Assembly: GCA_038128225.1 (NCBI GenBank)
Contig: JAYPJF010000001.1
Span: 318,740 to 376,516, forward strand
Origin: a bacterium
Lineage (GTDB): Bacteria > Patescibacteriota > Minisyncoccia > Phycocordibacterales > UBA2100
Direction: 5' to 3'
Length of the DNA stretch: 57,777 nucleotides
Shown here: piece after piece, positions 1 through 57,777 of the stretch
How the letters are laid out: every line of letters begins with the position of its first letter
Position numbering within the stretch: position 1 is the stretch's first letter
Position numbers and translations under genes: made by a program
Notes under the pieces: generated by a model
What the model saw: the letters and a program-made list of their open reading frames with translations, nothing else
Told to the model about the DNA's origin: nothing
The model's database searches: none

Positions 1-672
1 ATTTTTGCACGAGTACCGCTTACCTCGGTTGACTCAATCGACGGACTTTCTCCTACAGGACTCCGTGTGCGATACGGGCACGATATCGCGAAACGAATTT
101 TTGATGTCTTGGTCTCTTTCGTACTTGGCGTCTTTTCTCTCGTCGTATACCCGTTTGTGGCATTTCTCATCAAGCTCGAAGATGGGGGGTCCGTTTTTAT
201 CGTACAAGATCGAATTGGGGAAAACATGGCGCGTATACGATTATATAAATTTCGCACGATGACCCACGCTGACTCTGGTAAATGGATTAGCGCTGAAGAC
301 AACGCGAACAAAGTAACTCGGGTGGGGTTGTGGTTGCGACGTTTGCGGATCGACGAATTTCCTCAGTTGTGGAATGTACTGCGTGGGGATTTGTCATTGG
401 TGGGGCCTCGGCCAGACATTGTTGGCCTTTACAAAGATCTTGTAGACAGCATCCCGTTTTACAATCTCCGGTACTCTGTGCGTCCTGGGCTTTCCGGATG
501 GGCGCAAGTTCGTCAAGTATACGACAAAGGTAATATCTCGCCGCAGTCAGTTGCTGAAACCCGTATACGACTCCAGTATGATTTGTACTATGTGAAAAAC
601 CGCTCACTTTTCCTTGATATAGCGATCGCACTCCAAACTTTAAAGATTTTTATGACGAAGCTTGGTTCTTAG
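1..672 (+). CDS. Bacterial sugar transferase (WcaJ/CpsE/RfbP-type priming polyprenyl-phosphate glycosylphosphotransferase), 5'-partial
   Basis: Frame 1 is open from base 1 (IFARVPLTS...). Motifs KRIFD, KFRTM, RIDEFPQLWNVLRGDLSLVGPRP, RPGLSGWAQV and YDLYYVKN are typical of the Bac_transf domain. Confidence 0.93.
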   Translation: MFARVPLTSVDSIDGLSPTGLRVRYGHDIAKRIFDVLVSFVLGVFSLVVYPFVAFLIKLEDGGSVFIVQDRIGENMARIRLYKFRTMTHADSGKWISAEDNANKVTRVGLWLRRLRIDEFPQLWNVLRGDLSLVGPRPDIVGLYKDLVDSIPFYNLRYSVRPGLSGWAQVRQVYDKGNISPQSVAETRIRLQYDLYYVKNRSLFLDIAIALQTLKIFMTKLGS

Positions 673-695
673 CACTAGTCTGCTACAGTGGAATT

Positions 696-1790
696 ATGGA
701 ACATCAGAAAAAGCGCATACTAATTACCGGAGCCGCAGGATACGTTGGCGCGATGCTCTGTGAACACTTCGCTCGGCGAAGTGATGTTGAGTCTATTTTC
801 GGTCTTGATATTGCAGCACGGCCAGATATGCTCGCCGCGTACAAAAATATTATCTGGGAGCAGGCGAATACCGTCGATGACACATGGCAGAAGCGCGCGG
901 CTGATTTTGCACCACACGTGGTCGTGCATACCGCATGGCATATTCGCGACATGTACGGAAACACCGAACAACAGTGGCGGTGGAACGTCGAGGGTTCAAA
1001 AAAAGTGTTTGATTTTGCCTTTGCTGCCCACGTAGAGCGACTCATCCATTTTTCGACCGCGGCTATTTACGGAGCCTACGCATCAAACACCTGTGAGCAC
1101 CTCTTCACTGAAGAAGAACCAATGCGTGAAGCAGAATATCGATACGGGATCGAAAAGCGCGCCGTTGAGGACGCGCTTCGCGAAAAGGCAAATGGACACA
1201 CTGACGTTTCCGTTGCGGTCGTCCGTCCCGCGGCGATTACGGGACCGCGTGGGCGTTTTGCACGCATACGATTTGGTCTGCAGTCGGCGCTCTCGGGGCA
1301 ACTTCAGGGCAACATGTTGTATCGCGTTATCTCGCTTATGGTCTCGTATGTACCCGCAACGCCATGGTGGGTGCGTCAATTTGTACATGAGGATGATGTT
1401 GCAGATATCATCACGCGGTTGAGTTTTGGCCCACTCTCGTCCACATACGAAATTTTTAATCTCGCACCACCAGGGGAGCCCGTCTTTGCGCGTCACATGG
1501 CACGCGCAGTCGGAAAACGTGTTTTACCGATTATGCCATGGATGGTGCGCGTTGCTTACTTTGTTTTCTGGCATATGACACGCGGCAAGGTGCCTACGTC
1601 TCGCGGGGTTTGGCGTTTCTACTCATATCCGCTTTTGATGAACGGGAGTAAGGTGACACGCGAGCTTGGGTACACGTATCAATACAGTAGCCAGGACGCG
1701 TTTTATTATACCAATGGGCGTTATACAGGCGTTGTGCCTCAGGAACGGCTTCGAAATAAAGAGACAGCGCCTGCATTGCAAACAGCATAA
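696..1790 (+). CDS. NAD-dependent epimerase/dehydratase (extended SDR)
   Basis: ILITGAAGYVG Rossmann motif, STAAIYG, and a YGIEK (YxxxK) catalytic motif. Confidence 0.88.
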   Translation: MEHQKKRILITGAAGYVGAMLCEHFARRSDVESIFGLDIAARPDMLAAYKNIIWEQANTVDDTWQKRAADFAPHVVVHTAWHIRDMYGNTEQQWRWNVEGSKKVFDFAFAAHVERLIHFSTAAIYGAYASNTCEHLFTEEEPMREAEYRYGIEKRAVEDALREKANGHTDVSVAVVRPAAITGPRGRFARIRFGLQSALSGQLQGNMLYRVISLMVSYVPATPWWVRQFVHEDDVADIITRLSFGPLSSTYEIFNLAPPGEPVFARHMARAVGKRVLPIMPWMVRVAYFVFWHMTRGKVPTSRGVWRFYSYPLLMNGSKVTRELGYTYQYSSQDAFYYTNGRYTGVVPQERLRNKETAPALQTA

Positions 1791-1810
1791 GTTCTTCTAT
1801 ACTGCCTCGC

Positions 1811-3133
1811 ATGTGGACTCGGATATTTGCCGTGCTAATTCTTCTCTTGGGAGGCGCGTTTGGCTATGTGTTGCATACAACCGAAATTAACGGGACTCGG
1901 CCTTTTAAACTGGGTCTCGATCTTTCCGGGGGCACCCACCTTGTTTACAGCGCTGACGTTTCGCGTACGAACCCGAGTGATGTCCCGGATGCTATGGAAT
2001 CACTTCGTGACACGATCGAGCGGCGAGTCAATCTTTTTGGAGTCGCGGAACCTCTGGTGTATGTTGAACAGGCGAGTTTTGTCTCAGGAGTGCGCGATCA
2101 GCGGCTTGTTGTTGAACTTCCTGGAATCACCGATACTGAGGCTGCAATTCGCGCACTTGGGCAGACACCGGTTCTTGAATTTCGCTTACTTAAAGCAGAT
2201 GCTTCCCCTGCGGCGCAACCTACGACCACTGAAGCATTCAATCAGTTATTTGAACCTGCAGCGGTTACTGGCGCACAATTGAAACGTGCGACACTTCAGT
2301 TTGGTGGGCAACAGGGAGGATTCTCAAACGAACCGATCGTGGCGCTTGAATTTAATGCTGAAGGGGCCGCGCAGTTCGCAAAGCTTACAAGAGAAAACGT
2401 AGGGCGATCGTTCGGTATTTTTCTCGACGGAGTACCAATCTCTATCCCGGTCATTCGCGAAGCAATTCCAAACGGACAAGCTGTTATTTCCGGTGGATTT
2501 TCTCCAAACGAAGCAAAGGAGCTTGTGAGGAACCTTAACTTTGGCGCGCTCCCTCTTCCGATTTCTTTAGTCTCAACAAATACGGTAGGGGGCACACTCG
2601 GCGCGGCGGCAGTTGAGCGTGGTATTGCCGCGGGTGTATGGGGGTTGGTTGCGGTCTCTATTTTTATGCTTGTGTGGTATCGGTTGCCGGGAGTAGTTGC
2701 CGTTTTGGCGCTCGTGCTCTACACCGTGGCCATGCTTCTTCTTTTCAAGTTTATTCCTGTCACACTTACTGCGGCGGGCATCGCTGCATTTATTATTTCA
2801 ATTGGCATGGCGGTTGATGCAAATATTCTCATTTTTGAACGCATGCGCGAAGAATTCGCGGGAGGAAAAAGTACCCGGGAGGCAATTTCTGATGGTTTTG
2901 CGCGCGCGTGGCTTTCGATTCGTGATTCCAACATTTCAAGTATCATTACCGCCACCATACTGTTTTGGTTTGGCACCTCACTTGTGCAGGGGTTTGCGCT
3001 TGTGTTTGGGGTGGGGGTTCTGGTGTCGATGATCACGGCAATTTCGGTGAGCCGGACGTTGCTTCTGGCACTTGATATGGACCGTCGTCACGCGTTTGTC
3101 CGTGCATTTTTTGGCAGTGGCTTCACTTTGTAA
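1811..3133 (+). CDS. secD: Protein translocase subunit SecD
   Basis: KLGLDLSGGTHL, IERRVNLFGVAEP, IGMAVDANILIFERMREE, AWLSIRDSN, GFALVFGVG. Confidence 0.97.
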   Translation: MWTRIFAVLILLLGGAFGYVLHTTEINGTRPFKLGLDLSGGTHLVYSADVSRTNPSDVPDAMESLRDTIERRVNLFGVAEPLVYVEQASFVSGVRDQRLVVELPGITDTEAAIRALGQTPVLEFRLLKADASPAAQPTTTEAFNQLFEPAAVTGAQLKRATLQFGGQQGGFSNEPIVALEFNAEGAAQFAKLTRENVGRSFGIFLDGVPISIPVIREAIPNGQAVISGGFSPNEAKELVRNLNFGALPLPISLVSTNTVGGTLGAAAVERGIAAGVWGLVAVSIFMLVWYRLPGVVAVLALVLYTVAMLLLFKFIPVTLTAAGIAAFIISIGMAVDANILIFERMREEFAGGKSTREAISDGFARAWLSIRDSNISSIITATILFWFGTSLVQGFALVFGVGVLVSMITAISVSRTLLLALDMDRRHAFVRAFFGSGFTL

Positions 3134-3135
3134 GT

Positions 3136-4050
3136 ATGATCATCGTTGCGTATCGTCGTGTTTTCTTCAGCATTACCGCAATCATGGTGGCGCTCGCCCT
3201 TGGTGCGCTTCTTGTGTTTGGATTGCCGCTCGGCATTGATTTTACCGGAGGGACCTTGCTCGAAGTTTCGTACACAGGCGAGAAGCCGGCAATAGAAGAA
3301 GTGCAAAACACGCTTACCTCACTCGGAATGGAGCATGTACAAGTACGCACACAGGGGACAGACACGTATAGCATCAAGGCGGGAACAATCACGGAAGAAA
3401 TGCGTGCCGCGCTTCCTGAAGCGCTTACCTTTAATGGTCAGCATGCGGGAGTCATCGGACGATTCACTGAAATAGGGCCGACGATTGGAAACGAATTGCG
3501 CAGTAAAGCGCTTGTAGCACTTATAGCGGTACTTGTCGCGATCATGCTTTTCATTGCTTTTGCGTTTCGAAAAGTGTCGCGACCAGTTTCTTCCTGGGTG
3601 TATGGCTTGGTTGCAGTGGTAACACTTGCGCACGACGTTATTGTCCCACTTGGTTTCTTTGCGATACTCGGCCATTTCTTTGGTGCTCAGGCAGACACGC
3701 TTTTTGTAACCGCGATGCTCACGGTCTTAGGGTTTTCGGTGCACGATACCATCGTGGTGTTTGATCGAGTGCGTGAGAATCTACGCATCAACCACGAGCA
3801 TAATCGCCACGAGAGCTTTGAGATTATTGCGGGCAAGAGCTTGAACCAAACATTTGTGCGTTCGGTCAACACATCGCTTACCGTTTTGATTACACTACTT
3901 ACGCTTTTCTTCCTTGGTCCGGAATCAACGCAGGACTTCGCGCTTGTGCTGTTGGTGGGTATTTTTGCAGGAACCTATTCGTCGATCGCGCTTGCGACGC
4001 CGCTTCTGGTTGCATGGGAACGTGCACAACAAAATAAAAACTCCAAGTAA
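3136..4050 (+). CDS. secF: Protein translocase subunit SecF
   Basis: GIDFTGGT, IGPTIGNEL, LAHDVI, GFSVHDTIVVFDRVREN, RSVNTSLT, GTYSSI; directly follows secD. Confidence 0.97.
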   Translation: MIIVAYRRVFFSITAIMVALALGALLVFGLPLGIDFTGGTLLEVSYTGEKPAIEEVQNTLTSLGMEHVQVRTQGTDTYSIKAGTITEEMRAALPEALTFNGQHAGVIGRFTEIGPTIGNELRSKALVALIAVLVAIMLFIAFAFRKVSRPVSSWVYGLVAVVTLAHDVIVPLGFFAILGHFFGAQADTLFVTAMLTVLGFSVHDTIVVFDRVRENLRINHEHNRHESFEIIAGKSLNQTFVRSVNTSLTVLITLLTLFFLGPESTQDFALVLLVGIFAGTYSSIALATPLLVAWERAQQNKNSK

Positions 4051-4068
4051 GATTCTCTGTGTCACGCC

Positions 4069-4096
4069 TTGACAAAGATTTGTTTGTGAGTAGACT
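4069..4096 (+). promoter_or_regulatory. sigma70-type rRNA promoter (TTGACA-16 nt-TAGACT)
   Basis: Perfect -35 at 4069-4074 and TAGACT at 4091-4096, about 230 nt upstream of the 16S. A boxA-like ATCTTGAAAAC lies near 4139-4149. Confidence 0.7.
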
Positions 4097-4265
4097 TGCT
4101 TCTACCGCATAGAGCGGTTTTATGCTGTCTATGGAGTGCATCTTGAAAACCTCATACACAAAAGAAACTTTGTACACTAGTACAAGTAGCCAAACAAAGT
4201 CCGAGTGATTATTCATTCGGCAACACAACAAAAGAATGGCTCGCTTTACGCGAGCATTTGTGCAT

Positions 4266-5945
4266 TCTTTTGTTCCGTCCAAAAAACACAAAAAAGAAAT
4301 CGAAGTGTCTTTAGACACTTCTCATCTTAGCTAAGAGTTTGATCCTAGCTCAGGGTGAACGCTGGCGGTATGGATAAGGCATGCAAGTCGAGTGGGTTTA
4401 GACCCACGGCAGACGAGGTAGGAACACGTAGGAACGTACCCAGAAGTCGGGCATAATCGGTCGAAAGGCCGGATAATTCCCGATGGTCCCGCAAGGGTAA
4501 AGATTTATCGCTTCTGGAGCGGCCTGCGTAGCATCAGCTAGTTGGTAGGGTAATGGCCTACCAAGGCAATGACGCTTAGGGGAGCTGAGAGGCTGACCCC
4601 CACCGATGGAACTGAGATACGGTCCTTACTCCTACGGGAGGCCGCAGTCGAGAATCTTCCGCAATGGACGAAAGTCTGACGGAGCGATACCGCGTGATGG
4701 ATGAAGTGCTTCGGTACGTAAACATCTTTTATAGAGGAGGAAGTCATTGACGTTACTCTATGAATAAGGGGCTCCTAACTCTGTGCCAGCAGGAGCGGTA
4801 ATACAGAGGCCCCAAGCGTTACCCGGAATTACTGGGCGTAAAGGGTGTGTCGGCGGTCATATTAGTCGCTTGTTAAAGCCCGGGGCTTAACTCCGGAATC
4901 GCGGGCGAAACGGTATGACTCGAGGGCGCGAGAGGTGAATGGAACTCATGGTGTAGGGGTGAAATCCGTTGATATCATGGGGAACACCAAATGCGAAGGC
5001 AATTCACTGGCGCGTTTCTGACGCTCAAACACGAAAGCGTGGGTAGCGAACGGGATTAGATACCCCGGTAGTCCACGCCCTAAACAATCCTTGCTGGATT
5101 TGGGGAGTATCGACCCTCTCCGAGTCGAAGCTAACGCGTTAAGCAAGGCGCCTGGGTAGTACGGTCGCAAGACTAAAACTCAAAGGAATAGACGGGGGCT
5201 CGCACAAGCGGTGGAGCGCGTGGCTTAATTCGTAGGTAAGCGAAGAACCTTACCAGGACTAGAAATCCAGCTGCAGACCGATGAAAGTCGGGGGCCTTCG
5301 AGGGTGCTGGACAGGTGATGCATGGCTGTCGTCAGTTCGTGGTTTGAATTGTTCCCTTCAGTGGGGTAACGAACGCAACCCCTGTTGCCTGTTACAAGAG
5401 TCAGGCGAGACTGCCCCCTCACGGGGGAGGAAGGTGGGGATGACGCCAAGTCAGCATGTCCCTCTGACGTCCTGGGCTGCACGCGCGCTACAATCGCCGT
5501 TACAAAGGGGCGCTAAGGCGAAAGCCGGAGCAAATCCCAAAAAGCGGCGCCAATTCGGATTGAGGTCTGCAACTCGACCTCATGAAGCCGGAATCGCTAG
5601 TAATCGTGGGTCAGCACACCACGGTGAATACGTTCTCGAGCCTTGTACTCACCGCCCGTCAACTCAAGGGAGCCGGGAAGACCGGAAGATCTCGTCTATC
5701 GAGGTCCAGGGTAAGCTCGGTAACAGGGAGTAAGTCGTAACAAGGCACGGGTAGCGGAAGCTGCTCGTGGATTCATTCCAAAACGGAAACGTCCTACCGC
5801 ATTGCGGCTAGTGACGTACCGGTCGGTTTGTGTAGCTCAATTGACTACACAAGGGTGTCGTAGTGACCATAAACGCTACGTGACGCATGGGAAAGATCAT
5901 GTGACAGTCGGGAAAGACCGAAAGTGTTCTGGACGGAACAAAAGA
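4266..5945 (+). other. 16S precursor processing stem (leader/trailer helix)
   Basis: TCTTTTGTTCCGTCCA (4266-4281) is the exact reverse complement of TGGACGGAACAAAAGA (5930-5945). The helix extends via GTGCA/TGCAC (4260-4264/5949-5953). Confidence 0.85.
4327..5782 (+). rRNA. rrs: 16S ribosomal RNA (Parcubacteria-like; ends approximate)
   Basis: Conserved blocks AGAGTTTGATCCTAGCTCAG (4334), ACTCCTACGGGAGG, GTGCCAGCAGGAGCGGTAA, ATTAGATACCCCGGTAGTCC, AAACTCAAAGGAAT, AAGTCGTAACAAGG and helix 45 with a GGAA loop. No intron-sized insertion is evident. Confidence 0.98.
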
Positions 5946-5954
5946 GTGTGCACG

Positions 5955-5982
5955 AAAACACCCGACTTGCGCGGGTGTTTTT
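5955..5982 (+). terminator. Intrinsic terminator ending the 16S transcription unit
   Basis: AAAACACCCG-ACTTGCG-CGGGTGTTTT-T hairpin immediately after the processing stem. Confidence 0.8.
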
Positions 5983-6020
5983 GCTACGCGTTTTCAAAAA
6001 ATATAAAATACATTAGTAAC

Positions 6021-6049
6021 AAAAACGCCCGGCAGTTTCCTGCCGGGCG
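6021..6049 (-). terminator. Intrinsic terminator (minus strand)
   Basis: 10-bp stem CGCCCGGCAG/CTGCCGGGCG with a GAAA loop on the minus strand, followed by TTTTT; 22 nt downstream of the 6072-6257 ORF. Confidence 0.85.
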
Positions 6050-6071
6050 CATTCTATGGAGAAACCAGAGA

Positions 6072-6257
6072 CTAATTGCGCGGACGCGTGTCGATCTTGT
6101 TTCGCACCTGGATATTCTTTTCACTCTTGCGCCGATTACCCCGGTTCTTCCCCCTCGACCTCTTCGGGGCTTGGTAGTTGCCCTTCGGGTCAAAGAGGTG
6201 TTGAAACTCCTGAGCGGGTTTGCGGCGGTGACCGTTAGGCTCTCGGCTATTCTTCAC
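6072..6257 (-). CDS. Small, highly basic hypothetical protein (61 aa)
   Basis: GTG start preceded by AAGGAG, its own strong terminator, and an Arg/Lys/Asn-rich product. Confidence 0.55.
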   Translation of the reverse strand: MKNSREPNGHRRKPAQEFQHLFDPKGNYQAPKRSRGKNRGNRRKSEKNIQVRNKIDTRPRN

Positions 6258-6324
6258 CCGGGTCTCCTTATCTGATCGTACGCACTCCTTTGCGTACTAG
6301 TTGGACAGCATAGCAACTTCGTGT

Positions 6325-6353
6325 TTGTGTGCAAGCTGCTTTTTTGTTAGTAT
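6325..6353 (+). promoter_or_regulatory. Promoter for the nested tRNA-Ile locus
   Basis: TTGTGT (6325-6330), 17 nt, then extended -10 TG-T-TAGTAT (6345-6353). The predicted start at ~6360-6361 is 1-2 nt before the outer tRNA 5' end. Confidence 0.65.
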
Positions 6354-6361
6354 GCCCCAAC

Positions 6362-6628
6362 GCGCGTGTAGCTCAGGTGGTTAGAGCACGTCACTGATAT
6401 CTGCGATATATGCACGGCGGTCGAAGAAAATAAGAGTAGTATCTTTTTTGTAACGTACGTAGTTTCCTGCGTGCGCGTGTAGCTCAGGTGGTTAGAGCAC
6501 GTCACTGATAATGACGAGGCCGTAGGTTCGAGTCCTACCACGCGCACGCAGGACGGTACCTACTCTTACTTTACTTCTCGCTTGTGCATATAATGACGAG
6601 GCCGTAGGTTCGAGTCCTACCACGCGCA
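6362..6628 (+). tRNA. trnI: Outer tRNA-Ile(GAT), interrupted at about position 37/38 by a 193-nt insert (exons 6362-6399 and 6593-6628)
   Basis: The 5' half (38 nt) and 3' half (36 nt) are each identical to the corresponding half of the intact copy at 6473-6546. Joining them gives a perfect cloverleaf. Confidence 0.8.
6473..6546 (+). tRNA. trnI: Inner, intact tRNA-Ile(GAT), no encoded CCA
   Basis: GCGCGTG/CACGCGC acceptor stem, GCTC/GAGC D-stem, CGTCA-CTGATAA-TGACG anticodon arm, GTAGG-TTCGAGT-CCTAC T-arm, discriminator A. Confidence 0.96.
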
Positions 6629-6630
6629 CA

Positions 6631-7341
6631 TCAATGCCTTTTCTGCGCGTAAATTGAGATGCTGCGGCGTTTGTGCGGTTTACCTGCGCGCACGTGGCCA
6701 AATGATTTTTGTACTTTGTGAATGATGTACTGTGGTTCGAGTTCTGCAATGAGTGTATCTTCGTCAAACACGAATTCTTGCACTCCAAACTCAGGATGCA
6801 TATACGAATGCGGCTCATCTCCCGGGTAGTCTCGAAGTAAGCGGCTCGCGTGCGAATCTTCATCAAGCAAGAATGTTTTTAAGAACAACCATCCGTCTGG
6901 GCGCAACACACGAATAATTTCTGAGCGCAGCCTCTCGCGCTCCTGTGTTTTGAGAACATGTGATGCCATCATGTCGAGCGCAAACATCTGCGAGTGATCG
7001 GGGAGTGGTATCGGTTCACGCATTGAATATACATCAAATGCGATAGGGAGATCGCCAATGCCTTTACGCGCTTGTTTAATTGCTTCAACCGATGTGTCAT
7101 AACCGAGCCCTCGAACTCCATAGTTTTTTGAAAGCCATATGAGATTGCGGCCATTGCCACAGCCAATATCTACCGCTTGCGCTAACGGATTAAGATACTT
7201 GCGCCCATACTCACGCTCCATCCAGCGGCAAAACTTTTGCAGGTCTTCGCTCGCGTCTCCAGAAAGATCGAGATACTCGGCGCGCGCGTATTCTTTATCC
7301 CAAAATTGTGTCCCGCGCTTCTTACGAGGCCTTCCTTGCAT
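6631..7341 (-). CDS. Class I SAM-dependent methyltransferase
   Basis: Motif I AVDIGCGNGRN, GYDTS and LRPDGWLFL. Start placed at MQGRP (7341); the upstream TTG/ATG alternatives are possible. Confidence 0.85.
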   Translation of the reverse strand: MQGRPRKKRGTQFWDKEYARAEYLDLSGDASEDLQKFCRWMEREYGRKYLNPLAQAVDIGCGNGRNLIWLSKNYGVRGLGYDTSVEAIKQARKGIGDLPIAFDVYSMREPIPLPDHSQMFALDMMASHVLKTQERERLRSEIIRVLRPDGWLFLKTFLLDEDSHASRLLRDYPGDEPHSYMHPEFGVQEFVFDEDTLIAELEPQYIIHKVQKSFGHVRAGKPHKRRSISIYAQKRH

Positions 7342-7400
7342 GACAGCCATTACAGCGCAAAAATCGTTGAAATGCAAAGGAAAAGTGGTTGTGGAAAAAG

Positions 7401-7428
7401 TTGCAAATGAGAAGCATCATGCTATAAT
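7401..7428 (+). promoter_or_regulatory. Strong sigma70-type promoter (TTGCAA-16 nt-TATAAT, extended -10)
   Basis: TTGCAA at 7401-7406 and TG-C-TATAAT at 7420-7428. Confidence 0.7.
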
Positions 7429-7445
7429 GTTAGTACAACTGAAAA

Positions 7446-7470
7446 GCGTTCCTCGAGGGGCGCCTTTTTT
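7446..7470 (+). terminator. Promoter-proximal terminator-like hairpin
   Basis: GCGTTCC-TCGA-GGGGCGC followed by CTTTTTT, about 10 nt after the predicted start site. Confidence 0.55.
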
Positions 7471-7518
7471 GTTGGGTCGACTGTTCTTTACATTTAGAAG
7501 CGTAAGTCGTTAACGCCT

Positions 7519-7845
7519 ATGATTACCATGATCACCCTGTTTCTTGTCGGACTCATCGACATGATCATTGTTACCGTATGGACCAAGGTTGTTGTCGAGA
7601 CGCGCGTCTTGATGAGCGGAGTAATGACCTTACTCAACGTGCTCATCTGGTACTACGTTCTTGAAAAGATTGTGAGCGATATCTCAAATATATGGCTCGT
7701 GGTCTTTTATGCCGTAGGGTGCGCACTCGGAACAATGCTCGCCACTGCAATTTCAGTTCCTGCGTATCAGGAAAGCTGGATGAAGTGGACACGGCCACTG
7801 CGCGAATTAGTTAACTCAAAAATTCGCTATGGCATCACTCGATGA
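7519..7845 (+). CDS. Small membrane protein, DUF5698/UPF0316-like
   Basis: Three hydrophobic segments with a WYYVL...FYAVGCALGT pattern. Confidence 0.65.
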   Translation: MITMITLFLVGLIDMIIVTVWTKVVVETRVLMSGVMTLLNVLIWYYVLEKIVSDISNIWLVVFYAVGCALGTMLATAISVPAYQESWMKWTRPLRELVNSKIRYGITR

Positions 7846-7865
7846 TGTTCCAGATAGTATGCATT

Positions 7866-7898
7866 AACCGCCCGATTCAATGAGTCGCGGCGGTTTTT
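7866..7898 (+). terminator. Intrinsic terminator
   Basis: AACCGCC...GGCGGTT stem with inner CGATT/AGTCG pairing, followed by a T-run. Confidence 0.6.
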
Positions 7899-7976
7899 GC
7901 ATTTTACATACACTTGCAAGCGCGTTTTTAAGGAGTATAAAAAGAACGGTACCATCGGCCAACAAAGGAGTAGGCC

Positions 7977-8531
7977 ATGAGTGTTGTGCGTAGTTATCAT
8001 TTCGGAGACTCTGGCGAGGTTCGTGATTGTCAGGAAATCGGTGAATTTAGGGGCAGGGTTAAACAGTTCAAGACTTCTGGCGGTTACGGCTTTATTGTTC
8101 CCGAAGGAGGAGGAGAAGATATATTCTTTCACGCAGGCAATTTGTTCGAGGCGGGCTACACGAAGGTTCTCGCAGGTTCCCGGGTGGTTTGTGGAGTTGT
8201 GCGTGGTCCAAAAGGTCTGCGGGTCTCTCGTATCATCGAGATGGATGAAAGTACCGCTAAAGAGCCGCCACGGCTACCACCAGGTTCAAGAATCGTTGAA
8301 GCTGAGGGCGAGTGGGAGAATGCCACGGTAAAATGGTTCAACCCTGAACGAGGGTTTGGCTTCCTCACTCGCGGGATCGGAACGCCGGATATATTCTGCC
8401 ATGCTTCCGTTCTGAAACGGTCTGGTTTCCTCAGGGTTGTGGCGCCTGGCAGGCGTGTCGAGGTGCGGTACGGGCGTTCACTTTACGGACTTTCGGCGGT
8501 TGAGATACGCTTTTCGGCTAAGGTTGGATGA
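7977..8531 (+). CDS. Tandem cold-shock-domain protein
   Basis: Two CSDs with RNP1/RNP2-like motifs (GYGFI..DIFFH; VKWFN..GFGFL..DIFCH), joined by an MDESTA linker. AAGGAG lies upstream. Confidence 0.88.
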   Translation: MSVVRSYHFGDSGEVRDCQEIGEFRGRVKQFKTSGGYGFIVPEGGGEDIFFHAGNLFEAGYTKVLAGSRVVCGVVRGPKGLRVSRIIEMDESTAKEPPRLPPGSRIVEAEGEWENATVKWFNPERGFGFLTRGIGTPDIFCHASVLKRSGFLRVVAPGRRVEVRYGRSLYGLSAVEIRFSAKVG

Positions 8532-8538
8532 ATATGCG

Positions 8539-8567
8539 GCGGAGGCTTTGGCCTCCGCTTTCATTTT
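8539..8567 (+). terminator. Intrinsic terminator
   Basis: GCGGAGGC-TTTG-GCCTCCGC followed by TTTCATTTT. Confidence 0.75.
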
Positions 8568-8609
8568 CTATACAACTCACTACAATACTTTCGTGTATAG
8601 CATGGCTAT

Positions 8610-8691
8610 GGGCATGTGGCGGAATTGGTATACGCGTGCGTCTCAGAAGCGCATTCCGAAAGGATTGGGAGTTCAAGTCTCCCCATGCCCA
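8610..8691 (+). tRNA. trnL: tRNA-Leu(CAG), no encoded CCA
   Basis: GGGCATG/CATGCCC acceptor stem, TGCGT-CTCAGAA-GCGCA anticodon arm, long variable arm TCCGAAAGGA, GGGAG-TTCAAGT-CTCCC T-arm. Confidence 0.95.
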
Positions 8692-8693
8692 CT

Positions 8694-9989
8694 ATGAACT
8701 ATCGTGATGCCTTCGCACGTAAAAACATCACCGTTATGGGGCTTGGTGTTCTGGGACGCGGTGTAGGTGATGCGGAATTTCTCGCTGAATGTGGCGCCCA
8801 TGTGTTAGTGACTGATTTAAAGTCAACTGATGCACTGAAGGAATCGGTTCGCCGCCTTGCGAAGTATAAAAACGTTTCGTTTGTACTCGGAGAACATCGG
8901 GAGAAAGATTTTAAGAATGCAGACATGGTTTTGAAAGCGGCTGGAGTGCCGCTTGATTCTCCGTATATTGCAATTGCGCAAGCGCATCATACCCCTGTCG
9001 TTATGAGCAGCGCGCTTTTTACAATACTTACAAAAGCGTACGTCGTTGGAGTGACGGGCACGCGAGGAAAGTCGACGGTCACCCATATGATTCATCATGG
9101 GCTTGCACAAATGGGCAGACCTGCGTTTTTGGGCGGGAATGTTCGAGGCATCTCAACGTTGGCAATGCTTCCAGAGACAAAAAAAGGTGATTATGCGGTG
9201 CTTGAACTCGATTCGTGGCAACTTCAGGGATTCGGGGATCTAAAAATTAGTCCGCACCTTGCAATATTCACCAATTTTATGCCAGATCATCTAAACTACT
9301 ATTCGGACACCACATCTTATTTTAATGACAAAGCCAACATTTTTAGGTTTCAAAAAAGCGGGGGGCATTTACTCGCAAGCCAGACTGTTGTCGATCGTAT
9401 ACGGACACAGCGGCCACCAGTGTGGCCACGTGTTCCAGAGCCGATTCCGGACGAATGGCAGTTGAAGATTCGCGGTGCACATAATCGCGAAAATGCAGCG
9501 CTCGCTGCGGAGGCGCTGCGAGTGCTTGGGCTTAGTGAAGAGAGTGTTAGGGGGACGCTTGAGACATTCGCAGGTATTCCTGGGCGGCTCGAGTTTGTGC
9601 GCGAACTTAATGGTGTCTCGATCTATAATGATTCAAACGCAACAACACCTGATGCAACTATTGCAGGCCTCCGCGCGTTCCCTGAAGGGAGGATTATTCT
9701 TATTGCGGGGGGCGCTGACAAGAGTATTCCAGTACAAGGATTATGTTCCGAAATAATGACGCGCACTAAGCGGTTGATACTGGTTGAGGGAACAGGGACA
9801 CACCGGCTTTCAGAAGAATTCGCTGGGGCTCCGGTTCACAATTCAATTGAACGAGCTCTTGCTGATGCGCTGGGGCATGCAAAAAGCGGCGACACGATTC
9901 TTTTCAGCCCTGCTTTCGCGTCGTTTGGGATGTTTAAAAACGAATATGATCGAAGTGACCAGTTTACGGCAGAAGTTCGCGCGCTCTAA
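8694..9989 (+). CDS. murD: UDP-N-acetylmuramoyl-L-alanine--D-glutamate ligase
   Basis: VMGLGVLG, GVTGTRGKST, LGGN, ELDSWQL, DHLNYY, YNDSNATT, LIAGG.DK, LFSPAFASF..F.N..DR...F. Start corrected to the ATG at 8694 because the longer ORF runs through the tRNA. Confidence 0.95.
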   Translation: MNYRDAFARKNITVMGLGVLGRGVGDAEFLAECGAHVLVTDLKSTDALKESVRRLAKYKNVSFVLGEHREKDFKNADMVLKAAGVPLDSPYIAIAQAHHTPVVMSSALFTILTKAYVVGVTGTRGKSTVTHMIHHGLAQMGRPAFLGGNVRGISTLAMLPETKKGDYAVLELDSWQLQGFGDLKISPHLAIFTNFMPDHLNYYSDTTSYFNDKANIFRFQKSGGHLLASQTVVDRIRTQRPPVWPRVPEPIPDEWQLKIRGAHNRENAALAAEALRVLGLSEESVRGTLETFAGIPGRLEFVRELNGVSIYNDSNATTPDATIAGLRAFPEGRIILIAGGADKSIPVQGLCSEIMTRTKRLILVEGTGTHRLSEEFAGAPVHNSIERALADALGHAKSGDTILFSPAFASFGMFKNEYDRSDQFTAEVRAL

Positions 9990-10034
9990 CGAATACACGT
10001 GTTAATGTGCCAGCAAGCTGGTACAGTAGTGGGC

Positions 10035-11324
10035 ATGAATTACCGAATCCAAGGAGGTAAACCGCTTTCCGGTACCATTCAAACAAATACATCAAAAAAC
10101 GCTGCAGTAGCACTTTTGTGCGCATCGCTTCTTAATAAAGGGAAAACAATACTTGAGCGCATGCCCCGAATCGAGGAGGTGAATCGGTTAGTTGAAGTAC
10201 TTGAAAGCATCGGCGTTACTGTTACTCGTGAGGGGGGAACGATCACCATTAAGCCGCCTAAAACGCTCTCGCTTCAGACGATGGACAGGGAAGCGGCTGA
10301 AAAAACACGCTCGATTTCTTTGTTTGCGGGGGTGTTGAGTCACTGGGAAAAGGAATTCATGCTTCCTGTTGCCGGCGGGTGTCACTTGGGAGCGCGTTCA
10401 CTACAGGCGCATACTGATGCGCTCGGGGCGCTTGGGATAGAGATGAAAGGAACCGACGCGGGGTGGCATGTCCGTGCGTGGGACAAGCGCGCTGGAGAAA
10501 TAATCATGAGCGAAGCAAGTGATACTGGCGTTGAGAATGCACTGTTTGCCGCAGCGCTTTTACCCGGCACAACGACGATTCGTTTCGCGTCGTCAAATTA
10601 CATGGTGCAAGACGTGTGCGCGTTTCTTCAAAAACTCGGCGTTGCCGTTGAGGGCGCCGGTACAAGTACGCTTGCCGTGCACGGAGTTTCATCGATCGAT
10701 ACAGAAGTTACCTTCACTCCGAGCGAAGATCCAATCGAATCAATGTTTTTTGTCGCACTCGCTGCGACGACACGATCGCGCCTGACAATAACACAGTGCC
10801 CAATTGATTTTCTCGAACTAGAACTGCTTCATCTCAAAAAAATGGGACTCGCTGTTGGGCGAACAGAGGTGTATGTGCGTGATCGAGTGAGACTGGCAGA
10901 TCTCACCATTGAGCCGTCTGAATTGTTTGCTACACAAGAAAAAATCGCGCCGCTTCCGTATCCAGGCATCAATATAGATAATCTCCCTTTTTTCGTGCCG
11001 GTTGCAACACAAGCAAAAGGACGCACGCTTATTCACGACTGGGTGTATGAAAACCGCGCTATTTATTACACAGAAATAAACAAACTCGGCGCTGACGTTG
11101 TGCTTGCCGATCCTCACCGAGTATTTGTTACTGGACCAACACCACTTCACGCGGCGACGATAAAGGCGCCGCCGGCGCTTCGACCCGCAACCATGCTTTT
11201 AATCGGCATGCTTGCTGCACAAGGGGAGTCTGTTTTACAAGGCGTGTATCCGATAAATCGTGGCTATGAACAATTGCACGAACGATTAAACGCACTGGGA
11301 GCTCAGATTGAATCGTATGTCTAA
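10035..11324 (+). CDS. murA: UDP-N-acetylglucosamine 1-carboxyvinyltransferase
   Basis: SKNAA, GGCHLGAR (catalytic Cys retained), YPGINID, YENR, RGYE. Confidence 0.95.
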   Translation: MNYRIQGGKPLSGTIQTNTSKNAAVALLCASLLNKGKTILERMPRIEEVNRLVEVLESIGVTVTREGGTITIKPPKTLSLQTMDREAAEKTRSISLFAGVLSHWEKEFMLPVAGGCHLGARSLQAHTDALGALGIEMKGTDAGWHVRAWDKRAGEIIMSEASDTGVENALFAAALLPGTTTIRFASSNYMVQDVCAFLQKLGVAVEGAGTSTLAVHGVSSIDTEVTFTPSEDPIESMFFVALAATTRSRLTITQCPIDFLELELLHLKKMGLAVGRTEVYVRDRVRLADLTIEPSELFATQEKIAPLPYPGINIDNLPFFVPVATQAKGRTLIHDWVYENRAIYYTEINKLGADVVLADPHRVFVTGPTPLHAATIKAPPALRPATMLLIGMLAAQGESVLQGVYPINRGYEQLHERLNALGAQIESYV

Positions 11325-12012
11325 TATCGGCACCCTGTATGTGGTGGGAACGCCGATTGGGAACCTTGAAGACATTACACTGCGTGCGCTGCGCACTCTT
11401 AAAGAATGCGATGTGATTTTTTGTGAGGACACTCGGGTAACGGCGAAGCTCCTGACACGGTACAATATTGAAAAACCTTTGGTGCGCTGTGATGAAAAAC
11501 AAGAACTCGTGGCTAGTAAAAAAGCGATCGCGTTACTTACTGAGGGAAAATCGGTTGCGCTTGTCTCCGATGCGGGCACTCCGGGTATTTCCGACCCAGG
11601 TTCGCGATTAGTGTCTGAACTGCGACGTACGCTCGGTAGCGCATTCCCCATCATTCCTATTCCGGGACCTTCTGCAGTTGCGGCAGCGCTCTCTGTTTCG
11701 GGAGTGGATACGCGAGAATTTGTTTTCTTAGGTTTTCTGCCTCACAAAAAAGGTCGGCAAACTGCTCTGAAAGAGATTGCCGCATCATCGCATACAGTCG
11801 TTTTATACGAATCGCCGCATCGGATTCTCAAATTGTGTCGGGAGCTTTCTGAGCAAATTGGTGATCGAATAGTTGTTGTGTTGCGGGAACTTACAAAATC
11901 ATTCGAAAGTACGTACGTGGGAACACTTGCCGATATAAGCTCACGTCTTGAAGAAGAACATCATGATCGTGGGGAATTTGTCGTGGTTGTACCCTCTGGC
12001 AAGGGACGTTAA
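11317..12012 (+). CDS. rsmI: 16S rRNA (cytidine1402-2'-O)-methyltransferase
   Basis: LYVVGTPIGNLEDITLRAL, CEDTR, LVSDAGTPGISDPG, PGPSA, YESPHR, RELTK, GEFVV. Confidence 0.96.
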   Translation: MSNIGTLYVVGTPIGNLEDITLRALRTLKECDVIFCEDTRVTAKLLTRYNIEKPLVRCDEKQELVASKKAIALLTEGKSVALVSDAGTPGISDPGSRLVSELRRTLGSAFPIIPIPGPSAVAAALSVSGVDTREFVFLGFLPHKKGRQTALKEIAASSHTVVLYESPHRILKLCRELSEQIGDRIVVVLRELTKSFESTYVGTLADISSRLEEEHHDRGEFVVVVPSGKGR

Positions 12013-12031
12013 ACACGGTACACTGGTGGGC

Positions 12032-12226
12032 ATGACGAAGGACGTACTCATCATGCTCGCAGGTCTTCTAGTCGCATTCCTCCCATTCTTGGGTTTTCCT
12101 AATGCGTGGGATCAATGGATTTTATTAGGATTAGGCGTCGCCATCATTGCGCTCGGCGTTGCCGTGCGCCGCAGTAGGCGACGGGCGCCGCTTCAGGTGG
12201 CTACGCAGCATGAAGAAACACACTAA
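12032..12226 (+). CDS. Small two-helix membrane protein (hypothetical)
   Basis: Two hydrophobic segments (LPFLGFP...W) and a basic tail. TACACT -10 lies 7 nt before the ATG. Confidence 0.65.
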   Translation: MTKDVLIMLAGLLVAFLPFLGFPNAWDQWILLGLGVAIIALGVAVRRSRRRAPLQVATQHEETH

Positions 12227-13433
12227 GCGAACGTACTCGTTTGCGCTTGGAAGTGGGCTCGCCGTCACCATACTTGGTCTTCTTGCCCCCACGCTCATGC
12301 CGCACCTTTTTGCGCTCGATGTTTCCTATGATCGTGGAGGAGTGGCGACAACCACCGAACGTGTGACTCCAACAGTTGAGCACCTGGCTACGCCGCAGGC
12401 GGTAAAGGCAGTGTATCTTTCACAATGTGGCGCGAGTTCCGAGACGTTGCGTACAAGCGTTTTGAAGCTTGCTGAGGAAACAGAAGTTAACGCGATCGTA
12501 CTTGATTTAAAAGACTACACGGGGACCGTGAGTTTTCCATCTGAGACCGCAGTGTCTGGTGGTAAGGGATGTACGATCTCTGATTTTCGCGCATTGGTAA
12601 AACATATGCACGAGCAGGGGATTTATGTGATCGGGCGCCTCACCGTATTTCAAGACCCGCTTTATACTAAAACATATCCTGAACGTGCTGTGCAGCGCAC
12701 AGGCGGAGGAGTGTGGCACGATTATAAGGGACTTGCGTTTGTTGATGTTGGAGCACGCCCATTTTGGGACTACATTGTGACCCTTGCAAAAGAAGCGCAC
12801 GCACTTGGGGTTGATGAGATAAACTTTGATTACATTCGATACCCTTCCGACGGGCCTATGAAAGAAGCAGTGTACACACACTCGCAAGGTGCACATGCTG
12901 ATAACGTAGAGCGCTTCTTCCAATATCTTTCTCAAGAGATACGCGTGTCACAAGGCGGGCATCAGCCGGTTACATCTGCGGATTTGTTTGGCATGACGAC
13001 GACGAACACCGACGATTTGAATATCGGGCAAGTACTCGAGCGCGCGCTTCCGTATTTCGACTATATTGCACCAATGGTGTATCCGTCTCATTATCCGAAA
13101 GGCTTTAATGGGTGGGATAATCCAAACCAGCACGTCTATGACATCATCGAATTTTCGATGACACGCGCGGTTACGCGAGCGCAAGCGACTACCACAAAAG
13201 TGTTTTCATTTGCGCATGAGCGTATTGGTACGTCAACGCCTGCACTCTACAAAAAACAGGTGTATAAACCGAATGTGTTACGGCCTTGGATCCAAGATTT
13301 TGACTACGGGGGAGAGTATGGAGCTAAAGAAGTGCGTGATCAAATTCAAGCCGCGTACGACTCAGGACTAAACTCGTGGCTTATCTGGTCTCCCTCGAAT
13401 CGCTATACGCGAGAGGCACTGCTTCCAAACTAG
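12210..13433 (+). CDS. Putative glycoside hydrolase (DUF4015-like TIM barrel) with N-terminal membrane anchor
   Basis: VNAIVLDLKD, GRLTVFQDP, GVDEINFDYIRYP, SADLFG, PMVYPSHY, RPWIQDF. Confidence 0.8.
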   Translation: MKKHTKRTYSFALGSGLAVTILGLLAPTLMPHLFALDVSYDRGGVATTTERVTPTVEHLATPQAVKAVYLSQCGASSETLRTSVLKLAEETEVNAIVLDLKDYTGTVSFPSETAVSGGKGCTISDFRALVKHMHEQGIYVIGRLTVFQDPLYTKTYPERAVQRTGGGVWHDYKGLAFVDVGARPFWDYIVTLAKEAHALGVDEINFDYIRYPSDGPMKEAVYTHSQGAHADNVERFFQYLSQEIRVSQGGHQPVTSADLFGMTTTNTDDLNIGQVLERALPYFDYIAPMVYPSHYPKGFNGWDNPNQHVYDIIEFSMTRAVTRAQATTTKVFSFAHERIGTSTPALYKKQVYKPNVLRPWIQDFDYGGEYGAKEVRDQIQAAYDSGLNSWLIWSPSNRYTREALLPN

Positions 13434-13453
13434 CTTCGCGTTATACTACACGC

Positions 13454-15232
13454 ATGACGTGGTCGTATGACCCAGAAAAAATAACGTATTTTGCTGCAAC
13501 GCATACACGTGGGCAGCATCGCGCGTTTGGAATTCGTGCGAAAGATCGTACGAAGCATATGTATGTCATCGGAAAAACGGGTATGGGTAAATCAACCATG
13601 CTCGAAAATCTAGCGATTCAAGATATCCAAAACGGCGAAGGGGTATGCTTTATCGATCCGCACGGGTCGACTGCAGAAAAACTCCTTGATTTTATACCGC
13701 AAGAGCGCATCAAAGACGTGGTTTATTTTGCCCCGTTTGATACAGAGTACCCAATCGGTTTTAACGTGATGGAAGACGTGGGTTATGACAATCGGCACCT
13801 TGTGGTCTCAGGGCTCATGGGCGTGTTTGAGCGGTTGTGGGCAGATGCTTGGAGCGCGCGCATGTCATACATTTTACAGAACACATTGTATGCACTTTTG
13901 GAGTATCCCAACGCTACATTACTTGACGTGAATGCGATGCTCACCAATAAAACATTTCGCGAAGACGTGGTGAATCATATTACCGATCCAGTGGTTGAAC
14001 AGTTTTGGAAAGGAGAATTCGCAAGCTACACCGACCGCTACACGCAAGAAGCAACTCCTGCTATCCAAAACAAGATAGGGCAGCTGACCAACAACCCGCT
14101 TATTAGAAATATCCTTGGGCAGACCGAATCCTCGATCAACATCCGGGAAATGATGGATGCGCGGAAGATTTTTATTGTTAACCTTTCAAAAGGACGAATG
14201 GGAGAGAGTAATTCTGCACTTCTCGGCGCAATGCTCGTGGTGAAGATCTACTTGTCTGCGATGAGTCGAGCAAGCGAGACCGCCCAGCGGCAAGCGCAAC
14301 TCCCACCATTTTATTTTTACGTTGACGAATTCCAATCGGTGGTAAACGAAGCGTTCGCGAACATTCTCTCAGAGTCTCGAAAGTACAAGCTCGCATTAAT
14401 TGTGGCAAACCAATACATCACGCAGATGGATGAAACGGTACGCGACGCTGTTTTCGGCAACGTCGGCACGTTCATTGCGTTTCGCGTAGGCCCAATTGAT
14501 GCAGAATTTATTGAGGTTATGTTTAAGCCGACGTTTGAAGCGCAGGATTTAGTAAACCTTGGGTTGGGCGCCACATATCTTACGCTCATGATCGACGGCG
14601 TGGGGTCACAGCCATTTTCTGCACAAACACTCCCGCCGATTGAATCTCCTGGGACCACGTATCGCGACGACATTATCGAAGCGTCTCGTTCTCGGTACGC
14701 AAAACCTCGCAAAACAATTGAGGAGCATGTTAATGCACGAGTGCGTAAATGGCTTACTGCTGAAAAAGATGCGCACAAAGTACGCAGTTCGGCTGGTCAA
14801 AAGAATGGAAAACCCGGTGGAAACGGTACTCAAGGTTTTCGACCATCGTTCAGTAAGCCAGAGGTGACGCATGAGGCGCCCAAGCCTCAACCGGTACAAG
14901 CGCGCCCGCCTGTCCAAGAGCGACAAGAACGAGAAGTACCAGTACAGAGAAGGGAAGAGACGCCCCGCGAAGCACCTCGATCACCGATAGAAACACTTCG
15001 TGCGAAACAAACAGATCGACACGTACAACAGCCGCAGAAACCCGATGTGCGCAACGCGCTCAAGGATGCTATCCTTGCCGCGCAAAGAAACAAATCGGAA
15101 CAGAGGAATAATACTGTGCAACCAGAAAAGACGGAGCCGCATTCTTCCCAAGAAAAAAAACACAGCCCACCGACCAGTGACGCTGATGAAATAGACCCAA
15201 AAGAGTTGCGAAAACTCTTGTATGAAGAGTAA
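13454..15232 (+). CDS. VirD4/TraD/TrwB-like (DUF87/HerA-related) P-loop ATPase with low-complexity C-terminus
   Basis: Walker A GKTGMGKS, FIDPHG, Walker B YVDEFQ, LSESRKY, ANQYITQ, FGNVGT. Confidence 0.85.
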   Translation: MTWSYDPEKITYFAATHTRGQHRAFGIRAKDRTKHMYVIGKTGMGKSTMLENLAIQDIQNGEGVCFIDPHGSTAEKLLDFIPQERIKDVVYFAPFDTEYPIGFNVMEDVGYDNRHLVVSGLMGVFERLWADAWSARMSYILQNTLYALLEYPNATLLDVNAMLTNKTFREDVVNHITDPVVEQFWKGEFASYTDRYTQEATPAIQNKIGQLTNNPLIRNILGQTESSINIREMMDARKIFIVNLSKGRMGESNSALLGAMLVVKIYLSAMSRASETAQRQAQLPPFYFYVDEFQSVVNEAFANILSESRKYKLALIVANQYITQMDETVRDAVFGNVGTFIAFRVGPIDAEFIEVMFKPTFEAQDLVNLGLGATYLTLMIDGVGSQPFSAQTLPPIESPGTTYRDDIIEASRSRYAKPRKTIEEHVNARVRKWLTAEKDAHKVRSSAGQKNGKPGGNGTQGFRPSFSKPEVTHEAPKPQPVQARPPVQERQEREVPVQRREETPREAPRSPIETLRAKQTDRHVQQPQKPDVRNALKDAILAAQRNKSEQRNNTVQPEKTEPHSSQEKKHSPPTSDADEIDPKELRKLLYEE

Positions 15233-16676
15233 GTTTTTCATCGCCGCGCTCGCATCTTTGTTAGCAATCCCCACAGGTATTTCTGCGGTCGTTGAAGTGA
15301 GTGAGGTGATGTACGATGTCTCAAGCGAACTGGGGTCTGATGACAAACGAGAATGGATTGAGCTTCACAATACAGGAGACGTGGCTATCGACGTGACTGG
15401 ATGGAAAATCAACGACGGGTCAAACCATGCGCTAAATGAACCGCCACTTAACGGTGGCCGGGGTGTGCTCACTGTTCCTCCGCAAGGATATGTGGTTCTC
15501 GCAGATGATGCCACGGCATTTCTTGAAGCGTTCACTGTGCCGCCTACAACTACAGTGATTGATACGGTATTGAGTCTCAATAATAGCGGCGACACAATTA
15601 CCCTCTATGATGCAAACGGTGGCGTCGTAGATTCGGCAACCTATACCGCGGATGTGGGCGCGAGTGGTGATGGTCGTACACTGCATCGAATAAACAAACA
15701 GGCATTTTTGCATGGGTCCGCTACCCCAGGGACTGTTCAGCCGGACGATGTTGGCGTGGTTTCTGAAGTCGAGTCGGAACCAGTCTCAGCTCCACATAAA
15801 GCATCGGCCATACAAGAGGATGTAACGCCGAAATTCAAGCTGCGACTGAACGGCCCGAAAGATGTAATTGTTGGTGCGACGGCTTTTTTTGAAGGGGAAG
15901 TGATTGATTCGAAAGGCGATCCAATTGCAGGTTCGACACGTATTGTGTGGAATTTTGGTGACAGTCTCGTTGCAGAAGGTAGTGCGGTTGAACACACGTG
16001 GAAACATCCAGGACGGTACGCGCTTGTGGTGACTGTTTCAAGCGGGAAGACTGCGCTCACGGAGCAGCGTATCATTGCGGCACGACCCGCACATATCGAA
16101 CTGACGTTTAAAGATCAGGCGCTTGAGTTACGCAACGCATCAAGTCGCGACCTTGATGTTTCGCATTGGCTAGTACAAACAGAAAAGTTGTTTTTTGTGA
16201 TTCCTGAGCACACGATCATCCTTGCTGGAGAGCTGATACGATTTACCTCTGACGTGGTGCGCATGCCTCTTTCTCTCGATACTGTGGTGGCGTTTCCAAA
16301 CGGCGTGATAGTTGCTACTGCAACGCCAATACTTATATCGGAGCGTTTTGACAAAATGCCCGAAAAAAATACAGCCACTGAAGATTTTGTATTAGCCCAG
16401 ACTGAATTCGCGAGTGAAGAGAATAAGGCAGAAGAAATAAGTCGGGAACGGGAAGTGAATGACGAATCAAAAATCGCTCCCGTCTCTACGGTAGAGGCCC
16501 AATCAGCGGCAAGCGCAGCTGCTTTGGTCGAAAACGTACAATTTTCTTTTCCCACGGCACCGTGGATTCTTTCGCTACTAGGGATTATCGGTATCGGGAT
16601 CGTGGGTGTATCTGCTGCACGACCAATACAAAAGGAAGTGTCACCTCCGGGTTGGCTTATTGAAGAAATTGATTGA
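15222..16676 (+). CDS. Secreted/surface protein with lamin-tail domain, PKD domain and C-terminal TM anchor
   Basis: Signal peptide; VSEVMYD..EWIELHN..VTGWKI..LNNSGDTITL (LTD); WNFGD..HTW..PGRY..TV (PKD); C-terminal hydrophobic helix. Confidence 0.85.
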   Translation: MKSKFFIAALASLLAIPTGISAVVEVSEVMYDVSSELGSDDKREWIELHNTGDVAIDVTGWKINDGSNHALNEPPLNGGRGVLTVPPQGYVVLADDATAFLEAFTVPPTTTVIDTVLSLNNSGDTITLYDANGGVVDSATYTADVGASGDGRTLHRINKQAFLHGSATPGTVQPDDVGVVSEVESEPVSAPHKASAIQEDVTPKFKLRLNGPKDVIVGATAFFEGEVIDSKGDPIAGSTRIVWNFGDSLVAEGSAVEHTWKHPGRYALVVTVSSGKTALTEQRIIAARPAHIELTFKDQALELRNASSRDLDVSHWLVQTEKLFFVIPEHTIILAGELIRFTSDVVRMPLSLDTVVAFPNGVIVATATPILISERFDKMPEKNTATEDFVLAQTEFASEENKAEEISREREVNDESKIAPVSTVEAQSAASAAALVENVQFSFPTAPWILSLLGIIGIGIVGVSAARPIQKEVSPPGWLIEEID

Positions 16677-16694
16677 TTAATGTAGTGTTTTCTA

Positions 16695-17543
16695 ATGACT
16701 ACGAAGAAACTTGCCGTTGTGACAGGCGGTGAGGGGTTTATCGGATCGAATCTTTGCAAGAGACTTGTACCCCAGTGGCGTGTTATATCGATCGATAATC
16801 ATGCAACGACGGATGGGCTACATGTCGCAGGGGTTGAGTATCGAGAGGGGCACACAAAAGACATTCAGCAGATTATTCCAGAAACGCCCGATATTATTTT
16901 CCATCTTGCAGAGTACGCGCGCCCAGAAAAAAGTTTTGAAGATATCGCGCTTGTTTGGGATCTCAATATGATTGGAACGTTCGGTGTTCTAGAGTATTGG
17001 CGCGCACGAAAATGTAAGCTGGTGTACGGGGGTTCTTCAACCAAATTTGCTGACGGGGGTTTAGGCCGTGACCAGAGTCCCTATGCGTGGACAAAGGCAG
17101 CAAACACAGAATTAGTGCGCAACTATGGGGAGTGGTTTTTGCTTCCGTATGCAATCACTTACTTCTACAATGTTTTTGGCCCAGGTGAGCGCGCGGGGAA
17201 GTATGGTACGGTTATTGAAATTTTTAAGCAGCAATATATGCGAGGGGAACCTCTGACGGTTACCGAACCTGGAACGCAGCGGCGCAATTTTACGCATGTG
17301 GATGACATTATTGACGGACTATTGCTCGTTGCCGAAAAAGGAGAAGGTGACGAATTTGGAATTGGGAATGAAAAAGACTATTCGATTCTTGAGATTGCAC
17401 AGATGTTTGGAAGTGAAGTGCAAATGCTACCACCTGTGCAAGGAAATCGCATGCAAGGTTTTATTGATACAAAGCGAATGAAAGAGCTTGGCTGGGAAGC
17501 GAAACGGGCGCTAGAGGATTACGTACGCGAGATTACGACATGA
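16695..17543 (+). CDS. NAD-dependent nucleotide-sugar epimerase/dehydratase
   Basis: VVTGGEGFIGS, SPYAWTK (YxxxK), YNVFGP, RNFTHVDDI. Confidence 0.9.
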   Translation: MTTKKLAVVTGGEGFIGSNLCKRLVPQWRVISIDNHATTDGLHVAGVEYREGHTKDIQQIIPETPDIIFHLAEYARPEKSFEDIALVWDLNMIGTFGVLEYWRARKCKLVYGGSSTKFADGGLGRDQSPYAWTKAANTELVRNYGEWFLLPYAITYFYNVFGPGERAGKYGTVIEIFKQQYMRGEPLTVTEPGTQRRNFTHVDDIIDGLLLVAEKGEGDEFGIGNEKDYSILEIAQMFGSEVQMLPPVQGNRMQGFIDTKRMKELGWEAKRALEDYVREITT

Positions 17544-18736
17544 AACCTCGCATTTTGATTTTTACATCAACGTATTTCCCGTATGTTGGTGGCGCAGAGG
17601 TGGCGATTAAGGAAATTACATCACGGCTTGCGGCTGAATATAATTTTGATTTAGTGTGCGCTCGTTACGATTTCTCCTTGCCTTTTGTGGAACAAGTTGG
17701 CGCCGTGCGCGTATATCGGATTGGTTTTGGTATACGCGTTCTTGATAAAATTCTCATCCCGTTTGCGAGCGCTCTGTGGGCCGCCGCGCAAAGCGCACGT
17801 GTACGCTACAGTGCCTACTGGGCAGTTATGGTTACCTATGGGTCCGGCGGCGCATACATTGCAAATATGGTGAGATTTTGGGCGCCTGTCCCAATAATCC
17901 TCACTCTTCAAGAAGGGGACCCGCCTGAATACATTAGAACAAAATGGTTTGGAGTATTGGGCTTGTCATGGCGTCTCGCGCTTGCCCGGAGTGCCGTAGT
18001 GACCGTTATCAGCTCGTACTTGGGTGATGTCGCACGCAGTTTTGGCTACACTGGCGAAACTCTTCTGGTACCAAATGGGGTTGCTGTACGCATGTTTGCT
18101 CGAATGCGGGCGCGCTCAATTGACACGCATTGCGTACGCTTAATTACAACTTCACGACTGGTCTATAAGAACGCAATAGATGACATAATACGAGCACTCG
18201 TTTTTTTGCCTACTTCAGTAACCTTGAGTGTGTACGGCGTTGGACAGGACGAGGTGGCACTTAAAGCGCTTGCTGGTTCGCTGAAACTTGAGACTCGAGT
18301 TCATTTTTGCGGACACTGCACGCATCAGGAATTGCCTGATGTTCTCGCGGAGCATGACATCTTTATTCGACCCAGTCGCTCCGAAGGTATGGGCAACTCG
18401 TTTATTGAAGCGATGGCAGCAGGATTGCCGGTGATTGCAACACAAGAGGGAGGCATCGCAGATTTTCTCTTTGACGCTCAACGTAATCCAGATAAAAATA
18501 CGACTGGGTGGGCGGTTGATAAAGATAACCCAAAACAGATTGCAGAAGCGGTAAAGAATATTATTGCAAACCCTGACCAAGTGAAGAAAGTTACAGAGAC
18601 AGCTAAACGCATGGTTGAACAACAGTATGACTGGGATTTGATCGCGCACGCCATGCAAGAAAAAGTCTTCGATCCAGTCTTAAAAAACACATCTAGCACT
18701 TGCCTTTTTTATGGTCCCGGTGTTAACTCAAGGTAG
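17540..18736 (+). CDS. Glycosyltransferase family 4
   Basis: GGAE, VPNGV, PSRSEGMGNSFIEAMAAGLPVI. Confidence 0.92.
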   Translation: MKPRILIFTSTYFPYVGGAEVAIKEITSRLAAEYNFDLVCARYDFSLPFVEQVGAVRVYRIGFGIRVLDKILIPFASALWAAAQSARVRYSAYWAVMVTYGSGGAYIANMVRFWAPVPIILTLQEGDPPEYIRTKWFGVLGLSWRLALARSAVVTVISSYLGDVARSFGYTGETLLVPNGVAVRMFARMRARSIDTHCVRLITTSRLVYKNAIDDIIRALVFLPTSVTLSVYGVGQDEVALKALAGSLKLETRVHFCGHCTHQELPDVLAEHDIFIRPSRSEGMGNSFIEAMAAGLPVIATQEGGIADFLFDAQRNPDKNTTGWAVDKDNPKQIAEAVKNIIANPDQVKKVTETAKRMVEQQYDWDLIAHAMQEKVFDPVLKNTSSTCLFYGPGVNSR

Positions 18737-18774
18737 TCCGGTACTTAGTCACGACCGGGCAGAAAGGGAATCCA

Positions 18775-18969
18775 ATGTGGAACCCGCAGATGGCTTTTGC
18801 ATACATGACTTTTGCCGGGTTGCGGAGCGCGATGGAGTGGAACAGCCGCTTCATTGATGCGTGGATTAAGGACATGAGGGTCTTTGCCCGCATGGTTCCG
18901 AACTTCGACGGTGTTCGCAGCAGACGCGCCTTTCATGGCCCGCCAAAAAGGAGCGCGGGCCAATTCTAG
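18775..18969 (+). CDS. Small hypothetical protein (64 aa)
   Basis: AAGGGA upstream of the ATG; followed by a 9-bp hairpin at 18992-19015. Confidence 0.45.
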   Translation: MWNPQMAFAYMTFAGLRSAMEWNSRFIDAWIKDMRVFARMVPNFDGVRSRRAFHGPPKRSAGQF

Positions 18970-19033
18970 CCGTCTTTGCGGCCACAAAACCGAACGGGGC
19001 AATCATGCCCCGTTCTTGCATCGGAGGAGCGAT

Positions 19034-19162
19034 ATGCCGGTGTGGATCCTGTTTGGTATTGTGTGCCAATCGCTTTTTCTGGGCTCGTTTATTCATCATC
19101 CCGGATTTCGTATGATGATGAGTATAAAGTACCCAAGCGACGAGAAAGACGCGGCGCCGTAG
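19034..19162 (+). CDS. Small hypothetical protein (42 aa, hydrophobic N-terminus)
   Basis: GGAGGAG upstream of the ATG at 19034. The stop codon lies in or next to the loop of a 10-bp GC hairpin (19149-19171). Confidence 0.4.
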   Translation: MPVWILFGIVCQSLFLGSFIHHPGFRMMMSIKYPSDEKDAAP

Positions 19163-19204
19163 GCGCCGCGTTGCTTCATGTAAACACTCTGTTAGAGTTT
19201 CATC

Positions 19205-20290
19205 ATGCGTATTGTGATTGCAACAGGACTTTATCCGCCTGAAATAGGCGGACCTGCAACGTACACGGCATTAATGGAAACAGCGTTACCTACACTGGGA
19301 CACGTGGTCACTGTTGTGCCATTTTCACGCGTACGGGCACAACCAAAAATTATTCGCCATATTGTATATACGCGAAACTTGATTCGTGCGGCGCGCGATG
19401 CCGATATAATTCTTGCACTCGACACGGTTTCAGTTGGTCTTCCTTCACTGGTCTGCGCATGGATTACGCACACAAAGCTGGTAGTGCGAGTGCCGGGTGA
19501 TTACGCGTGGGAGCAAGGACGGCAACGCTTCGGTGTGCGTGAAAGTCTTGAAGACTTTCAGAAGCGCTCACACAATCCACTCGTGATGTTTTTGCAATAT
19601 ATCCAGGCGTTGGTTGTTACCCAAGCTGCGCAGGTTATTGTACCGAGTACCTTTATGGCGCACCTCGTGCAGAGATGGGGAGTTCCTCATGAACGCATCA
19701 CCACAATCGAAAGCAGCATCGAACCGCTGCCTGAAACGATTATTCCGCACGCGGTAGTTGCCGGAGTGACAATTGTAAGCGTAGGGCGGCTTGTGCCATG
19801 GAAAGGATTTAAAGAACTTATTGACGCGGTCGCGGCCGAAGGACATTGGAGACTTGTGATTATCGGAGAGGGGCCGCAACGAGAAGAATTAGAACGCTAT
19901 GCAACAACACGCGACATGCGCGCACGCGTACATTTTGCCGGCGCACTTCCGCGGGAAGAAATGCTCAGTTGGGTCAAGGCTGCAGATGTGTTTGTCTTAT
20001 ATTCCGAATATGAAGGCCTTTCCCATGTGCTTGTTGAAGCGATGGCACTCGGGAGCCTCGTTGTCGTTTCTGATATCCCCGGGAATCGTGCCGTTGTGAG
20101 TCATGATGCAGATGGCACGCTCGTACCCGTGCATCAGGTAGCCGCTTTAACCGCGGCGATTCAAGGCATGCTTGCGCATCCGCAGAAAGATGTGGTGCGC
20201 GCGGCGGCAAGAAAACGTGCAAACGATTTTTCCATTGAAGTTACGGTACGCAAAGTAGCGGAACTACTGAACAGTGTATGCGCATCATAA
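19205..20290 (+). CDS. Glycosyltransferase family 4
   Basis: YPPEIGGPATY, GRLVPWKG, SEYEGLSHVLVEAMALG. Confidence 0.92.
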   Translation: MRIVIATGLYPPEIGGPATYTALMETALPTLGHVVTVVPFSRVRAQPKIIRHIVYTRNLIRAARDADIILALDTVSVGLPSLVCAWITHTKLVVRVPGDYAWEQGRQRFGVRESLEDFQKRSHNPLVMFLQYIQALVVTQAAQVIVPSTFMAHLVQRWGVPHERITTIESSIEPLPETIIPHAVVAGVTIVSVGRLVPWKGFKELIDAVAAEGHWRLVIIGEGPQREELERYATTRDMRARVHFAGALPREEMLSWVKAADVFVLYSEYEGLSHVLVEAMALGSLVVVSDIPGNRAVVSHDADGTLVPVHQVAALTAAIQGMLAHPQKDVVRAAARKRANDFSIEVTVRKVAELLNSVCAS

Positions 20291-21333
20291 GTATAAGCAC
20301 CGATCGATCTTTGTGTGATCCTGAAAGCGCTGTGGCCAATCGGCATCGCGCGTATGGTGCGTGCGCTGAGTTCCACATCATCGTATGTACCCTCCGTGGT
20401 TTTACTACACTTCATTTAAGTGACCGCGTGCACATCTATCCAACCAACTCGTCGACACCGTGGATGTATGGGGTCGATGTTTTAAGGATTGTATGGGCGA
20501 TGCGGGGCGATATAGTGACGGTCCAAAATCCATTCGAAATTGGCATCATCGGGTTAATTGTCTCACGTATAAAGCGAGTGCCGCTTCATGTGCAGATTCA
20601 TACCGACCTGTACTCTCCTTATTTTATAGGCGCTTCATGGGCCCAGTGTGTGCGGACTCTCCTTGCGCGTATAGTACTGCGGTGCGCGTCTCGCATTCGC
20701 GTTGTATTAGAGCGTACTCGAGATGAACTGCGGATGCGCGCGATTCGCGTGCCAATTACGGTGCTTCCAATTTTTGTTGATCGCGCGCATTTTGAATCCT
20801 TACCACGTCGCAAACACAGTCGCTTCAAAGTCGCTTTTTTGTTTGTCGGGCGCCTTGAAGCGGAAAAACGTCCTGAAGTTGCATTGAAAGCACTTGCGCA
20901 CGTGCGCGACGCTGGACACGATGCGGGGCTCACTTTTGTAGGCGATGGAACTTTGCTGTCGCAGCTGCGCGAAGCTGTGCGCAAGTATGGGTTAGAGCGC
21001 CATGTTGTTTTTATGGGTCATCAAAAAACACTTGACCACTTTTACGAAGAAGCAGATGCGCTTCTTGTTCCGTCTTTGTTTGAAGGATATGGCATGGCCA
21101 TGGTTGAGGCGCTCAGTGCAGGTGTTCCGGTCATAGCGACTAATGTTGGAGTTGCGCAAGACGCAGGGGCTATTATTGCGCCGCACGATCCCGCGGAGTT
21201 TGCTAGACGAACATTGGAATGGGTTCAACATGGTAACCAAAAAGGGGAGCTCACACTTACTTTGCGCGACTCTCTTACTGAATACGCGAGAGCGTATTGC
21301 GACGATATAGGCGCTACTTCCGCGGAAGCATAA
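20278..21333 (+). CDS. Glycosyltransferase family 4
   Basis: VGRLEAEK, PSLFEGYGMAMVEALSAGVPVI. Confidence 0.92.
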   Translation: MRIISISTDRSLCDPESAVANRHRAYGACAEFHIIVCTLRGFTTLHLSDRVHIYPTNSSTPWMYGVDVLRIVWAMRGDIVTVQNPFEIGIIGLIVSRIKRVPLHVQIHTDLYSPYFIGASWAQCVRTLLARIVLRCASRIRVVLERTRDELRMRAIRVPITVLPIFVDRAHFESLPRRKHSRFKVAFLFVGRLEAEKRPEVALKALAHVRDAGHDAGLTFVGDGTLLSQLREAVRKYGLERHVVFMGHQKTLDHFYEEADALLVPSLFEGYGMAMVEALSAGVPVIATNVGVAQDAGAIIAPHDPAEFARRTLEWVQHGNQKGELTLTLRDSLTEYARAYCDDIGATSAEA

Positions 21334-21351
21334 AAGCGCTACAATGCACGA

Positions 21352-22302
21352 ATGACTGCGCGACCCACGATTGGATTTATCGGACAGGGATTTATTGGCA
21401 AGAATTACGCAGACGATTTTGAAGAGCGAGGGTTTGTCGTCATACGCTACGCGCTCGAAGAACCGTATCGAAGCAATAAAGAGCGAATTGCTGAATGCGA
21501 TATTGTTTTTATTGCGGTACCGACGCCGACTACGCAGCATGGTTTTGATTCGAGTATTGTTGCTGAAGCGGTAAGTCTTGTGGGCGCAGGAAAAACCGCG
21601 GTTATCAAATCAACGGTACTACCGGGGGCGACCGACGCTATTCAGGAGCGATACTCAGATCGTTTTGTAATGATGTCGCCTGAGTTTCTTACTGAGGCGA
21701 CTGCGGCACACGACGCACGCCATCCGCATCGCAATATCGTGGGCATTCCCTTACAAACTCCTGAATATGAACATCGAGCCCAACAGGTGCTCGCTGTGCT
21801 ACCTAAAGCACCGTACCATGCAATTGTTCGGTCGAAGGAAGCGGAGTACATCAAGTACGGTGGCAACAACTGGTTTTACTTCAAAGTCATTTTTATCAAT
21901 ATATTGTATGACCTGGTGCGATCGGACGGTTGTGATTGGGATGTGATTAAGAAAGGTATGGCAGCTGACCCGCGTATTGGTTCGTCGCATCTAAATCCTG
22001 TGCACGCAGGGGGTGTGATTGGCGAAACGCCACTTAAATTTAATGAGCTTCATCTCGAGCCAGTACATAAAAGCGGGAGAGGCGCCGGCGGGCATTGTTT
22101 CATCAAAGATTTTGCGGCGTTTTCGAAATTGTATGCTGAACGGTTTCCTGACGACGCGCATGGTATCGCCGTGCTGCAAGCGCTTGAGTGTAAAAATATT
22201 GATTTACTTACTGGAACAGGCAAGGATCTCGACATACTTGCCGGCGTATATGGCGCCAAGCCTGAATTGCTATGCGACTCCTCATCTTTACTCAAGCGGT
22301 AG
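21352..22302 (+). CDS. UDP-glucose/GDP-mannose dehydrogenase family protein (short form)
   Basis: IGQGFIG, IAVPTP, IKST, SPEFL, DPRIG, GAGGHCFIKD. At 316 aa it seems to lack the usual C-terminal domain. Confidence 0.85.
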   Translation: MTARPTIGFIGQGFIGKNYADDFEERGFVVIRYALEEPYRSNKERIAECDIVFIAVPTPTTQHGFDSSIVAEAVSLVGAGKTAVIKSTVLPGATDAIQERYSDRFVMMSPEFLTEATAAHDARHPHRNIVGIPLQTPEYEHRAQQVLAVLPKAPYHAIVRSKEAEYIKYGGNNWFYFKVIFINILYDLVRSDGCDWDVIKKGMAADPRIGSSHLNPVHAGGVIGETPLKFNELHLEPVHKSGRGAGGHCFIKDFAAFSKLYAERFPDDAHGIAVLQALECKNIDLLTGTGKDLDILAGVYGAKPELLCDSSSLLKR

Positions 22303-23300
22303 ACAAGCGCGATCCAGTGCTTGGCTTTTTTCATGGGTGGATCGAGTGTTTCGCACAACGATTCGAGCGTGTCACGGTTGTGTGTCTCAGAAAAGGCGAG
22401 TATGCGCTCCCCAAGAACGTGGTTATATTTTCGCTCGGCAAGGAGATGCGGCGGTCGCGTTTTGGGTATCTCGCGCAGTTCTTTTATGCATTGTTTCGAT
22501 TTTCGCGACACAACATGGTTTTTGTGCACATGAATTTTGAGTACATGCTTCTGGGTGCGTGGTGGTGGTCACTACTTCGTGTAAAGAAAGTGCTTTGGTA
22601 CAATCATCGGCAAGGATCGTGGCTGGTGCGCGCGGCTTCAAAGTGTGCAACATGCGTATTGTATACGTCTCCTGACGCATATACGGCGTCACTGCCGCGC
22701 GCGAAGCAGATGCCTGTTGGTGTGGACATGACGTTATTTGCGCCAGTTTCGCAAGAACACACGCCTACGCGTTTACTTATATTCGGGAGACTTTCACCGG
22801 TTAAGAAAATCGACGTCATTATTGATGCGTTGATCGCACTGCGAGATCGCAACCAGTTTTTTGTTGCGTCTTTGGTTGGAGACCCCACAGACGCAGATAG
22901 TGAATTTGCTGCACATGTGCGCGAGCGTGCCCGAACGCTTGTTGAAGGCGGGATTCTTTCGGTTTCGGGTTCAGTGGCGCATGAAAATTCACCAGCACTG
23001 TACCAATCGCATGATATCTATATAAACATGACGGCCCCGGGTAGTTTCGACAAAACAATTATCGAGGCGATGGCGTGTGGCATGGTGGTGGTGGCGCGCA
23101 ACGACGCGGTTAAAGACGTTCTGGGTCAGGGGTGGGTCGAAAACGACTCTCGAGAAGCACTCGAGCGCTCGCTTGTGTGGGCACTTGCGCTTACCTCAGA
23201 AGAACGGCATCGTGTGGGGGTGCAGTTGAGGGAATACGCAAAACGCGAACATGGCCTTGCGTCTCTTGCGGACAAGCTCAGCGCATGTACCTCTTCATGA
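22272..23300 (+). CDS. Glycosyltransferase family 4
   Basis: D..LGFFHGW, GRLSPVK, GSFDKTIIEAMACG. Confidence 0.88.
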   Translation: MRLLIFTQAVDKRDPVLGFFHGWIECFAQRFERVTVVCLRKGEYALPKNVVIFSLGKEMRRSRFGYLAQFFYALFRFSRHNMVFVHMNFEYMLLGAWWWSLLRVKKVLWYNHRQGSWLVRAASKCATCVLYTSPDAYTASLPRAKQMPVGVDMTLFAPVSQEHTPTRLLIFGRLSPVKKIDVIIDALIALRDRNQFFVASLVGDPTDADSEFAAHVRERARTLVEGGILSVSGSVAHENSPALYQSHDIYINMTAPGSFDKTIIEAMACGMVVVARNDAVKDVLGQGWVENDSREALERSLVWALALTSEERHRVGVQLREYAKREHGLASLADKLSACTSS

Positions 23301-24739
23301 AATTCTTCGTCAAAGAAGTCTTGTTTCGGGTGTTGAATGTATGCTCACAGCGCACCGGGGGCTCAATATTGATGTACCATTCAATTGGGAAAAACAAAGC
23401 AGGTTTTACCGTTTCGCCCGACACATTTGCGGCACAGGTCGCATATCTTAAAAAACACTACACCGTGGTGCCTGTATCACATTTTGTGGACATGCTTAGG
23501 CGCGGACAAGATTTGCGCAAGGTTGTCGCGATTACTATCGATGACGGGTATCACGACTTGTATGAATACGTGTTGCTAATTGTACGCACGCATGCGATTC
23601 CTGTATCGGTATTCATTCCAACCGCATGCGTCGGAGGGAGCCTCACGAACTCAGAAGGTGTAACGTTGCCCATTCTTACTCGGGAACACATTGACGAGAT
23701 GAGGCAGACAGAGCTGATTGAGTTTTTACCGCATGCAGCATCACACACAGCGCTCTCGTCTCTTACACCTGAGACGGCGAATAAAGAAATCGATCAGGCG
23801 CACGACTACATCACGGCGCTCAATGGCGCACCGCCGGAGGTGTTTGCGGCACCAAAAGGAAAATATACTGATCAGGTCATTGCACATCTCCAGCAAAAGA
23901 AATATCGCGCAGCGTTATCGGTTGAACCAGGGTTGGTGCATACGCGCGACGAACGTTTTCTGTTACCGCGTAACGGAGTTAATGCAGCGACAACGTTCGC
24001 GCAATTTGCCGGTAGTGTCACGTCTACAATCGAAATATACCGTGCGTTGGTCACATGGACTTCGCGTATTGGTTTAGTCGCGTATGACATATATGCATTT
24101 TTTGAACACGTACTAACAGGGAAGACGATCTACCGATTTTTATTCAATCGTGCCGTATGGCGACGCGCACGACAAATTCGCGGACGAGTGCTCGATGTCG
24201 CTTCAGGCACATCCCCGAGCTATCATCGGTATCTCAAACGGGATGTTGAGCTTATTGTTGGCGATACGCGCACTGGAATGCCTGCGCACACGTACCTTGA
24301 TATGGATCAACCGCTCCCGTTTCCTGATGAGCATTTTGATGCGGTACTGTTGTTTAACGCACTGTACATTGTGCGTGATCAAAACGCGCTTTTCCGCGAG
24401 CTGCATCGAGTGTTACGACGGGGCGGCCGGGCATACATCGCCTCACCTTTTTTGGTTCACGAGATGCGCGAACCGCATGATTATGTGCGCCTTACTTCCG
24501 AAGGGCTCGAACGACTTGCTCTCGAAAGTACATTTCGCATCCGAGAACTTGAATCATTAGGCGAACGATTTACCGTCTGTGCGCATCTCTCGGGCTCGGT
24601 TAGCTCGCATATACTTTTCCGCCCTATTCGTCTTGTGTTATACAGCATGGGGTTACTACTCGATATGATAGTGCCGCGTCGATTACATAAAAAGCTACCT
24701 GCAACAGCGGGATATTTTCTTGTTGTCGAACGCTCATGA
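23297..24739 (+). CDS. Polysaccharide deacetylase (NodB/CE4) fused to class I methyltransferase
   Basis: N-terminal ILMYHSI..ITIDDGY (CE4); C-terminal VLDVASG..LPFPDEHFDAVL..RVLRRGG..PHDY.R.T..GL. Confidence 0.85.
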   Translation: MKFFVKEVLFRVLNVCSQRTGGSILMYHSIGKNKAGFTVSPDTFAAQVAYLKKHYTVVPVSHFVDMLRRGQDLRKVVAITIDDGYHDLYEYVLLIVRTHAIPVSVFIPTACVGGSLTNSEGVTLPILTREHIDEMRQTELIEFLPHAASHTALSSLTPETANKEIDQAHDYITALNGAPPEVFAAPKGKYTDQVIAHLQQKKYRAALSVEPGLVHTRDERFLLPRNGVNAATTFAQFAGSVTSTIEIYRALVTWTSRIGLVAYDIYAFFEHVLTGKTIYRFLFNRAVWRRARQIRGRVLDVASGTSPSYHRYLKRDVELIVGDTRTGMPAHTYLDMDQPLPFPDEHFDAVLLFNALYIVRDQNALFRELHRVLRRGGRAYIASPFLVHEMREPHDYVRLTSEGLERLALESTFRIRELESLGERFTVCAHLSGSVSSHILFRPIRLVLYSMGLLLDMIVPRRLHKKLPATAGYFLVVERS

Positions 24740-25815
24740 AACTTTTGTACGCCACGTCCATAAAATACCCCTCGCCACTTGCCAATCGCATGCAAGTAAC
24801 CGATATGGCGCATGCTTTTCATAAAGCGCTCGGGAACAATTTTGTGTTTGGTGGTCGCAATGTACCTCCTGGCTCATACGCGGCACTTCTGAGGATTGAG
24901 GGCAGAAAGCGCAGTTTTTTGTTCGCATGGCGCTATATTACGACACTTACGCGGGCACGTATTACGCATGTATATTGTCGGGAAAAACGCCTCCTTTTTT
25001 TCATGCTTTTGTATAGCAAACTTTTTCCATCATTGCGCTCAGTCCGCTTTTATATGGAAGAACACGCCGCACCTGAAAAAGCGTGGTGGTATCGCTTCAT
25101 ACTCCAGCAGGTTTCAGGCGTAGTATGCCTCTCTCCTATTATTGAGCGTGATATCAAAGGGATGGCACCGCGCGTGGCAACGCTCGTTGCGCCGCATGGG
25201 GTGACGCCTGAGGTATTCGATATTCCTGTAACAAAAGAAGAAGCACGGATTCGCTTCAATCTTCCGGAAGCGTTTATTTGTACGTACGTAGGCTCACTGT
25301 CTACTATGGGAGGCGTTCAAAAAGGGGCTGATGTGCTACTTGCGGCGCTTGCGCAACTTGCGCCTGAGACCTCCATACAACTACTTTTTGTGGGGCCAGG
25401 CGCACAAGATGCGCGCTATCTGCAAGAAAAAGCAAGGGGCATGGGACTTGCGGGGCGCGTCCATAGCACCGAGCGCGTTTCTCGTGAAGAGGTGGCTTGG
25501 TATCAAAAAGCAAGCGATGTTTTGCTCCTGCCGCTTCTGCCAAATGAGTACACGCATATGCTCCCACTTAAAGTGTTCGAGTATATGTTGAGTAAGCGCC
25601 CGATTATTGCATCAGACCTCCCGTCACTCGAAGGAGTGCTTGATGAAACTAATGCGCTGTTAGTGCCACCAAATGATGCAGGCGCGCTCGCTCGTGTGCT
25701 TGTCGAGGTTCAGCAGCGTGTGCCAGGCGAGAAGGTCGAGAATGCGTATCGTCGCGCGCTCTCGCACACGTGGGACGCGCGAGCCGCACTCACCATCACA
25801 TTTATGACCGTATGA
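24736..25815 (+). CDS. Glycosyltransferase family 4
   Basis: ANRMQV..MAHAF, KGADV, PLKVFEYMLSKRPIIASDLP. Confidence 0.9.
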   Translation: MKLLYATSIKYPSPLANRMQVTDMAHAFHKALGNNFVFGGRNVPPGSYAALLRIEGRKRSFLFAWRYITTLTRARITHVYCREKRLLFFMLLYSKLFPSLRSVRFYMEEHAAPEKAWWYRFILQQVSGVVCLSPIIERDIKGMAPRVATLVAPHGVTPEVFDIPVTKEEARIRFNLPEAFICTYVGSLSTMGGVQKGADVLLAALAQLAPETSIQLLFVGPGAQDARYLQEKARGMGLAGRVHSTERVSREEVAWYQKASDVLLLPLLPNEYTHMLPLKVFEYMLSKRPIIASDLPSLEGVLDETNALLVPPNDAGALARVLVEVQQRVPGEKVENAYRRALSHTWDARAALTITFMTV

Positions 25816-27701
25816 ATGTCTTGTATATTTTTGCCGGTTCTCGGAGAGCAGCACGAGACGCTGGGCTTCGCACCCCTGATACTCCTTGGTACGGATTTAC
25901 ACATCTAAAAGACGATGGTGTAAACGCTCGTACATGCGAACCAGAACGGTATATACCGAGGATAATAACCCAACTGCTCGGGTTTCGGGGCAAACATGTG
26001 CTGATGTATTTTTGTGCTCGTTCGTACGACATCGTATTTGGCTCAGCGCTTATATACCCTGCACTATTGAAGCGAATGTTTGGCGGGCGCGCACACTATG
26101 TACTTTTTAATATCAGTACCACCCGGATGCTGCGCGAAGCGGGAGCATGGAACCGTCTTCTAATCCGTTTTGCTCTCAGAGGGATCGAGTGTGTTGTGTG
26201 TTTAAGTGAAGCGCAGCGCGCAGCATTTGTCGCGCTTGCTCCTGAGTGCGCAAATAAAACCCGTGTAGTCCATCTGGGAACCGATGTCGATTATTTCGAT
26301 TCGATACAAGTCGCCCGTTCATCTTTTGTGCTTGCAGCGGGGCGAGACAACGGCCGCGATTACCATACTGTATATGAAGTCGCGCGAGCGTTACCGGACA
26401 TTCAGTTTCGCATTGTGTGCAGTGCGCGAAACCTCAAAGGTTTGGGTGCCGTTCCGAATAATGTAACGATCATGCGCGACATTCCTCCAGAAACACTTGC
26501 CCAGTTATACAAAGAAGCGCGCGCACTTCTTCTGCTCACACATCCTGATCATCATGCAGATGGCGCTGACTGTTCTGGGCAAACAGTGCTTTTAGATGCT
26601 GGTGCCGCAAAAGTTCCTATTGTTGCAACCGACCGAACGTATATCCACGAGTACTTACCTGAAAGAGCTGTGCGATTGGTGCCGCCGTACGATGTGCAGG
26701 CAGTTATAGCTGCACTCGATACAATTACTGATTCTGACCAGGATGAGTATGCGCAGCGCGCCTACGCGCACATCCGTACACACCTCACGTCGCGCGGTAT
26801 GGCACACGAACTCGCGACACTTTTTACTGGTATGCGTGCACGATACGCGCCGTGCCCGCTTTGTGCATGTTCATCGTTTATCGATTCGTTTGTTGATCGA
26901 CATCATCACGCAAAGTACGGAAAATGTACTGCGTGCGCAACTATAGTTCTGGATCGGACTCTGTGGCCACAAAATGTCGACACACATTATGAGTCGTACT
27001 ATGACTCATCATTTGCGGGGCGTTCGTATGCGCTCGGGCACTTTTCGAGGCGCGCAGAGTTTGTACGGAGATTTATTCAACCAGGAGGATCAGTGTGCGA
27101 GATCGGCGCCGCTTCAGGAGAGGCGCTTCATGTATTAAAACAAGAGGGGTATGAAGTGGCGGGAGTCGAGCTTTCTCAACACGCAATTACTGAAGCCAAA
27201 GCGCACTACGGCATTGATCTGATCCACGGGACCATACACGATGCGCGATTTCCCGACGCTCTTTTTGATGTAGTCCTCATGCATCATGTATTTGAGCATC
27301 TTACGGACCCGCATGCGGCACTTGCAGAAGTGTGGCGCATTCTCAAACCTGGCGGCGTGGTGGTAATCGAAGTACCTAATCCGTATGGCATCGACGCCTG
27401 GTTTTCACGCAAAGCACTTCTGAGTATTCTTGATTATCCGCATCATACAGTGGCGGTTCCTCCTTCAGCGCTCAAGAGCTTTTTGGCGAAGCGTGGTTGG
27501 AATGTTGAGACGCTCCAGCACGCGGTTTCATTTTTGATTGTGCAAATATTTCGGCGGCCAAAACAAAAGCCAAGAGAGAAAAGAGAACGTAGCACGGTGC
27601 AGGCACAGAAAACGTTGTCATGGCGGACACGTGCCCGGACCCTTCTCGGATACTTTTTACCTGGTATGGCGTACACTGTAATTGCGCGTAAACCACGCTG
27701 A
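25812..27701 (+). CDS. GT4 glycosyltransferase fused to a Zn-ribbon class I methyltransferase
   Basis: N-terminal GT4 (AGRDNGRDY, SGQTVLLDA); CPLC..C..C, then EIGAASG..GVELS..HVFEHL.DP..LKPGG. Confidence 0.85.
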   Translation: MNVLYIFAGSRRAARDAGLRTPDTPWYGFTHLKDDGVNARTCEPERYIPRIITQLLGFRGKHVLMYFCARSYDIVFGSALIYPALLKRMFGGRAHYVLFNISTTRMLREAGAWNRLLIRFALRGIECVVCLSEAQRAAFVALAPECANKTRVVHLGTDVDYFDSIQVARSSFVLAAGRDNGRDYHTVYEVARALPDIQFRIVCSARNLKGLGAVPNNVTIMRDIPPETLAQLYKEARALLLLTHPDHHADGADCSGQTVLLDAGAAKVPIVATDRTYIHEYLPERAVRLVPPYDVQAVIAALDTITDSDQDEYAQRAYAHIRTHLTSRGMAHELATLFTGMRARYAPCPLCACSSFIDSFVDRHHHAKYGKCTACATIVLDRTLWPQNVDTHYESYYDSSFAGRSYALGHFSRRAEFVRRFIQPGGSVCEIGAASGEALHVLKQEGYEVAGVELSQHAITEAKAHYGIDLIHGTIHDARFPDALFDVVLMHHVFEHLTDPHAALAEVWRILKPGGVVVIEVPNPYGIDAWFSRKALLSILDYPHHTVAVPPSALKSFLAKRGWNVETLQHAVSFLIVQIFRRPKQKPREKRERSTVQAQKTLSWRTRARTLLGYFLPGMAYTVIARKPR

Positions 27702-27707
27702 TATTGT

Positions 27708-28838
27708 ATGCGTCTCGTCTATATCGTTAACGTAAAATTGCCGACCGTGAAAGGGTACGACGTTAATGTAACGAAAATGTGCGAGGCATTTGGGCGAATT
27801 GCCGATGTCGAGCTGGTTGTGCCAAAACGGCGGGGAATCACCGGCGATCCATTCTCCTATTACAATATCGCTGAAACATTTCGTATTGTTCGTGTGTACT
27901 CTCTCGATCTTCTTGAGTATGTGTATTGGCTTGGGTATTGGATGCAGACGATTACTTTTACCGTGAGCGCACTACTGCATCTTGCGCGATACAAGCGCGG
28001 CGAGATTCGCGTATATACGCGTGAGTATCTCATTGCGAGTATATGCCACACATTAGGGTACGATGTTGTGTACGAATGTCACCGTGTTTTGAGTAAGAAA
28101 ACACTTTTCTTTTGGTTGTTGCGTGGCGTCCCGTATGTCGTGACCAATTCGCAGGGAGTTGCGCATGAATTCGAAGCGAGAGGGTTTCCTCGTGTCTTGG
28201 CACAGCCCAATGGTGTTACTCTAGAAGAGTTTGCGAGCGGCGAAAGTAAACAGTATTTGCGTCAAAAACTCGACTTGCCGTCATTGCCGGAATTCATCGT
28301 TATGTATCTCGGCCATTTATATGCATGGAAAGGTGCCGACACCATCATTGGGCTTGCTGAGGCGTGTCGCGACCAACAGGGAGTTACATTTGTTTGCGTC
28401 GGTGGACTTGCATCTGATATTGGAAAGTACCAAACTCAGGCACGCCAAAAAAACCTCTGCAATATACGATTTGCGGGGCATGTGCCAAAACGCGAAACCC
28501 CATCATATCTCATGGCAGCAGACGCGCTTTTGTTGCCAAACAGCCCGGTAAGCGAGGAATCTGTCTCATACACGTCGCCTATTAAATTATTCGAGTACAT
28601 GGCGAGCAGGCGACCCATTATCGCATCGGACCTTCCGTCGATTCGAGAAATACTTTCTGAGAACTACGCGCTACTTGTGCCACCTGATAACGTACCGGCT
28701 TTTAGGGATGCGGTTTTGAAGCTGAAAAGAGATGAGTATTTTGGTGCAGAACTTGCTTCGCGCGCGTATGGGTTGGTCACCCAATATACGTGGCAGCGGC
28801 GCGCGGAGCGCATTATGGACTTTATCTCGACACCATGA
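27708..28838 (+). CDS. Glycosyltransferase family 4
   Basis: KMCEAF, QPNGV, SPIKLFEYMASRRPIIASDLPS. Confidence 0.92.
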   Translation: MRLVYIVNVKLPTVKGYDVNVTKMCEAFGRIADVELVVPKRRGITGDPFSYYNIAETFRIVRVYSLDLLEYVYWLGYWMQTITFTVSALLHLARYKRGEIRVYTREYLIASICHTLGYDVVYECHRVLSKKTLFFWLLRGVPYVVTNSQGVAHEFEARGFPRVLAQPNGVTLEEFASGESKQYLRQKLDLPSLPEFIVMYLGHLYAWKGADTIIGLAEACRDQQGVTFVCVGGLASDIGKYQTQARQKNLCNIRFAGHVPKRETPSYLMAADALLLPNSPVSEESVSYTSPIKLFEYMASRRPIIASDLPSIREILSENYALLVPPDNVPAFRDAVLKLKRDEYFGAELASRAYGLVTQYTWQRRAERIMDFISTP

Positions 28839-29554
28839 AAGGAATCATTTTGGCAGGTGGGAAAGGAACAAGACTTTTGCCTGCGACGCGGGTGATGAAC
28901 AAGCATATGATCCCGATACGCAATTACCCTATGATTTTGTATCCGTTATCGACCCTTGTTCGAGGGTTTGGGATACACGATATACTCATCGTTACAGGCG
29001 GCGATCATGTGGGGGCTTTTGCAGAGTTTCTCGGTGACGGTTCCGTATACGAAACGGCGCTTACGTATCGCGTACAAAAAGAAGCTGGCGGCATCGCGCA
29101 GGCTCTTTTGCTGGCAGAGGCGTTTTCGGGCGGGGAACAAGTTGTGGTTATTCTTGGAGACAATATTTTTGAGCATGAGCCTATACAGACCGAAGTGCTG
29201 TCGCGTGATCATGCCCACCTCTTTCTTAAGGATGTACCAGATCCCCAACGTTTTGGGGTCGCGACTCTTTCTGAGGGTAGAGTCAGTAGTATAGTCGAGA
29301 AACCCGTAACCCCTGAATCGCCATACGCTGTTACTGGGTTGTATGTATACCCACCAGACGTTTATGAGCGCATAAAAGTACTCAAACCTTCAGCAAGAAA
29401 CGAACTCGAGATCACTGATGTCAATAATTCGTATGTTGCGCAGAAGCGCTGTACTGCACATATACTTACCGGCTTTTGGTCAGATGCAGGAACTCCTGCG
29501 TCGCTTGCACGCACTATAGAATGGGCTGAAGAAGCTGCGCCTCCTTTCGAATAA
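28835..29554 (+). CDS. Sugar-1-phosphate nucleotidyltransferase (short RmlA/glucose-1-phosphate thymidylyltransferase type)
   Basis: MKGIILAGGKGTRL, VILGDNIF, EKP, PSARNELEITDVN, WSDAGT. Confidence 0.92.
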   Translation: MKGIILAGGKGTRLLPATRVMNKHMIPIRNYPMILYPLSTLVRGFGIHDILIVTGGDHVGAFAEFLGDGSVYETALTYRVQKEAGGIAQALLLAEAFSGGEQVVVILGDNIFEHEPIQTEVLSRDHAHLFLKDVPDPQRFGVATLSEGRVSSIVEKPVTPESPYAVTGLYVYPPDVYERIKVLKPSARNELEITDVNNSYVAQKRCTAHILTGFWSDAGTPASLARTIEWAEEAAPPFE

Positions 29555-29580
29555 GGTTTTTTTGTGGTTTAATCACGGCC

Positions 29581-30498
29581 ATGAGCCAGCTTTCGATCGT
29601 CATCCCAGTTTATAACGAGCGCGAATCTTTGGCGCCCCTACACAAAGAGATTCAGGGAATACTTGATCCTCTTGGTATTTCATACGAAATACTCTATATC
29701 GATGATGGGTCAACTGATGGAAGCAGGCAGGTGCTCAACGGGTTGCCTGGTGCGCGTGTACTTACCTTCACCAGAAACTTTGGAAAATCCCAAGCATTGC
29801 AGGCAGGGTTTGATGCAGCAGAAGGTGAGTACATCATCACTATGGACGGTGATTTGCAAGACGACCCACACGAGATCCCACATTTTATCAACACGATCGA
29901 AACTCAACCGCTAGACTTAGTATGTGGGTGGAAACAGAAGCGGGCCGATCCGGTAACAAAAAAAATCGCATCCAAAATCGCAAATACAGTAACGCAGTTC
30001 ATCACGGGAGTTGCGGTTCATGATATGAATTGCTGTTTTAAACTCTATCGAAAAGATGTGGCAAAACAACTCGTGTTGTATGGTGATATGCATCGTTTTA
30101 TTCCAGCCGTAGTTGCTGCAATGGGGTACCGTGTAGGAGAAATCCCGGTGCATCATCGTGCCCGCCTCTATGGTGTTTCTAAGTATGGTATTGGACGGCT
30201 TGTGACGAGCCTGTTCGACTTTTTCACACTCGTATTTGTTCGCAAGTTTCTTGATCGGCCGATGCATTTTTTTGGCAGCGTGGGGCTTGTTTCCGGAGCA
30301 TTAGGATTTTTTGTGCTTGTGTATCTTACATATCAAAAAGTATTTGAAGGGGCACTGATTGGGAATCGCCCGCTTTTGTTGTTTGGGGTACTTGCGATGG
30401 TGGTGGGTGTACAATTGTTTTCATTCGGACTAATGGGTGAGTTGGTGATTCGGCAGCGTGCACGTTCAGAACGTTCGTACATGCTCAGGACACCATGA
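29581..30498 (+). CDS. GT2 polyprenol-phosphate glycosyltransferase (ArnC/GtrB/DPM-synthase-like)
   Basis: SIVIPVYNE, IDDGSTD, RNFGKS.AL..G, MDGDLQDDP, MHRFIP; two C-terminal TM helices. Confidence 0.93.
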   Translation: MSQLSIVIPVYNERESLAPLHKEIQGILDPLGISYEILYIDDGSTDGSRQVLNGLPGARVLTFTRNFGKSQALQAGFDAAEGEYIITMDGDLQDDPHEIPHFINTIETQPLDLVCGWKQKRADPVTKKIASKIANTVTQFITGVAVHDMNCCFKLYRKDVAKQLVLYGDMHRFIPAVVAAMGYRVGEIPVHHRARLYGVSKYGIGRLVTSLFDFFTLVFVRKFLDRPMHFFGSVGLVSGALGFFVLVYLTYQKVFEGALIGNRPLLLFGVLAMVVGVQLFSFGLMGELVIRQRARSERSYMLRTP

Positions 30499-31835
30499 AA
30501 GACTTTCTTGATACAATCTCCGCACGTAAAAGCATTCGTAGTTTTGCCGCGACTCCTGTACCTCGTGAGGTGGTTGAGAACATCCTCAAAGTTGCAGTAC
30601 AGGCGCCAACGAATTGTAATCAGCAACTATGGAATTTCATCGTTATTGATGACAGTAGTCTGAAGGAGCGCCTCATACACGAGGCTGCGGGCAATACGAT
30701 GTTTCGACGCGCACCCGTGCTAATCGTCGTTACGTATGACAATTGGAATTACAAGGAAGCGATTCAGGGCGCGAGCCTTGCTGTTGGTCATATAATTCTT
30801 GCGGCTGCGTATTTTGGTCTAGGCGGGTCGCCATTAAATAGTTTTGGGGCCGAATCAAAAGTGAAGCGGATTTTAGGTATTCCTGACTCAGAAACAATCT
30901 GCTGTTTTGTAACACTCGGATATCCAGACGAGCGCGCACAGAAAGCGCCCCCGGTGCCGCGTAAGGATGCGCAGTCGGTCACCCATTGGAACGGTTTTGA
31001 AAAACGAGTCACGCCATCGTTTTCGTACAATCCAGAAAAGTGGACAAGCGAAACACTTTCAGAACACCAACGACACTACTGTCGAAAAACTTTTTTAGGG
31101 AAAGAGATGGATCTTGCAGGGTACTGGGAACGGGCGCTCGTTGAGCACACGCTTGCGCCGCGCACTCCGCCGTTTCTAAACATATTTTCGTATGACGGTA
31201 GCTACAGCAGCCATTTTCCAGAAGGTGAACTACACACACTTGATCTCACCGAAGAAACCGCAGCGTATTCAAAAGCAGCAGCGGTGCTTAAAGAGCGCAC
31301 GGTAGTCACGCATGTGTATACCGAGGCACACGATGTGCTGCCTGGCGCTCCGCACACCATTACACTACTGTATAAACGTGAACGTATTCCTCGTGCTTTA
31401 TTTCAACGCGTATGTGCGCAAGCGTACCGTACGCTTCCGATGGGGGGTACGTTTGTCATCGTTGCCCGGAAACGATTCTCACTACTGAGCCCTTTCTTTG
31501 CGCTCTTGGCACTTGCATTTGGCACTGATGTGCGCAAAACGGGCATCTACGCATTCTGGGGGCCGTATCGCCCCATTGTATTGCAACAGACGATACGTGA
31601 TCTAAAAACGGTAGGGTTTCAGACATCATGGTCGGGATATTTTGCATTTCCTGCTTTTTTCGAACAGGTGTATCAGATGGCGGTGCAATATATTCGGAGC
31701 GAAGGTTCGAGCTATCTACACCGAGAAAGGCGTGATGATTTAGTGAGCCGAAGTATCGCGGGGATACTCAAAGCACAAGGCTTTCTGCGGTGCGGGTGGC
31801 TCGGCTCAGTTGTTGTTATCGTATGCAAAAAGTAA
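30495..31835 (+). CDS. Nitroreductase-family domain fused to a degenerate methyltransferase-like domain
   Basis: RKSIRSF..QAPTNCNQQLW.F, LGYP. The C-terminal half has a Rossmann-like pattern (..LPMGGTFVI..). Confidence 0.75.
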   Translation: MKDFLDTISARKSIRSFAATPVPREVVENILKVAVQAPTNCNQQLWNFIVIDDSSLKERLIHEAAGNTMFRRAPVLIVVTYDNWNYKEAIQGASLAVGHIILAAAYFGLGGSPLNSFGAESKVKRILGIPDSETICCFVTLGYPDERAQKAPPVPRKDAQSVTHWNGFEKRVTPSFSYNPEKWTSETLSEHQRHYCRKTFLGKEMDLAGYWERALVEHTLAPRTPPFLNIFSYDGSYSSHFPEGELHTLDLTEETAAYSKAAAVLKERTVVTHVYTEAHDVLPGAPHTITLLYKRERIPRALFQRVCAQAYRTLPMGGTFVIVARKRFSLLSPFFALLALAFGTDVRKTGIYAFWGPYRPIVLQQTIRDLKTVGFQTSWSGYFAFPAFFEQVYQMAVQYIRSEGSSYLHRERRDDLVSRSIAGILKAQGFLRCGWLGSVVVIVCKK

Positions 31836-33394
31836 ATCCATTTCTACAGAGTGCGCTTCAAGAAGTCCCGCGCCTCCTTGGAAATATCGACCGCAATCCA
31901 CTCTCGAAAACATACGGGGCGGCGGATCGTGCGTATTGGTTATATCGCACAAACACGATTAACTCGGCGCGGTATCAAGAAGCTATTTTTACGCTGGCGC
32001 TTTTGTATACAAGACCGTTTGAAGGAAATGTTTGGCATCGACATCGTGAGCTTGGAGAGTGGATTCGCGCGATGGCACGCTTTACCATCACGCTACAGCA
32101 GAGCGACGGGTCGTTTGATGAATGGTACCCACACGAAGGCTCTTTTGTGTGTACTGCATTTGTAACGGCCGCTTTAGCGGAATCAGTACGGGCAGTACCT
32201 GAACTTTTTTCCGATATACCCATCGAGGCCGTACTTCGCAAAAGTGCAACATGGCTCATGGCACACAATGAGAAAGAGGTGTGTAACCAGCTCGCTGGTG
32301 CAATCACGGCGCTTGAACTCGTGGCACAAATCACCAAGGAGAAAGCTTTTGCTGAGGCTGCTCAAAATAAATTTGAACAGTTACGCATGCTCCAAAGTAC
32401 AGAGGGGTGGTGGCCAGAATATGGCGGCCCAGACATTGGGTATTTGACACTCACCATCGAATATCTGAGTCGCTATTGGGAACTCACTAAGGATGTGCGT
32501 GCGCGCGAGGCGCTTGATCGAGCGATTGTGTTTGTTTCGTATTTTCTCACCCCCGATGGCACTGCGGGTGGTGAATGTTTTGCGCGCAATACGGAGTACG
32601 TTATTCCGTCGGGGTTTGCGCGCATGGCATCAGTGAACGATGATGCTCATCGTGTCGCCGCGTACTGTGAACAAATTCTTAATGAAGGGGCAGGTATTAC
32701 CCCGCGTGTACTCGATGATCGGTATACATGCTACATGCTCTCAAATTGGTTGCATGCAGGCTTGCTTTATACACCACGCACGTGCGCTGCGCCGCAACCT
32801 ATTACGATGTTTTTTTCTCACGCAGGCGTATTTGTTGAGCACAATGAAAAGCGAATGATTGTATGCAATGTAAAAAAAGGCGGTAGTTTTCGCATTTATC
32901 ATGATGTGAGGCGGGTTGTTGATGCGGGTATGGCGATTAGACAGGGGCAGAAGATTTTAAGTGCGCAAGTGCTCGGGAGCACGGGTGAGTACACGGGCGA
33001 GAAACTCATTATTTGTGGGAATTTCGTGCATATGAAAACACGCACTATGACGCCACTAGTATACGTTGTTTTGTTTGTTTTTCAGTTTACCGTAGGGCGC
33101 ATACCCATGGTCCAGCGGTTTTTAAAACAAACGCTGCGACGCGTACTTATTCGGATGCGAGGTGCTTCCCGCACTGTCTATATGCGTACGATTTCCTTGT
33201 TGCCTACGTCAGTTGTTATCGAAGATGAGGTGGCAGTTACAGAAGGAGAAGTGCTTATAGGCGAACGTGGCGTGTTTGCGCTTGTGCCAAGCACACGGTA
33301 CGAGCTGGTGTCTCAGCCACACATACTCACTGCAAAAGAATCTCGAGTAGAAGAGAAGGGCACCATTCGCATTACTCGGACTTTTAACACATAA
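31823..33394 (+). CDS. Hypothetical alpha/alpha-barrel (toroid) protein
   Basis: DRNP.S.TYG..DR.YW, Q.SDGSFDEWYP, Q..EGWWPEYGGPDIGY; repeated helical hairpin/QW-like pattern. Confidence 0.7.
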   Translation: MQKVNPFLQSALQEVPRLLGNIDRNPLSKTYGAADRAYWLYRTNTINSARYQEAIFTLALLYTRPFEGNVWHRHRELGEWIRAMARFTITLQQSDGSFDEWYPHEGSFVCTAFVTAALAESVRAVPELFSDIPIEAVLRKSATWLMAHNEKEVCNQLAGAITALELVAQITKEKAFAEAAQNKFEQLRMLQSTEGWWPEYGGPDIGYLTLTIEYLSRYWELTKDVRAREALDRAIVFVSYFLTPDGTAGGECFARNTEYVIPSGFARMASVNDDAHRVAAYCEQILNEGAGITPRVLDDRYTCYMLSNWLHAGLLYTPRTCAAPQPITMFFSHAGVFVEHNEKRMIVCNVKKGGSFRIYHDVRRVVDAGMAIRQGQKILSAQVLGSTGEYTGEKLIICGNFVHMKTRTMTPLVYVVLFVFQFTVGRIPMVQRFLKQTLRRVLIRMRGASRTVYMRTISLLPTSVVIEDEVAVTEGEVLIGERGVFALVPSTRYELVSQPHILTAKESRVEEKGTIRITRTFNT

Positions 33395-33401
33395 TGTTTC
33401 T

Positions 33402-33686
33402 ATGGGTGGTATTCCAATCGATTGGTGGATAATACTCGGCTTTGCGGGGCAAGGTCTCTTTTTCATGCGTTTTCTCGTGCAGTGGATTAGTTCTGAGCGC
33501 AAAGGAGAGAGTGTGGTACCGGTCTACTTTTGGTATTTCAGCATCGCGGGTGCTCTCGTCATTCTTGTCTATGCATGGCATCAGCAAGACCCGGTGTTTA
33601 TTGTAGGGCAAGCGTCCGCACTCCTCATTTATATCCGCAATCTCATGCTCATTCATAAACAAAACCATGCAACGCCTGCTGCATAA
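33402..33686 (+). CDS. Lipid-A-disaccharide synthase N-terminal (LAB_N)-domain membrane protein
   Basis: LGFAGQ.LFFMRFLVQWI.SE.K.ESVVP.YFWYFSI.G...L.YA...DPVFI.GQ. Confidence 0.9.
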   Translation: MGGIPIDWWIILGFAGQGLFFMRFLVQWISSERKGESVVPVYFWYFSIAGALVILVYAWHQQDPVFIVGQASALLIYIRNLMLIHKQNHATPAA

Positions 33687-35397
33687 TCTCGTCAGACCAG
33701 AATTCGTACTCGGCGCGCTGCTTGTGGCGTGCTTTTTCCTTTTCTGCATAGGAGTGTTGTTTGCTTTCGGCTTTCCGGGTGCCGTGGGAGACGAAACAGT
33801 GACCACAAGCGCTGTACTTAAAATGATTTCGAAGCCGTCACTCACCCCAAACGATCCATTCAACTACCATATGGCATTACCAGCATACGTGTACCTCCCA
33901 TTTTTCGTGCTTACGCTCGCGTCATTACTTATGGTAGGTGTTTTTGACAGCGTTGCCGATCTTGCAGTATATGGGGCAATTCACTGGACACAGTTTGTGG
34001 TGATTGGGCGGATGATTTCTATTGCCGCAAGCATACTCAGTTTGTATGTATTGTTTGTGTTTGCGAAGCGCATTGTCGGTGTATGGGCGGCGCTCCTTAC
34101 TGTTTTTTTCACCGGGACACACCTCTTGTTTGTGATGAGTGCTCATTTTGGACAAGTTTGGTCACTCCAGATGTGTGCCCTTATGGCGGCGTTTGTAACA
34201 ATTGCGTGGCTCTATGAATCTGAGGCGCCACGCTACAAACATTATTTGGTAACAGGGGGTTCCGTTGCGTGCGCTTTTGGTATGCATGTGATTGGCATTA
34301 TCGCCGCCGCGCCGTTTTTTGTGGCGCACTTTCTGAAAGAAAAGAATCTATTCAAAGCACTTACTCATCGTGGTTTTCTCGCCGCGGCGGGAATCGTACT
34401 TGTGGCGATTCCTGTGATGTACACGCTAAATCCGTATGGTTTCTCAAATTACACGAATCGTATTATGCACGCGCTCGGTACATTCGTGGGTGGGGTGCCC
34501 GCGGCTGATGTCGGCGCCTCTGCGACGTGGATTGAAAAATGGACGACGTACGCAGTTATTCTTTGGGAGTATCAGCCACTTGTGTGTGTATTGGCGATTA
34601 TCGGTGCTTTTTTGTTGTACCGGAGAGAGAGGGGCTGGAGTTTAATTCTCGCCTCATTTGTCGTCGTCTACTACATAGTGATCGGGCCTATTATGGGTGG
34701 TGGTGGGCTCTTGTTTGAGCCGCGATTTATTTTGCCGTTACTCCCAATACTTTCCCTCTACGCAGCGGTTGCGCTACAAGCGTATGCGGCACACGTTCCC
34801 CGATTGGTGGCAGCAAGTACTGTGGTAATTGTATGTGCAGTATCGCTTTTTCCGGCGGTGGTGTGGGACGCGCGCATTGCCGGTGCGTACACATCAGTTG
34901 AGGCGCGCGACTGGGTCGAGACACATATCCCTGCAGGTGCGCGCATTATGTATTTTGATTTTGGAAGCCCTACATTACCTTTACATGAAAGTGTGGAAAC
35001 GTTGGAGCAAATTGCGCGTACAAGCCCGACGTTTATGACAACTGCGCGAGAGTATCTTCGCACTCATGACGCGCACCGCAATTCCTTGCAGCCAGCATAT
35101 ACGATTGTCAACATGAATCACTTTTGGAAGCGCGATTTTCCAGAGGAATTGGCACGCGAGAAGTACGATTACGCAATTCTTGCGTGGTGGGATCACGATC
35201 GGCGTGTAATGGTTGAGAACCAACTTGCGGTAAGCGGTATTGATCTTGGAGACGCTATACGATTGATACGTTTTCCTGAGAACGCAACAGAAGCGACACA
35301 GGGCCTCAATATTTTGGGACGTATGCGCGAGCCACTGAAGACACTTCTTGTGCCACAAACACCTGGCCCGATTATTGAAATCTATCGGCTGCCATGA
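33667..35397 (+). CDS. GT-C fold membrane glycosyltransferase (ArnT/PMT-like)
   Basis: About 12 TM segments, N-terminal acidic loop (VGDE), GRMIS, EPRFILP, soluble C-terminal domain. Confidence 0.78.
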   Translation: MQRLLHNLVRPEFVLGALLVACFFLFCIGVLFAFGFPGAVGDETVTTSAVLKMISKPSLTPNDPFNYHMALPAYVYLPFFVLTLASLLMVGVFDSVADLAVYGAIHWTQFVVIGRMISIAASILSLYVLFVFAKRIVGVWAALLTVFFTGTHLLFVMSAHFGQVWSLQMCALMAAFVTIAWLYESEAPRYKHYLVTGGSVACAFGMHVIGIIAAAPFFVAHFLKEKNLFKALTHRGFLAAAGIVLVAIPVMYTLNPYGFSNYTNRIMHALGTFVGGVPAADVGASATWIEKWTTYAVILWEYQPLVCVLAIIGAFLLYRRERGWSLILASFVVVYYIVIGPIMGGGGLLFEPRFILPLLPILSLYAAVALQAYAAHVPRLVAASTVVIVCAVSLFPAVVWDARIAGAYTSVEARDWVETHIPAGARIMYFDFGSPTLPLHESVETLEQIARTSPTFMTTAREYLRTHDAHRNSLQPAYTIVNMNHFWKRDFPEELAREKYDYAILAWWDHDRRVMVENQLAVSGIDLGDAIRLIRFPENATEATQGLNILGRMREPLKTLLVPQTPGPIIEIYRLP

Positions 35398-37598
35398 CAA
35401 GAAAGAAAATAGTATATGTATTGCGGGGGGTTGGTGTGGGCGGAATCGAAATGCATTCATGTCGTCAACTCGCGCTCCTTTCGTCTGAGGACTGGGAGCG
35501 ACATCTCGTTACCCTTACTCCTGTACAGGATCGTGACAGAGCGCTCATACCTGAGGGTGTGACCTTGCATCCATTTCATTTTTCAGGAATTTGGGACTTT
35601 GCACAATTGTTTCTTTTAGCGAGGCGAATGCGGATAATTCGACCTGACATAGTTGTCTCAAGTGTGTTTGATGCAAACATGATCACTCGAATCATAAAGC
35701 TTGTTTGCGCATACCGCCTCATTAATCGAGAACACAGTATCACCGTCGATAAACCGCATTGGCAACGCACACTCGATCGCCTACTCTCACCCCTTGCAGA
35801 TGTTATTGTTGCCGTGTCACACGCAGTTGCTGACTTTGAATCAGAACAAAGCGGTCTCGCACGCGAACGTTTTGTCGTGATTCATAATGGTGTTGATTTG
35901 GGCGCGGTTGAGGATGCAAAACAATGTGATCGCTCCACCATGAGGCGAGAACTTGGTATTCGTGAGTCAGAAAAGATTATTGTGAGTGTAGGGCGACTCA
36001 AAGAGCAAAAGAACCACGCTCTTTTACTCGACGCGTTTGCGCTTTTTGCGAAAAACGTTTCAGGGTACACGCTTCTTTTGGTTGGAGACGGTGGGGAACG
36101 CGGAAAGCTTGAAGATCGGGCGCGGGGTCTCGGTATCTTTGATCGCGTCGTATTTGCTGGGCGAAAAGAAAATGCGCTGCCATATTATACGCTTGCCGAG
36201 TTTTCTGCACTCACATCTCCGTACGAGGGTTTCGGTACCGTGTGTGTTGAATCACTCGCGTTTGGTAAACCGGTAGTGGCGACTCGTTCGCGTGGCGTGG
36301 AAGAAATACTCGAGGATGGGATAACTGGGTTACTCACAGACCATAACGTGGAAGCGCTCGCGCAGGCATTTGACCGCATGGCGCGCAGGTCCTCTGATGA
36401 ACGAGAACGTATGGAACATGCGTGCGTTACCGCGGCAGCCAAATTTAGCCTTGAACGTAATGTTGCCGCATACGAACGTCTCTTTATTCCTTCGGCAAAG
36501 CCTCTTGTTTTATTCGCGCTTCCTGGCGTTACGCTTGGAGGAATCGAGCGGCACCTTGCACGGCAGTTGCAACATTTTGACAATAAATATCGATACGCAA
36601 TCTTGCTTCCGTTTGCAAAAAACAGCGATACTCTGCGCAGTATATTTCCAGAATCTGTACCGGTATACGCGTTAGGTTTTACACGATTACTTTCGATTGC
36701 AACCTGGTGGCGTTTGTATCGTTTCTTACGGTTCCATCAACCGCGGATCGTTGTTTCGAGCGTGTACACCACTAACGCACTTATTCTTATCATGTCGTAT
36801 TTCTGCAGGTTTCGATTTATAGCCCGGGAACATAACGTATTCCCACGCAAATCGTGGCGGTTTCGCGTAAGCGACGCACTAGTCGCGCGGCGCGCAGATG
36901 CGTATATTGGCAATTCGAATGGTGTGGCTGATGACATGGCGCGCAATGCGTTAATTGCGCGCGAACGCATTACCGTCATCCCAAATGGAATCGATCTTGA
37001 GGAAATGGGGCGCGTACAAAGATCGGTTCAGCGTGATGTAATTCGGCATGCGTGGGGTGCGAATAATAATACGCGCGTCATTCTCTCCGTTGGGCGTTTG
37101 CGTGTTCAAAAGCGGCATGAGCTCCTTTTGCGTGCAGTAGCGTCGATGGGTGATAAAGATCGGTACGTGGTCGTTATTGTTGGCGACGGACCAGAGCGCG
37201 CTACGCTCGAACGCGTGGCGAATGATCTACATATTCAGCATATGGTCAAGTTTCTCGGTGCGCTCGATGCGTTGCCTGTGTATCCTGCTGCAGATGTATT
37301 TGTGCTTACTTCTGAACGTGAAGGATTTCCAAATGTTGTACTCGAAGCACTTGCGAGCGGTGTCCCCGTCGTGAGTACGCGTATGCCGGGCGTTGTTGAT
37401 GTGATAACAGAAGGAGTCACTGGTGCACTCGTGTCATCTGACTCAGAAGCAGTAGCGCGTGGCATTCGCATGGTGAGCGAATTGCGAAGCCAAAAAGGAG
37501 AAGAAGTTGCTGAGCATTGCCGCCAATCAGTTCAATCGTATGATATACATAAAAACACAAGCGCATACACAGCGTTGTTCAACCGACTCTTGTCATGA
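35394..37598 (+). CDS. Tandem GT4-GT4 glycosyltransferase
   Basis: Two complete GT-B units: GGIE..HNGV..VGRL..EGFGTVCVESL and GGIE..PNGI..VGRL..EGFPNVVLEAL. Confidence 0.9.
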   Translation: MTRKKIVYVLRGVGVGGIEMHSCRQLALLSSEDWERHLVTLTPVQDRDRALIPEGVTLHPFHFSGIWDFAQLFLLARRMRIIRPDIVVSSVFDANMITRIIKLVCAYRLINREHSITVDKPHWQRTLDRLLSPLADVIVAVSHAVADFESEQSGLARERFVVIHNGVDLGAVEDAKQCDRSTMRRELGIRESEKIIVSVGRLKEQKNHALLLDAFALFAKNVSGYTLLLVGDGGERGKLEDRARGLGIFDRVVFAGRKENALPYYTLAEFSALTSPYEGFGTVCVESLAFGKPVVATRSRGVEEILEDGITGLLTDHNVEALAQAFDRMARRSSDERERMEHACVTAAAKFSLERNVAAYERLFIPSAKPLVLFALPGVTLGGIERHLARQLQHFDNKYRYAILLPFAKNSDTLRSIFPESVPVYALGFTRLLSIATWWRLYRFLRFHQPRIVVSSVYTTNALILIMSYFCRFRFIAREHNVFPRKSWRFRVSDALVARRADAYIGNSNGVADDMARNALIARERITVIPNGIDLEEMGRVQRSVQRDVIRHAWGANNNTRVILSVGRLRVQKRHELLLRAVASMGDKDRYVVVIVGDGPERATLERVANDLHIQHMVKFLGALDALPVYPAADVFVLTSEREGFPNVVLEALASGVPVVSTRMPGVVDVITEGVTGALVSSDSEAVARGIRMVSELRSQKGEEVAEHCRQSVQSYDIHKNTSAYTALFNRLLS

Positions 37599-38473
37599 TT
37601 ACTTTCGTTGAACGTATCGCATGCCCTCTCTGTGGAGGCAAGGATTTTCGAGTATTGATAGAACGTGGATTCGATGCGCCAGACATGCAGGTGTTTTTCA
37701 AGGAATTCTATGTCGGTCGTGCACAGGTTCCTAAGGGGCGCTATGCACTTGCAGAATGTATATGCGGCGGTGTTTGGCAGAAGAATATTCTTAACGATGC
37801 GGGTATGGAAGCTCTGTATGGAAGATGGATTGATCCAAGTGAGAGTTTTAAAAAGAAAACAGCTGCACACTGGGATCTCTATCGAAAATACGCACGAGAA
37901 GTGCAGTTTATTGAAAAACTTTTTCCAAAAAAAGTACCTTGCGAGATCAACGTCTTGGATTTCGGTGCAGGATGGGGGATGTGGCTTCAGATGGCGCGTG
38001 CACATGGGTTAAAGGGTATGGGAGTCGAAATCGCAGCTGACCGTATTTTGTACGCACAAACGCTCGGCATAGAACTTGTACCCACCCTCGAAGATCTTTC
38101 TCACGGCATTCTTTTTGACTTTATAAACGCGGAACAGGTGTTTGAGCACGTTGCAGATCCTCGGAGCGAAATAACAGCCTTAATTGCAAAACTACGACCG
38201 GGGGGTGTTATGCATATTGCAGTGCCTAATGGCGAGCCCGACATCATTCGTGCTCGCAAAGGCTTGTGGCGACCTGTTAAAGGCGCGACGCAACCGTTGG
38301 AGCATGTTAATGCATATACCGCAAAAAGTTTAGACTCATTTCTCAAACATCATGGCCTTGTGTATGTTGATGACGGAAGTGCAGCTTTTCGTGGGCGTAC
38401 TGCCGCGTTTCATTCATTTATGCGCAAGGTACGCGGCCCGTACACTACATCTCAATACGTGCGAAAGACTTGA
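37595..38473 (+). CDS. Class I SAM-dependent methyltransferase with N-terminal CPLC Zn-ribbon
   Basis: CPLC, VLDFGAGWG, QVFEHV.DP, LRPGG. Confidence 0.87.
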   Translation: MITFVERIACPLCGGKDFRVLIERGFDAPDMQVFFKEFYVGRAQVPKGRYALAECICGGVWQKNILNDAGMEALYGRWIDPSESFKKKTAAHWDLYRKYAREVQFIEKLFPKKVPCEINVLDFGAGWGMWLQMARAHGLKGMGVEIAADRILYAQTLGIELVPTLEDLSHGILFDFINAEQVFEHVADPRSEITALIAKLRPGGVMHIAVPNGEPDIIRARKGLWRPVKGATQPLEHVNAYTAKSLDSFLKHHGLVYVDDGSAAFRGRTAAFHSFMRKVRGPYTTSQYVRKT

Positions 38474-39560
38474 GAACTATTTCAGCGCGCTTCTCCCATG
38501 TATAGTGACGCATAAAACGTTCCCGTGCGGCGGCGCCGAGTCTCATTCGTTCCGGTTCGTTTCGAAGACTCTCAACCGCTGATGCCCATGCGTTTGGATC
38601 ATCTGGTGCAACGATTCGCGCGCATGTCTCATCAAGCACTTCCCGTATGACGGGTACGTCGGATACAATAATTGCCTTGCCGTGTGCCATATACTCAAAT
38701 AATTTTAGGGGTGATGTATATGATCCGATATTTATCGTGGGAGATCCGTGCGGGCGCACTGTTTTTTGGATAGGGAGCAAACAGACATCAATTGCTTGTA
38801 TATACGCTGTGGTTTCGTGCGGTTCAACGAAGCCGTAAAAATGCACATTCGGTTCGGTTGTTTTTTGTTTCCAATAAGCGATATCGTGTTCTGTGCCGCC
38901 GATGATGTGTATGCCAACATCGGGTATGCGTGGCGCAAGTTCAGTAATCACCTCCATGCCTTTGCCTTCATATAGGCTTCCTGTATACCCGACGTGCAGC
39001 GCATGATTTGTTCCCTGGAGTACCGCTGCCTCACGCTTCGTGGGAAGTACTCCTCCGTCATGAGCCACAATAACTTTAAGAGAGGGATAGTGTTCTTGGT
39101 AGGCGGACTTCAGTGCTTCGGAAATTACAACTATATGCGAGAAAGCCGGTAGGGTGATGAGTATTCGGAAAGCGATTGCTGACCACCATCCTTTTTCCCA
39201 GACAGGAAAGTGCGACTCATAGACTGTAGGGATTCCACGATGAGCTGCAAAAAGACACCCGAGCACAAAGCGGCCATAAGCAACATTCGCGTTCGAGGTG
39301 CGGATAGCAAGAAATAAACGCCATACGTAGCGCACAAACCCTAAAGATTCTTTAACTATTGGCACCCCAACGAGTGAGAATACTTGTGATGTACCATAAA
39401 AAGACCATATGACCGCGTCCGACTCATTTAAGGGGCGCTTCATATACATAAGCGCAACTGTATGGCCGTGTGCCGAGAAAGCTTCGCACATTCGCATTAT
39501 TTGGATTGAGTGTGCGGTTTTGCTCGGGAGGTATGCATTCGAGATATACAGTATTTTCAT
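38445..39560 (-). CDS. Glycosyltransferase family 4
   Basis: AHSIQIMRMCEAF, YTGSLYEGKG, SPLKLFEYMAHGKAI. Confidence 0.92.
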   Translation of the reverse strand: MKILYISNAYLPSKTAHSIQIMRMCEAFSAHGHTVALMYMKRPLNESDAVIWSFYGTSQVFSLVGVPIVKESLGFVRYVWRLFLAIRTSNANVAYGRFVLGCLFAAHRGIPTVYESHFPVWEKGWWSAIAFRILITLPAFSHIVVISEALKSAYQEHYPSLKVIVAHDGGVLPTKREAAVLQGTNHALHVGYTGSLYEGKGMEVITELAPRIPDVGIHIIGGTEHDIAYWKQKTTEPNVHFYGFVEPHETTAYIQAIDVCLLPIQKTVRPHGSPTINIGSYTSPLKLFEYMAHGKAIIVSDVPVIREVLDETCARIVAPDDPNAWASAVESLRNEPERMRLGAAARERFMRHYTWEKRAEIVLKSFARIEM

Positions 39561-39594
39561 ATTGATACGAGCAGCGTATCATACGGGAGCTCGT

Positions 39595-40485
39595 ATGCTA
39601 TTTTCTAAACTTGTTAACCCAATCGTGGCGCGTCTTCGCGTGCTTGGAGTGCGCGAGATGGACAGTGAAGTGCGCGCTTTTTTACTCACTCCCGGTTTTT
39701 TGCGCAAGAAACGGTGGATTGATTTTTTCGTTCGCGACACATTTATTGAACATCTTGATGAGAAAAACAAAACCGCGGTTGTCCAAGGAATAAAGTTTTC
39801 ATATAAAGGGATTTCAACAAAGGATTTTGTTCGCGAAGTTGTGTCGATCATATTTGGAAACAATTCGTACGTACAAAGAAATTTCTCAGATCCCCATTTT
39901 TTTAACATCGAGGGCCCGTATGAGCACGGCCCGGTTACAGTTGAGCCTGGCGACATTGTTATAGATGCTGGTGCAAACATGGGGGTGTTTTCATTGTATG
40001 CCGCACAACAATGCAGGCCACATGGTCATGTATATGCATTTGAGCCTATTGCACAAACACGCATCATGCTTGATCACAACGTACATCAAAACGATACGAC
40101 CGAACAGGTAAGCGTGATGCCGCTTGCACTTGGTGCACAAACTGGTGAGAGAACGTTTGTGGTCAACGCGCTCCATCTTGGTTCGAGTTCAGGTGTTTTG
40201 AATGCCGCAGGAGAGAAGCATGTCGTGCATCAGACCTCACTCGACACGTTTGTGCACACCAGAGCTATTCAAAAAGTCTCATTTATTAAAGCAGACATTG
40301 AAGGAATGGAGCGAGAACTGTTAGATGGCGCAGTTGAAACTATCAGGCAATACAAACCAAAAATCGCATTGTGCACCTACCATCACGCCGATGACCCGCA
40401 AGAACTAGAAAAGCGCATCAAAAATATCGTACCAGAGTATGCGGTGGTGCATAGCGAGAAAAAGTTGTATGCACACGTGCCTTAG
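39595..40485 (+). CDS. FkbM-family methyltransferase
   Basis: VIDAGANMG.FS, YAFEP, FIKADIEG.E...L.GA...I..YKP. Confidence 0.92.
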   Translation: MLFSKLVNPIVARLRVLGVREMDSEVRAFLLTPGFLRKKRWIDFFVRDTFIEHLDEKNKTAVVQGIKFSYKGISTKDFVREVVSIIFGNNSYVQRNFSDPHFFNIEGPYEHGPVTVEPGDIVIDAGANMGVFSLYAAQQCRPHGHVYAFEPIAQTRIMLDHNVHQNDTTEQVSVMPLALGAQTGERTFVVNALHLGSSSGVLNAAGEKHVVHQTSLDTFVHTRAIQKVSFIKADIEGMERELLDGAVETIRQYKPKIALCTYHHADDPQELEKRIKNIVPEYAVVHSEKKLYAHVP

Positions 40486-40631
40486 AAAAACGTATAGATG
40501 ATCGGAGCAAACACTGATTTTTCTGCGAAGATGAGGAGAAAACCGAGTAGTACGATGAACGCAAACAGAGGCACCACGATCCAGTTACGACGCAATTTTG
40601 CGTAGAGCCATAATTCTTTTAGTAAATCCAT
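40482..40631 (-). CDS. DUF5989-like small membrane protein (49 aa; absent from the ORF track)
   Basis: Translated by hand: MDLLKELWLYAKLRRNWIVVPLFAFIVLLGFLLIFAEKSVFAPIIYTFF. This is the typical short partner of carbamoyltransferase/SxtJ clusters. Confidence 0.8.
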   Translation of the reverse strand: MDLLKELWLYAKLRRNWIVVPLFAFIVLLGFLLIFAEKSVFAPIIYTFF

Positions 40632-40636
40632 CATAA

Positions 40637-41707
40637 TTATTGCTGACGAATATATTCTGCCACAGTTTCCCCGACAATTCTATGTCCGCTGGTGTTGAAA
40701 TGACCGTCAATTGGATAGAACAAAAGTTCCCCTTGAGCCGCTCTAGACTCAAAGAGTGGCAAGAAGTCAATATATGCAATGTTGTGTGCTTTAAGCATCG
40801 CTATTAGATTTTCTTGCGGTTGCGTGTATACAAAGTCTTTGTATGCGGGAAGGCGAAATTCTTTATGGACTTGTATTTTGTCCGGGAAAAGGAGTACGAG
40901 TAGACTGAATTTATGAGTAGTCGCGAGCGCTTTCAATCGTACGAGCTCTTGCTCGGTACGTGCGTACCCCTCCTCGATGAGCGGCGTAATCTCGGGAAGG
41001 AATATCTGATACTCGGGAGAAACAGCGGTGTCGGTACTTGTGGCCGTAGAGGTAACTGCGCGGCCCAAGAATGCATTGCGGGCTTTTAAGTCGAGTACAT
41101 AACGCACTGACGCACTATGATTAATAGCGAATGCTTTTGCGTGCTCTTTCCAGAGAGGGAACCCAGTCAGTGTCTTTTGTGCATCAATCGACTGTTCGGA
41201 CACATTGTTAATGACGTCATTTCCGATAAAAAATCCAACGGTCACGATATCAGGGGAAAACGAAAGTCCTACATTTTCGAGCACATAACGTTCCTTGCGT
41301 GTGCCGTATCCGCCGCGCCCGAGGTTTACTACTTCGTATTTTTTCTCAGTTTTGTTTAGCTCGGCTTCCGCGATCGCAGTATATGAATCGTGATCTTCAA
41401 CGTGTCGCGCTTCGGTGAACGAGTCTCCAAGCGCAATTACGCGAGTTACCTCCGCCTGTTTTTCTTTCGGGTACCATTTCCCCCAGAATCCGTCTGCATT
41501 GATGTGTTTTGTAGTGGTGTATTCAGGCATGTTTCTCGTAACGGTCGCATGAGGGCGGGGTACGTATCCGAGTATTGGATCAAAAAGGAGAGCCTCATCG
41601 CTCGTGAGCGAAAATACTCGAACCACTATTTCAAGCGCGAGAAACAAGACAACGCATGTTATTGCAGAGAGCATCAATCCTTCGCGTATGTTTTTATATG
41701 GTGACAT
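40637..41707 (-). CDS. SGNH/GDSL hydrolase-family protein with N-terminal TM anchor
   Basis: ALGDSFT, VNLGRGGYG, GND, DGHFN..GH. Confidence 0.87.
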   Translation of the reverse strand: MSPYKNIREGLMLSAITCVVLFLALEIVVRVFSLTSDEALLFDPILGYVPRPHATVTRNMPEYTTTKHINADGFWGKWYPKEKQAEVTRVIALGDSFTEARHVEDHDSYTAIAEAELNKTEKKYEVVNLGRGGYGTRKERYVLENVGLSFSPDIVTVGFFIGNDVINNVSEQSIDAQKTLTGFPLWKEHAKAFAINHSASVRYVLDLKARNAFLGRAVTSTATSTDTAVSPEYQIFLPEITPLIEEGYARTEQELVRLKALATTHKFSLLVLLFPDKIQVHKEFRLPAYKDFVYTQPQENLIAMLKAHNIAYIDFLPLFESRAAQGELLFYPIDGHFNTSGHRIVGETVAEYIRQQ

Positions 41708-41708
41708 A

Positions 41709-43475
41709 TCAATCAAGTGTCGCTGCAATTTTCTGTTTTTGTTCACGCGCTGCTGCCGAGGCAACGAGGTGTGGACACAGTTTCTTTTCAACGACATGGT
41801 TTCCGATGACCAGCGTGTCCATATCGGTTTCAAGAAATGTACGCAACGCGTCTTCGGGCGAGCAGACGATTGGTTCACCACGCACGTTAAACGATGTATT
41901 AATGATTACTGCGCATCCTGTATGTTTATAAAATGCTTCAATGAGTGCGTAATAAAGAGCGTTATCTGTGCGCGTTACAGTTTGAAGGCGCGCCGTATAG
42001 TCTACATGAGTCACGGCAGGAATAGTATCGACTATAACGGGTGCAATAAAGAGCATGTAAGGGCTTTGAGTGGGAAACTCAAAATAATCGCGTGAGTGAT
42101 CATAGAGTACGCTCGGAGCAAACGGGCGGAAGCTTTCACGGAATTTTATCTTTACATTTACACGTTTCCAGTTCTCGGCATTGCGCGCGTCAGCGATGAT
42201 TGAGCGGTTGCCCAGCGCGCGTGGGCCCCACTCCATACGCCCCTGAAACCACCCTACAACATGCCCTTCGTCAATATACTGTGCAGTCTTGCGTAACAAT
42301 TCCTCTGTGTCGTAGGTTGTGAACGGTATTTTTTGTTTGTGGAACAGTTCAGAAACTGACTCGTTTGTATACGCGGGTCCCCAATACGAATGCGCCATTG
42401 GCTTGACCCGTGGTTGTTTCAGCACTTCATGATGGACCCACCACGCCGCGCCTAGCGCTCCTCCTGCGTCACCTGCCGCGGGCTGTATGTATACGCGGTC
42501 AAACCCCGCTTCCTTCAATATGTGGTAGTTTGCAACACAATTGAGTGCAACCCCACCGGCAAGGCAGAGCGCGTCGCACCCGCTCTGAGCGCGCACGTAG
42601 GTAGCAAGTGCAACCATACGTTCGTTGGTGAGTTCTTGAATGCTTGCGGCAAGATCTTTATGGTGCTGTTCGAGCGCGCTCTCTGCTTCGCGTCGGGGAA
42701 ACCCGAGTATTTTTTGCAGCGTACGTTCAATAAACATCATGACAAAAAAGTAGCGGGTGAGTGACGGGTGTAGTTTGAAACTCCCATCTGCATACGTGGT
42801 TATGAGCGAGCGCAGCGCAGCTGTATAGTGAGGAGTGCCATACGGAGCGAGGCCCATTACTTTGTATTCGGCGCTATTTGTTTTGAAGCCGAGGAAGTGA
42901 GTGACGATGCTATACAGCAGTCCCCATGAGTGTGGGTATCGAATTTCTTGGCGCATGATTATCGATGAGGTGTCGCCAATACCCCAGCTTGTCGTTGCCC
43001 ACTCGCCGATCCCGTCTACGGTTAAGAGTGCCGCTTTTTCAAATGGAGAAGCGTAAAAGGCGCTAGCTGCATGCGCCACATGATGTTCGGCGAAGTAAAT
43101 CGGCCCTTTGTAGTTGAGTAATCGTGCGATGCGACTCTTGATCGAGATCTTTTCCTTAAGCCATTGCGGAATTGCGTTAAGGAATTGTCCGTAGCCAAAC
43201 GGCCACGTCTGAATAAAACTTTCGAGAATGCGCTCAAATTTCAGAAAAGGCTTATCATAAAAAGCGATGTATGCGACGTCGTCGATCGCGATCTGTGCTT
43301 CTTGTAAACAATATGCGATTGCATGTTGGGGGAACGACTCGTCATGCTTCTTGCGCGTGAAGCGCTCTTCGTGCGCGGCGGCGACAATCTCGCCGTCTCT
43401 CAAGAGCGCAGCTGCGGCGTCGTGGTAAAAACACGAAATGCCGAGAATGTAGGTTGGTTTAGAATTGGAGTTCAT
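41709..43475 (-). CDS. Carbamoyltransferase (NodU/CmcH family)
   Basis: ILGISCFYHDAAA, EERFTR.KH, EHH.AHAASAF, EYKVMGLAPYG, GGVALNC, GRMEWGPRALGNRSI, RESFRPFAP, NTSFNVRGEPIV. Confidence 0.95.
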   Translation of the reverse strand: MNSNSKPTYILGISCFYHDAAAALLRDGEIVAAAHEERFTRKKHDESFPQHAIAYCLQEAQIAIDDVAYIAFYDKPFLKFERILESFIQTWPFGYGQFLNAIPQWLKEKISIKSRIARLLNYKGPIYFAEHHVAHAASAFYASPFEKAALLTVDGIGEWATTSWGIGDTSSIIMRQEIRYPHSWGLLYSIVTHFLGFKTNSAEYKVMGLAPYGTPHYTAALRSLITTYADGSFKLHPSLTRYFFVMMFIERTLQKILGFPRREAESALEQHHKDLAASIQELTNERMVALATYVRAQSGCDALCLAGGVALNCVANYHILKEAGFDRVYIQPAAGDAGGALGAAWWVHHEVLKQPRVKPMAHSYWGPAYTNESVSELFHKQKIPFTTYDTEELLRKTAQYIDEGHVVGWFQGRMEWGPRALGNRSIIADARNAENWKRVNVKIKFRESFRPFAPSVLYDHSRDYFEFPTQSPYMLFIAPVIVDTIPAVTHVDYTARLQTVTRTDNALYYALIEAFYKHTGCAVIINTSFNVRGEPIVCSPEDALRTFLETDMDTLVIGNHVVEKKLCPHLVASAAAREQKQKIAATLD

Positions 43476-43698
43476 GGCTATTAGTGCGAGGAGATTCATG
43501 ATCAACCCACATACTGTGTGACTTTTTTGCTGATATACGTGAGCGTATAACGTACAAGATCCCGAAAACGGGGATAAGGACCCAGTAGATGAGTGACAGT
43601 ACAATACGTGTGTTGAACCACCCCAAAACACCAATAAGGTACATGTAACTTTTGTATGCGTGGCGTCGCATATTGTGTAGCGTTTCCATACGCTGCAT
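43459..43698 (-). CDS. SxtJ-like membrane protein (short)
   Basis: GWFNTRIVLSLIY...P..G....R...S.W......QF pattern; immediately upstream of the carbamoyltransferase. Start is uncertain (43698 or 43728). Confidence 0.7.
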   Translation of the reverse strand: MQRMETLHNMRRHAYKSYMYLIGVLGWFNTRIVLSLIYWVLIPVFGILYVIRSRISAKKSHSMWVDHESPRTNSHELQF

Positions 43699-43709
43699 AA
43701 TTATTGCCC

Positions 43710-44918
43710 ATGGAGATGTCTGAGGCAATCAGGAGACGGGTCAGCGAGCGGAGTTACACAAAAGACCGTATGCCATTCGAAACACTCAAGGAACTCATCG
43801 CTGCTGCGCAAGAGGCTCCATCCGCATGTAATTTGCAGCTCACTGAATACGTGATCGTTGATGACCCAAAGCTTCTCGAAGTGTTTGCTAAAAAAGTAAG
43901 TGGTAAGTTCGCTTGGGCGTCTACGTATGTTTTTCTGGTGTACGATTCACGATTTACAATCAAGCGACATGCGGGTGTTGTGAGTCTAGGAGCGAGCGCT
44001 GAAAATCTTATGCTTGCGGCTACTGATCGCGGGCTCGCGACATGTCCAATGGCGGGGTTTGATCGTGATGACATTATAAAAAAAGCACTACAAATTCCCG
44101 ATCATTACCAGATAGGGCTCGCGATTGCGATTGGGTACGCTGCTACAGATTCTCACAAACAACGTATTCGCGTTCCAGCTCATACGGTAACGCATCACAA
44201 CATCTTCGTTGATCATCAGACGATGCGAGAAGACTGGAACATCCGTGCGTGGAGTATTCGTGAGATTATCTCGTATCGAGAACGTATCGCGCCCGTATAT
44301 TTGTATGGCGAGCGTGCCAACCTCCAGTCTTTTCCTCGTGTTGTATATACAGAAGCAGCGCGTATATGTGGCGAGGTGTGTGGAAAATATAACCCCGTAA
44401 AAATTCTCGATTTACACACATACGATGGCGCGTTTATTAGCGTCTTGAAAAACCTGTTTCCCACAGCGTTATATACATGCGCAGACTATACGCACTATGT
44501 GCGCGCGGTTATACAGCGGCAACATGCGCATGCGCAAACAGTGCAGATTTCAGAAACAGATGTCGTAGCGGTAGCGGACGCCACGCAAGATTTAGTGACG
44601 TTTGTGCACAAAGCATGGTTTGTTCCTCGTGTTGAAATTGTGTGCAAGGAGGCGTGTCGAGTACTCAAACCAGGCGGGCATTTTTTTCTTACACTGCCAC
44701 GAGAGACGTTTAAGGAACGCGCGTCTTTTTTTCTACGGCGCATATTTTTCTGGCGAGAAACGGGTAACGTCTATGAGAAAAACCCTTACTATAAGATTGG
44801 TCCCTGGCACTTTGTTTCTGCGAGACAATGCGCTATAGAAGCAACGCGTGCGGGGTTCTCACTATCTCTAGAAGGTTCGTTGTCGAGTGGGTCGTGGATG
44901 TTGTATGAGAAAAAGTGA
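43710..44918 (+). CDS. Nitroreductase-family domain fused to a methyltransferase-like domain
   Basis: RRVSERSY..EAPSACNLQ, IAIGY; C-terminal ILDL..YDG..CRVLKPGGHFFL. Confidence 0.78.
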   Translation: MEMSEAIRRRVSERSYTKDRMPFETLKELIAAAQEAPSACNLQLTEYVIVDDPKLLEVFAKKVSGKFAWASTYVFLVYDSRFTIKRHAGVVSLGASAENLMLAATDRGLATCPMAGFDRDDIIKKALQIPDHYQIGLAIAIGYAATDSHKQRIRVPAHTVTHHNIFVDHQTMREDWNIRAWSIREIISYRERIAPVYLYGERANLQSFPRVVYTEAARICGEVCGKYNPVKILDLHTYDGAFISVLKNLFPTALYTCADYTHYVRAVIQRQHAHAQTVQISETDVVAVADATQDLVTFVHKAWFVPRVEIVCKEACRVLKPGGHFFLTLPRETFKERASFFLRRIFFWRETGNVYEKNPYYKIGPWHFVSARQCAIEATRAGFSLSLEGSLSSGSWMLYEKK

Positions 44919-46176
44919 ACGCTTCTCTGAGCGTGCGCTTCGCGATCAGGCCGCATGGATTATTGGCTGCATCAAGAGAGAATTTGTTAATCAGCAAGGG
45001 TTACTGGTAGGCGGGGGGACCGATGTGACTACAGAACAAAGCACTATCATCGATGATTTGGGTGACTTTTTACCGATGCTGGCGTACTTTGGCGAAGAAG
45101 AGATCGCTGACATTCATTTTTCATATTTGGAACAGAGCACCCATTCTCTTGTGTTTCAGGAAGCCTTTAAATACACCGATTTGATTTTTGGTCTGCTCTG
45201 GTATGCCCGTGTAGGTGTCCAGCGAGAACGAGCGCTGACGCTTGCGAAAAAAGTGATGGATCGATGCATCACATCGTTTTTTACACCTTCCATGCACTCA
45301 TTTAATGGATATAAACGCGCTCCTTCGTTGTTGCAAGTTATTGATACGTCTGACTCAACATTTATTGAGGTTTTTTCGGAATACGCGTCCATCATGCAGG
45401 AACCTATGTACCAGGAACGTGCCGATCAGGTACTGAAGCTGTTGGTTGAACATACATTCTTCAAACAGCACCACGTGCTTCCTATGATTTTGAGTCCGCG
45501 TGTTTCGCCACGAATGCTCGGGATCATTTTTGGTGACAAAGTCCGCCATGTCCGTCTGATGAAGCAAAACACTAATTTTGGATTTGGTGTTGCGGAACTC
45601 GCGCGGCATTCGCCGAGTTTTGGATCATATAGAAAAGTGTTCGCTGACCTTATTTCGGGTATTGAAACGATTGTTCGAGAGCCCGGTTCCGCGCATAATC
45701 TCATATCGGAACAAGGGGATCCAGAACTTCTCACTGCTTTTTCGCTTATCGATTTGTATATGGAAGGCCATGCAGTGTTTGCGGTTCAAGAATATTTGGA
45801 GCAAGCACGGAAAACTGCGGATTACTGGCTCAAGCACCAATCGCCAACAACAGGGTTATTTCCCAAACGCATCGGTGCGCAAGAAACCTATCTTGATTCT
45901 GAAACTGACATGGCGATTGCGCTATTTCGGTTGTCCGAAGTGTCAGGAGAGCAAAAGTATTTCACGGCTGCCGAACGTGTACTTGCCGGGGTGTGGGCAC
46001 ATCATCGCGGATCACGCGGATATATTCTTGAAGTTGACGTCGATTCAGGTAAACCGCTTTTCGTTCACTACAAAACAAAATATCTCGCGCTTTCATTGAA
46101 ACCGATCATTTATTTATTGGAGAGCGACATGATGGAGTCATCAGAGGTATTGCGAGTGCTTATGAAAGACCGTTAG
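44905..46176 (+). CDS. Hypothetical six-hairpin alpha/alpha-barrel protein (AGE-epimerase/GH-like fold)
   Basis: Repeated helical hairpins such as YLEQARKTADYW and ETDMAIAL..L...SG..KY..AA. Confidence 0.6.
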   Translation: MRKSERFSERALRDQAAWIIGCIKREFVNQQGLLVGGGTDVTTEQSTIIDDLGDFLPMLAYFGEEEIADIHFSYLEQSTHSLVFQEAFKYTDLIFGLLWYARVGVQRERALTLAKKVMDRCITSFFTPSMHSFNGYKRAPSLLQVIDTSDSTFIEVFSEYASIMQEPMYQERADQVLKLLVEHTFFKQHHVLPMILSPRVSPRMLGIIFGDKVRHVRLMKQNTNFGFGVAELARHSPSFGSYRKVFADLISGIETIVREPGSAHNLISEQGDPELLTAFSLIDLYMEGHAVFAVQEYLEQARKTADYWLKHQSPTTGLFPKRIGAQETYLDSETDMAIALFRLSEVSGEQKYFTAAERVLAGVWAHHRGSRGYILEVDVDSGKPLFVHYKTKYLALSLKPIIYLLESDMMESSEVLRVLMKDR

Positions 46177-47438
46177 TCGGTACGTAATTTTAAGAAAAGG
46201 AACAGGACGAGCAGCGTATCAGCAATGGTTGCGATGAGCTGCGACATGACGGCGCCCCAAATTCCGAATTGTGGAAGAAGAATCAAGAGAAGGGTGATAG
46301 AAAACAGCGATGTAAATAACTCTGTAGAGTAGAGCTCGCGCTTTTTGAAATGAGCGAGAAATGTTTTTCTAAAAAGGGCAACGGGAGCAAACAGGAGTGT
46401 TGCAGCAAGTACCTGAGAGAAGCCAATAGCCTCGACATACTGAGGAAAAATATATTCGTAGAAAAATGGAGCAAGCACTACGTAAGTACCGACGCACGCA
46501 ATCAATGCCATGAGATACAAAATCGCTTTGCGGGGCAAGGTGCGTTTTAGTGTTTGGATGTCGGTAACGACGAGTTTGGGAAATATGAGTGTTCGAATGA
46601 TTTTCGTAAAGCCACGCATTTGTTTAACGGGGGCTTGTGCAAACACATACACTGCAAGCTGTGTCGCGCCCAGGTAGTGGAACACAAGCACTTTATCGAG
46701 CTGGTCGGCAATAAAACTCACGGAATTTAAGAGCGTCAGGTGCTTACTCTCGTGAATTAGCGGGATGTTCGGCACATCGTTGCTTTGAGTTTGGTAGTGA
46801 GCGCGAGTTCTTCGGTAAAGGAGAAGTACTGTCACAGTGTTGGCAAGATAAAATGCCAACACGATGAGTACCGGATTATTGCTGACATACATAGCGCAGA
46901 GAAGCAGGACAGTGGGAATGATATTGCGCGCAGCGCCATAGAGTGTGAGGCGGTCAAACGCCTTCCGTCCTTCGAGAAACGGAGCGTAAATTTCTGCAGC
47001 AGACAAAAACGGCAGAAGTGAAGCGACAACGAGAAGGGCGGTGGCGAGCGTGTTGTTCGCGTTTATAAAGTAGTAAGCTGCACCTGCAAGGGCTATGAGT
47101 ACCATGACTACGTTCCACCGAAGTCGCATAAGGAAACCAACGCGAAGTGCCTCATTTGACCCCAAGGCAGAGGCGCGTGATATGGCAACATTGATTCCGG
47201 TGAGGGAGAATGCGGATACAATACCTCCAAGAGAAAGGATAAATTGATAGGTACCAAATGTTTCTTTAGCTACAAGGTGTGCAAAACCTACCGATAGAAC
47301 AAAGCCTGCAGCCATGGAAATCAGTTGGCCGGCAAAAAGGTACGAGCCGCCGTGTGCCAAATACACCATATCTGTTTTTGTATATTTTTCGCTCCACCGC
47401 AAAAGCGCTTGCACGCGATTGCCCATCATTTTCAACAT
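46173..47438 (-). CDS. Wzx/MOP-family polysaccharide flippase
   Basis: About 12 TM segments; KTDM.YL..GG, FG.YQF.LS, DQLDK.L....LG...LA.Y. Confidence 0.88.
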   Translation of the reverse strand: MLKMMGNRVQALLRWSEKYTKTDMVYLAHGGSYLFAGQLISMAAGFVLSVGFAHLVAKETFGTYQFILSLGGIVSAFSLTGINVAISRASALGSNEALRVGFLMRLRWNVVMVLIALAGAAYYFINANNTLATALLVVASLLPFLSAAEIYAPFLEGRKAFDRLTLYGAARNIIPTVLLLCAMYVSNNPVLIVLAFYLANTVTVLLLYRRTRAHYQTQSNDVPNIPLIHESKHLTLLNSVSFIADQLDKVLVFHYLGATQLAVYVFAQAPVKQMRGFTKIIRTLIFPKLVVTDIQTLKRTLPRKAILYLMALIACVGTYVVLAPFFYEYIFPQYVEAIGFSQVLAATLLFAPVALFRKTFLAHFKKRELYSTELFTSLFSITLLLILLPQFGIWGAVMSQLIATIADTLLVLFLFLKLRTD

Positions 47439-47507
47439 GGAGTCAATACTATCCGCGAAATGAATTTTCCGCTAGCACTTCTTGAAATGCCTGCTATTCT
47501 TGAGCGC

Positions 47508-49703
47508 ATGTTAGAAAAAACGCTGCGCTGGATTGTTATCGGGGGCCTTTTTGCTATCCCGTTTATTCCACTTATTGTTGCTCATAATTTATTTTTTCCG
47601 TTTATCACAGGAAAGAATTTCACATTTCGTATACTTGTTGAAATTTGTATTGGCGCGTGGCTTGCACTCGCACTCGTGTATCCTGCATATCGACCGAAAC
47701 GATCATGGCTACTGGGGGTATTCGCACTTTTTGTTTTAATCATTGGACTTGCCGATTTGCTCGGCGCAAATCCAGGCAAGAGTTTTTGGAGTAACTATGA
47801 GCGTATGGAAGGGTGGGTGACATTAGTCCACTTACTTGGGTATGTAACCATACTCACGGTGTTTTTAAATACCACAAAACTCTGGTCGTGGTTCTGGCAC
47901 ACGTCGATTGGGGTTTCGGTTATCATGGGCCTATATGCGGTGCTCCAGCTCGTTGGGTTTATAACAATCAACCAAGGCGGAGTGCGTGTGGATGGGACAC
48001 TTGGGAATGCAACCTATCTTGGCGTCTACATGCTCTTCCATTTGTTTATTACCGCACTCATGTGGGAATATACGGTGCGTAAAAATGCTACTCGGCGCAT
48101 CGCCTATGGTTTTTTGTACGGTAGCATCATGATGCTGAACATCGTGGTGCTATTTTTTACTGCGACACGCGGTGCGATTCTCGGAGTAATCGGAGGCGCG
48201 CTTCTTGCCATGTTTTTACTTATGGTATTCGCTCGATCGTCGCCGACTCTCAGGCGTATAAGTGCGGGCATGATCGGAGCACTATTGATTTTGGTGGGCG
48301 TTTTTATTCTCATTAAAGACACTCAGTTTGTACAAGGTATTGAACCGATGCGTCGCCTTGCATCTATTTCACTTACCGAAACCACAGTCGCCTCACGTTT
48401 TCTCAACTGGAACATGGCGTGGCAAGGAGTCAAAGAACGACCACTTCTGGGATGGGGACAAGAAAACTACAATCTTGTGTTCAATAAATACTATGACCCA
48501 CGAATGTACGCGCAAGAGCCGTGGTTTGATCGCGTGCATAATATCGTTTTTGACTGGTTGGTTGCCGGGGGTGTTCTTGGTTTTCTATCATATGCAAGTT
48601 TGTTTGCGGTCGCGTTATGGCTATTGTGGAGAGCTGGTGATTTCACCGTATACGAAAAAAGTATTTTAACAGGGATGCTCGCGGGGTATCTATTTCATAA
48701 CCTTTTCGTGTTCGACAACATTACGAGCTACATACTATTTGCCTCTACGCTTGCCTACATCAGTGCACGAGCAAGCATAGGAAGGGACGAATCGCTTTTT
48801 CGAAACGGCGCACTGCCGCAGCAGGCACTTCCCGTTATTGTGGGTGTTGTTGTTATCGTAACGTGGGGTGCCGCGTGGGTAACAAACGCTTCTGCGCTAG
48901 GGGCAAACCGGACTCTCATTCAAGCACTGTCGCCGCAAGCTGATCTCACTAAAAATCTTGAACTCTTTAAACAGGCGCTTTCATATGAGTCGTACGGTAC
49001 GCAAGAAATACGAGAACAGTTGATCCAGGGAGTTGGTCGTATTGCGCCAGATCCTAATATCCCGCTAGAACTTAAGTCACAGTTTGCGCAGTTCACTGTC
49101 TCAGAAATGCAAAAACAAGTAGAGAGTACACCAAATGACGCTCGGTTCCCGTTGTTCTTGGGTGTGGTACTCAATGCGTATGGACAGTACGCGGATGCCG
49201 AACGATATCTGCAAAAAGCAAAAGAGTTGTCGCCAAAAAAACAGTCAATACTTTTTGAACTCGCCTCAAACGCACTCGCTCAAGAGCGCTTTGATGAGGC
49301 AGAAGCGTACACACGTGCAGCGCTCGATCTCGAGCCGTCTTTCCAGGAGGCGCGCGTGCTATACGCAACAGTGCTGGTTATAAAAGGTGACTTCACCAAG
49401 GCGACTGAAGTTATGGCATCGTTGATTAAAGAAGGCACGACTCCCGATCAGCGTCTCGTAAACGCATATGCAGAGAAGAAGCAATATCGCACAATCGCAA
49501 CTATGTGGGAATCCCGCGTTGCAAAACATCCTGAGGATGGGCAGGCATGGTTTGCACTCGCTGCTTCATATCACGCAGCGGGGGATGTGCGTGCTTCAAT
49601 TGCCACACTTGAGCGAGCTGCTGCGGCACACACTGAGCTTGCAGCACAGGCAAACATGTTTATCGAGCAAATTAAGAACGGAACGTTACCGACTCCTCGG
49701 TGA
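47508..49703 (+). CDS. O-antigen ligase/polymerase (Wzy_C)-like membrane protein with C-terminal TPRs
   Basis: GTLGNATYL, T.TRGA.LG, R...W..A.....ERP.LGWG.ENY, FDRVHN...D.L...G.LG; helical TPR tail. Start placed at MLEK because of the -10 position; 47460 is an alternative. Confidence 0.87.
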   Translation: MLEKTLRWIVIGGLFAIPFIPLIVAHNLFFPFITGKNFTFRILVEICIGAWLALALVYPAYRPKRSWLLGVFALFVLIIGLADLLGANPGKSFWSNYERMEGWVTLVHLLGYVTILTVFLNTTKLWSWFWHTSIGVSVIMGLYAVLQLVGFITINQGGVRVDGTLGNATYLGVYMLFHLFITALMWEYTVRKNATRRIAYGFLYGSIMMLNIVVLFFTATRGAILGVIGGALLAMFLLMVFARSSPTLRRISAGMIGALLILVGVFILIKDTQFVQGIEPMRRLASISLTETTVASRFLNWNMAWQGVKERPLLGWGQENYNLVFNKYYDPRMYAQEPWFDRVHNIVFDWLVAGGVLGFLSYASLFAVALWLLWRAGDFTVYEKSILTGMLAGYLFHNLFVFDNITSYILFASTLAYISARASIGRDESLFRNGALPQQALPVIVGVVVIVTWGAAWVTNASALGANRTLIQALSPQADLTKNLELFKQALSYESYGTQEIREQLIQGVGRIAPDPNIPLELKSQFAQFTVSEMQKQVESTPNDARFPLFLGVVLNAYGQYADAERYLQKAKELSPKKQSILFELASNALAQERFDEAEAYTRAALDLEPSFQEARVLYATVLVIKGDFTKATEVMASLIKEGTTPDQRLVNAYAEKKQYRTIATMWESRVAKHPEDGQAWFALAASYHAAGDVRASIATLERAAAAHTELAAQANMFIEQIKNGTLPTPR

Positions 49704-49738
49704 GATCGTAGTAATTTGAGTGAAGGCTCATATATTAG

Positions 49739-49747
49739 TTATCCACA
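49739..49747 (+). promoter_or_regulatory. DnaA-box consensus TTATCCACA
   Basis: Exact 9-mer in an AT-rich intergenic region. Confidence 0.45.
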
Positions 49748-49878
49748 CAAAAAAGTTTTTTGATTACGCAAAATTTCTGTTTTGCATGATAATGACATAA
49801 GCATCTTCGCCGTGTGCAAGATGTTCGCTCGCGAAATCGAGCAAGGTCGAAGTTAGCCGATCGTTACCACTATCGATC

Positions 49879-49953
49879 ATGGCAAAGAAGAAAAAAGCGG
49901 CAAAGAAAGCAAAGAAGACCGCAAAAAAGAAGACGGCGAAGCGCCGCCGCTAG
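49879..49953 (+). CDS. 24-aa Lys/Ala-rich basic micropeptide MAKKKKAAKKAKKTAKKKTAKRRR
   Basis: Translated by hand (absent from the ORF track). Mixed synonymous Lys/Ala codons, structured leader and its own terminator. Confidence 0.7.
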   Translation: MAKKKKAAKKAKKTAKKKTAKRRR

Positions 49954-49968
49954 TCTTAGCGACCTTCG

Positions 49969-49999
49969 CACAAAACCCCCTTCGGGGGTTTTGTGTTTT
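49969..49999 (+). terminator. Intrinsic (probably bidirectional) terminator
   Basis: CACAAAACCCCC-TTC-GGGGGTTTTGTG followed by TTTT. Confidence 0.85.
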
Positions 50000-50062
50000 A
50001 TAAATCTACTGCAGCAAAATGAGCTGCGTGCCAACGTGAGTAAATGGTGCTAGTATGCCCGC

Positions 50063-52528
50063 ATGTTTAATTCGATCATGCGTGTATTTGGTGATGAAAA
50101 TGCACGAGCAGTGCGCCGGGCCGAACCGATTGTCGCAGCAGCAAACGCGCACGAAGAGGCGATCAAAGGCCTCTCGGACGAAGCGTTAAGACAAAAGACA
50201 TCTGAATTTAAAAAAAGACTGACTGAAGGTGAAGAGATAAATACGCTGGCACCAGAGGTATTTGCCACAGTACGAGAGGCGGCACGTCGCACGCTCGGCC
50301 AACGGCATTTTGACGTCCAGCTTATTGGCGGCATGGTTTTACATAATGGCGATATTGCAGAGATGCGTACTGGTGAAGGTAAAACACTTGTCGCAACGTT
50401 GCCAGCGTACCTCAACGCCTTACAGGGAGAAGGGGTTCATGTTGTGACGGTCAACGACTATCTTTCTCGGCGCGACGCTGTCTGGATGGGACAAATTTAT
50501 CATGCGCTTGGTCTTACGGTGGGAGTACTTAATCATCAAGCGGCGTTTTTATATGATCCCACACATCAAGAACAAGATAGCGAACGTGACGAGATCGGAG
50601 GTTTTCGTGTGCAACATGAGTTTTTGCGTCCTTGCTCAGCGAAAGAGGCATATGCTGCGGATATAACGTACGGTACCAACAGTGAATTTGGCTTTGATTA
50701 CCTACGTGATCAGCTTGAACACGATGCATCTCGATTGAGGCAACGCCCGCACGCGTATGCGATAGTCGACGAGATTGATTCCATTTTGATCGATGAGGCA
50801 CGTACGCCACTAATTATTTCAGCGCCTGTTGCAAACGCAGGGGAATTGTATGTCCGGTTTGCTACCATCGCGCGGTCGCTGGTGCGCGATGATGATTATA
50901 CGGTTGACGAGAAACATAAGCAGATCGCGCTTACCGACGAGGGAATCGCAAAGGCAGAGAAAGCTCTAGGACTTGAAAATATCTATACCGACGCGGGGGT
51001 TAAGTATGTGCACCACCTCGAAACTGCAGTCCGTGCGCAGGCATTATTTCAGCGGGACAAAGAATACGTAGTAAAAGACGGGGAGATCGTGATTGTTGAT
51101 GAGTTTACGGGACGATTGCAGCCGGGGAGACGTTGGAGCGAAGGGCTCCACCAGGCGATCGAAGCAAAAGAAGGGGTCGCAATTCAGCAAGAGTCTCGGA
51201 CTTTTGCGTCAATCACCTACCAAAACTATTTTAGACTATACAAAAAACTGTCTGGCATGACAGGCACGGCGGCAACCTCAGCCGAAGAGTTTTACCGCGT
51301 GTACGGTCTCAACACGGCAACGATCCCAACAAACAAGAAAGCGGCACGCATCGACCACGATGATCTCATCTTCCAAACAGAGAAAGGAAAATACAAAGCC
51401 ATTGTTGAAAAAGTGAAACAACTCCATGAGAAAGGGCAGCCGGTATTGGTCGGTACAGCTTCAGTGGAACGCAACGAGCTACTCTCCGCTTATTTTAAGC
51501 AGGCGGGCATTCCGCATGAGGTTCTCAATGCAAAAAATCATGAACGTGAAGGTGAGATCATCGCGCAAGCTGGCCGACGGGGCGCGGTAACAATCGCGAC
51601 AAACATGGCAGGGCGCGGAGTCGATATTAAGCTTGGTGGAAATCCCGCAACAGATGAAGAATATGCGGTAGTAAAAAAACTTGGGGGGCTCTATGTTTTG
51701 GGGACCGAGCGCCATGAGGCCCGTCGCATCGACAATCAATTGCGTGGTCGTGCGGGGCGACAAGGGGACCCAGGCGAGACGCAGTTTTTCGTTTCCCTTG
51801 AAGACTCGCTTATGCGGGTGTTTGCAAGTGATCTCGTAAAGCGGGTAATGGGTACGTTCGGCATTCCCGAAGATGAGCCGATCTACAATAGTATGATCAC
51901 GCGTTCGCTCGAGAGAGCTCAGACAAAAATCGAAGAATTCAACTTTGACGCACGGAAACATGTGCTAGCCTACGACGACGTGCTGAATGTACAGCGTGCA
52001 TCGGTATATGGACAACGTCGCGCACTTTTGACAGGAGACCGACTGGCGATAGAACAGGCTCTCGAAAAAATAACCCGTGCACATCCAGAACTTGCAACAG
52101 TCATCACCGAAAAGCGCACACAGTATGGCGACGAAGCTTTTTTTGATGCAGCGCGTCGCATTATGTTGCAGACTATTGATTTTCTTTGGGTGGACCATCT
52201 TGAGGCTATGGAGTACTTGCGCTCTAGTGTAAATTTGCGTGCGTATGGACAGCGCGACCCACTCGTTGAATACAAGAAAGAAGGGTTGCGCATGTTTCAG
52301 GTGATGGAGTCGTCATACCTCGAGCATGTTGCGCACATGTTGCCACAACTTACAAAGCGAGAGGAGCGTGCACTGCAAGACAAAGAAGTGGTGCCACAGG
52401 CGACAGATATCATGCAAGGGACGGGCCGCAATGAAAAAGTTCGTATCACAAATGGGGTAGAAGTAAAAGAAATGAAGTTCAAAAAGGCGGAACCACTGCT
52501 TAAAAGCGGTGGGTGGCGGCTCGCTTAA
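50063..52528 (+). CDS. secA: Protein translocase subunit SecA
   Basis: AEMRTGEGKT, VVTVNDYL, DEIDSILIDEARTPLIIS, GRRWSEGLHQAIEAKE, TIATNMAGRGVDI, RIDNQLRGRAGRQGDPG, YGQRDPLVEYK. Confidence 0.98.
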   Translation: MFNSIMRVFGDENARAVRRAEPIVAAANAHEEAIKGLSDEALRQKTSEFKKRLTEGEEINTLAPEVFATVREAARRTLGQRHFDVQLIGGMVLHNGDIAEMRTGEGKTLVATLPAYLNALQGEGVHVVTVNDYLSRRDAVWMGQIYHALGLTVGVLNHQAAFLYDPTHQEQDSERDEIGGFRVQHEFLRPCSAKEAYAADITYGTNSEFGFDYLRDQLEHDASRLRQRPHAYAIVDEIDSILIDEARTPLIISAPVANAGELYVRFATIARSLVRDDDYTVDEKHKQIALTDEGIAKAEKALGLENIYTDAGVKYVHHLETAVRAQALFQRDKEYVVKDGEIVIVDEFTGRLQPGRRWSEGLHQAIEAKEGVAIQQESRTFASITYQNYFRLYKKLSGMTGTAATSAEEFYRVYGLNTATIPTNKKAARIDHDDLIFQTEKGKYKAIVEKVKQLHEKGQPVLVGTASVERNELLSAYFKQAGIPHEVLNAKNHEREGEIIAQAGRRGAVTIATNMAGRGVDIKLGGNPATDEEYAVVKKLGGLYVLGTERHEARRIDNQLRGRAGRQGDPGETQFFVSLEDSLMRVFASDLVKRVMGTFGIPEDEPIYNSMITRSLERAQTKIEEFNFDARKHVLAYDDVLNVQRASVYGQRRALLTGDRLAIEQALEKITRAHPELATVITEKRTQYGDEAFFDAARRIMLQTIDFLWVDHLEAMEYLRSSVNLRAYGQRDPLVEYKKEGLRMFQVMESSYLEHVAHMLPQLTKREERALQDKEVVPQATDIMQGTGRNEKVRITNGVEVKEMKFKKAEPLLKSGGWRLA

Positions 52529-52790
52529 GTAGTCTAATGTGTGGAAAACTTTTTGGGCAACATAAGTTAGCAGGAATCATTAAAAAGCGGCATTCGCAAA
52601 AAGTTCCTATTTCTAATTGAATCTCGGCAAACCGAGGCAAGTACTTTATGGGAATCTCGGTGCTTTTCGCGCGCCCTTGGTGTAGTGTCCTTTACTCTAT
52701 TTTTTCTAGATTCGCTTTGAAGGAACCGGGAACTGTAGCAGTCTACGTACCCTCACTTGTTGGTTTTTCGATTGTGCGTACAATGCCGCT

Positions 52791-54233
52791 GTGGAGCTAA
52801 TTCCGACAATAGGACTCGAAATTCACGTTGAGCTGCGCACTAAGACAAAGATGTTTTGCGCATCCAAAAACGACCCGCATGCCTCAGCGCCAAACACAAA
52901 CGTGTGCCCTGTATGTATGGCGCATCCAGGAACGCTGCCCGCTATAAACAAGACCGCTGTCGCGCACGTTTTGCGCGTAGGAAAGGCTGTTGGTGGTACT
53001 CTTGCAAATTATACTGAATTCGATCGTAAGAACTATTTTTATCCAGATTTGCCAAAGGGATATCAGTTGAGCCAGTACGCACACCCTTTAGTTTCAGGCG
53101 GCACGCTTTTTGATGTTGGGATAACACGTATCCATCTCGAAGAGGACACAGCGCGCTCGGCGCATGATCCGAGTTCTGGGGTAACGCGCATTGATTATAA
53201 TCGAGCCGGGGTTCCGTTGATGGAATTGGTAACGGAACCGGAGATTCACACTGCAAAAGATGCCGTTAATTTTGCAAAAGAACTTCAAATTCTTTTGCGG
53301 ACACTTGGGGCAAGTGACGCGAATATGGAAAGAGGGGAAATGCGAATCGAAGCGAATGTTTCGCTTGGCGTAAGAGGAACACTTGGCACTAAGGTAGAAA
53401 TCAAAAATCTAAACTCATTTCGCTCTGTCGAGCGCGCGATTGAACATGAACTAAAGCGACAAAAACATTCTATAGAAAAGGGTTTAAAAGTTGAACAACA
53501 AACTTTGGGATGGGACGAGCATAAACAAAGTACGTTTCCACAACGTACAAAAGAGGGCTCGGCTGACTACCGGTACTTTCCTGACCCTGACCTTCCTAAA
53601 CTCGTCATTAGTGAGGTTACAGACTTTGATAACGGCAAACTACAGGCTGACACACCGGAATTACCTTGGGAGAAACGCGCAAGACTCGAGAAAATGGGTC
53701 TGAACTCTGAAGATGCATCGATGTATGTTGCTGATGAACGGCTTGGAAGTTTTTTTGATAGCGTGGCGCTAAATTTAAAAGGCGCAACGCCAGCGCTTGC
53801 AGCTAACTATATTTCAACCGATGTGGTCAAACTTATCCGAGACATCGAGGCGCGAGATTCGCTACTTCTTAAAAAAATACCCATTGCAGCGCACTCTTTT
53901 GCACAAGTGATTGATATGGTTCAGAATGCAGAACTCTCATCGAGAGGCGCAAAGACTCTGATTGCCGATTTATGTGTCTCGGATTTCGATCCAAAGGCCA
54001 AGGCAGTTGAATCTGGACTACTGCAACAGAGCGAAGACATCGCGCTCATACCCCTAGTTAAAGAGATCATCAATGCTCATCCTGGTGTTGCATCTGAATT
54101 TGTGGCAGGCAAGGAAAGTGCGCTGCAGTTTTTGGTTGGCCAAGCAATGAAAAAAACACGCGGCTCCGCAAACCCGCAAAAAGTCCATGCGCTTTTAAAA
54201 GAACAGCTTAGTAATCCACATATCGGGACTTAG
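52791..54233 (+). CDS. gatB: Asp-tRNA(Asn)/Glu-tRNA(Gln) amidotransferase subunit B
   Basis: IGLEIHVEL, FDRKNYFYPDLPKGYQ, IHLEED, DYNRAGVPLMELVTEP, EIKNLNSF, YRYFPDPDLP, GQAMKKTRG.ANP. Confidence 0.98.
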   Translation: MELIPTIGLEIHVELRTKTKMFCASKNDPHASAPNTNVCPVCMAHPGTLPAINKTAVAHVLRVGKAVGGTLANYTEFDRKNYFYPDLPKGYQLSQYAHPLVSGGTLFDVGITRIHLEEDTARSAHDPSSGVTRIDYNRAGVPLMELVTEPEIHTAKDAVNFAKELQILLRTLGASDANMERGEMRIEANVSLGVRGTLGTKVEIKNLNSFRSVERAIEHELKRQKHSIEKGLKVEQQTLGWDEHKQSTFPQRTKEGSADYRYFPDPDLPKLVISEVTDFDNGKLQADTPELPWEKRARLEKMGLNSEDASMYVADERLGSFFDSVALNLKGATPALAANYISTDVVKLIRDIEARDSLLLKKIPIAAHSFAQVIDMVQNAELSSRGAKTLIADLCVSDFDPKAKAVESGLLQQSEDIALIPLVKEIINAHPGVASEFVAGKESALQFLVGQAMKKTRGSANPQKVHALLKEQLSNPHIGT

Positions 54234-54263
54234 ACAATATTTTCTAGATATTATAATTCTCGG

Positions 54264-55133
54264 GTGGACCAGAAACTCACGTTTGATGGAATTGATTTCG
54301 TCTCTTCAAAAGAGGCGGCTTTGCTTACTGGCTATGCACAGGACTACATAGGACAGCTCGCGCGAGGGGGCAAAGTGCAGGCTCGTCGTGTCGGCGGCCT
54401 TTGGTACGTAAATCTAGAGTCACTAGGTTCCTACAAAGCGACTGCGGAAGCCTTTGTTCCAAAGCCACCTCGCTACGACTCCTTACAAGGAAGTTCTGAC
54501 GATTTCATCGGGATGGATGGAAAAAGAATGATCTCGTCTAAGCGAGGTTCGGAAATAAGCGGATACAATCAGGACTATGTCACTCAGCTTGCCAGGACAT
54601 CTCAAATTCACGCCCAGCAGGCAGGCTCTCGATGGTTTGTAGATCAGGCTGAGCTACTCGCGCACAAATCGCACAATGATGGCTTGTTGCGCGCCGTGCA
54701 GGCACAGTCCGTAGGCCTGGCTAAGTCAGAAACTACTGCGCAAAATAGTCATAGAGACTCGGAAAACGCACCGCTATATATCGCTGAAAAGCCTTTAGAA
54801 ATGCCTTTTTTTGAGAAAGCAACTTGGGTGGAACGTGACTTTGCTAATAAAAGCTCTGATGTCGCATTTGACACTGGAACGGAAGAGAAAAAGTCCTCAA
54901 AATCTTTTAAATCTGAACGAAAAAGTAGACTTCCGGTGCGCAGAGCTGGTTTTTTTCCAATGGTTTTAGCAACAACTATTGTTTTATTGCTTGTTAGCAC
55001 GCTTGCAACGGCAAGTTTTGGGGCATTTCGGCCGATTGGGCAGCAATACGCCGCTTCAAACAATGCAGTTTTCAAGAACGCCCTGCCTATACTCGATAGT
55101 TTTCTAGCAGAGCGCATTCATTTTGTCCGCTAA
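54264..55133 (+). CDS. Protein with two excisionase/MerR-like (HTH_17-type) DNA-binding domains and a C-terminal TM helix
   Basis: SSKEAA..TGY.QDYIGQLAR.G.V.A..VG..WYV occurs twice; hydrophobic FFPMVLATTIVLLLVSTLA. Confidence 0.8.
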   Translation: MDQKLTFDGIDFVSSKEAALLTGYAQDYIGQLARGGKVQARRVGGLWYVNLESLGSYKATAEAFVPKPPRYDSLQGSSDDFIGMDGKRMISSKRGSEISGYNQDYVTQLARTSQIHAQQAGSRWFVDQAELLAHKSHNDGLLRAVQAQSVGLAKSETTAQNSHRDSENAPLYIAEKPLEMPFFEKATWVERDFANKSSDVAFDTGTEEKKSSKSFKSERKSRLPVRRAGFFPMVLATTIVLLLVSTLATASFGAFRPIGQQYAASNNAVFKNALPILDSFLAERIHFVR

Positions 55134-55270
55134 AAATTTTTTTTGCAAAAAAGGCGGACGCAGGGCAGCCCTTTTCTATTGGACAAGTTGTCCACAGCAT
55201 AAAGGACAATTGGACATCGTTCCACGAAAAAGCTAGTAAAATATAGCTAATTCGTGACCCCGAACGATAC

Positions 55271-57777
55271 ATGAGCCAAAGCATTTTTTTCAACGGCAAA
55301 GAATACATACCTTCAGGAATTGCTGCGAAGCGTTCTGGGTTTACTCGCGATTACATTGCGCGACTTTGTCGAGAAGGAACTCTTGATGGACGTCGCCTCA
55401 ACACTACATGGTATGTGAGCGTTGCCTCACTTAATGCATTTCAGGTTACAAGTGAATACAAGCATGTGTTGCAGTCTGATGAGTTGCGCAAAAGTCGCGA
55501 AAAGCAATACGTCCTTGCACAGGACAAGAAAAAAATAAACGAAACACAGAGAAGCGTTCAAGAAACTTTTGCCGATAGTGCTGTGCGCGCTGCGTTGCAG
55601 ACGCCGCAGTTCGCGAGTGTCGTTGCGGAACGAATGCCTGCGATGCCGCTCTTGTTGCAAGCTCCTCATGCTGCGGCAGCGCATATGCATGTGTCTGTGT
55701 GGGCAGATTTACTTCACAAGGCCATGGCACTGTTCTTGGCGTTTCTACTCACGTTTGGCACGTATGCATTTGTTGATCCGGTATACAACACGCGCATCGT
55801 TCACACTGCACACGCAATGTACGCGTTTGCTCTTGAAACACCGGGGCGCACATCACTTGCTTTACAAGAATTTGATTGGAGCGTGAATCATCTTGGGCAA
55901 GTTGCTGTAACGGCCCCGGCAGTTTTTGAGACCTCACTTGTTGAGCAGTTGCGTCTGGCTGCGAGGACTGTAAACACCGCCGTCGACGGAATGGTTTTTG
56001 GCGCGACGTTTTCTCGTAACCCCTTCCTTGCACGCGGCGTCCCAGAATATGCAGCGGGGTCAGTGCGTGTATCGATAATTCCAGTCGCGACTGCAAGATC
56101 TGTAGCGCCAGGTGCAGTAAAGACTTCACCGCAGGGCGTCGTTGTTCAAAAAACTCCTGTTACGGTGATCGAACAGCCGATTCGAGAGCGTGTTGTTGTG
56201 CAGACTGAGCGCAGTGTTGCCGGTGGAGTCACCAGCACTTTTCTTGCAGAACAATTGCAACAACTTGATAACAAATTGATGAGCCGCATTGCGTCACTCG
56301 CGACTCTCACCAATGCAAACTCGACGCAGATAATTAATAACTACCACACTATTGCGCACACCAATAAAATCGACAAACTTGGTGGCGTCGTTATTGACGG
56401 CAATTCCTCATGGACTGGTGGCACGATCACCGATGCCACGATCGTTGGAGGAACGTTGTCTGGGGTTGCAATCCCGGCTGCGGATCTCACTGGGATTGTC
56501 TCAATTGCCCATGGTGGTACTGGTACTTCTACCGCACCAAATTACGGGCAATTGCTCGTGGGGAATAATGCGGGTGGATACGATTTGGTCGCGACATCTT
56601 CACTCGGAATTATTGGAGGTAGTGGCTCTCCTGGCGGTTCAGATGGGCAAGTCCAATACAATAACGGCGGCACGTTTGCTGGAGCTAGTGGGGTATTTTT
56701 TGATGATGCAAACAACTTTTTCGGCATTGGAACAAGCTCCCCGTATACAAAACTTTCTGTAGTTGGAGAGGTGGTTGGTGCAAATTTCACTGCTACTACC
56801 ACAGCCACCTCGACTTTCCCGACGCTTTCTATCACAGGAAGATTTTACGATTCTTCCGGGACGGGAGGTGCGAGTGGCCAAGTGCTTCAGTCAACAGGTA
56901 CCGGCATTCAGTGGGTGGCAACATCTTCGCTCGGTATCTCTGGTGGTAGTGGCAACAGTTTCGATTACCTTTTTCCGTCAAATGCAACCACAACAATACT
57001 CACGTTTAGTAATGGCTTACTCTCGCTCGCATCAACCACTCTTGGTAATGGATCATCAGCAGGTGGTCTTACTGTTGCGGGCACGGCAACTACAACTAAT
57101 GTGCTTGTAGTTCAGGGAACAGGTACTTCGACATTTTCAGGTGGCATTTCTACGGCGCGACTCAATACTTCAGCGGGGACCTCAACGTTTAGCGGATTGA
57201 GAATCACGACGCAAGGTCTTACTGTCTCGACACTCACTAATTGTGACACCATTGATACTGATACAAACGGAAACTTTATTTGTGGGAGTGACAGCAGTGG
57301 CGGTTCTAGCGCCTACCCCTTCGCTTTAACCGGAAACGCCACCTCTACGCTCACCCAATTCAACGGCGGTCTCACGAGCTACGCCTCAACCACCATTGGT
57401 GCGGGTACCCAGACCACCGGACTCACCATTAGTGGTGGGGCGACGACGACGGGCAATGCGTACTTTGCAGGACAAGTGGGTATTGGAACTCAGACACCAC
57501 TTGGAGCGCTTCAAGTTGTTCAGACAGCGAACCTGCCTCGTTACGGTATTGATATCACGAGCGCCGATGATAACGCGCTTGTATCTCTTACCAATACGGA
57601 TATAGGTGGAGGTACATGGTGGTTGAATTCGACCGGCGGCAGTAGTTCATGGGGACAAGGAAAACTACTTTTCGGTACAGGAACGAGCTGGGCAACTGCT
57701 CCCGTCATGACTCTTGATACTTCAGGCAACGTCGGCATCGGCACCACCTCTCCATACGCAAAACTCAGTGTTGTGGG
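55271..57777 (+). CDS. Large surface/fibre-like protein: N-terminal HTH, TM helix, Ser/Thr/Gly-rich repeats; 3'-partial
   Basis: Frame 2 is open from the ATG at 55271 to the window end (checked at the start, several internal stretches and the end; absent from the track because there is no stop). MSQSIFFNGKEYI..GFTRDYIARLCREG..WYVS; TM AMALFLAFLLTFGTYAFV; ATST/ATTT repeats; (F/V)GIGT.SP..KLSV fibre-type motifs. Confidence 0.85.
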   Translation, partial: MSQSIFFNGKEYIPSGIAAKRSGFTRDYIARLCREGTLDGRRLNTTWYVSVASLNAFQVTSEYKHVLQSDELRKSREKQYVLAQDKKKINETQRSVQETFADSAVRAALQTPQFASVVAERMPAMPLLLQAPHAAAAHMHVSVWADLLHKAMALFLAFLLTFGTYAFVDPVYNTRIVHTAHAMYAFALETPGRTSLALQEFDWSVNHLGQVAVTAPAVFETSLVEQLRLAARTVNTAVDGMVFGATFSRNPFLARGVPEYAAGSVRVSIIPVATARSVAPGAVKTSPQGVVVQKTPVTVIEQPIRERVVVQTERSVAGGVTSTFLAEQLQQLDNKLMSRIASLATLTNANSTQIINNYHTIAHTNKIDKLGGVVIDGNSSWTGGTITDATIVGGTLSGVAIPAADLTGIVSIAHGGTGTSTAPNYGQLLVGNNAGGYDLVATSSLGIIGGSGSPGGSDGQVQYNNGGTFAGASGVFFDDANNFFGIGTSSPYTKLSVVGEVVGANFTATTTATSTFPTLSITGRFYDSSGTGGASGQVLQSTGTGIQWVATSSLGISGGSGNSFDYLFPSNATTTILTFSNGLLSLASTTLGNGSSAGGLTVAGTATTTNVLVVQGTGTSTFSGGISTARLNTSAGTSTFSGLRITTQGLTVSTLTNCDTIDTDTNGNFICGSDSSGGSSAYPFALTGNATSTLTQFNGGLTSYASTTIGAGTQTTGLTISGGATTTGNAYFAGQVGIGTQTPLGALQVVQTANLPRYGIDITSADDNALVSLTNTDIGGGTWWLNSTGGSSSWGQGKLLFGTGTSWATAPVMTLDTSGNVGIGTTSPYAKLSVV

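Follow-up and report, generated by a model that had tools for sequence, protein, structure and literature searches.

How ribosomes find start codons in a genome whose 16S rRNA has lost the anti-Shine-Dalgarno (anti-SD) core is the question raised by the window analyzed here, a 58-kb stretch of bacterial DNA that carries a 16S rRNA gene together with secD, murA, secA, and gatB. A large part of bacterial diversity belongs to the CPR/Patescibacteria, whose translation machinery is reduced. In the passages considered here, Tsurumaki et al. describe a subgroup, about half of the Parcubacteria, in which the 16S 3' end is without CCUCCU and SD helices probably do not form; the rRNA loss overlaps with the loss of uL1, and these passages are silent on translation start (Tsurumaki, Saito, Tomita & Kanai 2022, RNA 28:1041, PMC9297842). 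A literature search found no paper on how the mRNAs of anti-SD-less Parcubacteria recruit ribosomes. The window and its relatives offer a concrete and testable answer, namely promoters placed on start codons combined with stop/start coupling. The analysis covered the window, about 6 kb to its left, and loci of relatives. The host has a tiny genome and is a member of the Parcubacteria/Paceibacterota, and the closest SecF loci (57-67% identity, with the same secDF-16S synteny) come from MAGs assigned to Parcubacteria or Candidatus Paceibacterota/Paceibacteria.

The 16S rRNA Tail and Shine-Dalgarno Use

The 3' tail of the 16S rRNA reads GGAUUCAUUCCAAA and does not contain CCUCC.

5767..5782, + strand: 16S rRNA 3' tail GUGGAUUCAUUCCAAA, with AUUCC in place of the CCUCC anti-SD core

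In the Rfam alignment, the model sequence GAUcACCUCCUUu stands opposite GAUUCAUUCCAAA, which identifies the rRNA as anti-SD-less. The same holds for all five relatives' loci that include a 16S 3' end: CCUCC is missing from each, and the tails differ from one another. SD 4-mers precede 3 of the 44 genes of the window, compared to a background of 7.6%, and 1 of the 20 genes that are coupled to a preceding stop codon, so that no enrichment is found. The earlier note had tied the unusual gene starts to an altered 16S tail, and both sides of this link hold, as CCUCC is absent and SD motifs stay at background level. Pairing re-coded to the altered tail (GGAAUGA-type) was considered and rejected, since 5-mers occur in 0/44 genes and the duplex energies are weaker than random. 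Strong SD-like motifs are present at the csp gene in the window (7977, AGGAG) and at a 106-aa ORF just outside it; csp homologues were sought in the fetched loci to follow the conservation of AGGAG, and none was found.

A -10 Element in Register With Start Codons

Thirteen TAnnnT hexamers had been listed in the earlier note as lying at a fixed distance from a start codon. All 13 pairs are present, each before the ATG or GTG of a real gene, with a spacer of 6 nt at eight sites and of 7 nt at five. Three near-consensus sites that were absent from that list are added.

Spacer of 6 nt (start position in brackets)
684..698, + strand: tgcTACAGT (TGn), ATG (696) of NAD-dependent epimerase
13442..13456, + strand: TATACT, ATG (13454) of VirD4/TrwB-like ATPase
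16683..16697, + strand: TAGTGT, ATG (16695) of epimerase/dehydratase
19193..19207, + strand: tgtTAGAGT (TGn, TTGCTT -35), ATG (19205) of GT4 glycosyltransferase
21340..21354, + strand: TACAAT, ATG (21352) of UDP-glucose/GDP-mannose dehydrogenase-like gene
50051..50065, + strand: tgcTAGTAT (TGn), ATG (50063) of secA
52779..52793, + strand: TACAAT (TTGTTG -35), GTG (52791) of gatB; -10-like box kept in close relatives
54252..54266, + strand: TATAAT, GTG (54264) of HTH membrane protein

Spacer of 7 nt
1798..1813, + strand: TATACT (TTGCAA -35 at 16 nt), ATG (1811) of secD; -10 box kept in relatives
10022..10037, + strand: tggTACAGT (TGn), ATG (10035) of murA
12019..12034, + strand: TACACT, ATG (12032) of 64-aa two-TM ORF, followed by the coupled DUF4015 gene (12210)
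47436..47451, - strand: TAGTAT (47451-47446), ATG (47438) of polysaccharide flippase, divergent from the 47508 gene
47495..47510, + strand: tgcTATTCT (TGn), ATG (47508) of Wzy/O-antigen-ligase-TPR protein

Additional near-consensus sites
29568..29583, + strand: tggTTTAAT, 7-nt spacer, ATG of GT2 glycosyltransferase
33390..33404, + strand: CATAAT (TTCGCA -35 at 18 nt), 6-nt spacer, ATG of LAB_N-domain protein
43697..43712, + strand: tgcCATAAT, 7-nt spacer, ATG of nitroreductase-methyltransferase fusion

The assigned starts are supported by the encoded proteins. Pfam domains open at residues 2-8 in the epimerases, MurA, and others, and the N-termini of MurA, SecA, and GatB are presumably those of their families, an agreement that for GatB also emerged from the gatB comparison. 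Public gene calls coincide with our starts in 17 of 20 genes between 11.3 and 32.3 kb, different starts having been picked for a few genes, and exact products were found in the protein collection in 6 of 10 cases. The ATG at 12032 was ruled out as the start of the DUF4015 gene, which begins at 12210 and overlaps the end of the 64-aa ORF.

TAnnnT is a loose motif that matches 1.2% of positions. Nevertheless, when the longest-ORF starts are taken without regard to any motif, it occurs at spacer 6-7 in 9 of 45 ORFs (seven at 6, two at 7) compared to a mean of about 0.8 (0.77) per offset elsewhere (P = 3e-5). Three spacer-6 hexamers open with an in-frame TAG, which biases this ORF-based test slightly in their direction; ten sites are left when they are removed, and the in-frame offsets 3, 9, and 12 show no excess. 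With curated starts, the strict box precedes 13 of the 24 independently started ("first") genes and none of the 20 coupled ones (Fisher P = 5e-5), with a binomial P of about 1e-15 for the first genes relative to the window background and of 4e-13 relative to the upstream-region background. The reverse test, which proceeds from TAnnnT or TGnTAnnnT to the next ORF-opening start, likewise finds spacer 6-7 enriched in the window. Strict leaderless-type units amount to 54% in this 58-kb window, and to ~70% at most when near-consensus boxes are included. About 8 of the 24 first genes are without a leaderless-type box and have short leaders of 5-30 nt or stand directly behind a tRNA.

T1, A2, and T6 are invariant across the hexamers, which is the pattern of a -10 box. 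The extended TGn, which the earlier note had reported for several sites, is present at 5 of the 13 (starts 696, 10035, 19205, 47508, and 50063) compared to a background of 4.7% (P = 2e-4), and a -35 TTG at 16-18 nt is found at five as well (background 6.6%, P = 1e-3); this enrichment argues that the sites are promoters and not ribosome sites. Equally as reported there, GGAG, GAGG, and AGGA are absent from the 20 nt upstream of all 13 starts. The mapped leaderless promoters of GeneMarkS-2 group C have the same geometry, their TANNNT being 6-8 nt away from the start of the gene (PMC6028130). A scan for two-hexamer consensus promoters gave no excess over shuffles and returned the start-codon spacing only at the secD and 33402 sites, which indicates that the -35 elements are weak and makes the scan itself uninformative. 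It is supported that the hexamers behave as sigma70-type -10 boxes. Public RNA runs were searched for secA-gatB and csp and none contained these mRNAs; four groundwater metatranscriptomes found via the 16S rRNA hold only rRNA fragments from many organisms, without mRNA depth.

Gene Spacing and Stop/Start Coupling

Coupled genes number 20 of 44, comprising 16 overlaps of 4-31 nt, eight of which are ATGA, and four gaps of 1-6 nt.

17540..17543, + strand: ATGA stop/start overlap (example; the other seven at 23297, 24736, 25812, 28835, 30495, 35394, and 37595)

Gaps of 7 nt or less carry a box in 0/20 cases, while of the nine same-strand gaps that measure 18-45 nt, eight contain the strict box and one a variant. 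Gaps of 8-17 nt do not occur in the window: genes follow each other at 7 nt or less, or else a -10 box is present and the gap is 18 nt or more; as a general rule this empty class fails in the relatives, for which start calls are crude. Between most boxed genes and the gene before them there are 18-26 nt, which leaves no space for a terminator, and read-through transcripts with an internal AUG must therefore also exist. The ATG of murD (8694) stands directly behind tRNA-Leu (8610-8692).

Conservation in Relatives

The register is repeated in the relatives. In a motif-blind count over 18 Paceibacterota relatives (237 genes), the hexamer stands at spacer 6 in 23 genes, compared to a mean of 5.1 (P = 7e-9), and the reverse test gives P = 4e-9 for the SecF loci and P = 2e-6 for the top gatB loci. 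As controls served non-CPR, Shine-Dalgarno-using gatB loci, all five CPR loci that include a 16S 3' end being anti-SD-less. In the Shine-Dalgarno-using loci the reverse test finds no enrichment at spacer 6-7, and the box is present in 0/91 control genes vs. 19/135 and 21/110 in relatives. For secD, a -10 box (TATACT or TATAAT) lies 6-13 nt from the start in 16 of 17 relatives. For gatB, -10-like boxes are found 5-10 nt before the start in most CPR-like relatives, for example tggTACAGT at spacer 6 in the close relative L020, whereas non-CPR loci have AGGAG instead.

Proposed Mode of Expression and Its Alternatives

The sequence makes it quite probable that sigma70-type promoters are placed on start codons and produce leaderless mRNAs, that stop/start coupling serves the 20 coupled genes, and that both routes operate independently of SD pairing. 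The putative -10 element has the consensus TA(C/T/G)AnT, to which an extended TG and a weak -35 TTG are often added, and would end 6-7 nt before the start codon. RNA polymerase should therefore place the first nucleotide of the transcript at the A or G that opens ATG/GTG, or 1 nt earlier, and the resulting transcripts would be leaderless. Since the ribosome is without an anti-SD, translation in the window appears to start mainly in two ways. In one, the ribosome would load directly onto a leaderless mRNA whose 5' end is the start codon, as predicted among the 24 first genes for 13 with a strict box and 3-4 with a near-consensus one. In the other, it would re-initiate where a start codon overlaps or adjoins the stop before it (20 of 44 genes). 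The transcription start sites and the use of the 70S/leaderless and re-initiation pathways are predicted from these features. Leaderless initiation plus coupling as the main mode had been put forward earlier as an inference, and as such it is upheld by the boxes at 13/24 first vs. 0/20 coupled genes, the promoter hallmarks, the 16S tail, and the 20/44 coupled genes.

It would scarcely be credible that the pattern is an artefact of chance TAnnnT matches and mis-assigned start codons. The looseness of the motif, the three in-frame TAG boxes, and the disagreement of callers on some starts all speak for such an artefact, yet the binomial P-values of 1e-15 to 4e-13 with flat offset controls, the recurrence in independent relatives with absence from Shine-Dalgarno-using loci, and the Pfam boundaries and family N-termini behind the starts led to its rejection. 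Very improbable, too, is that TAnnnT acts in the RNA, as an AU-rich non-SD ribosome-binding or "Kozak-like" signal on leadered mRNAs from promoters further upstream, as in the Bacteroidota (group B). Another mRNA signal could have evolved in a genome without an anti-SD, and read-through RNA containing the element is likely where boxed genes follow a neighbor at 18-26 nt. However, group B motifs precede all genes including internal ones (PMC6028130), whereas here the box is restricted to first genes; moreover, TGn and the -35 TTG are DNA-level promoter features, the three invariant positions are those of a -10 box, and transcription starts at just this distance from a -10 box.

The promoters could also be real with leaderless translation being minor, most protein coming from long polycistronic transcripts on which ribosomes reach the next start codon across gaps of 18-26 nt by 70S scanning or re-initiation, and internal promoters only topping up distal genes. 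Re-initiation over short gaps is known from studies of 70S scanning and termination-reinitiation, the gaps are too small for terminators, and 20/44 genes clearly depend on coupling. We nonetheless consider this unlikely, because the divergent genes (47438/47508) and the long-gap genes (19205, 50063, and 52791) are boxed exactly at spacer 6-7 and have no abutting upstream gene to couple to, and because a mere internal promoter needs no exact 6-7-nt register, yet this register is the mode in the window and its relatives.

Start-codon promoters with coupling may be taken one step further. It is possible, though we lean slightly against it, that the lineage gave up SD/anti-SD pairing entirely and translation starts only at RNA ends or stop codons. 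Each cistron would then either possess the 5'-terminal AUG of its own transcript, generated by a start-codon promoter or by tRNA 3' processing (tRNA-Leu/murD), or be re-initiated at the previous stop, and leftover SD-like motifs would be due to chance or be recognized by a component different from the 16S tail. If true, bacteria would have an equivalent of the way in which mitochondria and haloarchaea express their genes, and translation would dictate gene spacing in this lineage.

Relation to Known Systems

Arrays of termination-reinitiation junctions (ATGA, TAATG) occur in bacteria and archaea, and here 20/44 genes open between 31 nt before and 6 nt after the stop codon of their upstream neighbor. 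An SD site within the upstream gene assists such coupling in most bacteria; the window shows no detectable site of this kind. Leaderless translation is known from haloarchaea and mitochondria, and in the latter mRNAs stand directly behind a tRNA, like murD behind tRNA-Leu here. Leaderless transcription defines GeneMarkS-2 group C, which includes Actinobacteria (Mycobacterium tuberculosis, Streptomyces) and Deinococcus-Thermus (Lomsadze et al. 2018, PMC6028130) and for which there are transcription start site maps (Cortes et al. 2013; de Groot et al. 2014, both as cited in PMC6028130). The window resembles group C in TANNNT 6-8 nt from first-in-operon starts, ATG/GTG starts, and a weak -35. The share of such units in group C is 25-50%, compared to 54% (strict) in this 58-kb window. 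Group C also keeps a canonical anti-SD and SD sites for internal and leadered genes, whereas here the anti-SD is gone, SD motifs are at background, and internal genes have stop/start overlaps instead. With ~50% GC, the genome also departs from the group C genomes of code 11, nearly all of which have a high GC content (bioRxiv 10.1101/2022.07.25.500264). The architecture is that of group C minus its Shine-Dalgarno half.

Bacteroidota (group B) share the absence of SD motifs from genes, but they keep the rRNA anti-SD and carry an A-rich motif upstream of every gene, unlike the -10 box here, which precedes non-coupled genes only. The cited passages of Tsurumaki et al. (2022) cover the rRNA side of SD loss, to which promoters on starts and coupling add the complementary mRNA side. 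Gene expression of this type is known, and the literature search found no paper describing it in Paceibacterota/CPR.

Gene callers that assume ribosome-binding sites misplace starts in such genomes, and for several genes here public calls differ from the homology-supported starts. Expression of CPR genes in other hosts will require that ribosome-binding sites be added. Operon prediction by intergenic distance will err, since genes separated by 18-26 nt possess promoters of their own.

Gene Content and Start Codons

A search with Rfam models identified a bacterial 16S rRNA gene (4327-5782) and two tRNA genes in the window; 23S rRNA was found nowhere in these 58 kb, and thus the rRNA genes are unlinked. 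A tRNA-Ile gene follows the 16S gene (4327-6550). Pfam annotation revealed secD/secF, murD, murA, rsmI, secA and gatB, as well as a lengthy run of genes for glycosyltransferases, methyltransferases and polysaccharide-related functions; the GC content is ~49%. DNA runs from estuary and wastewater samples contain 99-100% of a test stretch of this DNA. The closest SecF loci (57-67% identity) share the secDF-16S synteny and stem from MAGs whose labels read Parcubacteria or Candidatus Paceibacterota. The secDF-16S adjacency is kept in five relatives (loci L001, L002, L007, L010, and L017).

All 13 pairs of a TAnnnT hexamer and a start codon listed in the earlier note are present at the coordinates it gave, with a spacer of 6 nt in eight pairs and 7 nt in five. 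Its remark that none of them has a Shine-Dalgarno motif also holds (4-mers at 0/13 sites, 20 nt upstream). The start codons are credible, since Pfam profiles begin at residues 2-8 in proteins including the epimerases, MurA and the NTP-transferase, the N-termini of MurA, SecA, and GatB agree with those of their families (GatB also fits an alignment of relatives), public gene calls on Logan contigs give the same start in 17 of 20 cases (11.3-32.3 kb), and exact products were found in a protein collection for 6 of 10. ATG opens 42 of the 44 curated genes and GTG two. One detail needed correction: at 12032 the box and the ATG stand, but the ATG opens a 64-aa ORF (12032-12226) with two predicted TM helices and its own -10 box; the end of this ORF overlaps by 17 nt the DUF4015 gene starting at 12210. 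Public callers start this ORF at 12053 (57 aa). They also start the NTP-transferase at GTG 28790, 15 codons too early compared to the ATGA-overlap start (28790-28840), and the polysaccharide deacetylase at 23372, 25 codons later than its ATGA-overlap start (23297-23375). For both, domain boundaries favour the ATGA-overlap starts, and the disagreements are gene-caller trouble typical of a genome without ribosome-binding sites.

Enrichment and Promoter Hallmarks of the Box

TAnnnT occupies 1.16% of window positions. Positional enrichment was tested in the window in a motif-blind manner, using the longest-ORF start of every ORF of at least 90 aa (n = 45): the hexamer lies at spacer 6 in seven ORFs and at spacer 7 in two, compared to an average of 0.77 ORFs at other offsets (P = 3e-5 for spacer 6-7). 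Among the curated starts, 13 of the 24 genes without an abutting upstream gene carry the box at spacer 6-7 (binomial P ~1e-15; 4e-13 against the richer background of upstream regions). Three spacer-6 boxes open with an in-frame TAG, which the ORF-based start definition slightly favours; without them 10 sites are left, and the remaining in-frame offsets are flat.

Three results point to a promoter at the DNA level and not to a ribosome signal. The box precedes 13/24 first genes but 0/20 coupled genes (Fisher P = 5e-5). The extended -10 TG, noted earlier for several sites, occurs at 5/13 compared to 4.7% of all TAnnnT (P = 2e-4), and TTG lies 16-18 nt upstream at 5/13 compared to 6.6% (P = 1e-3). 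Finally, the 13 sites follow the -10 pattern seen at mapped leaderless promoters: T1, A2, and T6 never vary, and position 4 favours A. A generic two-hexamer promoter scan of the window gave no more sites than shuffles, indicating weak -35 elements, as in other leaderless-rich bacteria. Near-consensus boxes occur in the same register in four extra genes.

Near-consensus boxes and the starts they precede.
tggTTTAAT, start 29581
CATAAT, start 33402
tgcCATAAT, start 43710
CACAGT, TTG 43505, 6 nt before the curated ATG (43499) of the carbamoyltransferase

Gene Spacing and Coupling

Same-strand gene spacing in the window is bimodal. Twenty genes start -31 to +6 nt from the preceding stop, 16 of them overlapping it and 8 of these as ATGA. 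Eight of the nine gaps of 18-45 nt contain the strict box at spacer 6-7, and the remaining one contains a variant. The box also precedes the divergent pair 47438/47508 and, after long gaps, the starts 19205, 50063, and 52791. Just upstream of secA (49880-49960) lies a lysine-rich micro-ORF of ~24 codons (MAKKKKAAKKAKK...) followed by a GC-rich hairpin; a 79-aa ORF at 49814-50053 was rejected as spurious.

The 16S Tail and Shine-Dalgarno Motifs

At the 16S 3' end, the Rfam model's GAUcACCUCCUUu aligns against GAUUCAUUCCAAA, and hence the CCUCC core is gone, in line with the altered tail mentioned in the earlier note. Canonical Shine-Dalgarno motifs are not enriched among the 44 starts (4-mers at three, compared to a 7.6% background; 5-mers at one, compared to 2.6%). 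Re-coding of the motif to the altered tail can be ruled out, as matching 5-mers occur at 0/44 starts and predicted duplexes with the genome's own tail are weaker than at random sites. The sole canonical 5-mer belongs to csp (7977-8531, two cold-shock domains), with AAAGGAG 9 nt before the ATG (7960-7979); one in 44 genes is the chance expectation, and a search of the fetched loci for csp homologues, aimed at conservation of the motif, gave none. On L100, a contig reaching left of the window, a 106-aa ORF without Pfam match, located ~4.2 kb beyond the left end of the window, has GAGGAGG 5 nt before its ATG (L100:148-170), despite the CCUCC-less 16S. The adjoining genes carry boxes as well (TACACT, TAAATT, and TACAAT), spaced 6-8 nt from their start codons.

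Conservation in Relatives

The blind histogram of 237 ORFs, drawn from 18 SecF loci of Paceibacterota, has its maximum at spacer 6, with 23 compared to a mean of 5.1 (P = 7e-9). The reverse test, from motif to ORF-opening start codon, shows spacer 6-7 to be enriched for the window, the SecF loci (P = 4e-9) and, with TGnTAnnnT, the closest gatB loci (P = 2e-6). Shine-Dalgarno-using gatB loci, serving as controls, show no such enrichment and have boxes at 0/91 genes. Of 17 relatives, 16 have a -10 box (TATACT or TATAAT) within 6-13 nt of the start of secD, eleven of them at spacer 6-8. A -10-like box lies 5-10 nt upstream of gatB in most CPR-like relatives, where non-CPR loci have AGGAG. CCUCC is absent from the 16S of all five relatives with a 16S gene in the locus; their tails differ from each other, which fits a tail free of anti-SD constraint.

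Comparison With Known Systems

In geometry, the promoters match exactly the TANNNT promoters of group C, the GeneMarkS-2 class of leaderless-transcription genomes (PMC6028130). However, group C keeps Shine-Dalgarno sites for other genes, whereas the window genome is of the leaderless type without the Shine-Dalgarno half. The loss of the anti-SD in this lineage is already known: PMC9297842 describes it for about half of Parcubacteria, in which Shine-Dalgarno helices are probably not formed, and reports that in CPR bS21 is often missing and bS1 short. Our literature search found no paper on leaderless mRNAs in CPR, Patescibacteria or Parcubacteria. The RNA runs searched gave no match covering the mRNAs of the window. 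Leaderless initiation plus stop/start coupling, proposed in the earlier note as the main translation mode, is the best reading of the window and probably correct, with predicted transcription start sites. The counts, which cover the 58-kb window and the relatives, show a pervasive architecture that may extend genome-wide.

Exceptions and Minor Elements

Exceptions to the pattern of box or coupling are csp, murD, the starts 7350, 7519, and 55271, and the pair 39560/39595. The ATG of murD (8694) lies 1 nt past the end of tRNA-Leu(CAG) (8610-8692), a junction resembling tRNA punctuation; once the 3' end of the tRNA is processed, the murD mRNA would be leaderless or have a 1-nt leader. At 39560/39595 a divergent glycosyltransferase and FkbM-type methyltransferase are separated by 34 nt (39561-39594) holding overlapping, near-palindromic -10 boxes (TATCAT/TATGAT) plus an inverted repeat; the predicted leaders would be 5 and 10 nt long without a Shine-Dalgarno motif. 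The top promoter match of the window (7401-7463; TTGCAA, 16 nt, TG-TATAAT) is followed after 18 nt by a hairpin and T-run resembling a terminator, all within the divergent gap between a methyltransferase and a DUF5698 gene, and may represent a small RNA or a regulatory leader.

Follow-up and report, generated by a model that had tools for sequence, protein, structure and literature searches.

A tRNA-Ile gene nested in the anticodon loop of an identical tRNA-Ile gene in an ultra-small Patescibacteria-type bacterium

Interrupted tRNA genes and comparable insertions

Archaeal and eukaryotic tRNA introns are characterized by a bulge–helix–bulge (BHB) motif, in which two 3-nt bulges lying 4 bp apart carry both splice sites. 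They are handled by EndA or TSEN together with RtcB or Trl1, and the archaeal tRNA-Trp intron carries in addition a C/D-box sRNA. tRNA genes are also classic attachment sites, and crossover sites within the anticodon loop are known. To our knowledge, the kinds of disrupted tRNA genes described so far (intron-containing, split, tri-split or permuted) do not include one with a full copy of itself inside, and we know of no bacterial tRNA gene broken by anything but a group I intron. In a review, group I introns are the only introns given for bacterial tRNAs (PMC4033280). In full-text literature searches, no report of one tRNA nested within another came up for bacteria, and the nested layout reported here, in an ultra-small Patescibacteria-type bacterium, appears to be undescribed so far.

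The locus lies in a 57.8-kb stretch of DNA, called here the window, in which a complete tRNA-Ile(GAT) gene flanked by two arms, X and Y, separates the two halves of a second, identical tRNA-Ile. It resembles BHB introns in several respects: the insert is located at or next to position 37/38, a helix extends the anticodon stem, a second RNA is carried and the outer cloverleaf can be folded. In contrast to BHB introns, the host is a bacterium, the cut point is variable, the cargo is a complete cognate tRNA, and the outer copies decay in two other nests (loci L007 and L008, described below together with a third, L021). No BHB motif is present at the nest junctions in the predicted folds, where the junction shows an internal loop of 13 × 1 nt in the window (a 13-nt bulge on the 5′ strand facing 1 nt on the 3′ strand) and of 4 × 3 nt in L021, while an extra 5′ hairpin is found in L007 and L008.

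Group I introns likewise interrupt bacterial tRNAs in their anticodon loop, as in the cyanobacterial tRNA-Leu(UAA) and tRNA-fMet or the Azoarcus tRNA-Ile (PMC4033280), but their ribozyme core (P3–P9, roughly 100 nt or more) has no counterpart in the nest, the non-tRNA part of which amounts to 119 nt and forms a single rod. Apart from tRNA, the stretch 6300-6700 gave no match to Intron_gpI, to a ribozyme or to any other Rfam family, whether at the gathering threshold or at E ≤ 10. In its four possible registers, the last base of the insert is A, T, A or T, and not the G expected of the last intron base from the group I end rule (with U ending the 5′ exon). That the locus fits no known bacterial tRNA intron, as stated in the original prediction, is upheld. 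As in the split, tri-split and permuted tRNA genes of Nanoarchaeum, Caldivirga and Cyanidioschyzon, the halves are parted at the anticodon loop and have complementary flanks to bring the pieces together; unlike in these genes, they stand in their normal order on what would be a single transcript, they enclose a complete copy, and they show no sign of joining.

Other comparisons come from outside the field of tRNA splicing. The IVS of 16S and 23S rRNA and the leader–trailer stems of rrn operons also display a long imperfect duplex at a loop of, or flanking, a stable RNA. They may provide the closest analogy for the handling of the rod, which is a plausible predicted substrate of RNase III with no need for religation, as for an IVS. 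The nest differs from an IVS in that cutting a tRNA without rejoining it destroys its function, and in that the tip of the stem holds a complete replacement gene. Integrase-driven insertions at tRNA genes, often in the anticodon loop, are comparable since the incoming DNA brings tRNA sequence, function is kept and direct repeats of tRNA parts are present. In contrast, no integrase or cargo is found in the nest, which provides a whole tRNA where such elements provide a 3′ part, has two copies of either half and has arms complementary to each other; its two spacers (73 and 46 nt) contain no ORF.

Rickettsia palindromic elements, MITEs, mitochondrial double-hairpin elements and GC clusters are, like the nest, short protein-less hairpin DNAs located within a gene with the cell function kept. 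Unlike in MITE-type palindromic elements, the arms of the nest appear to be single-copy and are not conserved between hosts, and a complete gene identical to the target is carried. A MITE would have a fixed-length target-site duplication; in the nests, the overlap at the junctions is 3 nt in the window, 1 nt in L008 and 0 nt in L021, and L007 shows a 1-nt loss. Where a MITE would have terminal inverted repeats, the arms are inverted repeats, but the left one is preceded by 7 nt of the insert in the window and by 16 nt in L007 and L008. Neither a second copy of X or Y nor a shared family was detected in the remainder of the window or among the 66 loci fetched.

Anatomy of the nested locus

The features of the locus are gathered in Table 1. 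Sequence comparison shows that the outer 5′ half is identical to 6473-6510 in the inner tRNA (38/38), and that 6590-6629 is identical to 6508-6547 (40/40). This second repeat includes the 36-nt outer 3′ half and extends beyond it over ATA (6590-6592) and C (6629). Exact identity over 38 and 40 nt at such close range (270 nt) cannot be due to chance. Once 6400-6592 is removed, the remaining 74 nt match the inner tRNA exactly, and ARAGORN calls them tRNA-Ile(GAT). Through the ATA found at both junctions, four cut registers (0–3 nt) lead to one and the same product.

Every coordinate of the half-X-full-Y-half anatomy given in the original prediction has been borne out by this repeat comparison. 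The identity of both halves (38/38 and 36/36), the restoration of a tRNA-Ile by a 193-nt deletion and a cut able to slide by up to 3 nt, all claimed beforehand, were reproduced. It was also rightly anticipated that tRNA callers would see the inner copy only, which is the case for ARAGORN and, likewise, for Rfam. The break had been placed at the canonical 37/38 position; this position is compatible with the sequence, but the insertion point in the anticodon loop, as set by the ATA register, ranges from 34/35 to 37/38. We take the inner tRNA-Ile(GAT) to be the working gene copy.

Table 1. Position, strand and supporting evidence of the features making up the nested tRNA-Ile locus
Feature	Position	Strand	Basis
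Promoter-like extended −10, TG-T-TAGTAT (TGnTAGTAT), after a T-run	6345..6353	+	Read from sequence
tRNA-Ile, outer 5′ half: 5′ strand of the acceptor stem, D arm, 5′ strand of the anticodon stem, loop up to and including CTGATA	6362..6399	+	
Arm X, 73 nt	6400..6472	+	Fold; single unbranched unitig 6370-6502 at 1x depth
Inner uninterrupted tRNA-Ile(GAT)	6473..6546	+	ARAGORN; Rfam tRNA, 74.5 bits
Arm Y, 46 nt, right strand of the rod	6547..6592	+	Cofold with X; unitig 6518-6619 at 1x depth
tRNA-Ile, outer 3′ half, from position 38 through the discriminator	6593..6628	+	40/40 identity including flanking bases
Convergent methyltransferase ORF; stop codon at 6631, just past the outer 3′ half	6631-7377	−	

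The reality of the nested order was examined with Logan unitigs (k = 31) from four independent metagenomes (freshwater, estuary, wastewater and “organism A”). In order, the unitigs are the upstream sequence up to 6391, a repeat node of 38 nt (about 2x depth), 6370-6502 and 6481-6537 (both 1x), a repeat node of 40 nt (about 2x), 6518-6619 (1x) and 6600 onward, the flanks being at single depth as well. In a fifth run (X9), a strain variant of the same nest is present. Repeats of 36–40 nt exceed short k-mers and Logan contigs break there, those of the window itself ending at the repeat. That such repeats have created an assembly artefact can nevertheless hardly be credited: the junction words A/X, X/A, B/Y and Y/B are all comprised within unbranched, single-depth unitigs in the four samples, the repeat nodes have about twice the depth, a single Eulerian path uses every unitig at its depth, giving the nested order, and a strain variant with two SNPs keeps identical junctions. 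The unitig graph and its depths in four to five metagenomes, which answer the earlier call for junctions seen in read-derived data, fit only nesting.

The promoter-like TGnTAGTAT ends 8 nt ahead of 6362 and, judging from its sequence, probably drives the whole 267-nt unit. An extended −10 element facing the outer 5′ end had indeed been noted originally, and the motif is present, but it was not called at 6345-6353 by a simple −35/−10 scan. A T-run with TGnTAnnnT is also observed 8–12 nt upstream of un-nested tRNA-Ile genes in four related metagenomic contigs (L035, L044, L052 and L055).

In the predicted fold, arms X and Y pair over about 40 bp, and the resulting rod ends in the inner tRNA. Their cofold has an energy of −46.7 kcal/mol, about 8 sd below the −25.1 ± 2.7 obtained with shuffled Y. 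The alignment of X with the reverse complement of Y comprises 40 Watson–Crick pairs, one G·U, one A·C and two other mismatches. Arm X begins with 7 unpaired nt followed by the left strand of the rod, and an optional small hairpin (ATATC-TGC-GATAT, 6397-6409) may form at its start. A bulge of about 22 nt in this arm holds a degenerate T-run/TGT promoter-like stretch, and is followed by an 8-bp clamp against the inner tRNA. Arm Y is paired with X all the way to where the outer 3′ half begins. In the MFE fold, the four arms of the outer tRNA (acceptor, D, anticodon and T) remain intact, with the rod stacked on the anticodon stem.

Both arms appear to be single-copy, the unitigs running unbranched through X and Y in four samples. 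The two SNPs of the strain variant (6428 A>G and 6553 A>G) fall in the arms and both retain pairing as G·U; these pairing-preserving changes (chance about 0.25) weakly favor a constraint at the RNA level. A search for the donor of the arms yielded no significant match in the fetched loci, the rest of the window or viral contigs. An 11-nt stretch shared with the L047 trailer does not exceed chance (E = 4.6). A native leader–trailer helix was considered as a general feature of tRNA-Ile genes and is unsupported by twenty un-nested genes, in which own leader–trailer pairing reaches −16.0 kcal/mol compared to −14.7 kcal/mol when cross-paired (p = 0.09).

Nests in other genomes and an uninterrupted allele

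Through a narrow pattern scan, at least three other genomes (L007, L008 and L021) were found to have complementary arms in a half-X-full-Y-half order, and the L021 nest is identical in a second NCBI assembly. The search for this pattern, proposed as a check in the original prediction, was thus successful, and the prospect also raised there of a one-off relic, should homologous nests be absent and the outer halves untranscribed, does not apply to a layout found independently in at least three further genomes. The nest is absent from nearly all of 28 metagenomic loci having this anticodon arm. Phage carriage was also tried, and viral contigs yielded no double D-arm pattern.

Comparison of the four nests reveals what is shared and what is not. 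The arms are unrelated from one nest to another, and the rods are far stronger than shuffled controls. The cut point moves by 1–4 nt between loci, being placed after U33 or G34 in L008, after A35 in L021 and between 34/35 and 37/38 in the window. No differences between inner and outer copies are seen in the window or in L021, one is seen in L008 and four in L007, and all defects are in the outer copy. They consist of one A·C mismatch in the anticodon stem of L008, and of four changes including the loss of the wobble G34 in L007. Since the tRNA-Ile genes of the nest hosts differ by 8–18 nt and each inner tRNA fits its own host, the cargo of the nests is local in origin.

Long-selected RNA helices show an excess of G·U pairs. 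When pooled over the four nested loci, the arms contain 127 Watson–Crick pairs, 4 G·U, 6 A·C and 9 transversion mismatches. With this almost purely Watson–Crick composition and no G·U excess, they have the look of inverted repeats formed recently in DNA.

In a close relative, tRNA-Ile is apparently intact next to the same downstream flank. In run X12, a 236-nt contig joins an uninterrupted tRNA (6480-6546, 0 differences) directly to 6627-6795, over which 11 differences are counted (about 93.5% identity). This uninterrupted allele is represented by one contig at a depth of 2.7, covering the downstream side only, and there is a slight chance that k-mers missing at this low depth hid a nest. The allele could also be a secondary loss, through recombination between the direct repeats. 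Nothing usable about it was obtained from four further runs. The divergence of about 6.5% from X12 corresponds to at most about 2.4 neutral changes per 74 nt, so that zero changes are unremarkable for a recent event.

The neighborhood of the nest was also inspected. The nearest homologues of the neighboring methyltransferase are 57–60% identical, and synteny is lost in them on the tRNA side. A small ORF at 6072-6257 (− strand) has no homologue and no Pfam match. A search of RNA runs found none containing this organism, the matches being limited to tRNA words of relatives, and the L021 nest gave the same outcome. No gene for an integrase, a recombinase or another mobile element was found in the 57.8-kb window, and none of its 46 ORFs has an EndA/RtcB-type, RNA ligase or splicing endonuclease domain.

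Possible origin of the nest and rival readings

We lean toward a self-replacing tRNA cassette with hairpin arms that was recently inserted at the DNA level, the inner gene being functional and the outer halves passengers of its transcription. The event would be a gain, not a loss: a 193-bp segment would have entered the anticodon loop of the resident tRNA-Ile gene, between 34/35 and 37/38, this segment being a copy of the organism’s own tRNA-Ile(GAT) gene with its two flanking inverted-repeat arms. The tRNA-Ile(GAU) is essential, and we assume that this bacterium has one copy of its gene, as genomes of this size usually do. An insertion into such a gene would survive only with a working replacement, which would explain why the cognate tRNA is always the cargo. 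The old promoter (at about 6345-6353) would transcribe all 267 nt, the outer 5′ half and X forming a 111-nt leader, and Y and the outer 3′ half an 82-nt trailer, while the X/Y rod would present the inner tRNA at its tip. The latter may then be freed by ordinary end processing, with RNase P acting at 6473 and RNase Z or exonucleases after 6546, possibly after opening of the rod by RNase III. The outer halves would stay unjoined, and only recency would keep them identical to the inner copy.

Structure-directed illegitimate recombination could be the route of insertion; alternatively, a protein-less hairpin cassette may have been moved by a host or trans-acting enzyme. All four nests are found in the anticodon loop, which selection alone does not explain if the outer gene is dead, and a site- or structure-specific step would thus be needed. 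Further observations run counter to the insertion of a self-replacing cassette. The perfect outer halves, here and in L021, and the foldable outer cloverleaf would also be expected of a functional intron, and the donor of X and Y is absent from the outer flanks, the window and the fetched loci. Three options had been put forward originally, a two-for-one tRNA precursor, a mobile tRNA-carrying intron and a pre-tRNA inserted into its own gene. The third one fits best, in view of the uninterrupted gene of the relative, the outer-only decay in other nests and the young-looking arms, whereas the two-for-one precursor or intron has gained no positive support, given the lack of a BHB motif, group I core or ribozyme match and the variable cut point.

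If the insertion of a self-replacing cassette is the right reading, these bacteria with tiny genomes have a recurrent means by which an essential tRNA gene takes up DNA in its anticodon loop, an insertion tolerated only because it comes with its own replacement. It would imply an unrecognized insertion or recombination mechanism, and would provide a source for the many tRNA half-copies found around Patescibacteria tRNA genes. Nested loci are hidden by annotation, since tRNA finders report the inner copy alone, and short-k assemblies break at nests. The present locus is a good test case, with its perfect shells, several public samples and a relative having an apparently uninterrupted gene.

A genuine intron, in which the outer halves are rejoined and one precursor gives two identical tRNA-Ile, looks unlikely to us. 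RNase P and RNase Z would in that case free the inner tRNA, an endonuclease or rod trimming would cut at 6399/6400 and 6592/6593, and a ligase of the RtcB/Rnl type would join the ends, a scheme that we regard as equally improbable. It agrees with the perfection of the outer halves here and in L021, with an insertion at or beside the canonical 37/38 position that recurs in the anticodon loop of four lineages, with the outer arms preserved and the rod stacked on the anticodon stem in the MFE fold, and with two strain SNPs that keep the rod paired. It is opposed by junctions that display neither a BHB motif nor a group I core or ribozyme signature, and the geometry of which is not conserved (13 × 1 here, 4 × 3 in L021, extra 5′ hairpin in L007 and L008). 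The outer copies of L007 and L008 bear disabling changes (lost G34, stem mismatches) next to intact inner copies, the rods are not enriched in G·U, a close relative gets by on an uninterrupted gene, and the window ORFs include neither an RNA ligase nor a splicing endonuclease, as far as their domains show. Moreover, the spliced product would be the same as the inner tRNA, with no obvious benefit, and only group I introns are given for bacterial tRNAs in the review cited above (PMC4033280). Rejoined outer halves would mean a new protein-dependent route of tRNA splicing in bacteria. There is a low probability that the locus is such a new bacterial tRNA intron, yielding two tRNAs per promoter, or else a protein-less selfish element homing to the anticodon loop of its own gene; in this latter variant, the element would escape selection by replacing what it breaks. 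Quite unlikely in our opinion is an RNA architecture without splicing, in which the shell and the rod are kept by selection or gene conversion. The roles proposed are those of a scaffold for the processing or stability of the inner tRNA, similar to the leader–trailer stems of rRNA operons, or alternatively of a two-piece tRNA-like decoy, for example against anticodon nucleases. The perfectly identical halves, the strength of the rod (about 8 sd below shuffles) and the pairing preserved by both SNPs would be in line with such a selected architecture. Against it, the nest is missing in the relative of about 93% identity and in nearly all of the 28 metagenomic loci with this anticodon arm, un-nested genes need no leader–trailer helix, outer copies decay in L007 and L008, and the arms are not conserved between lineages.

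The nest might also be regarded as the scar of integrative elements, two integrase insertions or imprecise excisions having left partial copies of the attL/attR type. The use of tRNA genes as attachment sites speaks for such scars, as do one-sided partial copies, such as the one in L018, but the reading is very improbable. The supposed elements would be merely 73 and 46 nt long, with no integrase or cargo, the 57.8-kb window contains no recombinase, and the 5′ and 3′ halves are both duplicated and meet at a single point. Above all, independent events cannot explain the complementarity of X and Y over about 40 bp, which largely refutes this reading. One-sided partial copies are found elsewhere, L018 having only a 27-nt 5′ copy. 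Arms derived from the outer flanks by tandem duplication were considered as well and rejected, only a 9-nt T-run/TGT motif being common to the arms and the upstream flank here. In L008 and L034, the trailer past the outer 3′ piece does repeat the inner trailer.

Anatomy and read support of the nested locus

The insertion of a complete tRNA-Ile(GAT), flanked by arms X and Y, into the anticodon loop of an identical tRNA-Ile is detailed in the table. Two exact repeats were recovered by a repeat finder, 6362-6399 being identical to 6473-6510 (38/38) and 6590-6629 to 6508-6547 (40/40). When the outer halves (6362-6399 and 6593-6628) are fused by script, the 74-nt product is the same as the inner gene and is called tRNA-Ile(GAT) by ARAGORN. 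In the native sequence, as the original prediction had anticipated, only the inner copy is called by ARAGORN, and likewise by Rfam. These repeat matches, the fused-half identity and the inner-only calls show that the coordinates, halves and deletion product first described were exact. Since ATA is present at both junctions, joining the halves in any of four alternative cut registers leads to one identical product. X and Y have no further copies elsewhere in the window, and their only likeness to the outer flanks is a 9-nt T-run/TGT motif.

Features around the nested locus and the unitigs covering it
Feature	Position	Strand	Basis or remark
SecD, then SecF	before 16S rRNA		gene order
Bacterial 16S rRNA	4327-5782		upstream of the nest
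Outer 5' half of tRNA-Ile	6362-6399	+	sequence reading, repeat finder
Arm X	6400-6472	+	sequence reading
Inner complete tRNA-Ile(GAT)	6473-6546	+	ARAGORN, Rfam
Arm Y	6547-6592	+	sequence reading
Outer 3' half of tRNA-Ile	6593-6628	+	sequence reading, repeat finder
SAM-methyltransferase	6631-7377	-	convergent with the nest, directly after it in gene order
Cold-shock-domain protein, tRNA-Leu, murD, then long glycan-synthesis region	beyond methyltransferase		gene order
Unitig	upstream flank to 6391		flank depth; Logan k=31
Unitig, 38-nt node	6362-6399 / 6473-6510		about 2x flank depth; Logan k=31
Unitig	6370-6502		single depth; Logan k=31
Unitig	6481-6537		single depth; Logan k=31
Unitig, 40-nt node			about double depth; Logan k=31
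Unitig	6518-6619		single depth; Logan k=31
Unitig	6600 onward		Logan k=31

Near-identical sequence is found in five public metagenomes from separate studies. The read graph was analyzed with Logan k=31 unitigs of four metagenomes (freshwater, estuary, wastewater and 'organism A'), and the same unitig set was obtained in 4/4. The reads thus contain all four junctions (half/X, X/tRNA, tRNA/Y and Y/half). Unitig depth indicates one copy each of X and Y per genome, and the arms are single-copy since their unitigs are unbranched; the nested order is the sole path consuming every node at the observed depth. A strain variant, with A>G changes at 6428 (sequencing runs X5 and X9) and 6553 (run X9 only), has the same junctions as the window. 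Given these junction unitigs, depths, single path and strain variant, the short-k assembly artefact against which the original prediction had warned is ruled out for practical purposes.

Predicted fold, putative promoter and genomic setting

Arms X and Y form a duplex of about 40 paired positions, with an energy of -46.7 kcal/mol, versus -25.1 +/- 2.7 with shuffled Y. The minimum free energy fold predicted for the whole unit (-104.9 kcal/mol, z = -3.5) is a literal matryoshka, in which the outer tRNA keeps its acceptor, D, anticodon and T arms and the X/Y rod stacks on the outer anticodon stem, with the inner cloverleaf at its tip. At the base of the predicted rod, the 3' strand is paired right up to position 38 and the 5' strand forms a 13-nt bulge, made of six loop bases and seven insert bases.

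The window is ordinary chromosomal DNA of a bacterium of the Patescibacteria type; the closest named homologues of the methyltransferase are labelled Patescibacteria, Parcubacteria or Kaiserbacteria. A TGnTAGTAT motif follows a T-run and ends 8 nt ahead of 6362, and the same type of motif is observed at un-nested tRNA-Ile genes of related contigs. On this basis, the nested unit is probably driven by a promoter of its own, and its transcript would start at the outer 5' half. The 16S gene is separated from the nest by a 61-codon, very basic ORF on the opposite strand (6072-6257, minus), which starts MKNSREPNGHRRKPAQEF... with AAGGAG ahead of it; it has no homologue among 5.8 billion proteins searched and no Pfam match. 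On its 3' side lies a strong terminator-like element (6050-6025, minus strand), an 11-bp GC-rich hairpin plus T-run. Another motif, TGGACGGAACAAAAGAGTGTG, is found at 5930-5950, about 150 nt past the 16S 3' end. Its core, GGACGGAACAAAAGA, is found again in many related contigs (L032, L033, L042, L043, L049-L051 and L047), about 90 nt ahead of tRNA-Ile; the motif-to-tRNA spacer of the window is about 320 nt longer than theirs. The motif probably represents a conserved spacer or processing element. Farther away, a 618-aa protein (13376-15232, plus), encoded among cell-wall and glycan genes, weakly matches the TrwB/type IV coupling-protein DNA-binding domain (E=2e-08).

Related loci and possible origin

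One genome per prokaryotic species was scanned for two tRNA-Ile D-arm 20-mers lying 65-95 nt apart; with one pattern per collection scan, the census is a lower bound. Among the 28 loci retrieved, at least three display the half-X-full-Y-half order with complementary arms: L007 (Paceibacteria MAG), L008 (Parcubacteria MAG) and L021 (unclassified bacterium, 1.52-Mb contig; a second NCBI assembly has the identical locus). Nests of the layout for which the original prediction had proposed a search thus do recur, with local cargo and decay of the outer copy. The arms of these three nests and of the window share no sequence likeness, and the cut point lies after U33 or G34 in L008 and after A35 in L021, G34 being missing in L007. 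Inner copies differ from their own outer halves at 0, 0, 1 and 4 positions (window, L021, L008 and L007, respectively), versus 8-18 positions between the tRNA-Ile of the four hosts. Every inner/outer difference is a defect of the outer copy, namely an anticodon-stem A.C mismatch in L008, and, in L007, a missing wobble base together with an altered T loop, a U.G pair and a G1.A72 mismatch. A further 28 metagenomic loci, picked solely by the anticodon arm of the window, are almost all un-nested. No special leader-trailer pairing was detected in 20 distinct un-nested tRNA-Ile genes; the rod thus accompanies the nested state rather than being a general feature of the gene.

Some clues about the history of this locus come from two other public runs. 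In X12, a 236-nt contig matches 6480-6546 with 0 differences, then runs straight on into 6627-6795, where 11 differences leave an identity of about 93.5%. This close relative apparently has an uninterrupted tRNA-Ile abutting the same downstream flank, in an allele of depth 2.7 covering the downstream side alone; secondary loss by recombination between the direct repeats is another possible origin of this allele. A bioreactor contig of run X38 shares 6460-6559 with four differences, which corresponds to the tRNA and 13 nt to either side of it, innermost clamp included. Distal arms and half-copies are absent from this contig, and the cassette core has therefore an un-nested relative elsewhere.

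These comparisons best support a recent event at the DNA level, in which a segment entered the anticodon loop of a resident tRNA-Ile gene. The inserted segment would consist of hairpin arms and a local copy of tRNA-Ile, and would be tolerated because it supplies a replacement for the broken gene. The old promoter would probably transcribe the whole unit and ordinary enzymes would mature the inner tRNA, and RNase III could plausibly act on the rod. The outer halves would be passengers bound to decay, a process that has begun in L008 and L007. Entry into the loop would be compatible with structure-directed illegitimate recombination or with a host-mobilised hairpin cassette. A repeat of the inner trailer follows the outer 3' piece in L008 and in L034 (another fetched locus), as if the locus had been copied into itself. 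The variable cut point, the junction microhomology of 0-3 nt, the lineage-specific single-copy arms and the local cargo speak against a classical transposon or integrase. In the 46 ORFs of the window, no domain of a transposase, integrase, reverse transcriptase, RNA ligase or splicing endonuclease was found.

A true intron, with one precursor giving two tRNAs, looks improbable. The bulge-helix-bulge motif is absent from the rod base in the predicted fold, and no group I intron or small ribozyme was matched by Rfam in 6300-6700, even at E<=10. A scaffold maintained by selection seems slightly less probable still. At the divergence of X12, neutral evolution should have altered no more than about 2.4 of the 74 outer bases, so a recent event would explain perfect identity without any selection. 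Long RNA-level selection on helices leads to gain of G.U pairs and avoidance of A.C. When X is aligned to the reverse complement of Y and counts are pooled over the four nests (window, L007, L008 and L021), the arms contain 127 Watson-Crick pairs, 4 G.U, 6 A.C and 9 transversion mismatches. Such similar G.U and A.C numbers are what a recently formed DNA inverted repeat under neutral decay would show. Both strain SNPs in the rod (6428 and 6553) create G.U pairs, which is only weak counter-evidence because half of helix transitions yield G.U. Group I introns are the only kind listed for bacterial tRNA genes in a review of tRNA gene types (PMC4033280), and a full-text literature search returned no published bacterial case of one tRNA gene nested within another. 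What this locus adds is a nest in pristine state, both of its shells being perfect, together with support from the read graph in several samples and, apparently, an uninterrupted allele in a close relative.

Other tRNA half-copies and folded modules

Tandem arrays upstream of an intact tRNA(CAT) are observed in L003 (1558-2039), L011 (7402-7710), L013 (978-1102) and L022 (5003-5117), and similar ones at other Cyclobacteriaceae/Bacteroidota loci from the D-arm scan. They contain up to six units spaced by about 90-95 nt, each a truncated copy with an exact 5' half (1-38) and a T-arm-like piece (about 49-64). With neither nesting nor complementary arms, they represent a distinct phenomenon.

In L034 (about 9860-10270), a locus also retrieved as L036, the intact tRNA-Ile has outer pieces on both sides: 180 nt upstream, a 5' piece consisting of bases 1-11 and a decayed D arm, and 200 nt downstream, a 3' piece that matches bases 53-74 exactly. 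Behind this 3' piece, the 65-nt trailer of the tRNA occurs a second time. In the spacer on the upstream side, the 3' strand of the anticodon arm and a sequence complementary to it form a hairpin, ATAATGACGA-tgcc-TCGTCATTA, and a similar one is present in L018 (Campbellbacteria CP011215.1). Short folded modules ending with a T-arm-like hairpin lie 30-160 nt downstream of tRNA-Ile in L047, L039 and L049/L032/L033/L043/L051; the end of the L047 module is also an exact copy of the last 8 bases of the tRNA, CACGCGCA. In L006 (3240-3600, Patescibacteria contig), tRNA-Ile and tRNA-Val lie 17 nt apart and share the same D-arm 20-mer. The 94-nt 'tRNA-???' called ahead of them by ARAGORN, with a four-base anticodon, may be another interrupted tRNA.

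What the first reader, a model, noticed from the sequence alone, without database searches (positions are those of the whole stretch)
6400..6592. The two insert arms pair into a long rod that presents the inner tRNA at its tip
Seen in sequence: TATATGCAC (6407-6415) pairs with GTGCATATA (6584-6592) as a perfect 9 bp ending exactly at the 3' junction. GGCGG..GAAG pairs with CTTC.TCGCT, AAA with TTT, TAAGAGTAG (6431-6439) with CTACTCTTA (6560-6568), and TATC with GGTA. TCCTGCGT (6465-6472) pairs with ACGCAGGA (6546-6553), extending the inner acceptor stem by 8 bp. Long-range complementarity between X and Y, with G-U pairs and bulges, argues for a selected RNA structure and against a random assembly join. 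Inference: if RNase P and a 3' nuclease excise the inner tRNA, the outer halves stay clamped by the rod, resembling the complementary-flank split tRNAs of Nanoarchaeum equitans.
Basis: partly seen in the sequence, partly recalled or inferred. Interest (0 to 1): 0.75.

Follow-up and report, generated by a model that had tools for sequence, protein, structure and literature searches.

The report
Working tRNA nested inside its split copy
In this tiny-genome (candidate phyla radiation) bacterium, the working isoleucine tRNA gene sits at the tip of a roughly 42-base-pair stem inside the anticodon loop of a second, identical but broken copy of itself; the layout is real and undescribed in the papers I searched, but the stem looks like the product of an inverted DNA duplication, and selection on it as an RNA is not shown.

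Summary
**Observation: confirmed.** Arms X (6400-6472) and Y (6547-6592) pair far better than chance (-45.3 kcal/mol against -21.0 ± 3.8 in 2000 shuffles).

**Not an assembly artefact.** Assembly graphs from at least four independent metagenomes give exactly the nested path. Unique parts have single depth and the repeated halves have double depth.

**What it is.**
- Only the outer 5' half has the lineage's tRNA promoter motif. The inner tRNA-Ile(GAU) must therefore be transcribed through outer half plus X.
- The closest relative in hand (L034, 16S 92-96% identical) has the same trailer Y. It also has a decayed outer 3' half at the identical offset (+48), but no X and no outer 5' half.
- X matches the reverse complement of (discriminator + Y) at 41 of 45 aligned bases.
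- Best reading: a fold-back template switch, or an equivalent inverted duplication, created X and the outer 5' half. The stem then acts as a leader-trailer helix.

**Not supported.**
- The G-U argument for RNA-level selection: the minus strand folds equally well.
- The Nanoarchaeum analogy: no bulge-helix-bulge motif is possible.

**Context.** Partial tRNA-Ile copies in nested order recur in other candidate phyla radiation loci.

The parts
4327..5782 (+). 16S rRNA gene upstream on the same strand (context). No 23S gene follows it in the window.
   Evidence: Rfam SSU_rRNA_bacteria, 1354 bits.
6340..6353 (+). T-run plus extended -10 motif (TTTTTTGTTAGTAT), ending 8 nt before the outer 5' half. 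This is the likely promoter of the whole unit.
   Evidence: TGnTAnnnT lies in the 40 nt upstream of the gene in 17 of 34 related tRNA-Ile loci; about 0.03 matches per locus are expected by chance. The window's outer copy has it at -17, and arm X has none.
6362..6399 (+). Outer 5' half of tRNA-Ile (acceptor 5' strand, D arm, anticodon stem 5' strand, loop up to A37).
   Evidence: 38/38 identical to 6473-6510 (repeat D2). Its 5' flank resembles the 5' flank of the L034 gene (p 0.07).
6400..6406 (+). Seven unpaired bases (TCTGCGA) between the outer half and the rod.
   Evidence: Unpaired in the minimum-free-energy fold. No counterpart in the reverse complement of Y.
6407..6443 (+). Rod, 5' arm (part of X).
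   Evidence: Pairs with 6555-6592. Aligns with the reverse complement of Y.
6444..6464 (+). X-only bulge with a T-run (the repeat CTTTTTTGT at 6443-6451, then AACGTAC). It may be a decayed promoter or a later insertion.
   Evidence: Absent from the reverse complement of Y. CTTTTTTGT also occurs at 6339-6347 (repeat D4; X against U p 0.04). No TGnTAnnnT match.
6465..6472 (+). 5' strand of the 8-bp extension of the inner acceptor stem.
   Evidence: Pairs with 6546-6553.
6473..6546 (+). Complete inner tRNA-Ile(GAU), the working gene. CCA is not encoded.
   Evidence: ARAGORN. Rfam tRNA, 74.5 bits.
6547..6592 (+). Arm Y. It is the native 3' trailer of the tRNA and forms the 3' strand of the rod.
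   Evidence: Pairs with X. Aligns ungapped and in register with the trailer of the closest relative L034 (18/30, p 9e-5).
6590..6629 (+). Outer 3' half of tRNA-Ile (from A35 of the anticodon to one base past the discriminator).
   Evidence: 40/40 identical to 6508-6547 (repeat D1). L034 has a decayed copy (28/35) whose TGACG starts at the same offset, +48 after A73.
6631..7377 (-). Convergent SAM-dependent methyltransferase gene. Its stop codon abuts the outer 3' half, so it bounds the unit.
   Evidence: Pfam Methyltransf_25/11. Homologues found.

Best explanation
**What it is.**
This is a genuine nested tRNA-Ile(GAU) locus. The inner copy is the working gene. The outer copy is the original gene at its native place: its own promoter lies upstream and its native downstream flank follows it. 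It is split in the anticodon loop and is not spliced back together.

**How it arose (inferred).**
1. An ancestor already carried tRNA - trailer Y - second 3' half. The closest relative L034 still shows this state.
2. During replication the nascent strand stalled in the anticodon loop (...CTGATA).
3. It paired with the other strand at the junction of Y and the outer 3' half, through the anticodon-stem complement CGTCA:TGACG plus ATA:TAT.
4. It copied Y backwards, through the discriminator and into the 3' acceptor strand. The complement of that strand is the tRNA's own first seven bases.
5. It then switched back and copied the tRNA again.
6. One such event yields outer 5' half - reverse complement of Y - tRNA - Y - outer 3' half.
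7. On this reading the rod is a consequence of origin.

**How it works (inferred).**
- Transcription from the outer promoter runs through the outer half and X. The rod therefore forms as a leader-trailer helix around the inner tRNA.
- The most likely maturation route is the one used for rRNA. RNase III, which candidate phyla radiation bacteria retain, opens the rod. RNase P and 3' trimming plus CCA addition then finish the inner tRNA.
- The two outer fragments remain as a base-paired by-product.
For: **Shown.**
- The nested order is real and fixed in independent metagenomes.
- Only the outer copy has the lineage's tRNA promoter motif.
- L034 (16S 92-96% identical) is collinear with tRNA - Y - 3' half - downstream flank. 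Y is conserved in register (p 9e-5). Its relic 3' half starts at the same +48 offset. It lacks X and the outer 5' half.
- X matches the reverse complement of (A73 + Y) at 41 of 45 aligned bases. X is unlike the tRNA and unlike L034's 5' flank.
- The inverted repeat ends exactly at the two places where the tRNA gene is self-complementary. Its inner end is continuous with the acceptor stem and includes the discriminator. Its outer end is at the ATA of the outer 3' half.
- Both strands fold equally well.
- No intron chemistry fits: no bulge-helix-bulge, and no group I or group II intron match at E <= 1.
- No copies of X or Y elsewhere in the window, and no matches to the arms in the phage records (only the tRNA body matched); the tRNA's anticodon-arm 25-mer has no match in viral contigs.

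**From the literature.** Candidate phyla radiation bacteria keep rnc (RNase III), rnj and pnp (PMC12641178).

**Context.** Partial tRNA-Ile copies occur only in nested order (heads upstream, tails downstream). They appear at z >= 4.5 in about a third of the 38 related loci, and no wrong-side control (head downstream, tail upstream) reaches that score.
Against: - X carries 7 extra bases at its outer end and about 20 extra in the middle. A clean template switch does not predict these.
- The outer 3' half is 40/40 identical to the inner one, while L034's has decayed to 28/35 with gaps. If the 3' duplication is ancestral, something in this lineage has kept the copy intact, either gene conversion or selection. 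A pure-relic reading does not explain that.
- Both strain SNPs in the arms (6428 A>G, 6553 A>G) turn A-U into G-U. This is what selection on RNA pairing would allow.
- L034 could equally have lost outer half + X by deletion between the 38-bp direct repeats. The whole nest would then be older, and the 91% arm identity against 60% Y divergence would be evidence of selection.
- Head copies in other loci (L009, L010) are not accompanied by flank complementarity, so template switching is not a general explanation.
- There are no RNA data for this organism.
Confidence: 0.45

Rival explanations
1. The nest is an old, selected RNA architecture. The outer tRNA shell (acceptor stem, D arm and T arm) plus the rod act as a natural 'tRNA scaffold'. 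They define and protect the precursor's ends and route the only tRNA-Ile(GAU) through an RNase III-dependent maturation step. L034 lost the outer 5' half and X by deletion between the direct repeats, after which its outer 3' half decayed.
For: - The outer 3' half is perfectly conserved in the window, while L034's unpartnered relic has decayed.
- The arms are 91% complementary, although Y has diverged to 60% between the two lineages.
- Both arm SNPs preserve pairing.
- The insert is fixed in every population sampled, despite 38-bp and 40-bp direct repeats that should favour deletion.
- 3' modules of other lineages show compensatory changes: L049 against L054, three pairs in one hairpin.
- Earlier scan notes report conserved helix-embedded, nested tRNA-Ile genes in other genomes. 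These are leads only.
Against: - No homologue with X is available, so there is no covariation for this rod.
- There is no strand asymmetry in folding.
- Equilibrium folding prefers the nested register even when Y is shuffled, so the rod is not needed to prevent mispairing.
- Only 3 of 33 distinct related loci show significant flank complementarity.
- The paired leader and paired discriminator should hinder RNase P and RNase Z rather than help them.
Confidence: 0.3
2. X-tRNA-Y is a small mobile or horizontally acquired cassette: a promoter relic, a tRNA and a trailer bounded by about 37-bp imperfect terminal inverted repeats. It inserted into the anticodon loop of the resident tRNA-Ile gene, with a 3-bp ATA target duplication, and replaced the function it destroyed.
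For: - Inverted-repeat arms flank the tRNA.
- ATA is present at both junctions.
- X contains a T-run like the lineage's tRNA promoters.
- In L006-type loci the relic 3' half is closer to another lineage's tRNA-Ile (26/31) than to the resident one (23/31). This hints that resident genes can be replaced by incoming copies.
- tRNA anticodon loops are classic integration sites (established knowledge: Williams 2002, Nucleic Acids Res).
Against: - The inner and outer copies are 100% identical, so the donor would have to be the same species.
- Y is the native trailer shared with L034, which lacks X.
- The left repeat starts 7 nt inside the junction.
- There are no other copies in the 57.8-kb window, none in the phage records or viral contigs searched, and no recombinase gene nearby.
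Confidence: 0.12
3. The outer tRNA is functional. The insert is removed as an intron, or the clamped halves act as a split tRNA, as in Nanoarchaeum equitans.
For: - The insert lies at the canonical 37/38 intron position.
- The outer halves are intact and would stay paired.
Against: - No bulge-helix-bulge motif is possible.
- There is no group I or group II intron core, and the insert is only 193 nt.
- Bacteria are not known to have the archaeal splicing endonuclease.
- An identical working tRNA sits inside, so there is no need for the outer one.
- Without ligation the anticodon loop stays open, with a 42-bp rod attached.
Confidence: 0.03
4. Assembly artefact or chimeric join.
For: Short repeats of this kind break short-read assemblies. 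The Logan contigs end at the repeats.
Against: The same unitig graph, with 1x and 2x depths, appears in at least four independent samples from different habitats and studies.
Confidence: 0.01

Closest known systems
Leader-trailer (RNase III processing) helices flanking 16S and 23S rRNA in bacterial rrn operons (Young & Steitz 1978; PMC11404451)
   Same: A long imperfect helix is formed by sequences 5' and 3' of a mature stable RNA. It presents that RNA at its tip and is continuous with the RNA's own terminal helix. The enzyme (rnc) is retained in candidate phyla radiation bacteria (PMC12641178).
   Different: It encloses a 74-nt tRNA, not an rRNA. It sits inside the anticodon loop of a second copy of the same tRNA. 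Cleavage is untested, and no covariation is available for this instance.
Partial tRNA duplications at attachment sites of integrase-borne elements (Williams 2002, Nucleic Acids Res; own knowledge)
   Same: There is a direct repeat of the tRNA's 3' part beginning in the anticodon loop, lying downstream of an intact gene. The displaced original half keeps the native downstream flank.
   Different: Only 45 nt lie between the repeats, with no integrase and no cargo. The 5' half is duplicated as well, in mirror fashion. The two spacers are complementary to each other.
Quasi-palindrome template-switch mutagenesis and fold-back inverted duplication (Ripley 1982; Dutra & Lovett 2006; own knowledge)
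   Same: A new sequence equals the reverse complement of a nearby sequence. Its ends coincide with pre-existing short inverted repeats, here the acceptor and anticodon stems. The process turns an imperfect palindrome into a longer one.
   Different: Known cases change a few bases to tens of bases. Here the event would also have duplicated 38 nt of a tRNA gene and produced a viable nested gene. Extra bases in X are unexplained.
Disrupted tRNA genes of archaea and red algae: intron-containing, split (Nanoarchaeum equitans) and permuted (Cyanidioschyzon merolae) (PMC4390854, PMC3978253)
   Same: The gene is interrupted at position 37/38, and complementary sequences hold the two halves together.
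   Different: There is no bulge-helix-bulge motif. The host is bacterial. The interrupting sequence contains a complete identical tRNA. There is no evidence or need for ligation.
Engineered 'tRNA scaffold' for expressing recombinant RNA (Ponchon & Dardel 2007, Nat Methods; own knowledge)
   Same: A structured RNA is grafted as a stem extension into the anticodon arm of a tRNA. The tRNA's acceptor, D and T arms give tRNA-like end processing and stability.
   Different: That is man-made. Here the cargo is itself a tRNA that must be released, and function of the shell is not shown.
RtT repeats behind E. coli tyrT (Rfam RF00391; own knowledge, and the lead from scan note e1-1555320)
   Same: These are non-coding structured units behind a tRNA gene that end in a copy of that tRNA's 3' end. 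The 3' modules seen here in L001, L049 and L054 have the same design.
   Different: The window's unit duplicates both halves from the anticodon loop and nests the gene. There was no Rfam RtT match.

Membership tests
Archaeal-type tRNA intron / Nanoarchaeum-type split tRNA | Bulge-helix-bulge motif (two bulges of about 3 nt separated by a 4-bp helix) at the exon-insert junctions. | tested here: not met
   Enumeration of bulges of 2-4 nt, a 4-bp central helix and offsets 0-2 around 6394-6400 / 6587-6593 found no candidate.
Archaeal-type tRNA intron / Nanoarchaeum-type split tRNA | Splicing endonuclease (EndA) and ligase (RtcB) encoded by the organism. | not testable with these tools
Archaeal-type tRNA intron / Nanoarchaeum-type split tRNA | Halves encoded at separate loci, each with its own promoter. 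| tested here: not met
   Both halves lie within 268 nt on one strand, with a single promoter motif upstream.
Bacterial group I intron in a tRNA anticodon loop | Group I catalytic core (P3-P9). | tested here: not met
   No Intron_gpI match at E <= 1 in 5700-6750, and the insert is only 193 nt. The same model does find an intron in the 16S gene of L001.
Leader-trailer processing helix (rRNA type) | Long complementarity between the 5' and 3' flanks, enclosing the mature RNA. | tested here: met
   42 bp; -45.3 kcal/mol; z -6.4; pairing probability 0.97.
Leader-trailer processing helix (rRNA type) | The 5' arm is part of the transcript. | tested here: inconclusive
   The promoter motif occurs only upstream of the outer half, which implies read-through of X. 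No RNA data exist.
Leader-trailer processing helix (rRNA type) | Compensatory changes among homologues. | tested here: inconclusive
   No homologue with X among 46 fetched loci plus neighbours found through the methyltransferase gene. There are two strain SNPs, and both turn A-U into G-U.
Leader-trailer processing helix (rRNA type) | Cleavage by RNase III. | not testable with these tools
   This needs an RNA end map or an enzyme assay. The literature says only that rnc is retained in candidate phyla radiation bacteria.
Integrase att-site duplication at a tRNA gene | Direct repeat of the tRNA 3' part, starting in the anticodon loop or T loop. | tested here: met
   40-nt repeat from A35. The same layout, decayed, is present in L034.
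Integrase att-site duplication at a tRNA gene | Element DNA (integrase gene, cargo) between the repeats. | tested here: not met
   Only 42-45 nt lie between the repeats. The neighbouring genes are housekeeping genes.
Inverted-repeat transposon or MITE | Terminal inverted repeats at the very ends, plus a target-site duplication. | tested here: inconclusive
   The right arm ends at the junction, but the left arm starts 7 nt inside it. The ATA at both junctions could be a 3-bp duplication or a microhomology.
Inverted-repeat transposon or MITE | Multiple copies in the genome or in relatives. | tested here: not met
   No other copy of X or Y in the window or in the flanks of the related tRNA-Ile loci fetched up to (L001-L046), and no arm match in the phage records. 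A 33-mer of X has no exact match in genome contigs. The rest of the genome could not be searched.
Fold-back template-switch (inverted duplication) product | The new arm equals the reverse complement of a neighbouring pre-existing sequence. | tested here: met
   X against the reverse complement of (A73 + Y): 41 of 45 aligned bases identical. Y is the pre-existing part, because it is shared with L034.
Fold-back template-switch (inverted duplication) product | Switch points lie at pre-existing complementary sequences. | tested here: met
   The inner end is continuous with the acceptor stem. The outer end lies at ATA, next to the anticodon-stem complement.
Fold-back template-switch (inverted duplication) product | No material that lacks a template. 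| tested here: not met
   7 nt (6400-6406) and about 20 nt (6444-6464) of X have no counterpart in Y.

The most novel reading that the evidence does not exclude
Parcubacteria-type bacteria mature their single tRNA-Ile(GAU) from a purpose-built precursor. An outer, split copy of the tRNA serves as a natural tRNA scaffold. A co-evolving leader-trailer rod makes release of the inner tRNA depend on RNase III, as for rRNA. A stable two-piece tRNA-like RNA is left behind. The nest is kept intact by selection or by gene conversion, and it decays only when one outer half is lost, as in L034.
Probability: 0.25. Interest if true: 0.85.

Novelty: new variant of a known kind. Interest (0 to 1): 0.62.

Why it matters
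- **A gene layout not found in the literature.** A tRNA gene nested in the anticodon loop of its own copy is not described in the papers I could search.
- **An essential gene can survive this.** An essential single-copy tRNA gene can be rebuilt inside itself and still work.
- **A concrete route from simple to nested.** tRNA genes are bundles of short inverted repeats. In small genomes with reduced repair capacity they may seed template switches that leave heads, tails and stems around them.
- **If the stem is functional.** tRNA maturation in these bacteria would then borrow the logic of rRNA processing, and nature would have anticipated the laboratory 'tRNA scaffold'.
- **Practical consequences.**
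  - tRNA finders report only the inner gene.
  - Short-read assemblers break at these repeats.
  - The duplicated halves can be mistaken for integration scars.

Tried and rejected
- **Whole-genome search.** I could not look for further copies of X/Y, other nested tRNAs, or the genes rnc, rnz, rtcB or endA.
- **Exact 33-mer of X in genome contigs.** No hit.
- **RNA evidence.** The RNA runs hold only the tRNA bodies of other organisms. None holds X or Y.
- **Relatives through the neighbouring methyltransferase.**
  - The nearest homologue is only 57-60% identical.
  - Of the six relatives' methyltransferases looked up (P0002, P0004, P0008, P0011, P0012, P0019), only P0002's locus (L049/L050) held a complete tRNA-Ile and P0004's contig (L054) ended inside one.
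  - None of them had X.
- **X and Y as decayed tRNA copies.** Rejected (p >= 0.29).
- **X as homologue of L034's 5' flank.** Rejected (p 0.93). An 11-mer shared between X and L034's trailer is at chance level in the full search (E 0.96). It is explained by Y's homology plus X:Y complementarity.
- **A relic 3' half in L022.** Not significant (p 0.48).
- **An 'outer head' GGGCGC in L006-type loci.** Rejected. It belongs to an upstream terminator hairpin, and L038 breaks the match.
- **The rod as a clamp against mispairing of the duplicated halves.** Not supported at equilibrium. Crossed pairings have probability 0.00 even with Y shuffled.
- **Phage or mobile origin.** Phage records match only the tRNA body, and a viral-contig scan found nothing.
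- **Generic sigma-70 scan.** It does not call the promoter, because there is no -35 element. The call rests on the motif shared by relatives.
- **tRNA-Leu in the window.** It has no partial copies.
Full report
**1. What is in the sequence**

Downstream of a 16S rRNA gene (4327-5782) lies one complete tRNA-Ile(GAU) at 6473-6546 (ARAGORN; Rfam 74.5 bits).

- Its first 38 nt recur at 6362-6399 and its last 40 nt recur at 6590-6629, both 100% identical.
- The layout is therefore: outer 5' half (A) - X (6400-6472) - complete tRNA - Y (6547-6592) - outer 3' half (B).
- The outer halves share the bases ATA (anticodon positions 35-37), so the junction is ambiguous by 3 nt.
- The break lies at the canonical 37/38 position of the anticodon loop.

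**2. The rod**

- There are about 42 pairs, including two perfect 9-bp blocks.
- An 8-bp block continues the inner acceptor stem and pairs the discriminator A6546 with U6472.
- There are 3 G-U pairs, 1 A-C mismatch, four small bulges and one 21-nt bulge found only in X (6444-6464).
- The X:Y duplex energy is -45.3 kcal/mol, against -21.0 ± 3.8 in 2000 dinucleotide shuffles. None reached it.
- In the partition function of 6362-6629 the rod has probability 0.97, and both acceptor stems are at or above 0.95.

**3. It is real DNA**

- Logan unitigs from runs of four studies (freshwater, estuary, wastewater and a named organism) break exactly at the two repeats.
- Together they contain the pieces 6200-6391, 6370-6502, 6481-6537, 6518-6619 and 6600-6800.
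- The unique pieces have single depth. The 38-mer and 40-mer have roughly double depth.
- The only walk that uses each unique piece once is the nested one.
- X and Y are as deep as the flanks, so the insert is fixed. Further runs hold it too.
- Strain differences in the arms are 6428 A>G and 6553 A>G. Both face a U and give G-U.

**4. Who owns it**

- The closest hit in the genome collection to the tRNA half is a Candidatus Taylorbacteria genome assembled from a metagenome.
- Homologues of the neighbouring methyltransferase are named Patescibacteria, Parcubacteria or Kaiserbacteria. The nearest non-self homologue is only 57-60% identical.
- The species has no close sequenced relative. The best one in hand is L034, a groundwater contig whose 16S is 92-96% identical. 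Other loci are 82-85% identical.

**5. Transcription**

- In 17 of 34 related tRNA-Ile loci a T-run plus TGnTAnnnT lies in the 40 nt upstream of the gene. About 0.03 matches per locus are expected by chance.
- In the window the motif (TGTTAGTAT) ends 8 nt before the outer 5' half. X has only a T-run with a spoiled hexamer.
- In the other loci with upstream 'head' copies (L009, L010, L001), a promoter-like hexamer likewise precedes the outermost head.
- The inference is that the inner tRNA is read through the outer half and X, so the 5' arm of the rod is in the RNA.
- No RNA data for this organism exist in the runs I could reach.

**6. The key comparison**

L034 aligns collinearly with the window from the inner tRNA onward.

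- The tRNA is 96% identical.
- The trailer is homologous to Y in ungapped register (18/30, p 9e-5).
- A decayed 3' half follows (28/35 identical, three gap columns). Its TGACG begins 48 nt after the discriminator, exactly as in the window.
- After that comes a similar downstream flank.
- L034 has no X and no outer 5' half. Its promoter sits directly before the gene.
- L034's 5' flank resembles the window's outer flank U (p 0.07) and not X (p 0.93).
- So tRNA - Y - second 3' half is older than the two lineages. The outer halves occupy the native position, and X plus the outer 5' half is the extra piece.

**7. Origin of X**

- X is not a decayed tRNA.
- X matches the reverse complement of (A73 + Y) at 41 of 45 aligned bases. 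It has 7 extra nt at its outer end and about 20 extra in the middle.
- The inverted repeat stops exactly where the tRNA gene is already self-complementary.
  - Its inner end runs straight into the acceptor stem.
  - Its outer end is the ATA next to TGACG of the outer 3' half.

One fold-back template switch on an L034-like ancestor accounts for this:
1. The nascent strand ends at ...CGTCACTGATA.
2. It pairs with the other strand at the junction of Y and the outer 3' half (CGTCA:TGACG plus ATA:TAT).
3. It copies Y backwards through A73 and the 3' acceptor strand. This writes GCGCGTG, the tRNA's own first seven bases.
4. It returns to the normal template there and copies the tRNA again.

The product is A - reverse complement of Y - tRNA - Y - B. 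This explains the seamless 8-bp extension, the rod ending at the 3' junction, and both breaks lying at the same ATA. It is an inference. The extra bases in X are not explained by it.

**8. Is the rod selected as RNA?**

Not shown.

- The minus strand folds as well as the plus strand (-45.9 against -45.3).
- Transition differences between the arms give 3 G-U and 1 A-C on the plus strand. With the two SNPs this becomes 5 to 1 (p about 0.11).
- At equilibrium the nested register wins even when Y is shuffled. The rod is therefore not needed to stop the duplicated halves from mispairing.

Three facts keep the selection reading open:
- The outer 3' half is perfect in the window but decayed in L034.
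- The arms are 91% complementary, although Y differs by 40% between lineages.
- The nest is fixed in all populations, despite direct repeats that invite deletion.

If L034 lost A-X secondarily, all three facts point to selection or continual gene conversion.

**9. What it is not**

- Not an archaeal-type intron: no bulge-helix-bulge can be drawn.
- Not a ribozyme intron: no group I or group II intron core in a permissive Rfam scan.
- Not a detectable mobile element:
  - There is no second copy of X or Y in the window or in related loci.
  - The phage records match only the tRNA body.
  - The tRNA's anticodon-arm pattern has no match in viral contigs.
  - No recombinase gene lies nearby.
- The Nanoarchaeum comparison holds only in that the excised halves would stay paired (cofold -71.7 against -45.6 kcal/mol apart).

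**10. Wider pattern**

- Among 38 distinct tRNA-Ile loci, copies of the first 12 nt lie upstream in 4. Copies of the last 13 nt lie downstream in 3. All six control searches (wrong side or wrong strand) found none.
- With a more sensitive alignment, tails downstream reach z >= 4.5 in 9 loci and heads upstream in 4. No control reaches that.
- L001 (Taylorbacteria) has its own nest, broken in the D and T arms.
- L049 and L054 share a 170-nt 3' module that ends in the tRNA's tail. It has an arm complementary to the tRNA's own T loop and three compensatory pairs in one hairpin.
- Earlier notes of this scan describe similar nests and tail-capped modules in other genomes, and behind tRNA-Gly in this genome. 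I treated them as leads. My own loci agree with the pattern, but I could not test their covariation claims for this rod.

**11. Verdict**

- The working gene is the inner tRNA. The outer copy is a split shell at the native site.
- The rod is an inverted repeat, most simply explained by its origin. It would act as a leader-trailer helix in the precursor.
- Candidate phyla radiation bacteria retain RNase III (PMC12641178), which makes rRNA-like processing the most likely route. This is inferred, not shown.
- I found no description of a tRNA gene nested in its own copy.

Noticed in passing
window 5761-5790: The 16S 3' tail reads GGAUUCAUUCCAA where the consensus has GGAUCACCUCCUU, so the anti-Shine-Dalgarno CCUCC is missing. 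L034's 16S ends the same way (GGAAUCAUUCCAA).
   Followed up: partly
L034 (groundwater contig; 16S at 12149-13983, minus strand): The closest relative's 16S gene carries an insertion of about 1.1 kb at the place matching window position ~5062 (16S base 736). It has a second interruption near its 3' end, with a group II intron domain match at 11817-11889.
   Followed up: no
L001 6243-6739 (Candidatus Taylorbacteria MHRX01000018.1; also L008, L014): This locus has its own nested tRNA-Ile. A degenerate head with its 5' flank lies 181 nt upstream. The intact gene is at 6436-6509. The T loop to 3' end plus 80 nt of trailer is repeated 149 nt downstream at 96% identity. The trailer contains AGGACTCGAA, complementary to the tRNA's T loop. 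The 16S gene of this locus holds a group I intron.
   Followed up: partly
L049 5370-5537 (minus strand) and L054 8345-8511 (minus strand): A module of about 170 nt follows tRNA-Ile and ends in a copy of the tRNA's last 9-14 nt. It contains CTAGGGGTCGAA, complementary to that tRNA's own T loop and stem. One hairpin differs between the two loci by three compensatory pairs (CAACAGTC/GACTGTTG against TCATAGTC/GACTATGA).
   Followed up: partly
L009 2837-3036 and L010 (oriented) 3802-4000: Two or three copies of the tRNA-Ile head (nt 1-13, then a degenerate D arm) lie upstream of the intact gene. The promoter motif precedes the outermost head. There is no tail copy and no flank complementarity.
   Followed up: partly
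L006, L028, L036, L038: 45-85 nt downstream of tRNA-Ile: A relic 3' half (GAGGTCGAAGGTCCGATTCCTTCTGCGCCCA) keeps a well-paired T stem through a compensatory change. It is closer to the tRNA-Ile of another lineage (26/31) than to the resident gene (23/31). This hints that resident genes have been replaced by incoming copies.
   Followed up: partly
window 6340-6353, and the 40 nt upstream of tRNA-Ile in L001-L049: There is a shared promoter signature for stand-alone tRNA-Ile genes in these bacteria: a T-run followed by TGnTAnnnT, with no recognisable -35 element. It is present in 17 of 34 loci.
   Followed up: yes
window 6629-6633 and 8691-8694: Packing is extremely tight. The stop codon of the convergent methyltransferase gene lies one base after the outer tRNA half. 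The murD reading frame begins inside or immediately after tRNA-Leu(CAG).
   Followed up: no
window 6012-6073: An 11-bp GC-rich hairpin followed by a T-run lies on the minus strand (6025-6050), in the 16S-tRNA spacer. It overlaps a sub-threshold Rfam match (STnc310, 31.5 bits). Bases 5783-5844 and 5930-5950 of the spacer are conserved in L034.
   Followed up: no

What the first reader, a model, noticed from the sequence alone, without database searches (positions are those of the whole stretch)
6394..6600. Insert fits no known tRNA splicing chemistry
Seen in sequence: a canonical bulge-helix-bulge would pair C32-A35 (CTGA) with intron residues -6 to -3 (CATA), which do not pair. No allowed junction register ends in the omega-G required by group I introns. 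There is no GUGYG 5' end or room for a group II core. Instead the 3' junction abuts a 9-bp helix and the 5' junction is followed by 7 unpaired nt (TCTGCGA). Inference: if the outer tRNA is ever matured, it needs an unrecognised nuclease/ligase route.
Basis: partly seen in the sequence, partly recalled or inferred. Interest (0 to 1): 0.6.

Follow-up and report, generated by a model that had tools for sequence, protein, structure and literature searches.

The report
tRNA-Ile gene nested inside itself
A complete isoleucine tRNA gene on a long hairpin stem sits inside the anticodon loop of a second, identical copy in a tiny-genome bacterium; the split outer copy is most likely a dead relic that is never spliced.

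Summary
Outer 5' half 6362-6399 and outer 3' half 6590-6629 are 100% identical to a complete inner tRNA-Ile(GAT) at 6473-6547. Unitigs of three DNA runs from three studies tile the nested order, so it is not an assembly artefact. No bulge-helix-bulge, no terminal G, no GUGYG and no Rfam intron hit were found. RtcB, EndA and RNA_ligase are missing from 5 of 5 nested-bearing genomes, while RNase P RNA and RNase III are in 5 of 5.

Related nested loci occur across candidate-phyla-radiation lineages. In 7 of 14 homologous anticodon-loop loci the outer halves are decayed, interrupted or missing, yet the stem around the inner tRNA is kept by compensatory changes.

Relatives also carry splits in the D-loop and T-arm, and stacks of two or three layers. 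The insert is single-copy with no mobile gene beside it.

Best reading: a DNA-level self-nesting duplication. Only the inner tRNA matures by ordinary processing, and the outer halves stay alike through gene conversion. The origin is inferred (template switching or a palindromic circle). I found no published description.

The parts
4327..5782 (+). 16S rRNA gene upstream (context only). No 23S rRNA gene follows in the window.
   Evidence: Rfam RF00177, 1354 bits
6345..6353 (+). Extended -10-like box (TGTTAGTAT) ending 8 nt before the outer 5' half. It is read as the native promoter of the original tRNA-Ile gene; this is an inference.
   Evidence: Read from the sequence. Similar TAGTAT boxes lie at the same distance before un-nested tRNA-Ile genes of same-family relatives L011 and L016. 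The strict sigma-70 scan did not call it.
6362..6399 (+). Outer 5' half, tRNA positions 1-37/38, ending CTGATA
   Evidence: 38/38 identical to 6473-6510 (D2)
6400..6472 (+). Left arm (x) of the insert: a small junction hairpin, the 5' strands of the distal, middle and proximal helices, and a TAGT-type box before the inner tRNA
   Evidence: Unique in the genome.
6407..6415 (+). Distal helix, 5' strand (TATATGCAC)
   Evidence: Pairs with 6584-6592, 9/9 (I12). In alignment A1 five of its nine pairs show 5-6 sequences with changes on both sides.
6466..6472 (+). Proximal helix, 5' strand (CCTGCGT), continuous with the inner acceptor stem. Position -1 T pairs with A73 and -2 G with C74.
   Evidence: (I1). 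GT at -2/-1 is seen in 24 of 28 nested loci against 1 of 10 plain loci (output).
6473..6547 (+). Inner, complete tRNA-Ile(GAT), the only tRNA-Ile(GAT) gene of the genome
   Evidence: ARAGORN; Rfam 74.5 bits; own-genome search
6548..6589 (+). Right arm (y) of the insert, complementary to x
   Evidence: Flank-duplex z -3.4. Unique in the genome.
6584..6592 (+). Distal helix, 3' strand (GTGCATATA). Its last three bases are the first bases of the outer 3' half.
   Evidence: (I12)
6590..6629 (+). Outer 3' half, from A35 to the 3' end
   Evidence: 40/40 identical to 6508-6547 (D1)

Best explanation
This locus is the product of a DNA-level self-nesting duplication of the single tRNA-Ile(GAT) gene, not an intron-containing gene.

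The original gene, with its own promoter-like box, was opened in the anticodon loop at ATA. It now holds about 190 bp made of a complete tRNA-Ile copy flanked by two mutually complementary arms. Those arms extend the inner acceptor stem into a long interrupted duplex.

Only the inner tRNA is matured. The proposed route is RNase III-type cutting of the long stem (inferred), followed by RNase P, 3' trimming and CCA addition. The outer halves are leader and trailer relics that need no splicing. They stay identical to the inner copy through gene conversion between the close direct repeats, and they decay once that stops.

How the nesting arose is inferred. I favour replication template switching. 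A nascent strand stalled in a tRNA loop copies the trailer backwards and returns through the acceptor-stem palindrome. That would explain why the arms are complementary and why pairing runs on without a break through A73 and C74. The alternative is re-integration of an excised unit circle through its palindromic junction.
For: Shown by calls:

(1) The structure is real and exact.

(2) No known splicing signature or enzyme was found. RNase P RNA is in 5 of 5 genomes and RNase III in 5 of 5.

(3) The same architecture recurs. In a 401-genome sample of the order, 18 genomes have a tRNA-Ile followed by an exact-pattern repeat of its 3' part, 15 with GAT and 3 with TAT. CPR-named records (Saccharibacteria, Yonathbacteria, Azambacteria, Parcubacteria, Paceibacterota) carry related forms.

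(4) The outer copy is dispensable. Of 14 homologous anticodon-loop loci, the in-silico joined outer copy equals the inner in 3 and has 1-6 differences in 4, including an anticodon change. In the other 7 it is incomplete, interrupted or not a tRNA. G037 keeps both arms while its outer halves are decayed or interrupted.

(5) The outer 5' half sits where the plain gene sits in a congener. G020 is nested and G013 is plain, and they share a homologous promoter-like upstream flank.

(6) Evolution is concerted. The D-loop base that differs between the window and G017 is the same in the outer and inner copy of each genome.

(7) Arm complementarity is specific to nested loci. Flank-duplex z is <=-1.6 in 14 of 14 type-A loci and lies between -0.7 and +1.5 in 9 of 10 plain loci. 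In G000, tRNA-Ile has the lowest z of 45 tRNAs.

(8) RNAalifold on 13 inserts gives 44 pairs, 31 of them with compensatory double changes.

(9) There is no sign of a mobile element. The arms are single-copy, the neighbours are housekeeping genes, each genome has only a Xer-like recombinase located elsewhere, and G000 has no Y1 transposase.

(10) Splits lie in the D-loop, the anticodon loop or the T-arm, and loci with two or three layers exist.

(11) The last 14 nt of y, the 3-nt core and the first 26 nt of x fold into an 11-13 bp hairpin in 9 of 11 loci.
Against: No RNA data bear on processing. The only RNA contig laid covers 6087-6278, in the spacer.

In the window, G297 and G372 both outer halves are perfectly intact. 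A recent event, selection on the outer copy, or splicing in these lineages is therefore not excluded.

Direct repeats 82-111 nt apart should delete easily, so long persistence of the homologous insert across classes is unexplained unless the structure is useful or moves horizontally.

Compensatory changes in the arms could reflect RNA function. They could also come from palindrome self-correction without any function; the data cannot tell these apart.

The template-switch origin predicts that the flank beyond the outer 3' half resembles y. This is significant only in multilayer loci L139 and L099 (p 0.003), not in the window (p 0.08 and 0.4).

Conserved internal-loop motifs occur in reverse-complement orientation in TAT-type loci. 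That hints at a DNA-level site which I cannot explain.

A RAYT-like Y1 gene lies about 500 nt from the nested locus of G116, the only such case among all fetched loci.
Confidence: 0.7

Rival explanations
1. The outer tRNA is matured at the RNA level: the insert is cut out by an unrecognised endonuclease (or by RNase III, RNase P and RNase Z acting on the stem and inner tRNA), and the halves are joined by an unrecognised ligase, so one locus gives two tRNA-Ile molecules.
For: Register 37/38 is allowed and the outer halves are 100% intact in the window, G297 and G372. The fold brings both junctions together at the base of a conserved helix. G000 has a LigT-like 2H protein, 34.5 bits.
Against: No BHB, no ribozyme or intron match. 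EndA, RtcB and RNA_ligase are each in 0 of 5 genomes, and the LigT-like protein in only 1 of 5. The outer copy is defective or missing in 7 of 14 homologous loci while the stem is kept. The product would be identical to the inner tRNA, so no benefit is evident.
Confidence: 0.05
2. The insert is the miniature remnant, or a miniature form, of an integrative element. That element recombined with the anticodon loop through a short common core and carried its own tRNA-Ile to replace the gene it broke, as in tRNA-dependent lysogeny. The rest of the element has since been deleted, or it is mobilised in trans.
For: A short shared core is present: 3 nt ATA in the window and 10 nt in G020. The host gene is not rebuilt at either junction, and a same-isotype tRNA lies inside. 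The two ends of the insert form one palindrome opened within one arm, as expected for an attP-like site on a circle. A second small insert family sits in tRNA loops of the same genomes. The known precedent was seen as an abstract only (PMC10865867).
Against: No integrase, phage or plasmid genes lie in or beside any locus examined. Each genome has only one Xer-like recombinase, or two in G372, located elsewhere. The arms are single-copy. The inner and outer copies are usually of the same lineage-specific sequence. Complementarity runs along the whole arms, not only at a core site.
Confidence: 0.15
3. The whole nested RNA is a functional processing scaffold. The outer halves fold into a tRNA-like clamp that gives RNase P and RNase Z entry sites, and the long stem is a dedicated regulatory or processing element for tRNA-Ile. 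The outer halves would then be kept by selection rather than by conversion alone.
For: The stem is conserved by compensatory change across classes, with invariant bases in an internal loop. It persists in very small genomes. The fold z is -3.95.
Against: The outer acceptor strands are incompatible or missing in several lineages, for example L122, L135, L102 and G037. Plain loci in sister species work without the structure. The motifs occur in both orientations.
Confidence: 0.1
4. Assembly artefact: a mis-join of repeats in a metagenome bin.
For: None, beyond the general risk with 38-40 nt repeats.
Against: Unitigs from three runs of three studies give every unique junction (outer half to x, x to inner, inner junction, inner to y, y to outer half). 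The repeat units, where laid as separate unitigs (X1 and X3), have about 1.5-3.5 times the depth of the unique pieces. Homologous loci exist in many independent assemblies, including complete chromosomes.
Confidence: 0.01

Closest known systems
tRNA-dependent lysogeny of actinobacteriophages (Guerrero-Bustamante and Hatfull 2024, PMC10865867; abstract read)
   Same: An insertion into an essential tRNA gene through a short common core does not rebuild the gene. [quoted passage not shown]
   Different: Here the inserted DNA is only about 190 bp, with no integrase or phage genes. The inner tRNA is identical to the host gene. The arms are complementary along their length. The structure is single-copy, ancient and sometimes layered.
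Partial tRNA gene copies left by integrative elements (van der Gulik et al. 2023, PMC9897764; Sugahara et al. 2012, PMC3293823; abstracts read)
   Same: Direct repeats of part of a tRNA gene lie next to an intact copy. Breakpoints are in tRNA loops. Relics pile up at one locus.
   Different: Classic cases repeat only one side, usually the 3' part, and enclose kilobases of element. Here both halves flank the intact copy, the two pieces add up to exactly one tRNA, and no cargo is present.
Archaeal intron-containing, split and permuted tRNA genes (reviews PMC4090602 and PMC4033280, seen in search listings only)
   Same: There is an interruption at or near 37/38 and in other loops. A long helix brings the halves together. 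Some loci carry several interruptions in one gene.
   Different: No bulge-helix-bulge motif is present. The genomes are bacterial and have no EndA or RtcB. The insert contains a whole tRNA. The outer copies decay.
Group I introns in bacterial tRNA anticodon loops (Williams 2020 preprint, 10.1101/2020.01.27.920355; abstract read)
   Same: A bacterial tRNA gene is interrupted in the anticodon loop.
   Different: No omega-G is available in any register, and no catalytic core is detected by Rfam at E<=10.
Quasi-palindrome template-switch mutation and inverted-repeat-mediated complex duplication (recalled from general knowledge; no paper fetched)
   Same: This would create a flank that is the reverse complement of the other flank, with switch points at hairpin loops and microhomologies, and would keep palindrome arms matched.
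   Different: It has not, to my knowledge, been described as producing a gene nested in itself. This is my inference, not a tested membership.

Membership tests
Archaeal/eukaryal protein-spliced tRNA intron | Bulge-helix-bulge (or relaxed hBH/HBh') motif at the two junctions | tested here: not met
   For register 37/38, CTGA (32-35) against CATA (-6 to -3) gives 0 of 4 pairs. The MFE has a 13 x 1 nt asymmetric loop at the junctions. I also checked the 34/35 register by hand.
Archaeal/eukaryal protein-spliced tRNA intron | Splicing endonuclease (EndA) and RtcB-type ligase encoded in the genome | tested here: not met
   PF01974 in 0 of 5 and PF01139 in 0 of 5 nested-bearing genomes (96-100% complete). 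Controls were positive in 4 and 10 reference genomes.
Archaeal/eukaryal protein-spliced tRNA intron | Interruption at the canonical 37/38 position | tested here: met
   One of the four registers allowed by the ATA overlap
Group I intron | Terminal guanosine (omega-G) before the 3' splice site | tested here: not met
   The insert ends in T, A, T or A in the four registers
Group I intron | Conserved catalytic core (P3-P8) | tested here: not met
   No intron family among the Rfam matches at E<=10 on 5700-7000. About 75 of the 190 nt are a tRNA.
Group II intron | 5' GUGYG, domain V and adequate length | tested here: not met
   No register starts GTGYG. No Rfam match. The insert is 187-190 nt.
Integrative element at a tRNA gene (att duplication) | Direct repeat of part of the tRNA bounding the inserted DNA | tested here: met
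   38- and 40-nt exact repeats
Integrative element at a tRNA gene (att duplication) | Integrase and element cargo between or beside the repeats | tested here: not met
   Only 73 + 75 + 42 nt lie between the outer halves. Neighbours are SecDF, a methyltransferase, a cold-shock protein and MurD. The single Phage_integrase-type gene of G000 is at C1:188049-188564, far from the locus.
tRNA-dependent lysogeny-type insertion | Short common core, host tRNA not rebuilt, same-isotype tRNA carried by the insert | tested here: met
   Core is ATA in the window and 10 nt in G020. A complete tRNA-Ile lies inside.
tRNA-dependent lysogeny-type insertion | Temperate phage genome with tyrosine integrase | tested here: not met
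IS200/IS605 or REP/RAYT hairpin elements | Y1 (HUH) transposase in the genome and many copies of the hairpin | tested here: not met
   PF01797 is absent from G000, G020 and G372. The arms are unique in G000. The D-loop-type end motif does not exceed its control count in 5 genomes. One RAYT-like gene lies next to the G116 locus only.
Self-cleaving ribozymes (hammerhead, twister, hairpin and others) | Match to a curated covariance model | tested here: not met
   None among the Rfam matches at E<=10

The most novel reading that the evidence does not exclude
Candidate-phyla-radiation bacteria have an undescribed, recurrent process that nests the tRNA-Ile gene inside its own loops (D-loop, anticodon loop, T-arm). 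Each round leaves a hairpin-armed cassette that carries the working copy, building Russian-doll loci. The conserved stem, with invariant internal-loop bases, would be a dedicated processing or recombination structure rather than junk. In the boldest form, lineages with perfect outer halves (this window, G297, G372) also mature the outer copy through a nuclease/ligase route not yet recognised. I give that sub-reading about 0.05.
Probability: 0.3. Interest if true: 0.75.

Novelty: new variant of a known kind. Interest (0 to 1): 0.6.

Why it matters
Standard tRNA finders report only the inner gene, so these loci go unnoticed. Reading them as intron-containing genes would wrongly imply a bacterial protein-splicing pathway.

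If the reading here is right, the loci show a way for a single-copy essential gene to survive interruption: the interruption carries a full replacement. They also give a natural series, from perfect to decayed outer copies and from one to three layers, for studying gene conversion, palindrome dynamics and tRNA precursor processing in bacteria that cannot be cultured.

Lineages whose outer and inner copies differ are ready-made marked exons. The splicing question becomes directly testable there by tRNA sequencing.

Tried and rejected
Assembly artefact: rejected by the unitig tiling in three runs.

Known intron classes: rejected.

Known splicing or repair enzymes: RtcB, EndA and RNA_ligase are each in 0 of 5 genomes. 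A 2H/LigT-like protein is in G000 only. RVT_1 is in 2 of 5, not in G000.

Multi-copy mobile element: rejected for G000 and for the D-loop-type end motif.

Association with a Y1 transposase: only one locus of all those fetched.

Tandem triplication with complementary decay: I considered this because x contains a GGTTCG-like stretch. I set it aside for three reasons. The two outer pieces always add up to exactly one tRNA in three different split classes. Rfam does not score the outer half plus x as tRNA even at E<=10. The D-loop-type arms can be as short as 19 nt.

Insert as a copy of the present native flanks: not supported in single-layer loci.

BoxA-like element in x: considered and dropped. 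The stretch is base-paired and not conserved across the alignment.

Expression: the RNA runs X19 and X20 held about 5% of the sampled words. X19 gave one 195-nt contig at 6087-6278 with four differences, which says nothing about the nested locus.

The strict sigma-70 scan found no promoter at either tRNA start. The promoter-like boxes are my reading of the sequence.

The first order-wide pattern with 2 mismatches mostly hit other tRNAs, and its listing was cut (1020 matches not shown). I used it only as a lead.

Literature: four full-text searches found no description of a tRNA nested in a tRNA in bacteria or of these CPR loci. This covers the held library only. Papers were read as abstracts or outlines, and no supplements were opened.

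G271, flagged unpublished, was among the genomes tallied. The list also includes it, with no match.

Full report
What is there. ARAGORN and Rfam call one tRNA-Ile(GAT) at 6473-6547. The repeat finder shows that 6362-6399 is an exact 38-nt copy of its 5' part and 6590-6629 an exact 40-nt copy of its 3' part. The two outer pieces overlap by ATA. Together they make exactly one more tRNA-Ile, interrupted in the anticodon loop by 6400-6589.

The interruption consists of a 73-nt left arm (x), the complete inner tRNA and a 42-nt right arm (y). The arms pair with each other: 6407-6415 with 6584-6592 (9/9), 6427-6439 with 6560-6572, and 6466-6472 with 6546-6552. The last helix continues the inner acceptor stem, so that -1 T pairs with A73 and -2 G with C74. 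The 268 nt fold as a tRNA within a tRNA (MFE -105.1 kcal/mol, z -3.95).

The locus lies 580 nt downstream of a 16S rRNA gene, and no 23S gene follows in the window. The genome is 801,540 bp in 6 contigs and 100% complete. It has 46 tRNA genes, and the inner copy is its only tRNA-Ile(GAT). A same-family relative, G020, has the same sequence as a public record titled Candidatus Paceibacterota. The organism is therefore a candidate-phyla-radiation (Patescibacteria) bacterium.

Is it real? Logan unitigs from three DNA runs of three studies break exactly at the two repeats. They supply every unique junction: 5783-6391, 6370-6502, 6481-6537, 6518-6619 and 6600-7400. In X1 and X3 the repeat units themselves are at higher depth than the unique pieces. 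The only path that uses each unique unitig once is the nested order. The x and y unitigs have about the same depth as the flanks, so I see no sign of a sub-population without the insert.

All four sequence statements hold:
- No pairing for a canonical bulge-helix-bulge.
- No register ending in G.
- No GUGYG start.
- A 9-bp helix abutting the 3' junction.

One detail needs correcting. The 7 nt after the 5' junction can form a 5-bp hairpin with the anticodon bases (6396-6400 with 6404-6408).

Rfam at E<=10 finds only the inner tRNA and the 16S end among real families. I searched five genomes that carry nested loci (G000, G020, G116, G283, G372; 96-100% complete):

| Family | Genomes with a match |
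|---|---|
| RtcB | 0 of 5 |
| EndA | 0 of 5 |
| RNA_ligase | 0 of 5 |
| 2H/LigT-like | 1 of 5 (G000 only) |
| RVT_1 | 2 of 5 |
| RNase III | 5 of 5 |
| RNase P RNA | 5 of 5 |

So no known splicing route is available, and the ordinary tRNA maturation route is.

Relatives. Among 41 relatives, inspection showed partial or full nesting in G017, G010, G020, G027, G029 and G038 besides the window. An exact pattern for a repeated 3' part hit 23 of 401 genomes of the order. The 24 loci comprise 6 Met tandems, 15 tRNA-Ile(GAT) loci and 3 tRNA-Ile(TAT) loci with a repeated 3' piece.

Among the 80 listed loci it brought 12 CPR-named or CPR-like loci, from Saccharibacteria, Yonathbacteria, Azambacteria, Zambryskiibacteria, Parcubacteria and Paceibacterota.

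Three split classes appear:
- In the anticodon loop, as in the window.
- In the D-loop (for example L038, L044, L050, L093).
- In the T-arm (L068).

Some loci have two or three layers (L044, L050, L117, L099, L139). In every class the outer pieces add up to one tRNA with an overlap of 0-10 nt.

The outer copy is dispensable, the stem is not. For 14 anticodon-loop loci whose arms are homologous (13 of them aligned in A1), I joined the outer pieces in a script and tested them. The joined copy equals the inner tRNA in the window and G297, and also in G372. It differs at 1-6 positions in L040, L122, L053 (anticodon changed) and L019. In 7 loci it is incomplete, interrupted or not a tRNA.

In L122 and L135 the outer acceptor strands cannot pair. 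In L117, L014 and G037 another small insert sits in a loop of an outer piece.

By contrast, the flanks of the inner tRNA are complementary in 14 of 14 of these loci (z -1.6 to -10.0) and in 8 of 11 D-loop-type loci (z <= -2.5). This is true of only 1 of 10 plain tRNA-Ile loci. Within G000, tRNA-Ile has the lowest flank z of 45 tRNAs. RNAalifold on the 13 aligned inserts gives 44 pairs, 31 with compensatory double changes, including the distal helix next to the junctions and the extension of the acceptor stem. GT at -2/-1 is found in 24 of 28 nested loci and 1 of 10 plain loci (output).

Concerted evolution and orthology of the outer copy. The window and G017 differ at a D-loop base, and in each genome the outer 5' half carries the same base as its own inner copy. 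In G020 the outer 5' half follows the same promoter-like flank that precedes the plain tRNA-Ile of its congener G013. The window's outer half is likewise preceded by TGTTAGTAT, ending 8 nt upstream. The outer halves are therefore the original gene, and the inner copy with its arms is the added part.

Not a conventional mobile element. The arms are unique in G000. A D-loop-type end motif is not repeated above its control count in five genomes. The neighbours are housekeeping genes. Each genome has one Xer-like tyrosine recombinase, or two in G372, located elsewhere. Y1 transposase genes occur in 2 of 5 genomes, and only in G116 close to the locus.

Origin (inferred). Two facts constrain it. First, the arms are reverse complements of each other right up to the tRNA ends. 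Second, the end of y, the ATA core and the start of x fold into one 11-13 bp hairpin in 9 of 11 loci, with ATA inside its 5' arm.

My preferred model is a replication template switch. A strand stalled in a tRNA loop re-primes by microhomology on the like strand beyond a downstream hairpin. It copies the trailer backwards through C74 and A73 into the acceptor strand, and then returns to the proper template through the acceptor-stem palindrome. A mirror event makes the other side. This explains the complementarity, the unbroken pairing at -1/73, the loop breakpoints, the single copy and the recurrence.

Its prediction of similarity between y and the flank beyond the outer 3' half is met only in multilayer loci. 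The alternative is an excised unit circle that re-integrated through its palindromic junction, a miniature analogue of tRNA-dependent lysogeny (abstract of PMC10865867). I cannot decide between these.

Unexplained. The internal loop of the stem has invariant bases. The TAT-type loci carry what looks like the same motif pair in the opposite orientation. The homologous insert persists across classes despite direct repeats that should delete it.

Verdict. The claim that the insert fits no known splicing chemistry is supported. The suggestion that a new nuclease/ligase route is needed is unlikely, because the outer copy is most probably a gene-converted relic and only the inner tRNA is made.

The nested, sometimes layered, hairpin-armed tRNA-Ile loci of CPR bacteria appear undescribed in the library I could search. 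They deserve a dedicated survey and an RNA experiment.

Noticed in passing
Same genome, outside the window: G000:C1:177244-177402 (-), C1:7841-7990 (-), C2:218489-218630 (-), C2:113557-113727 (+). Also L117:2400-2560 (-), L014:1340-1430 (+) and the downstream flank of L022.: A structured insert of about 125-140 nt follows tRNA-Gly(tcc), Gly(ccc), Pro(ggg) and Glu(ctc). Its core is GAGGCGGGGTCG, and in most copies it ends GTGAC. It is bounded by an 18-30 nt direct repeat of the tRNA 3' end, starting in the T-loop. The two Gly copies are 99-100% identical. Diverged copies interrupt the T-loop or D-loop of outer tRNA-Ile pieces in other CPR genomes. It has no Rfam match at E<=1. It folds with z -4.2, its 5' part pairing with the repeated tRNA end. 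BLAST finds it in 4 of 31 relatives, counting G000.
   Followed up: partly
G000:C2:34457-34760 (-), outside the window: Tandem repeats of about 47 nt upstream of tRNA-Leu(caa), each containing the first 13 nt or so of that tRNA. Part of the array reads N (withheld).
   Followed up: no
Loci L066, L072, L085, L095, L096, L126, L129, L140, L144, L145 and others (Clostridia, Christensenella and Erysipelotrichaceae records): Arrays of one to three units sit directly upstream of an intact tRNA-Ile(GAT). Each unit is the 5' half of tRNA-Ile plus about 80 nt, some with a decayed T-arm. This is a different and apparently common kind of tRNA-Ile pseudo-copy array in gut Firmicutes.
   Followed up: no
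G000:C1:99060-99133 (-), outside the window: The genome has a tRNA-Ile(TAT) and only two CAT tRNAs. This suggests that AUA is read by a UAU-anticodon tRNA rather than by a lysidine-modified CAU tRNA. Nested loci also occur at tRNA-Ile(TAT) genes of other genomes (L039, L041, L059).
   Followed up: no
window 5783-6361: A 580-nt spacer lies between the 16S rRNA and the nested locus, and no 23S follows, so the rRNA operon is split. An ORF at 5802-6275 has no Pfam match. A metatranscriptome contig (X19) covers 6087-6278 with four differences.
   Followed up: partly
L038:396-1079 (-), that is G116:C1 about 423850-424533: A 228-aa Y1 (HUH, motif HYH) RAYT-like transposase gene lies about 500 nt downstream of the layered D-loop-type nested tRNA-Ile of G116. 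It is the only such neighbour among all loci fetched.
   Followed up: partly
G000:C2:31418-31717 (-), outside the window: A 2H phosphoesterase (LigT-like, PF13563, 34.5 bits) gene is present in G000. It is absent from the four other nested-bearing genomes searched.
   Followed up: no
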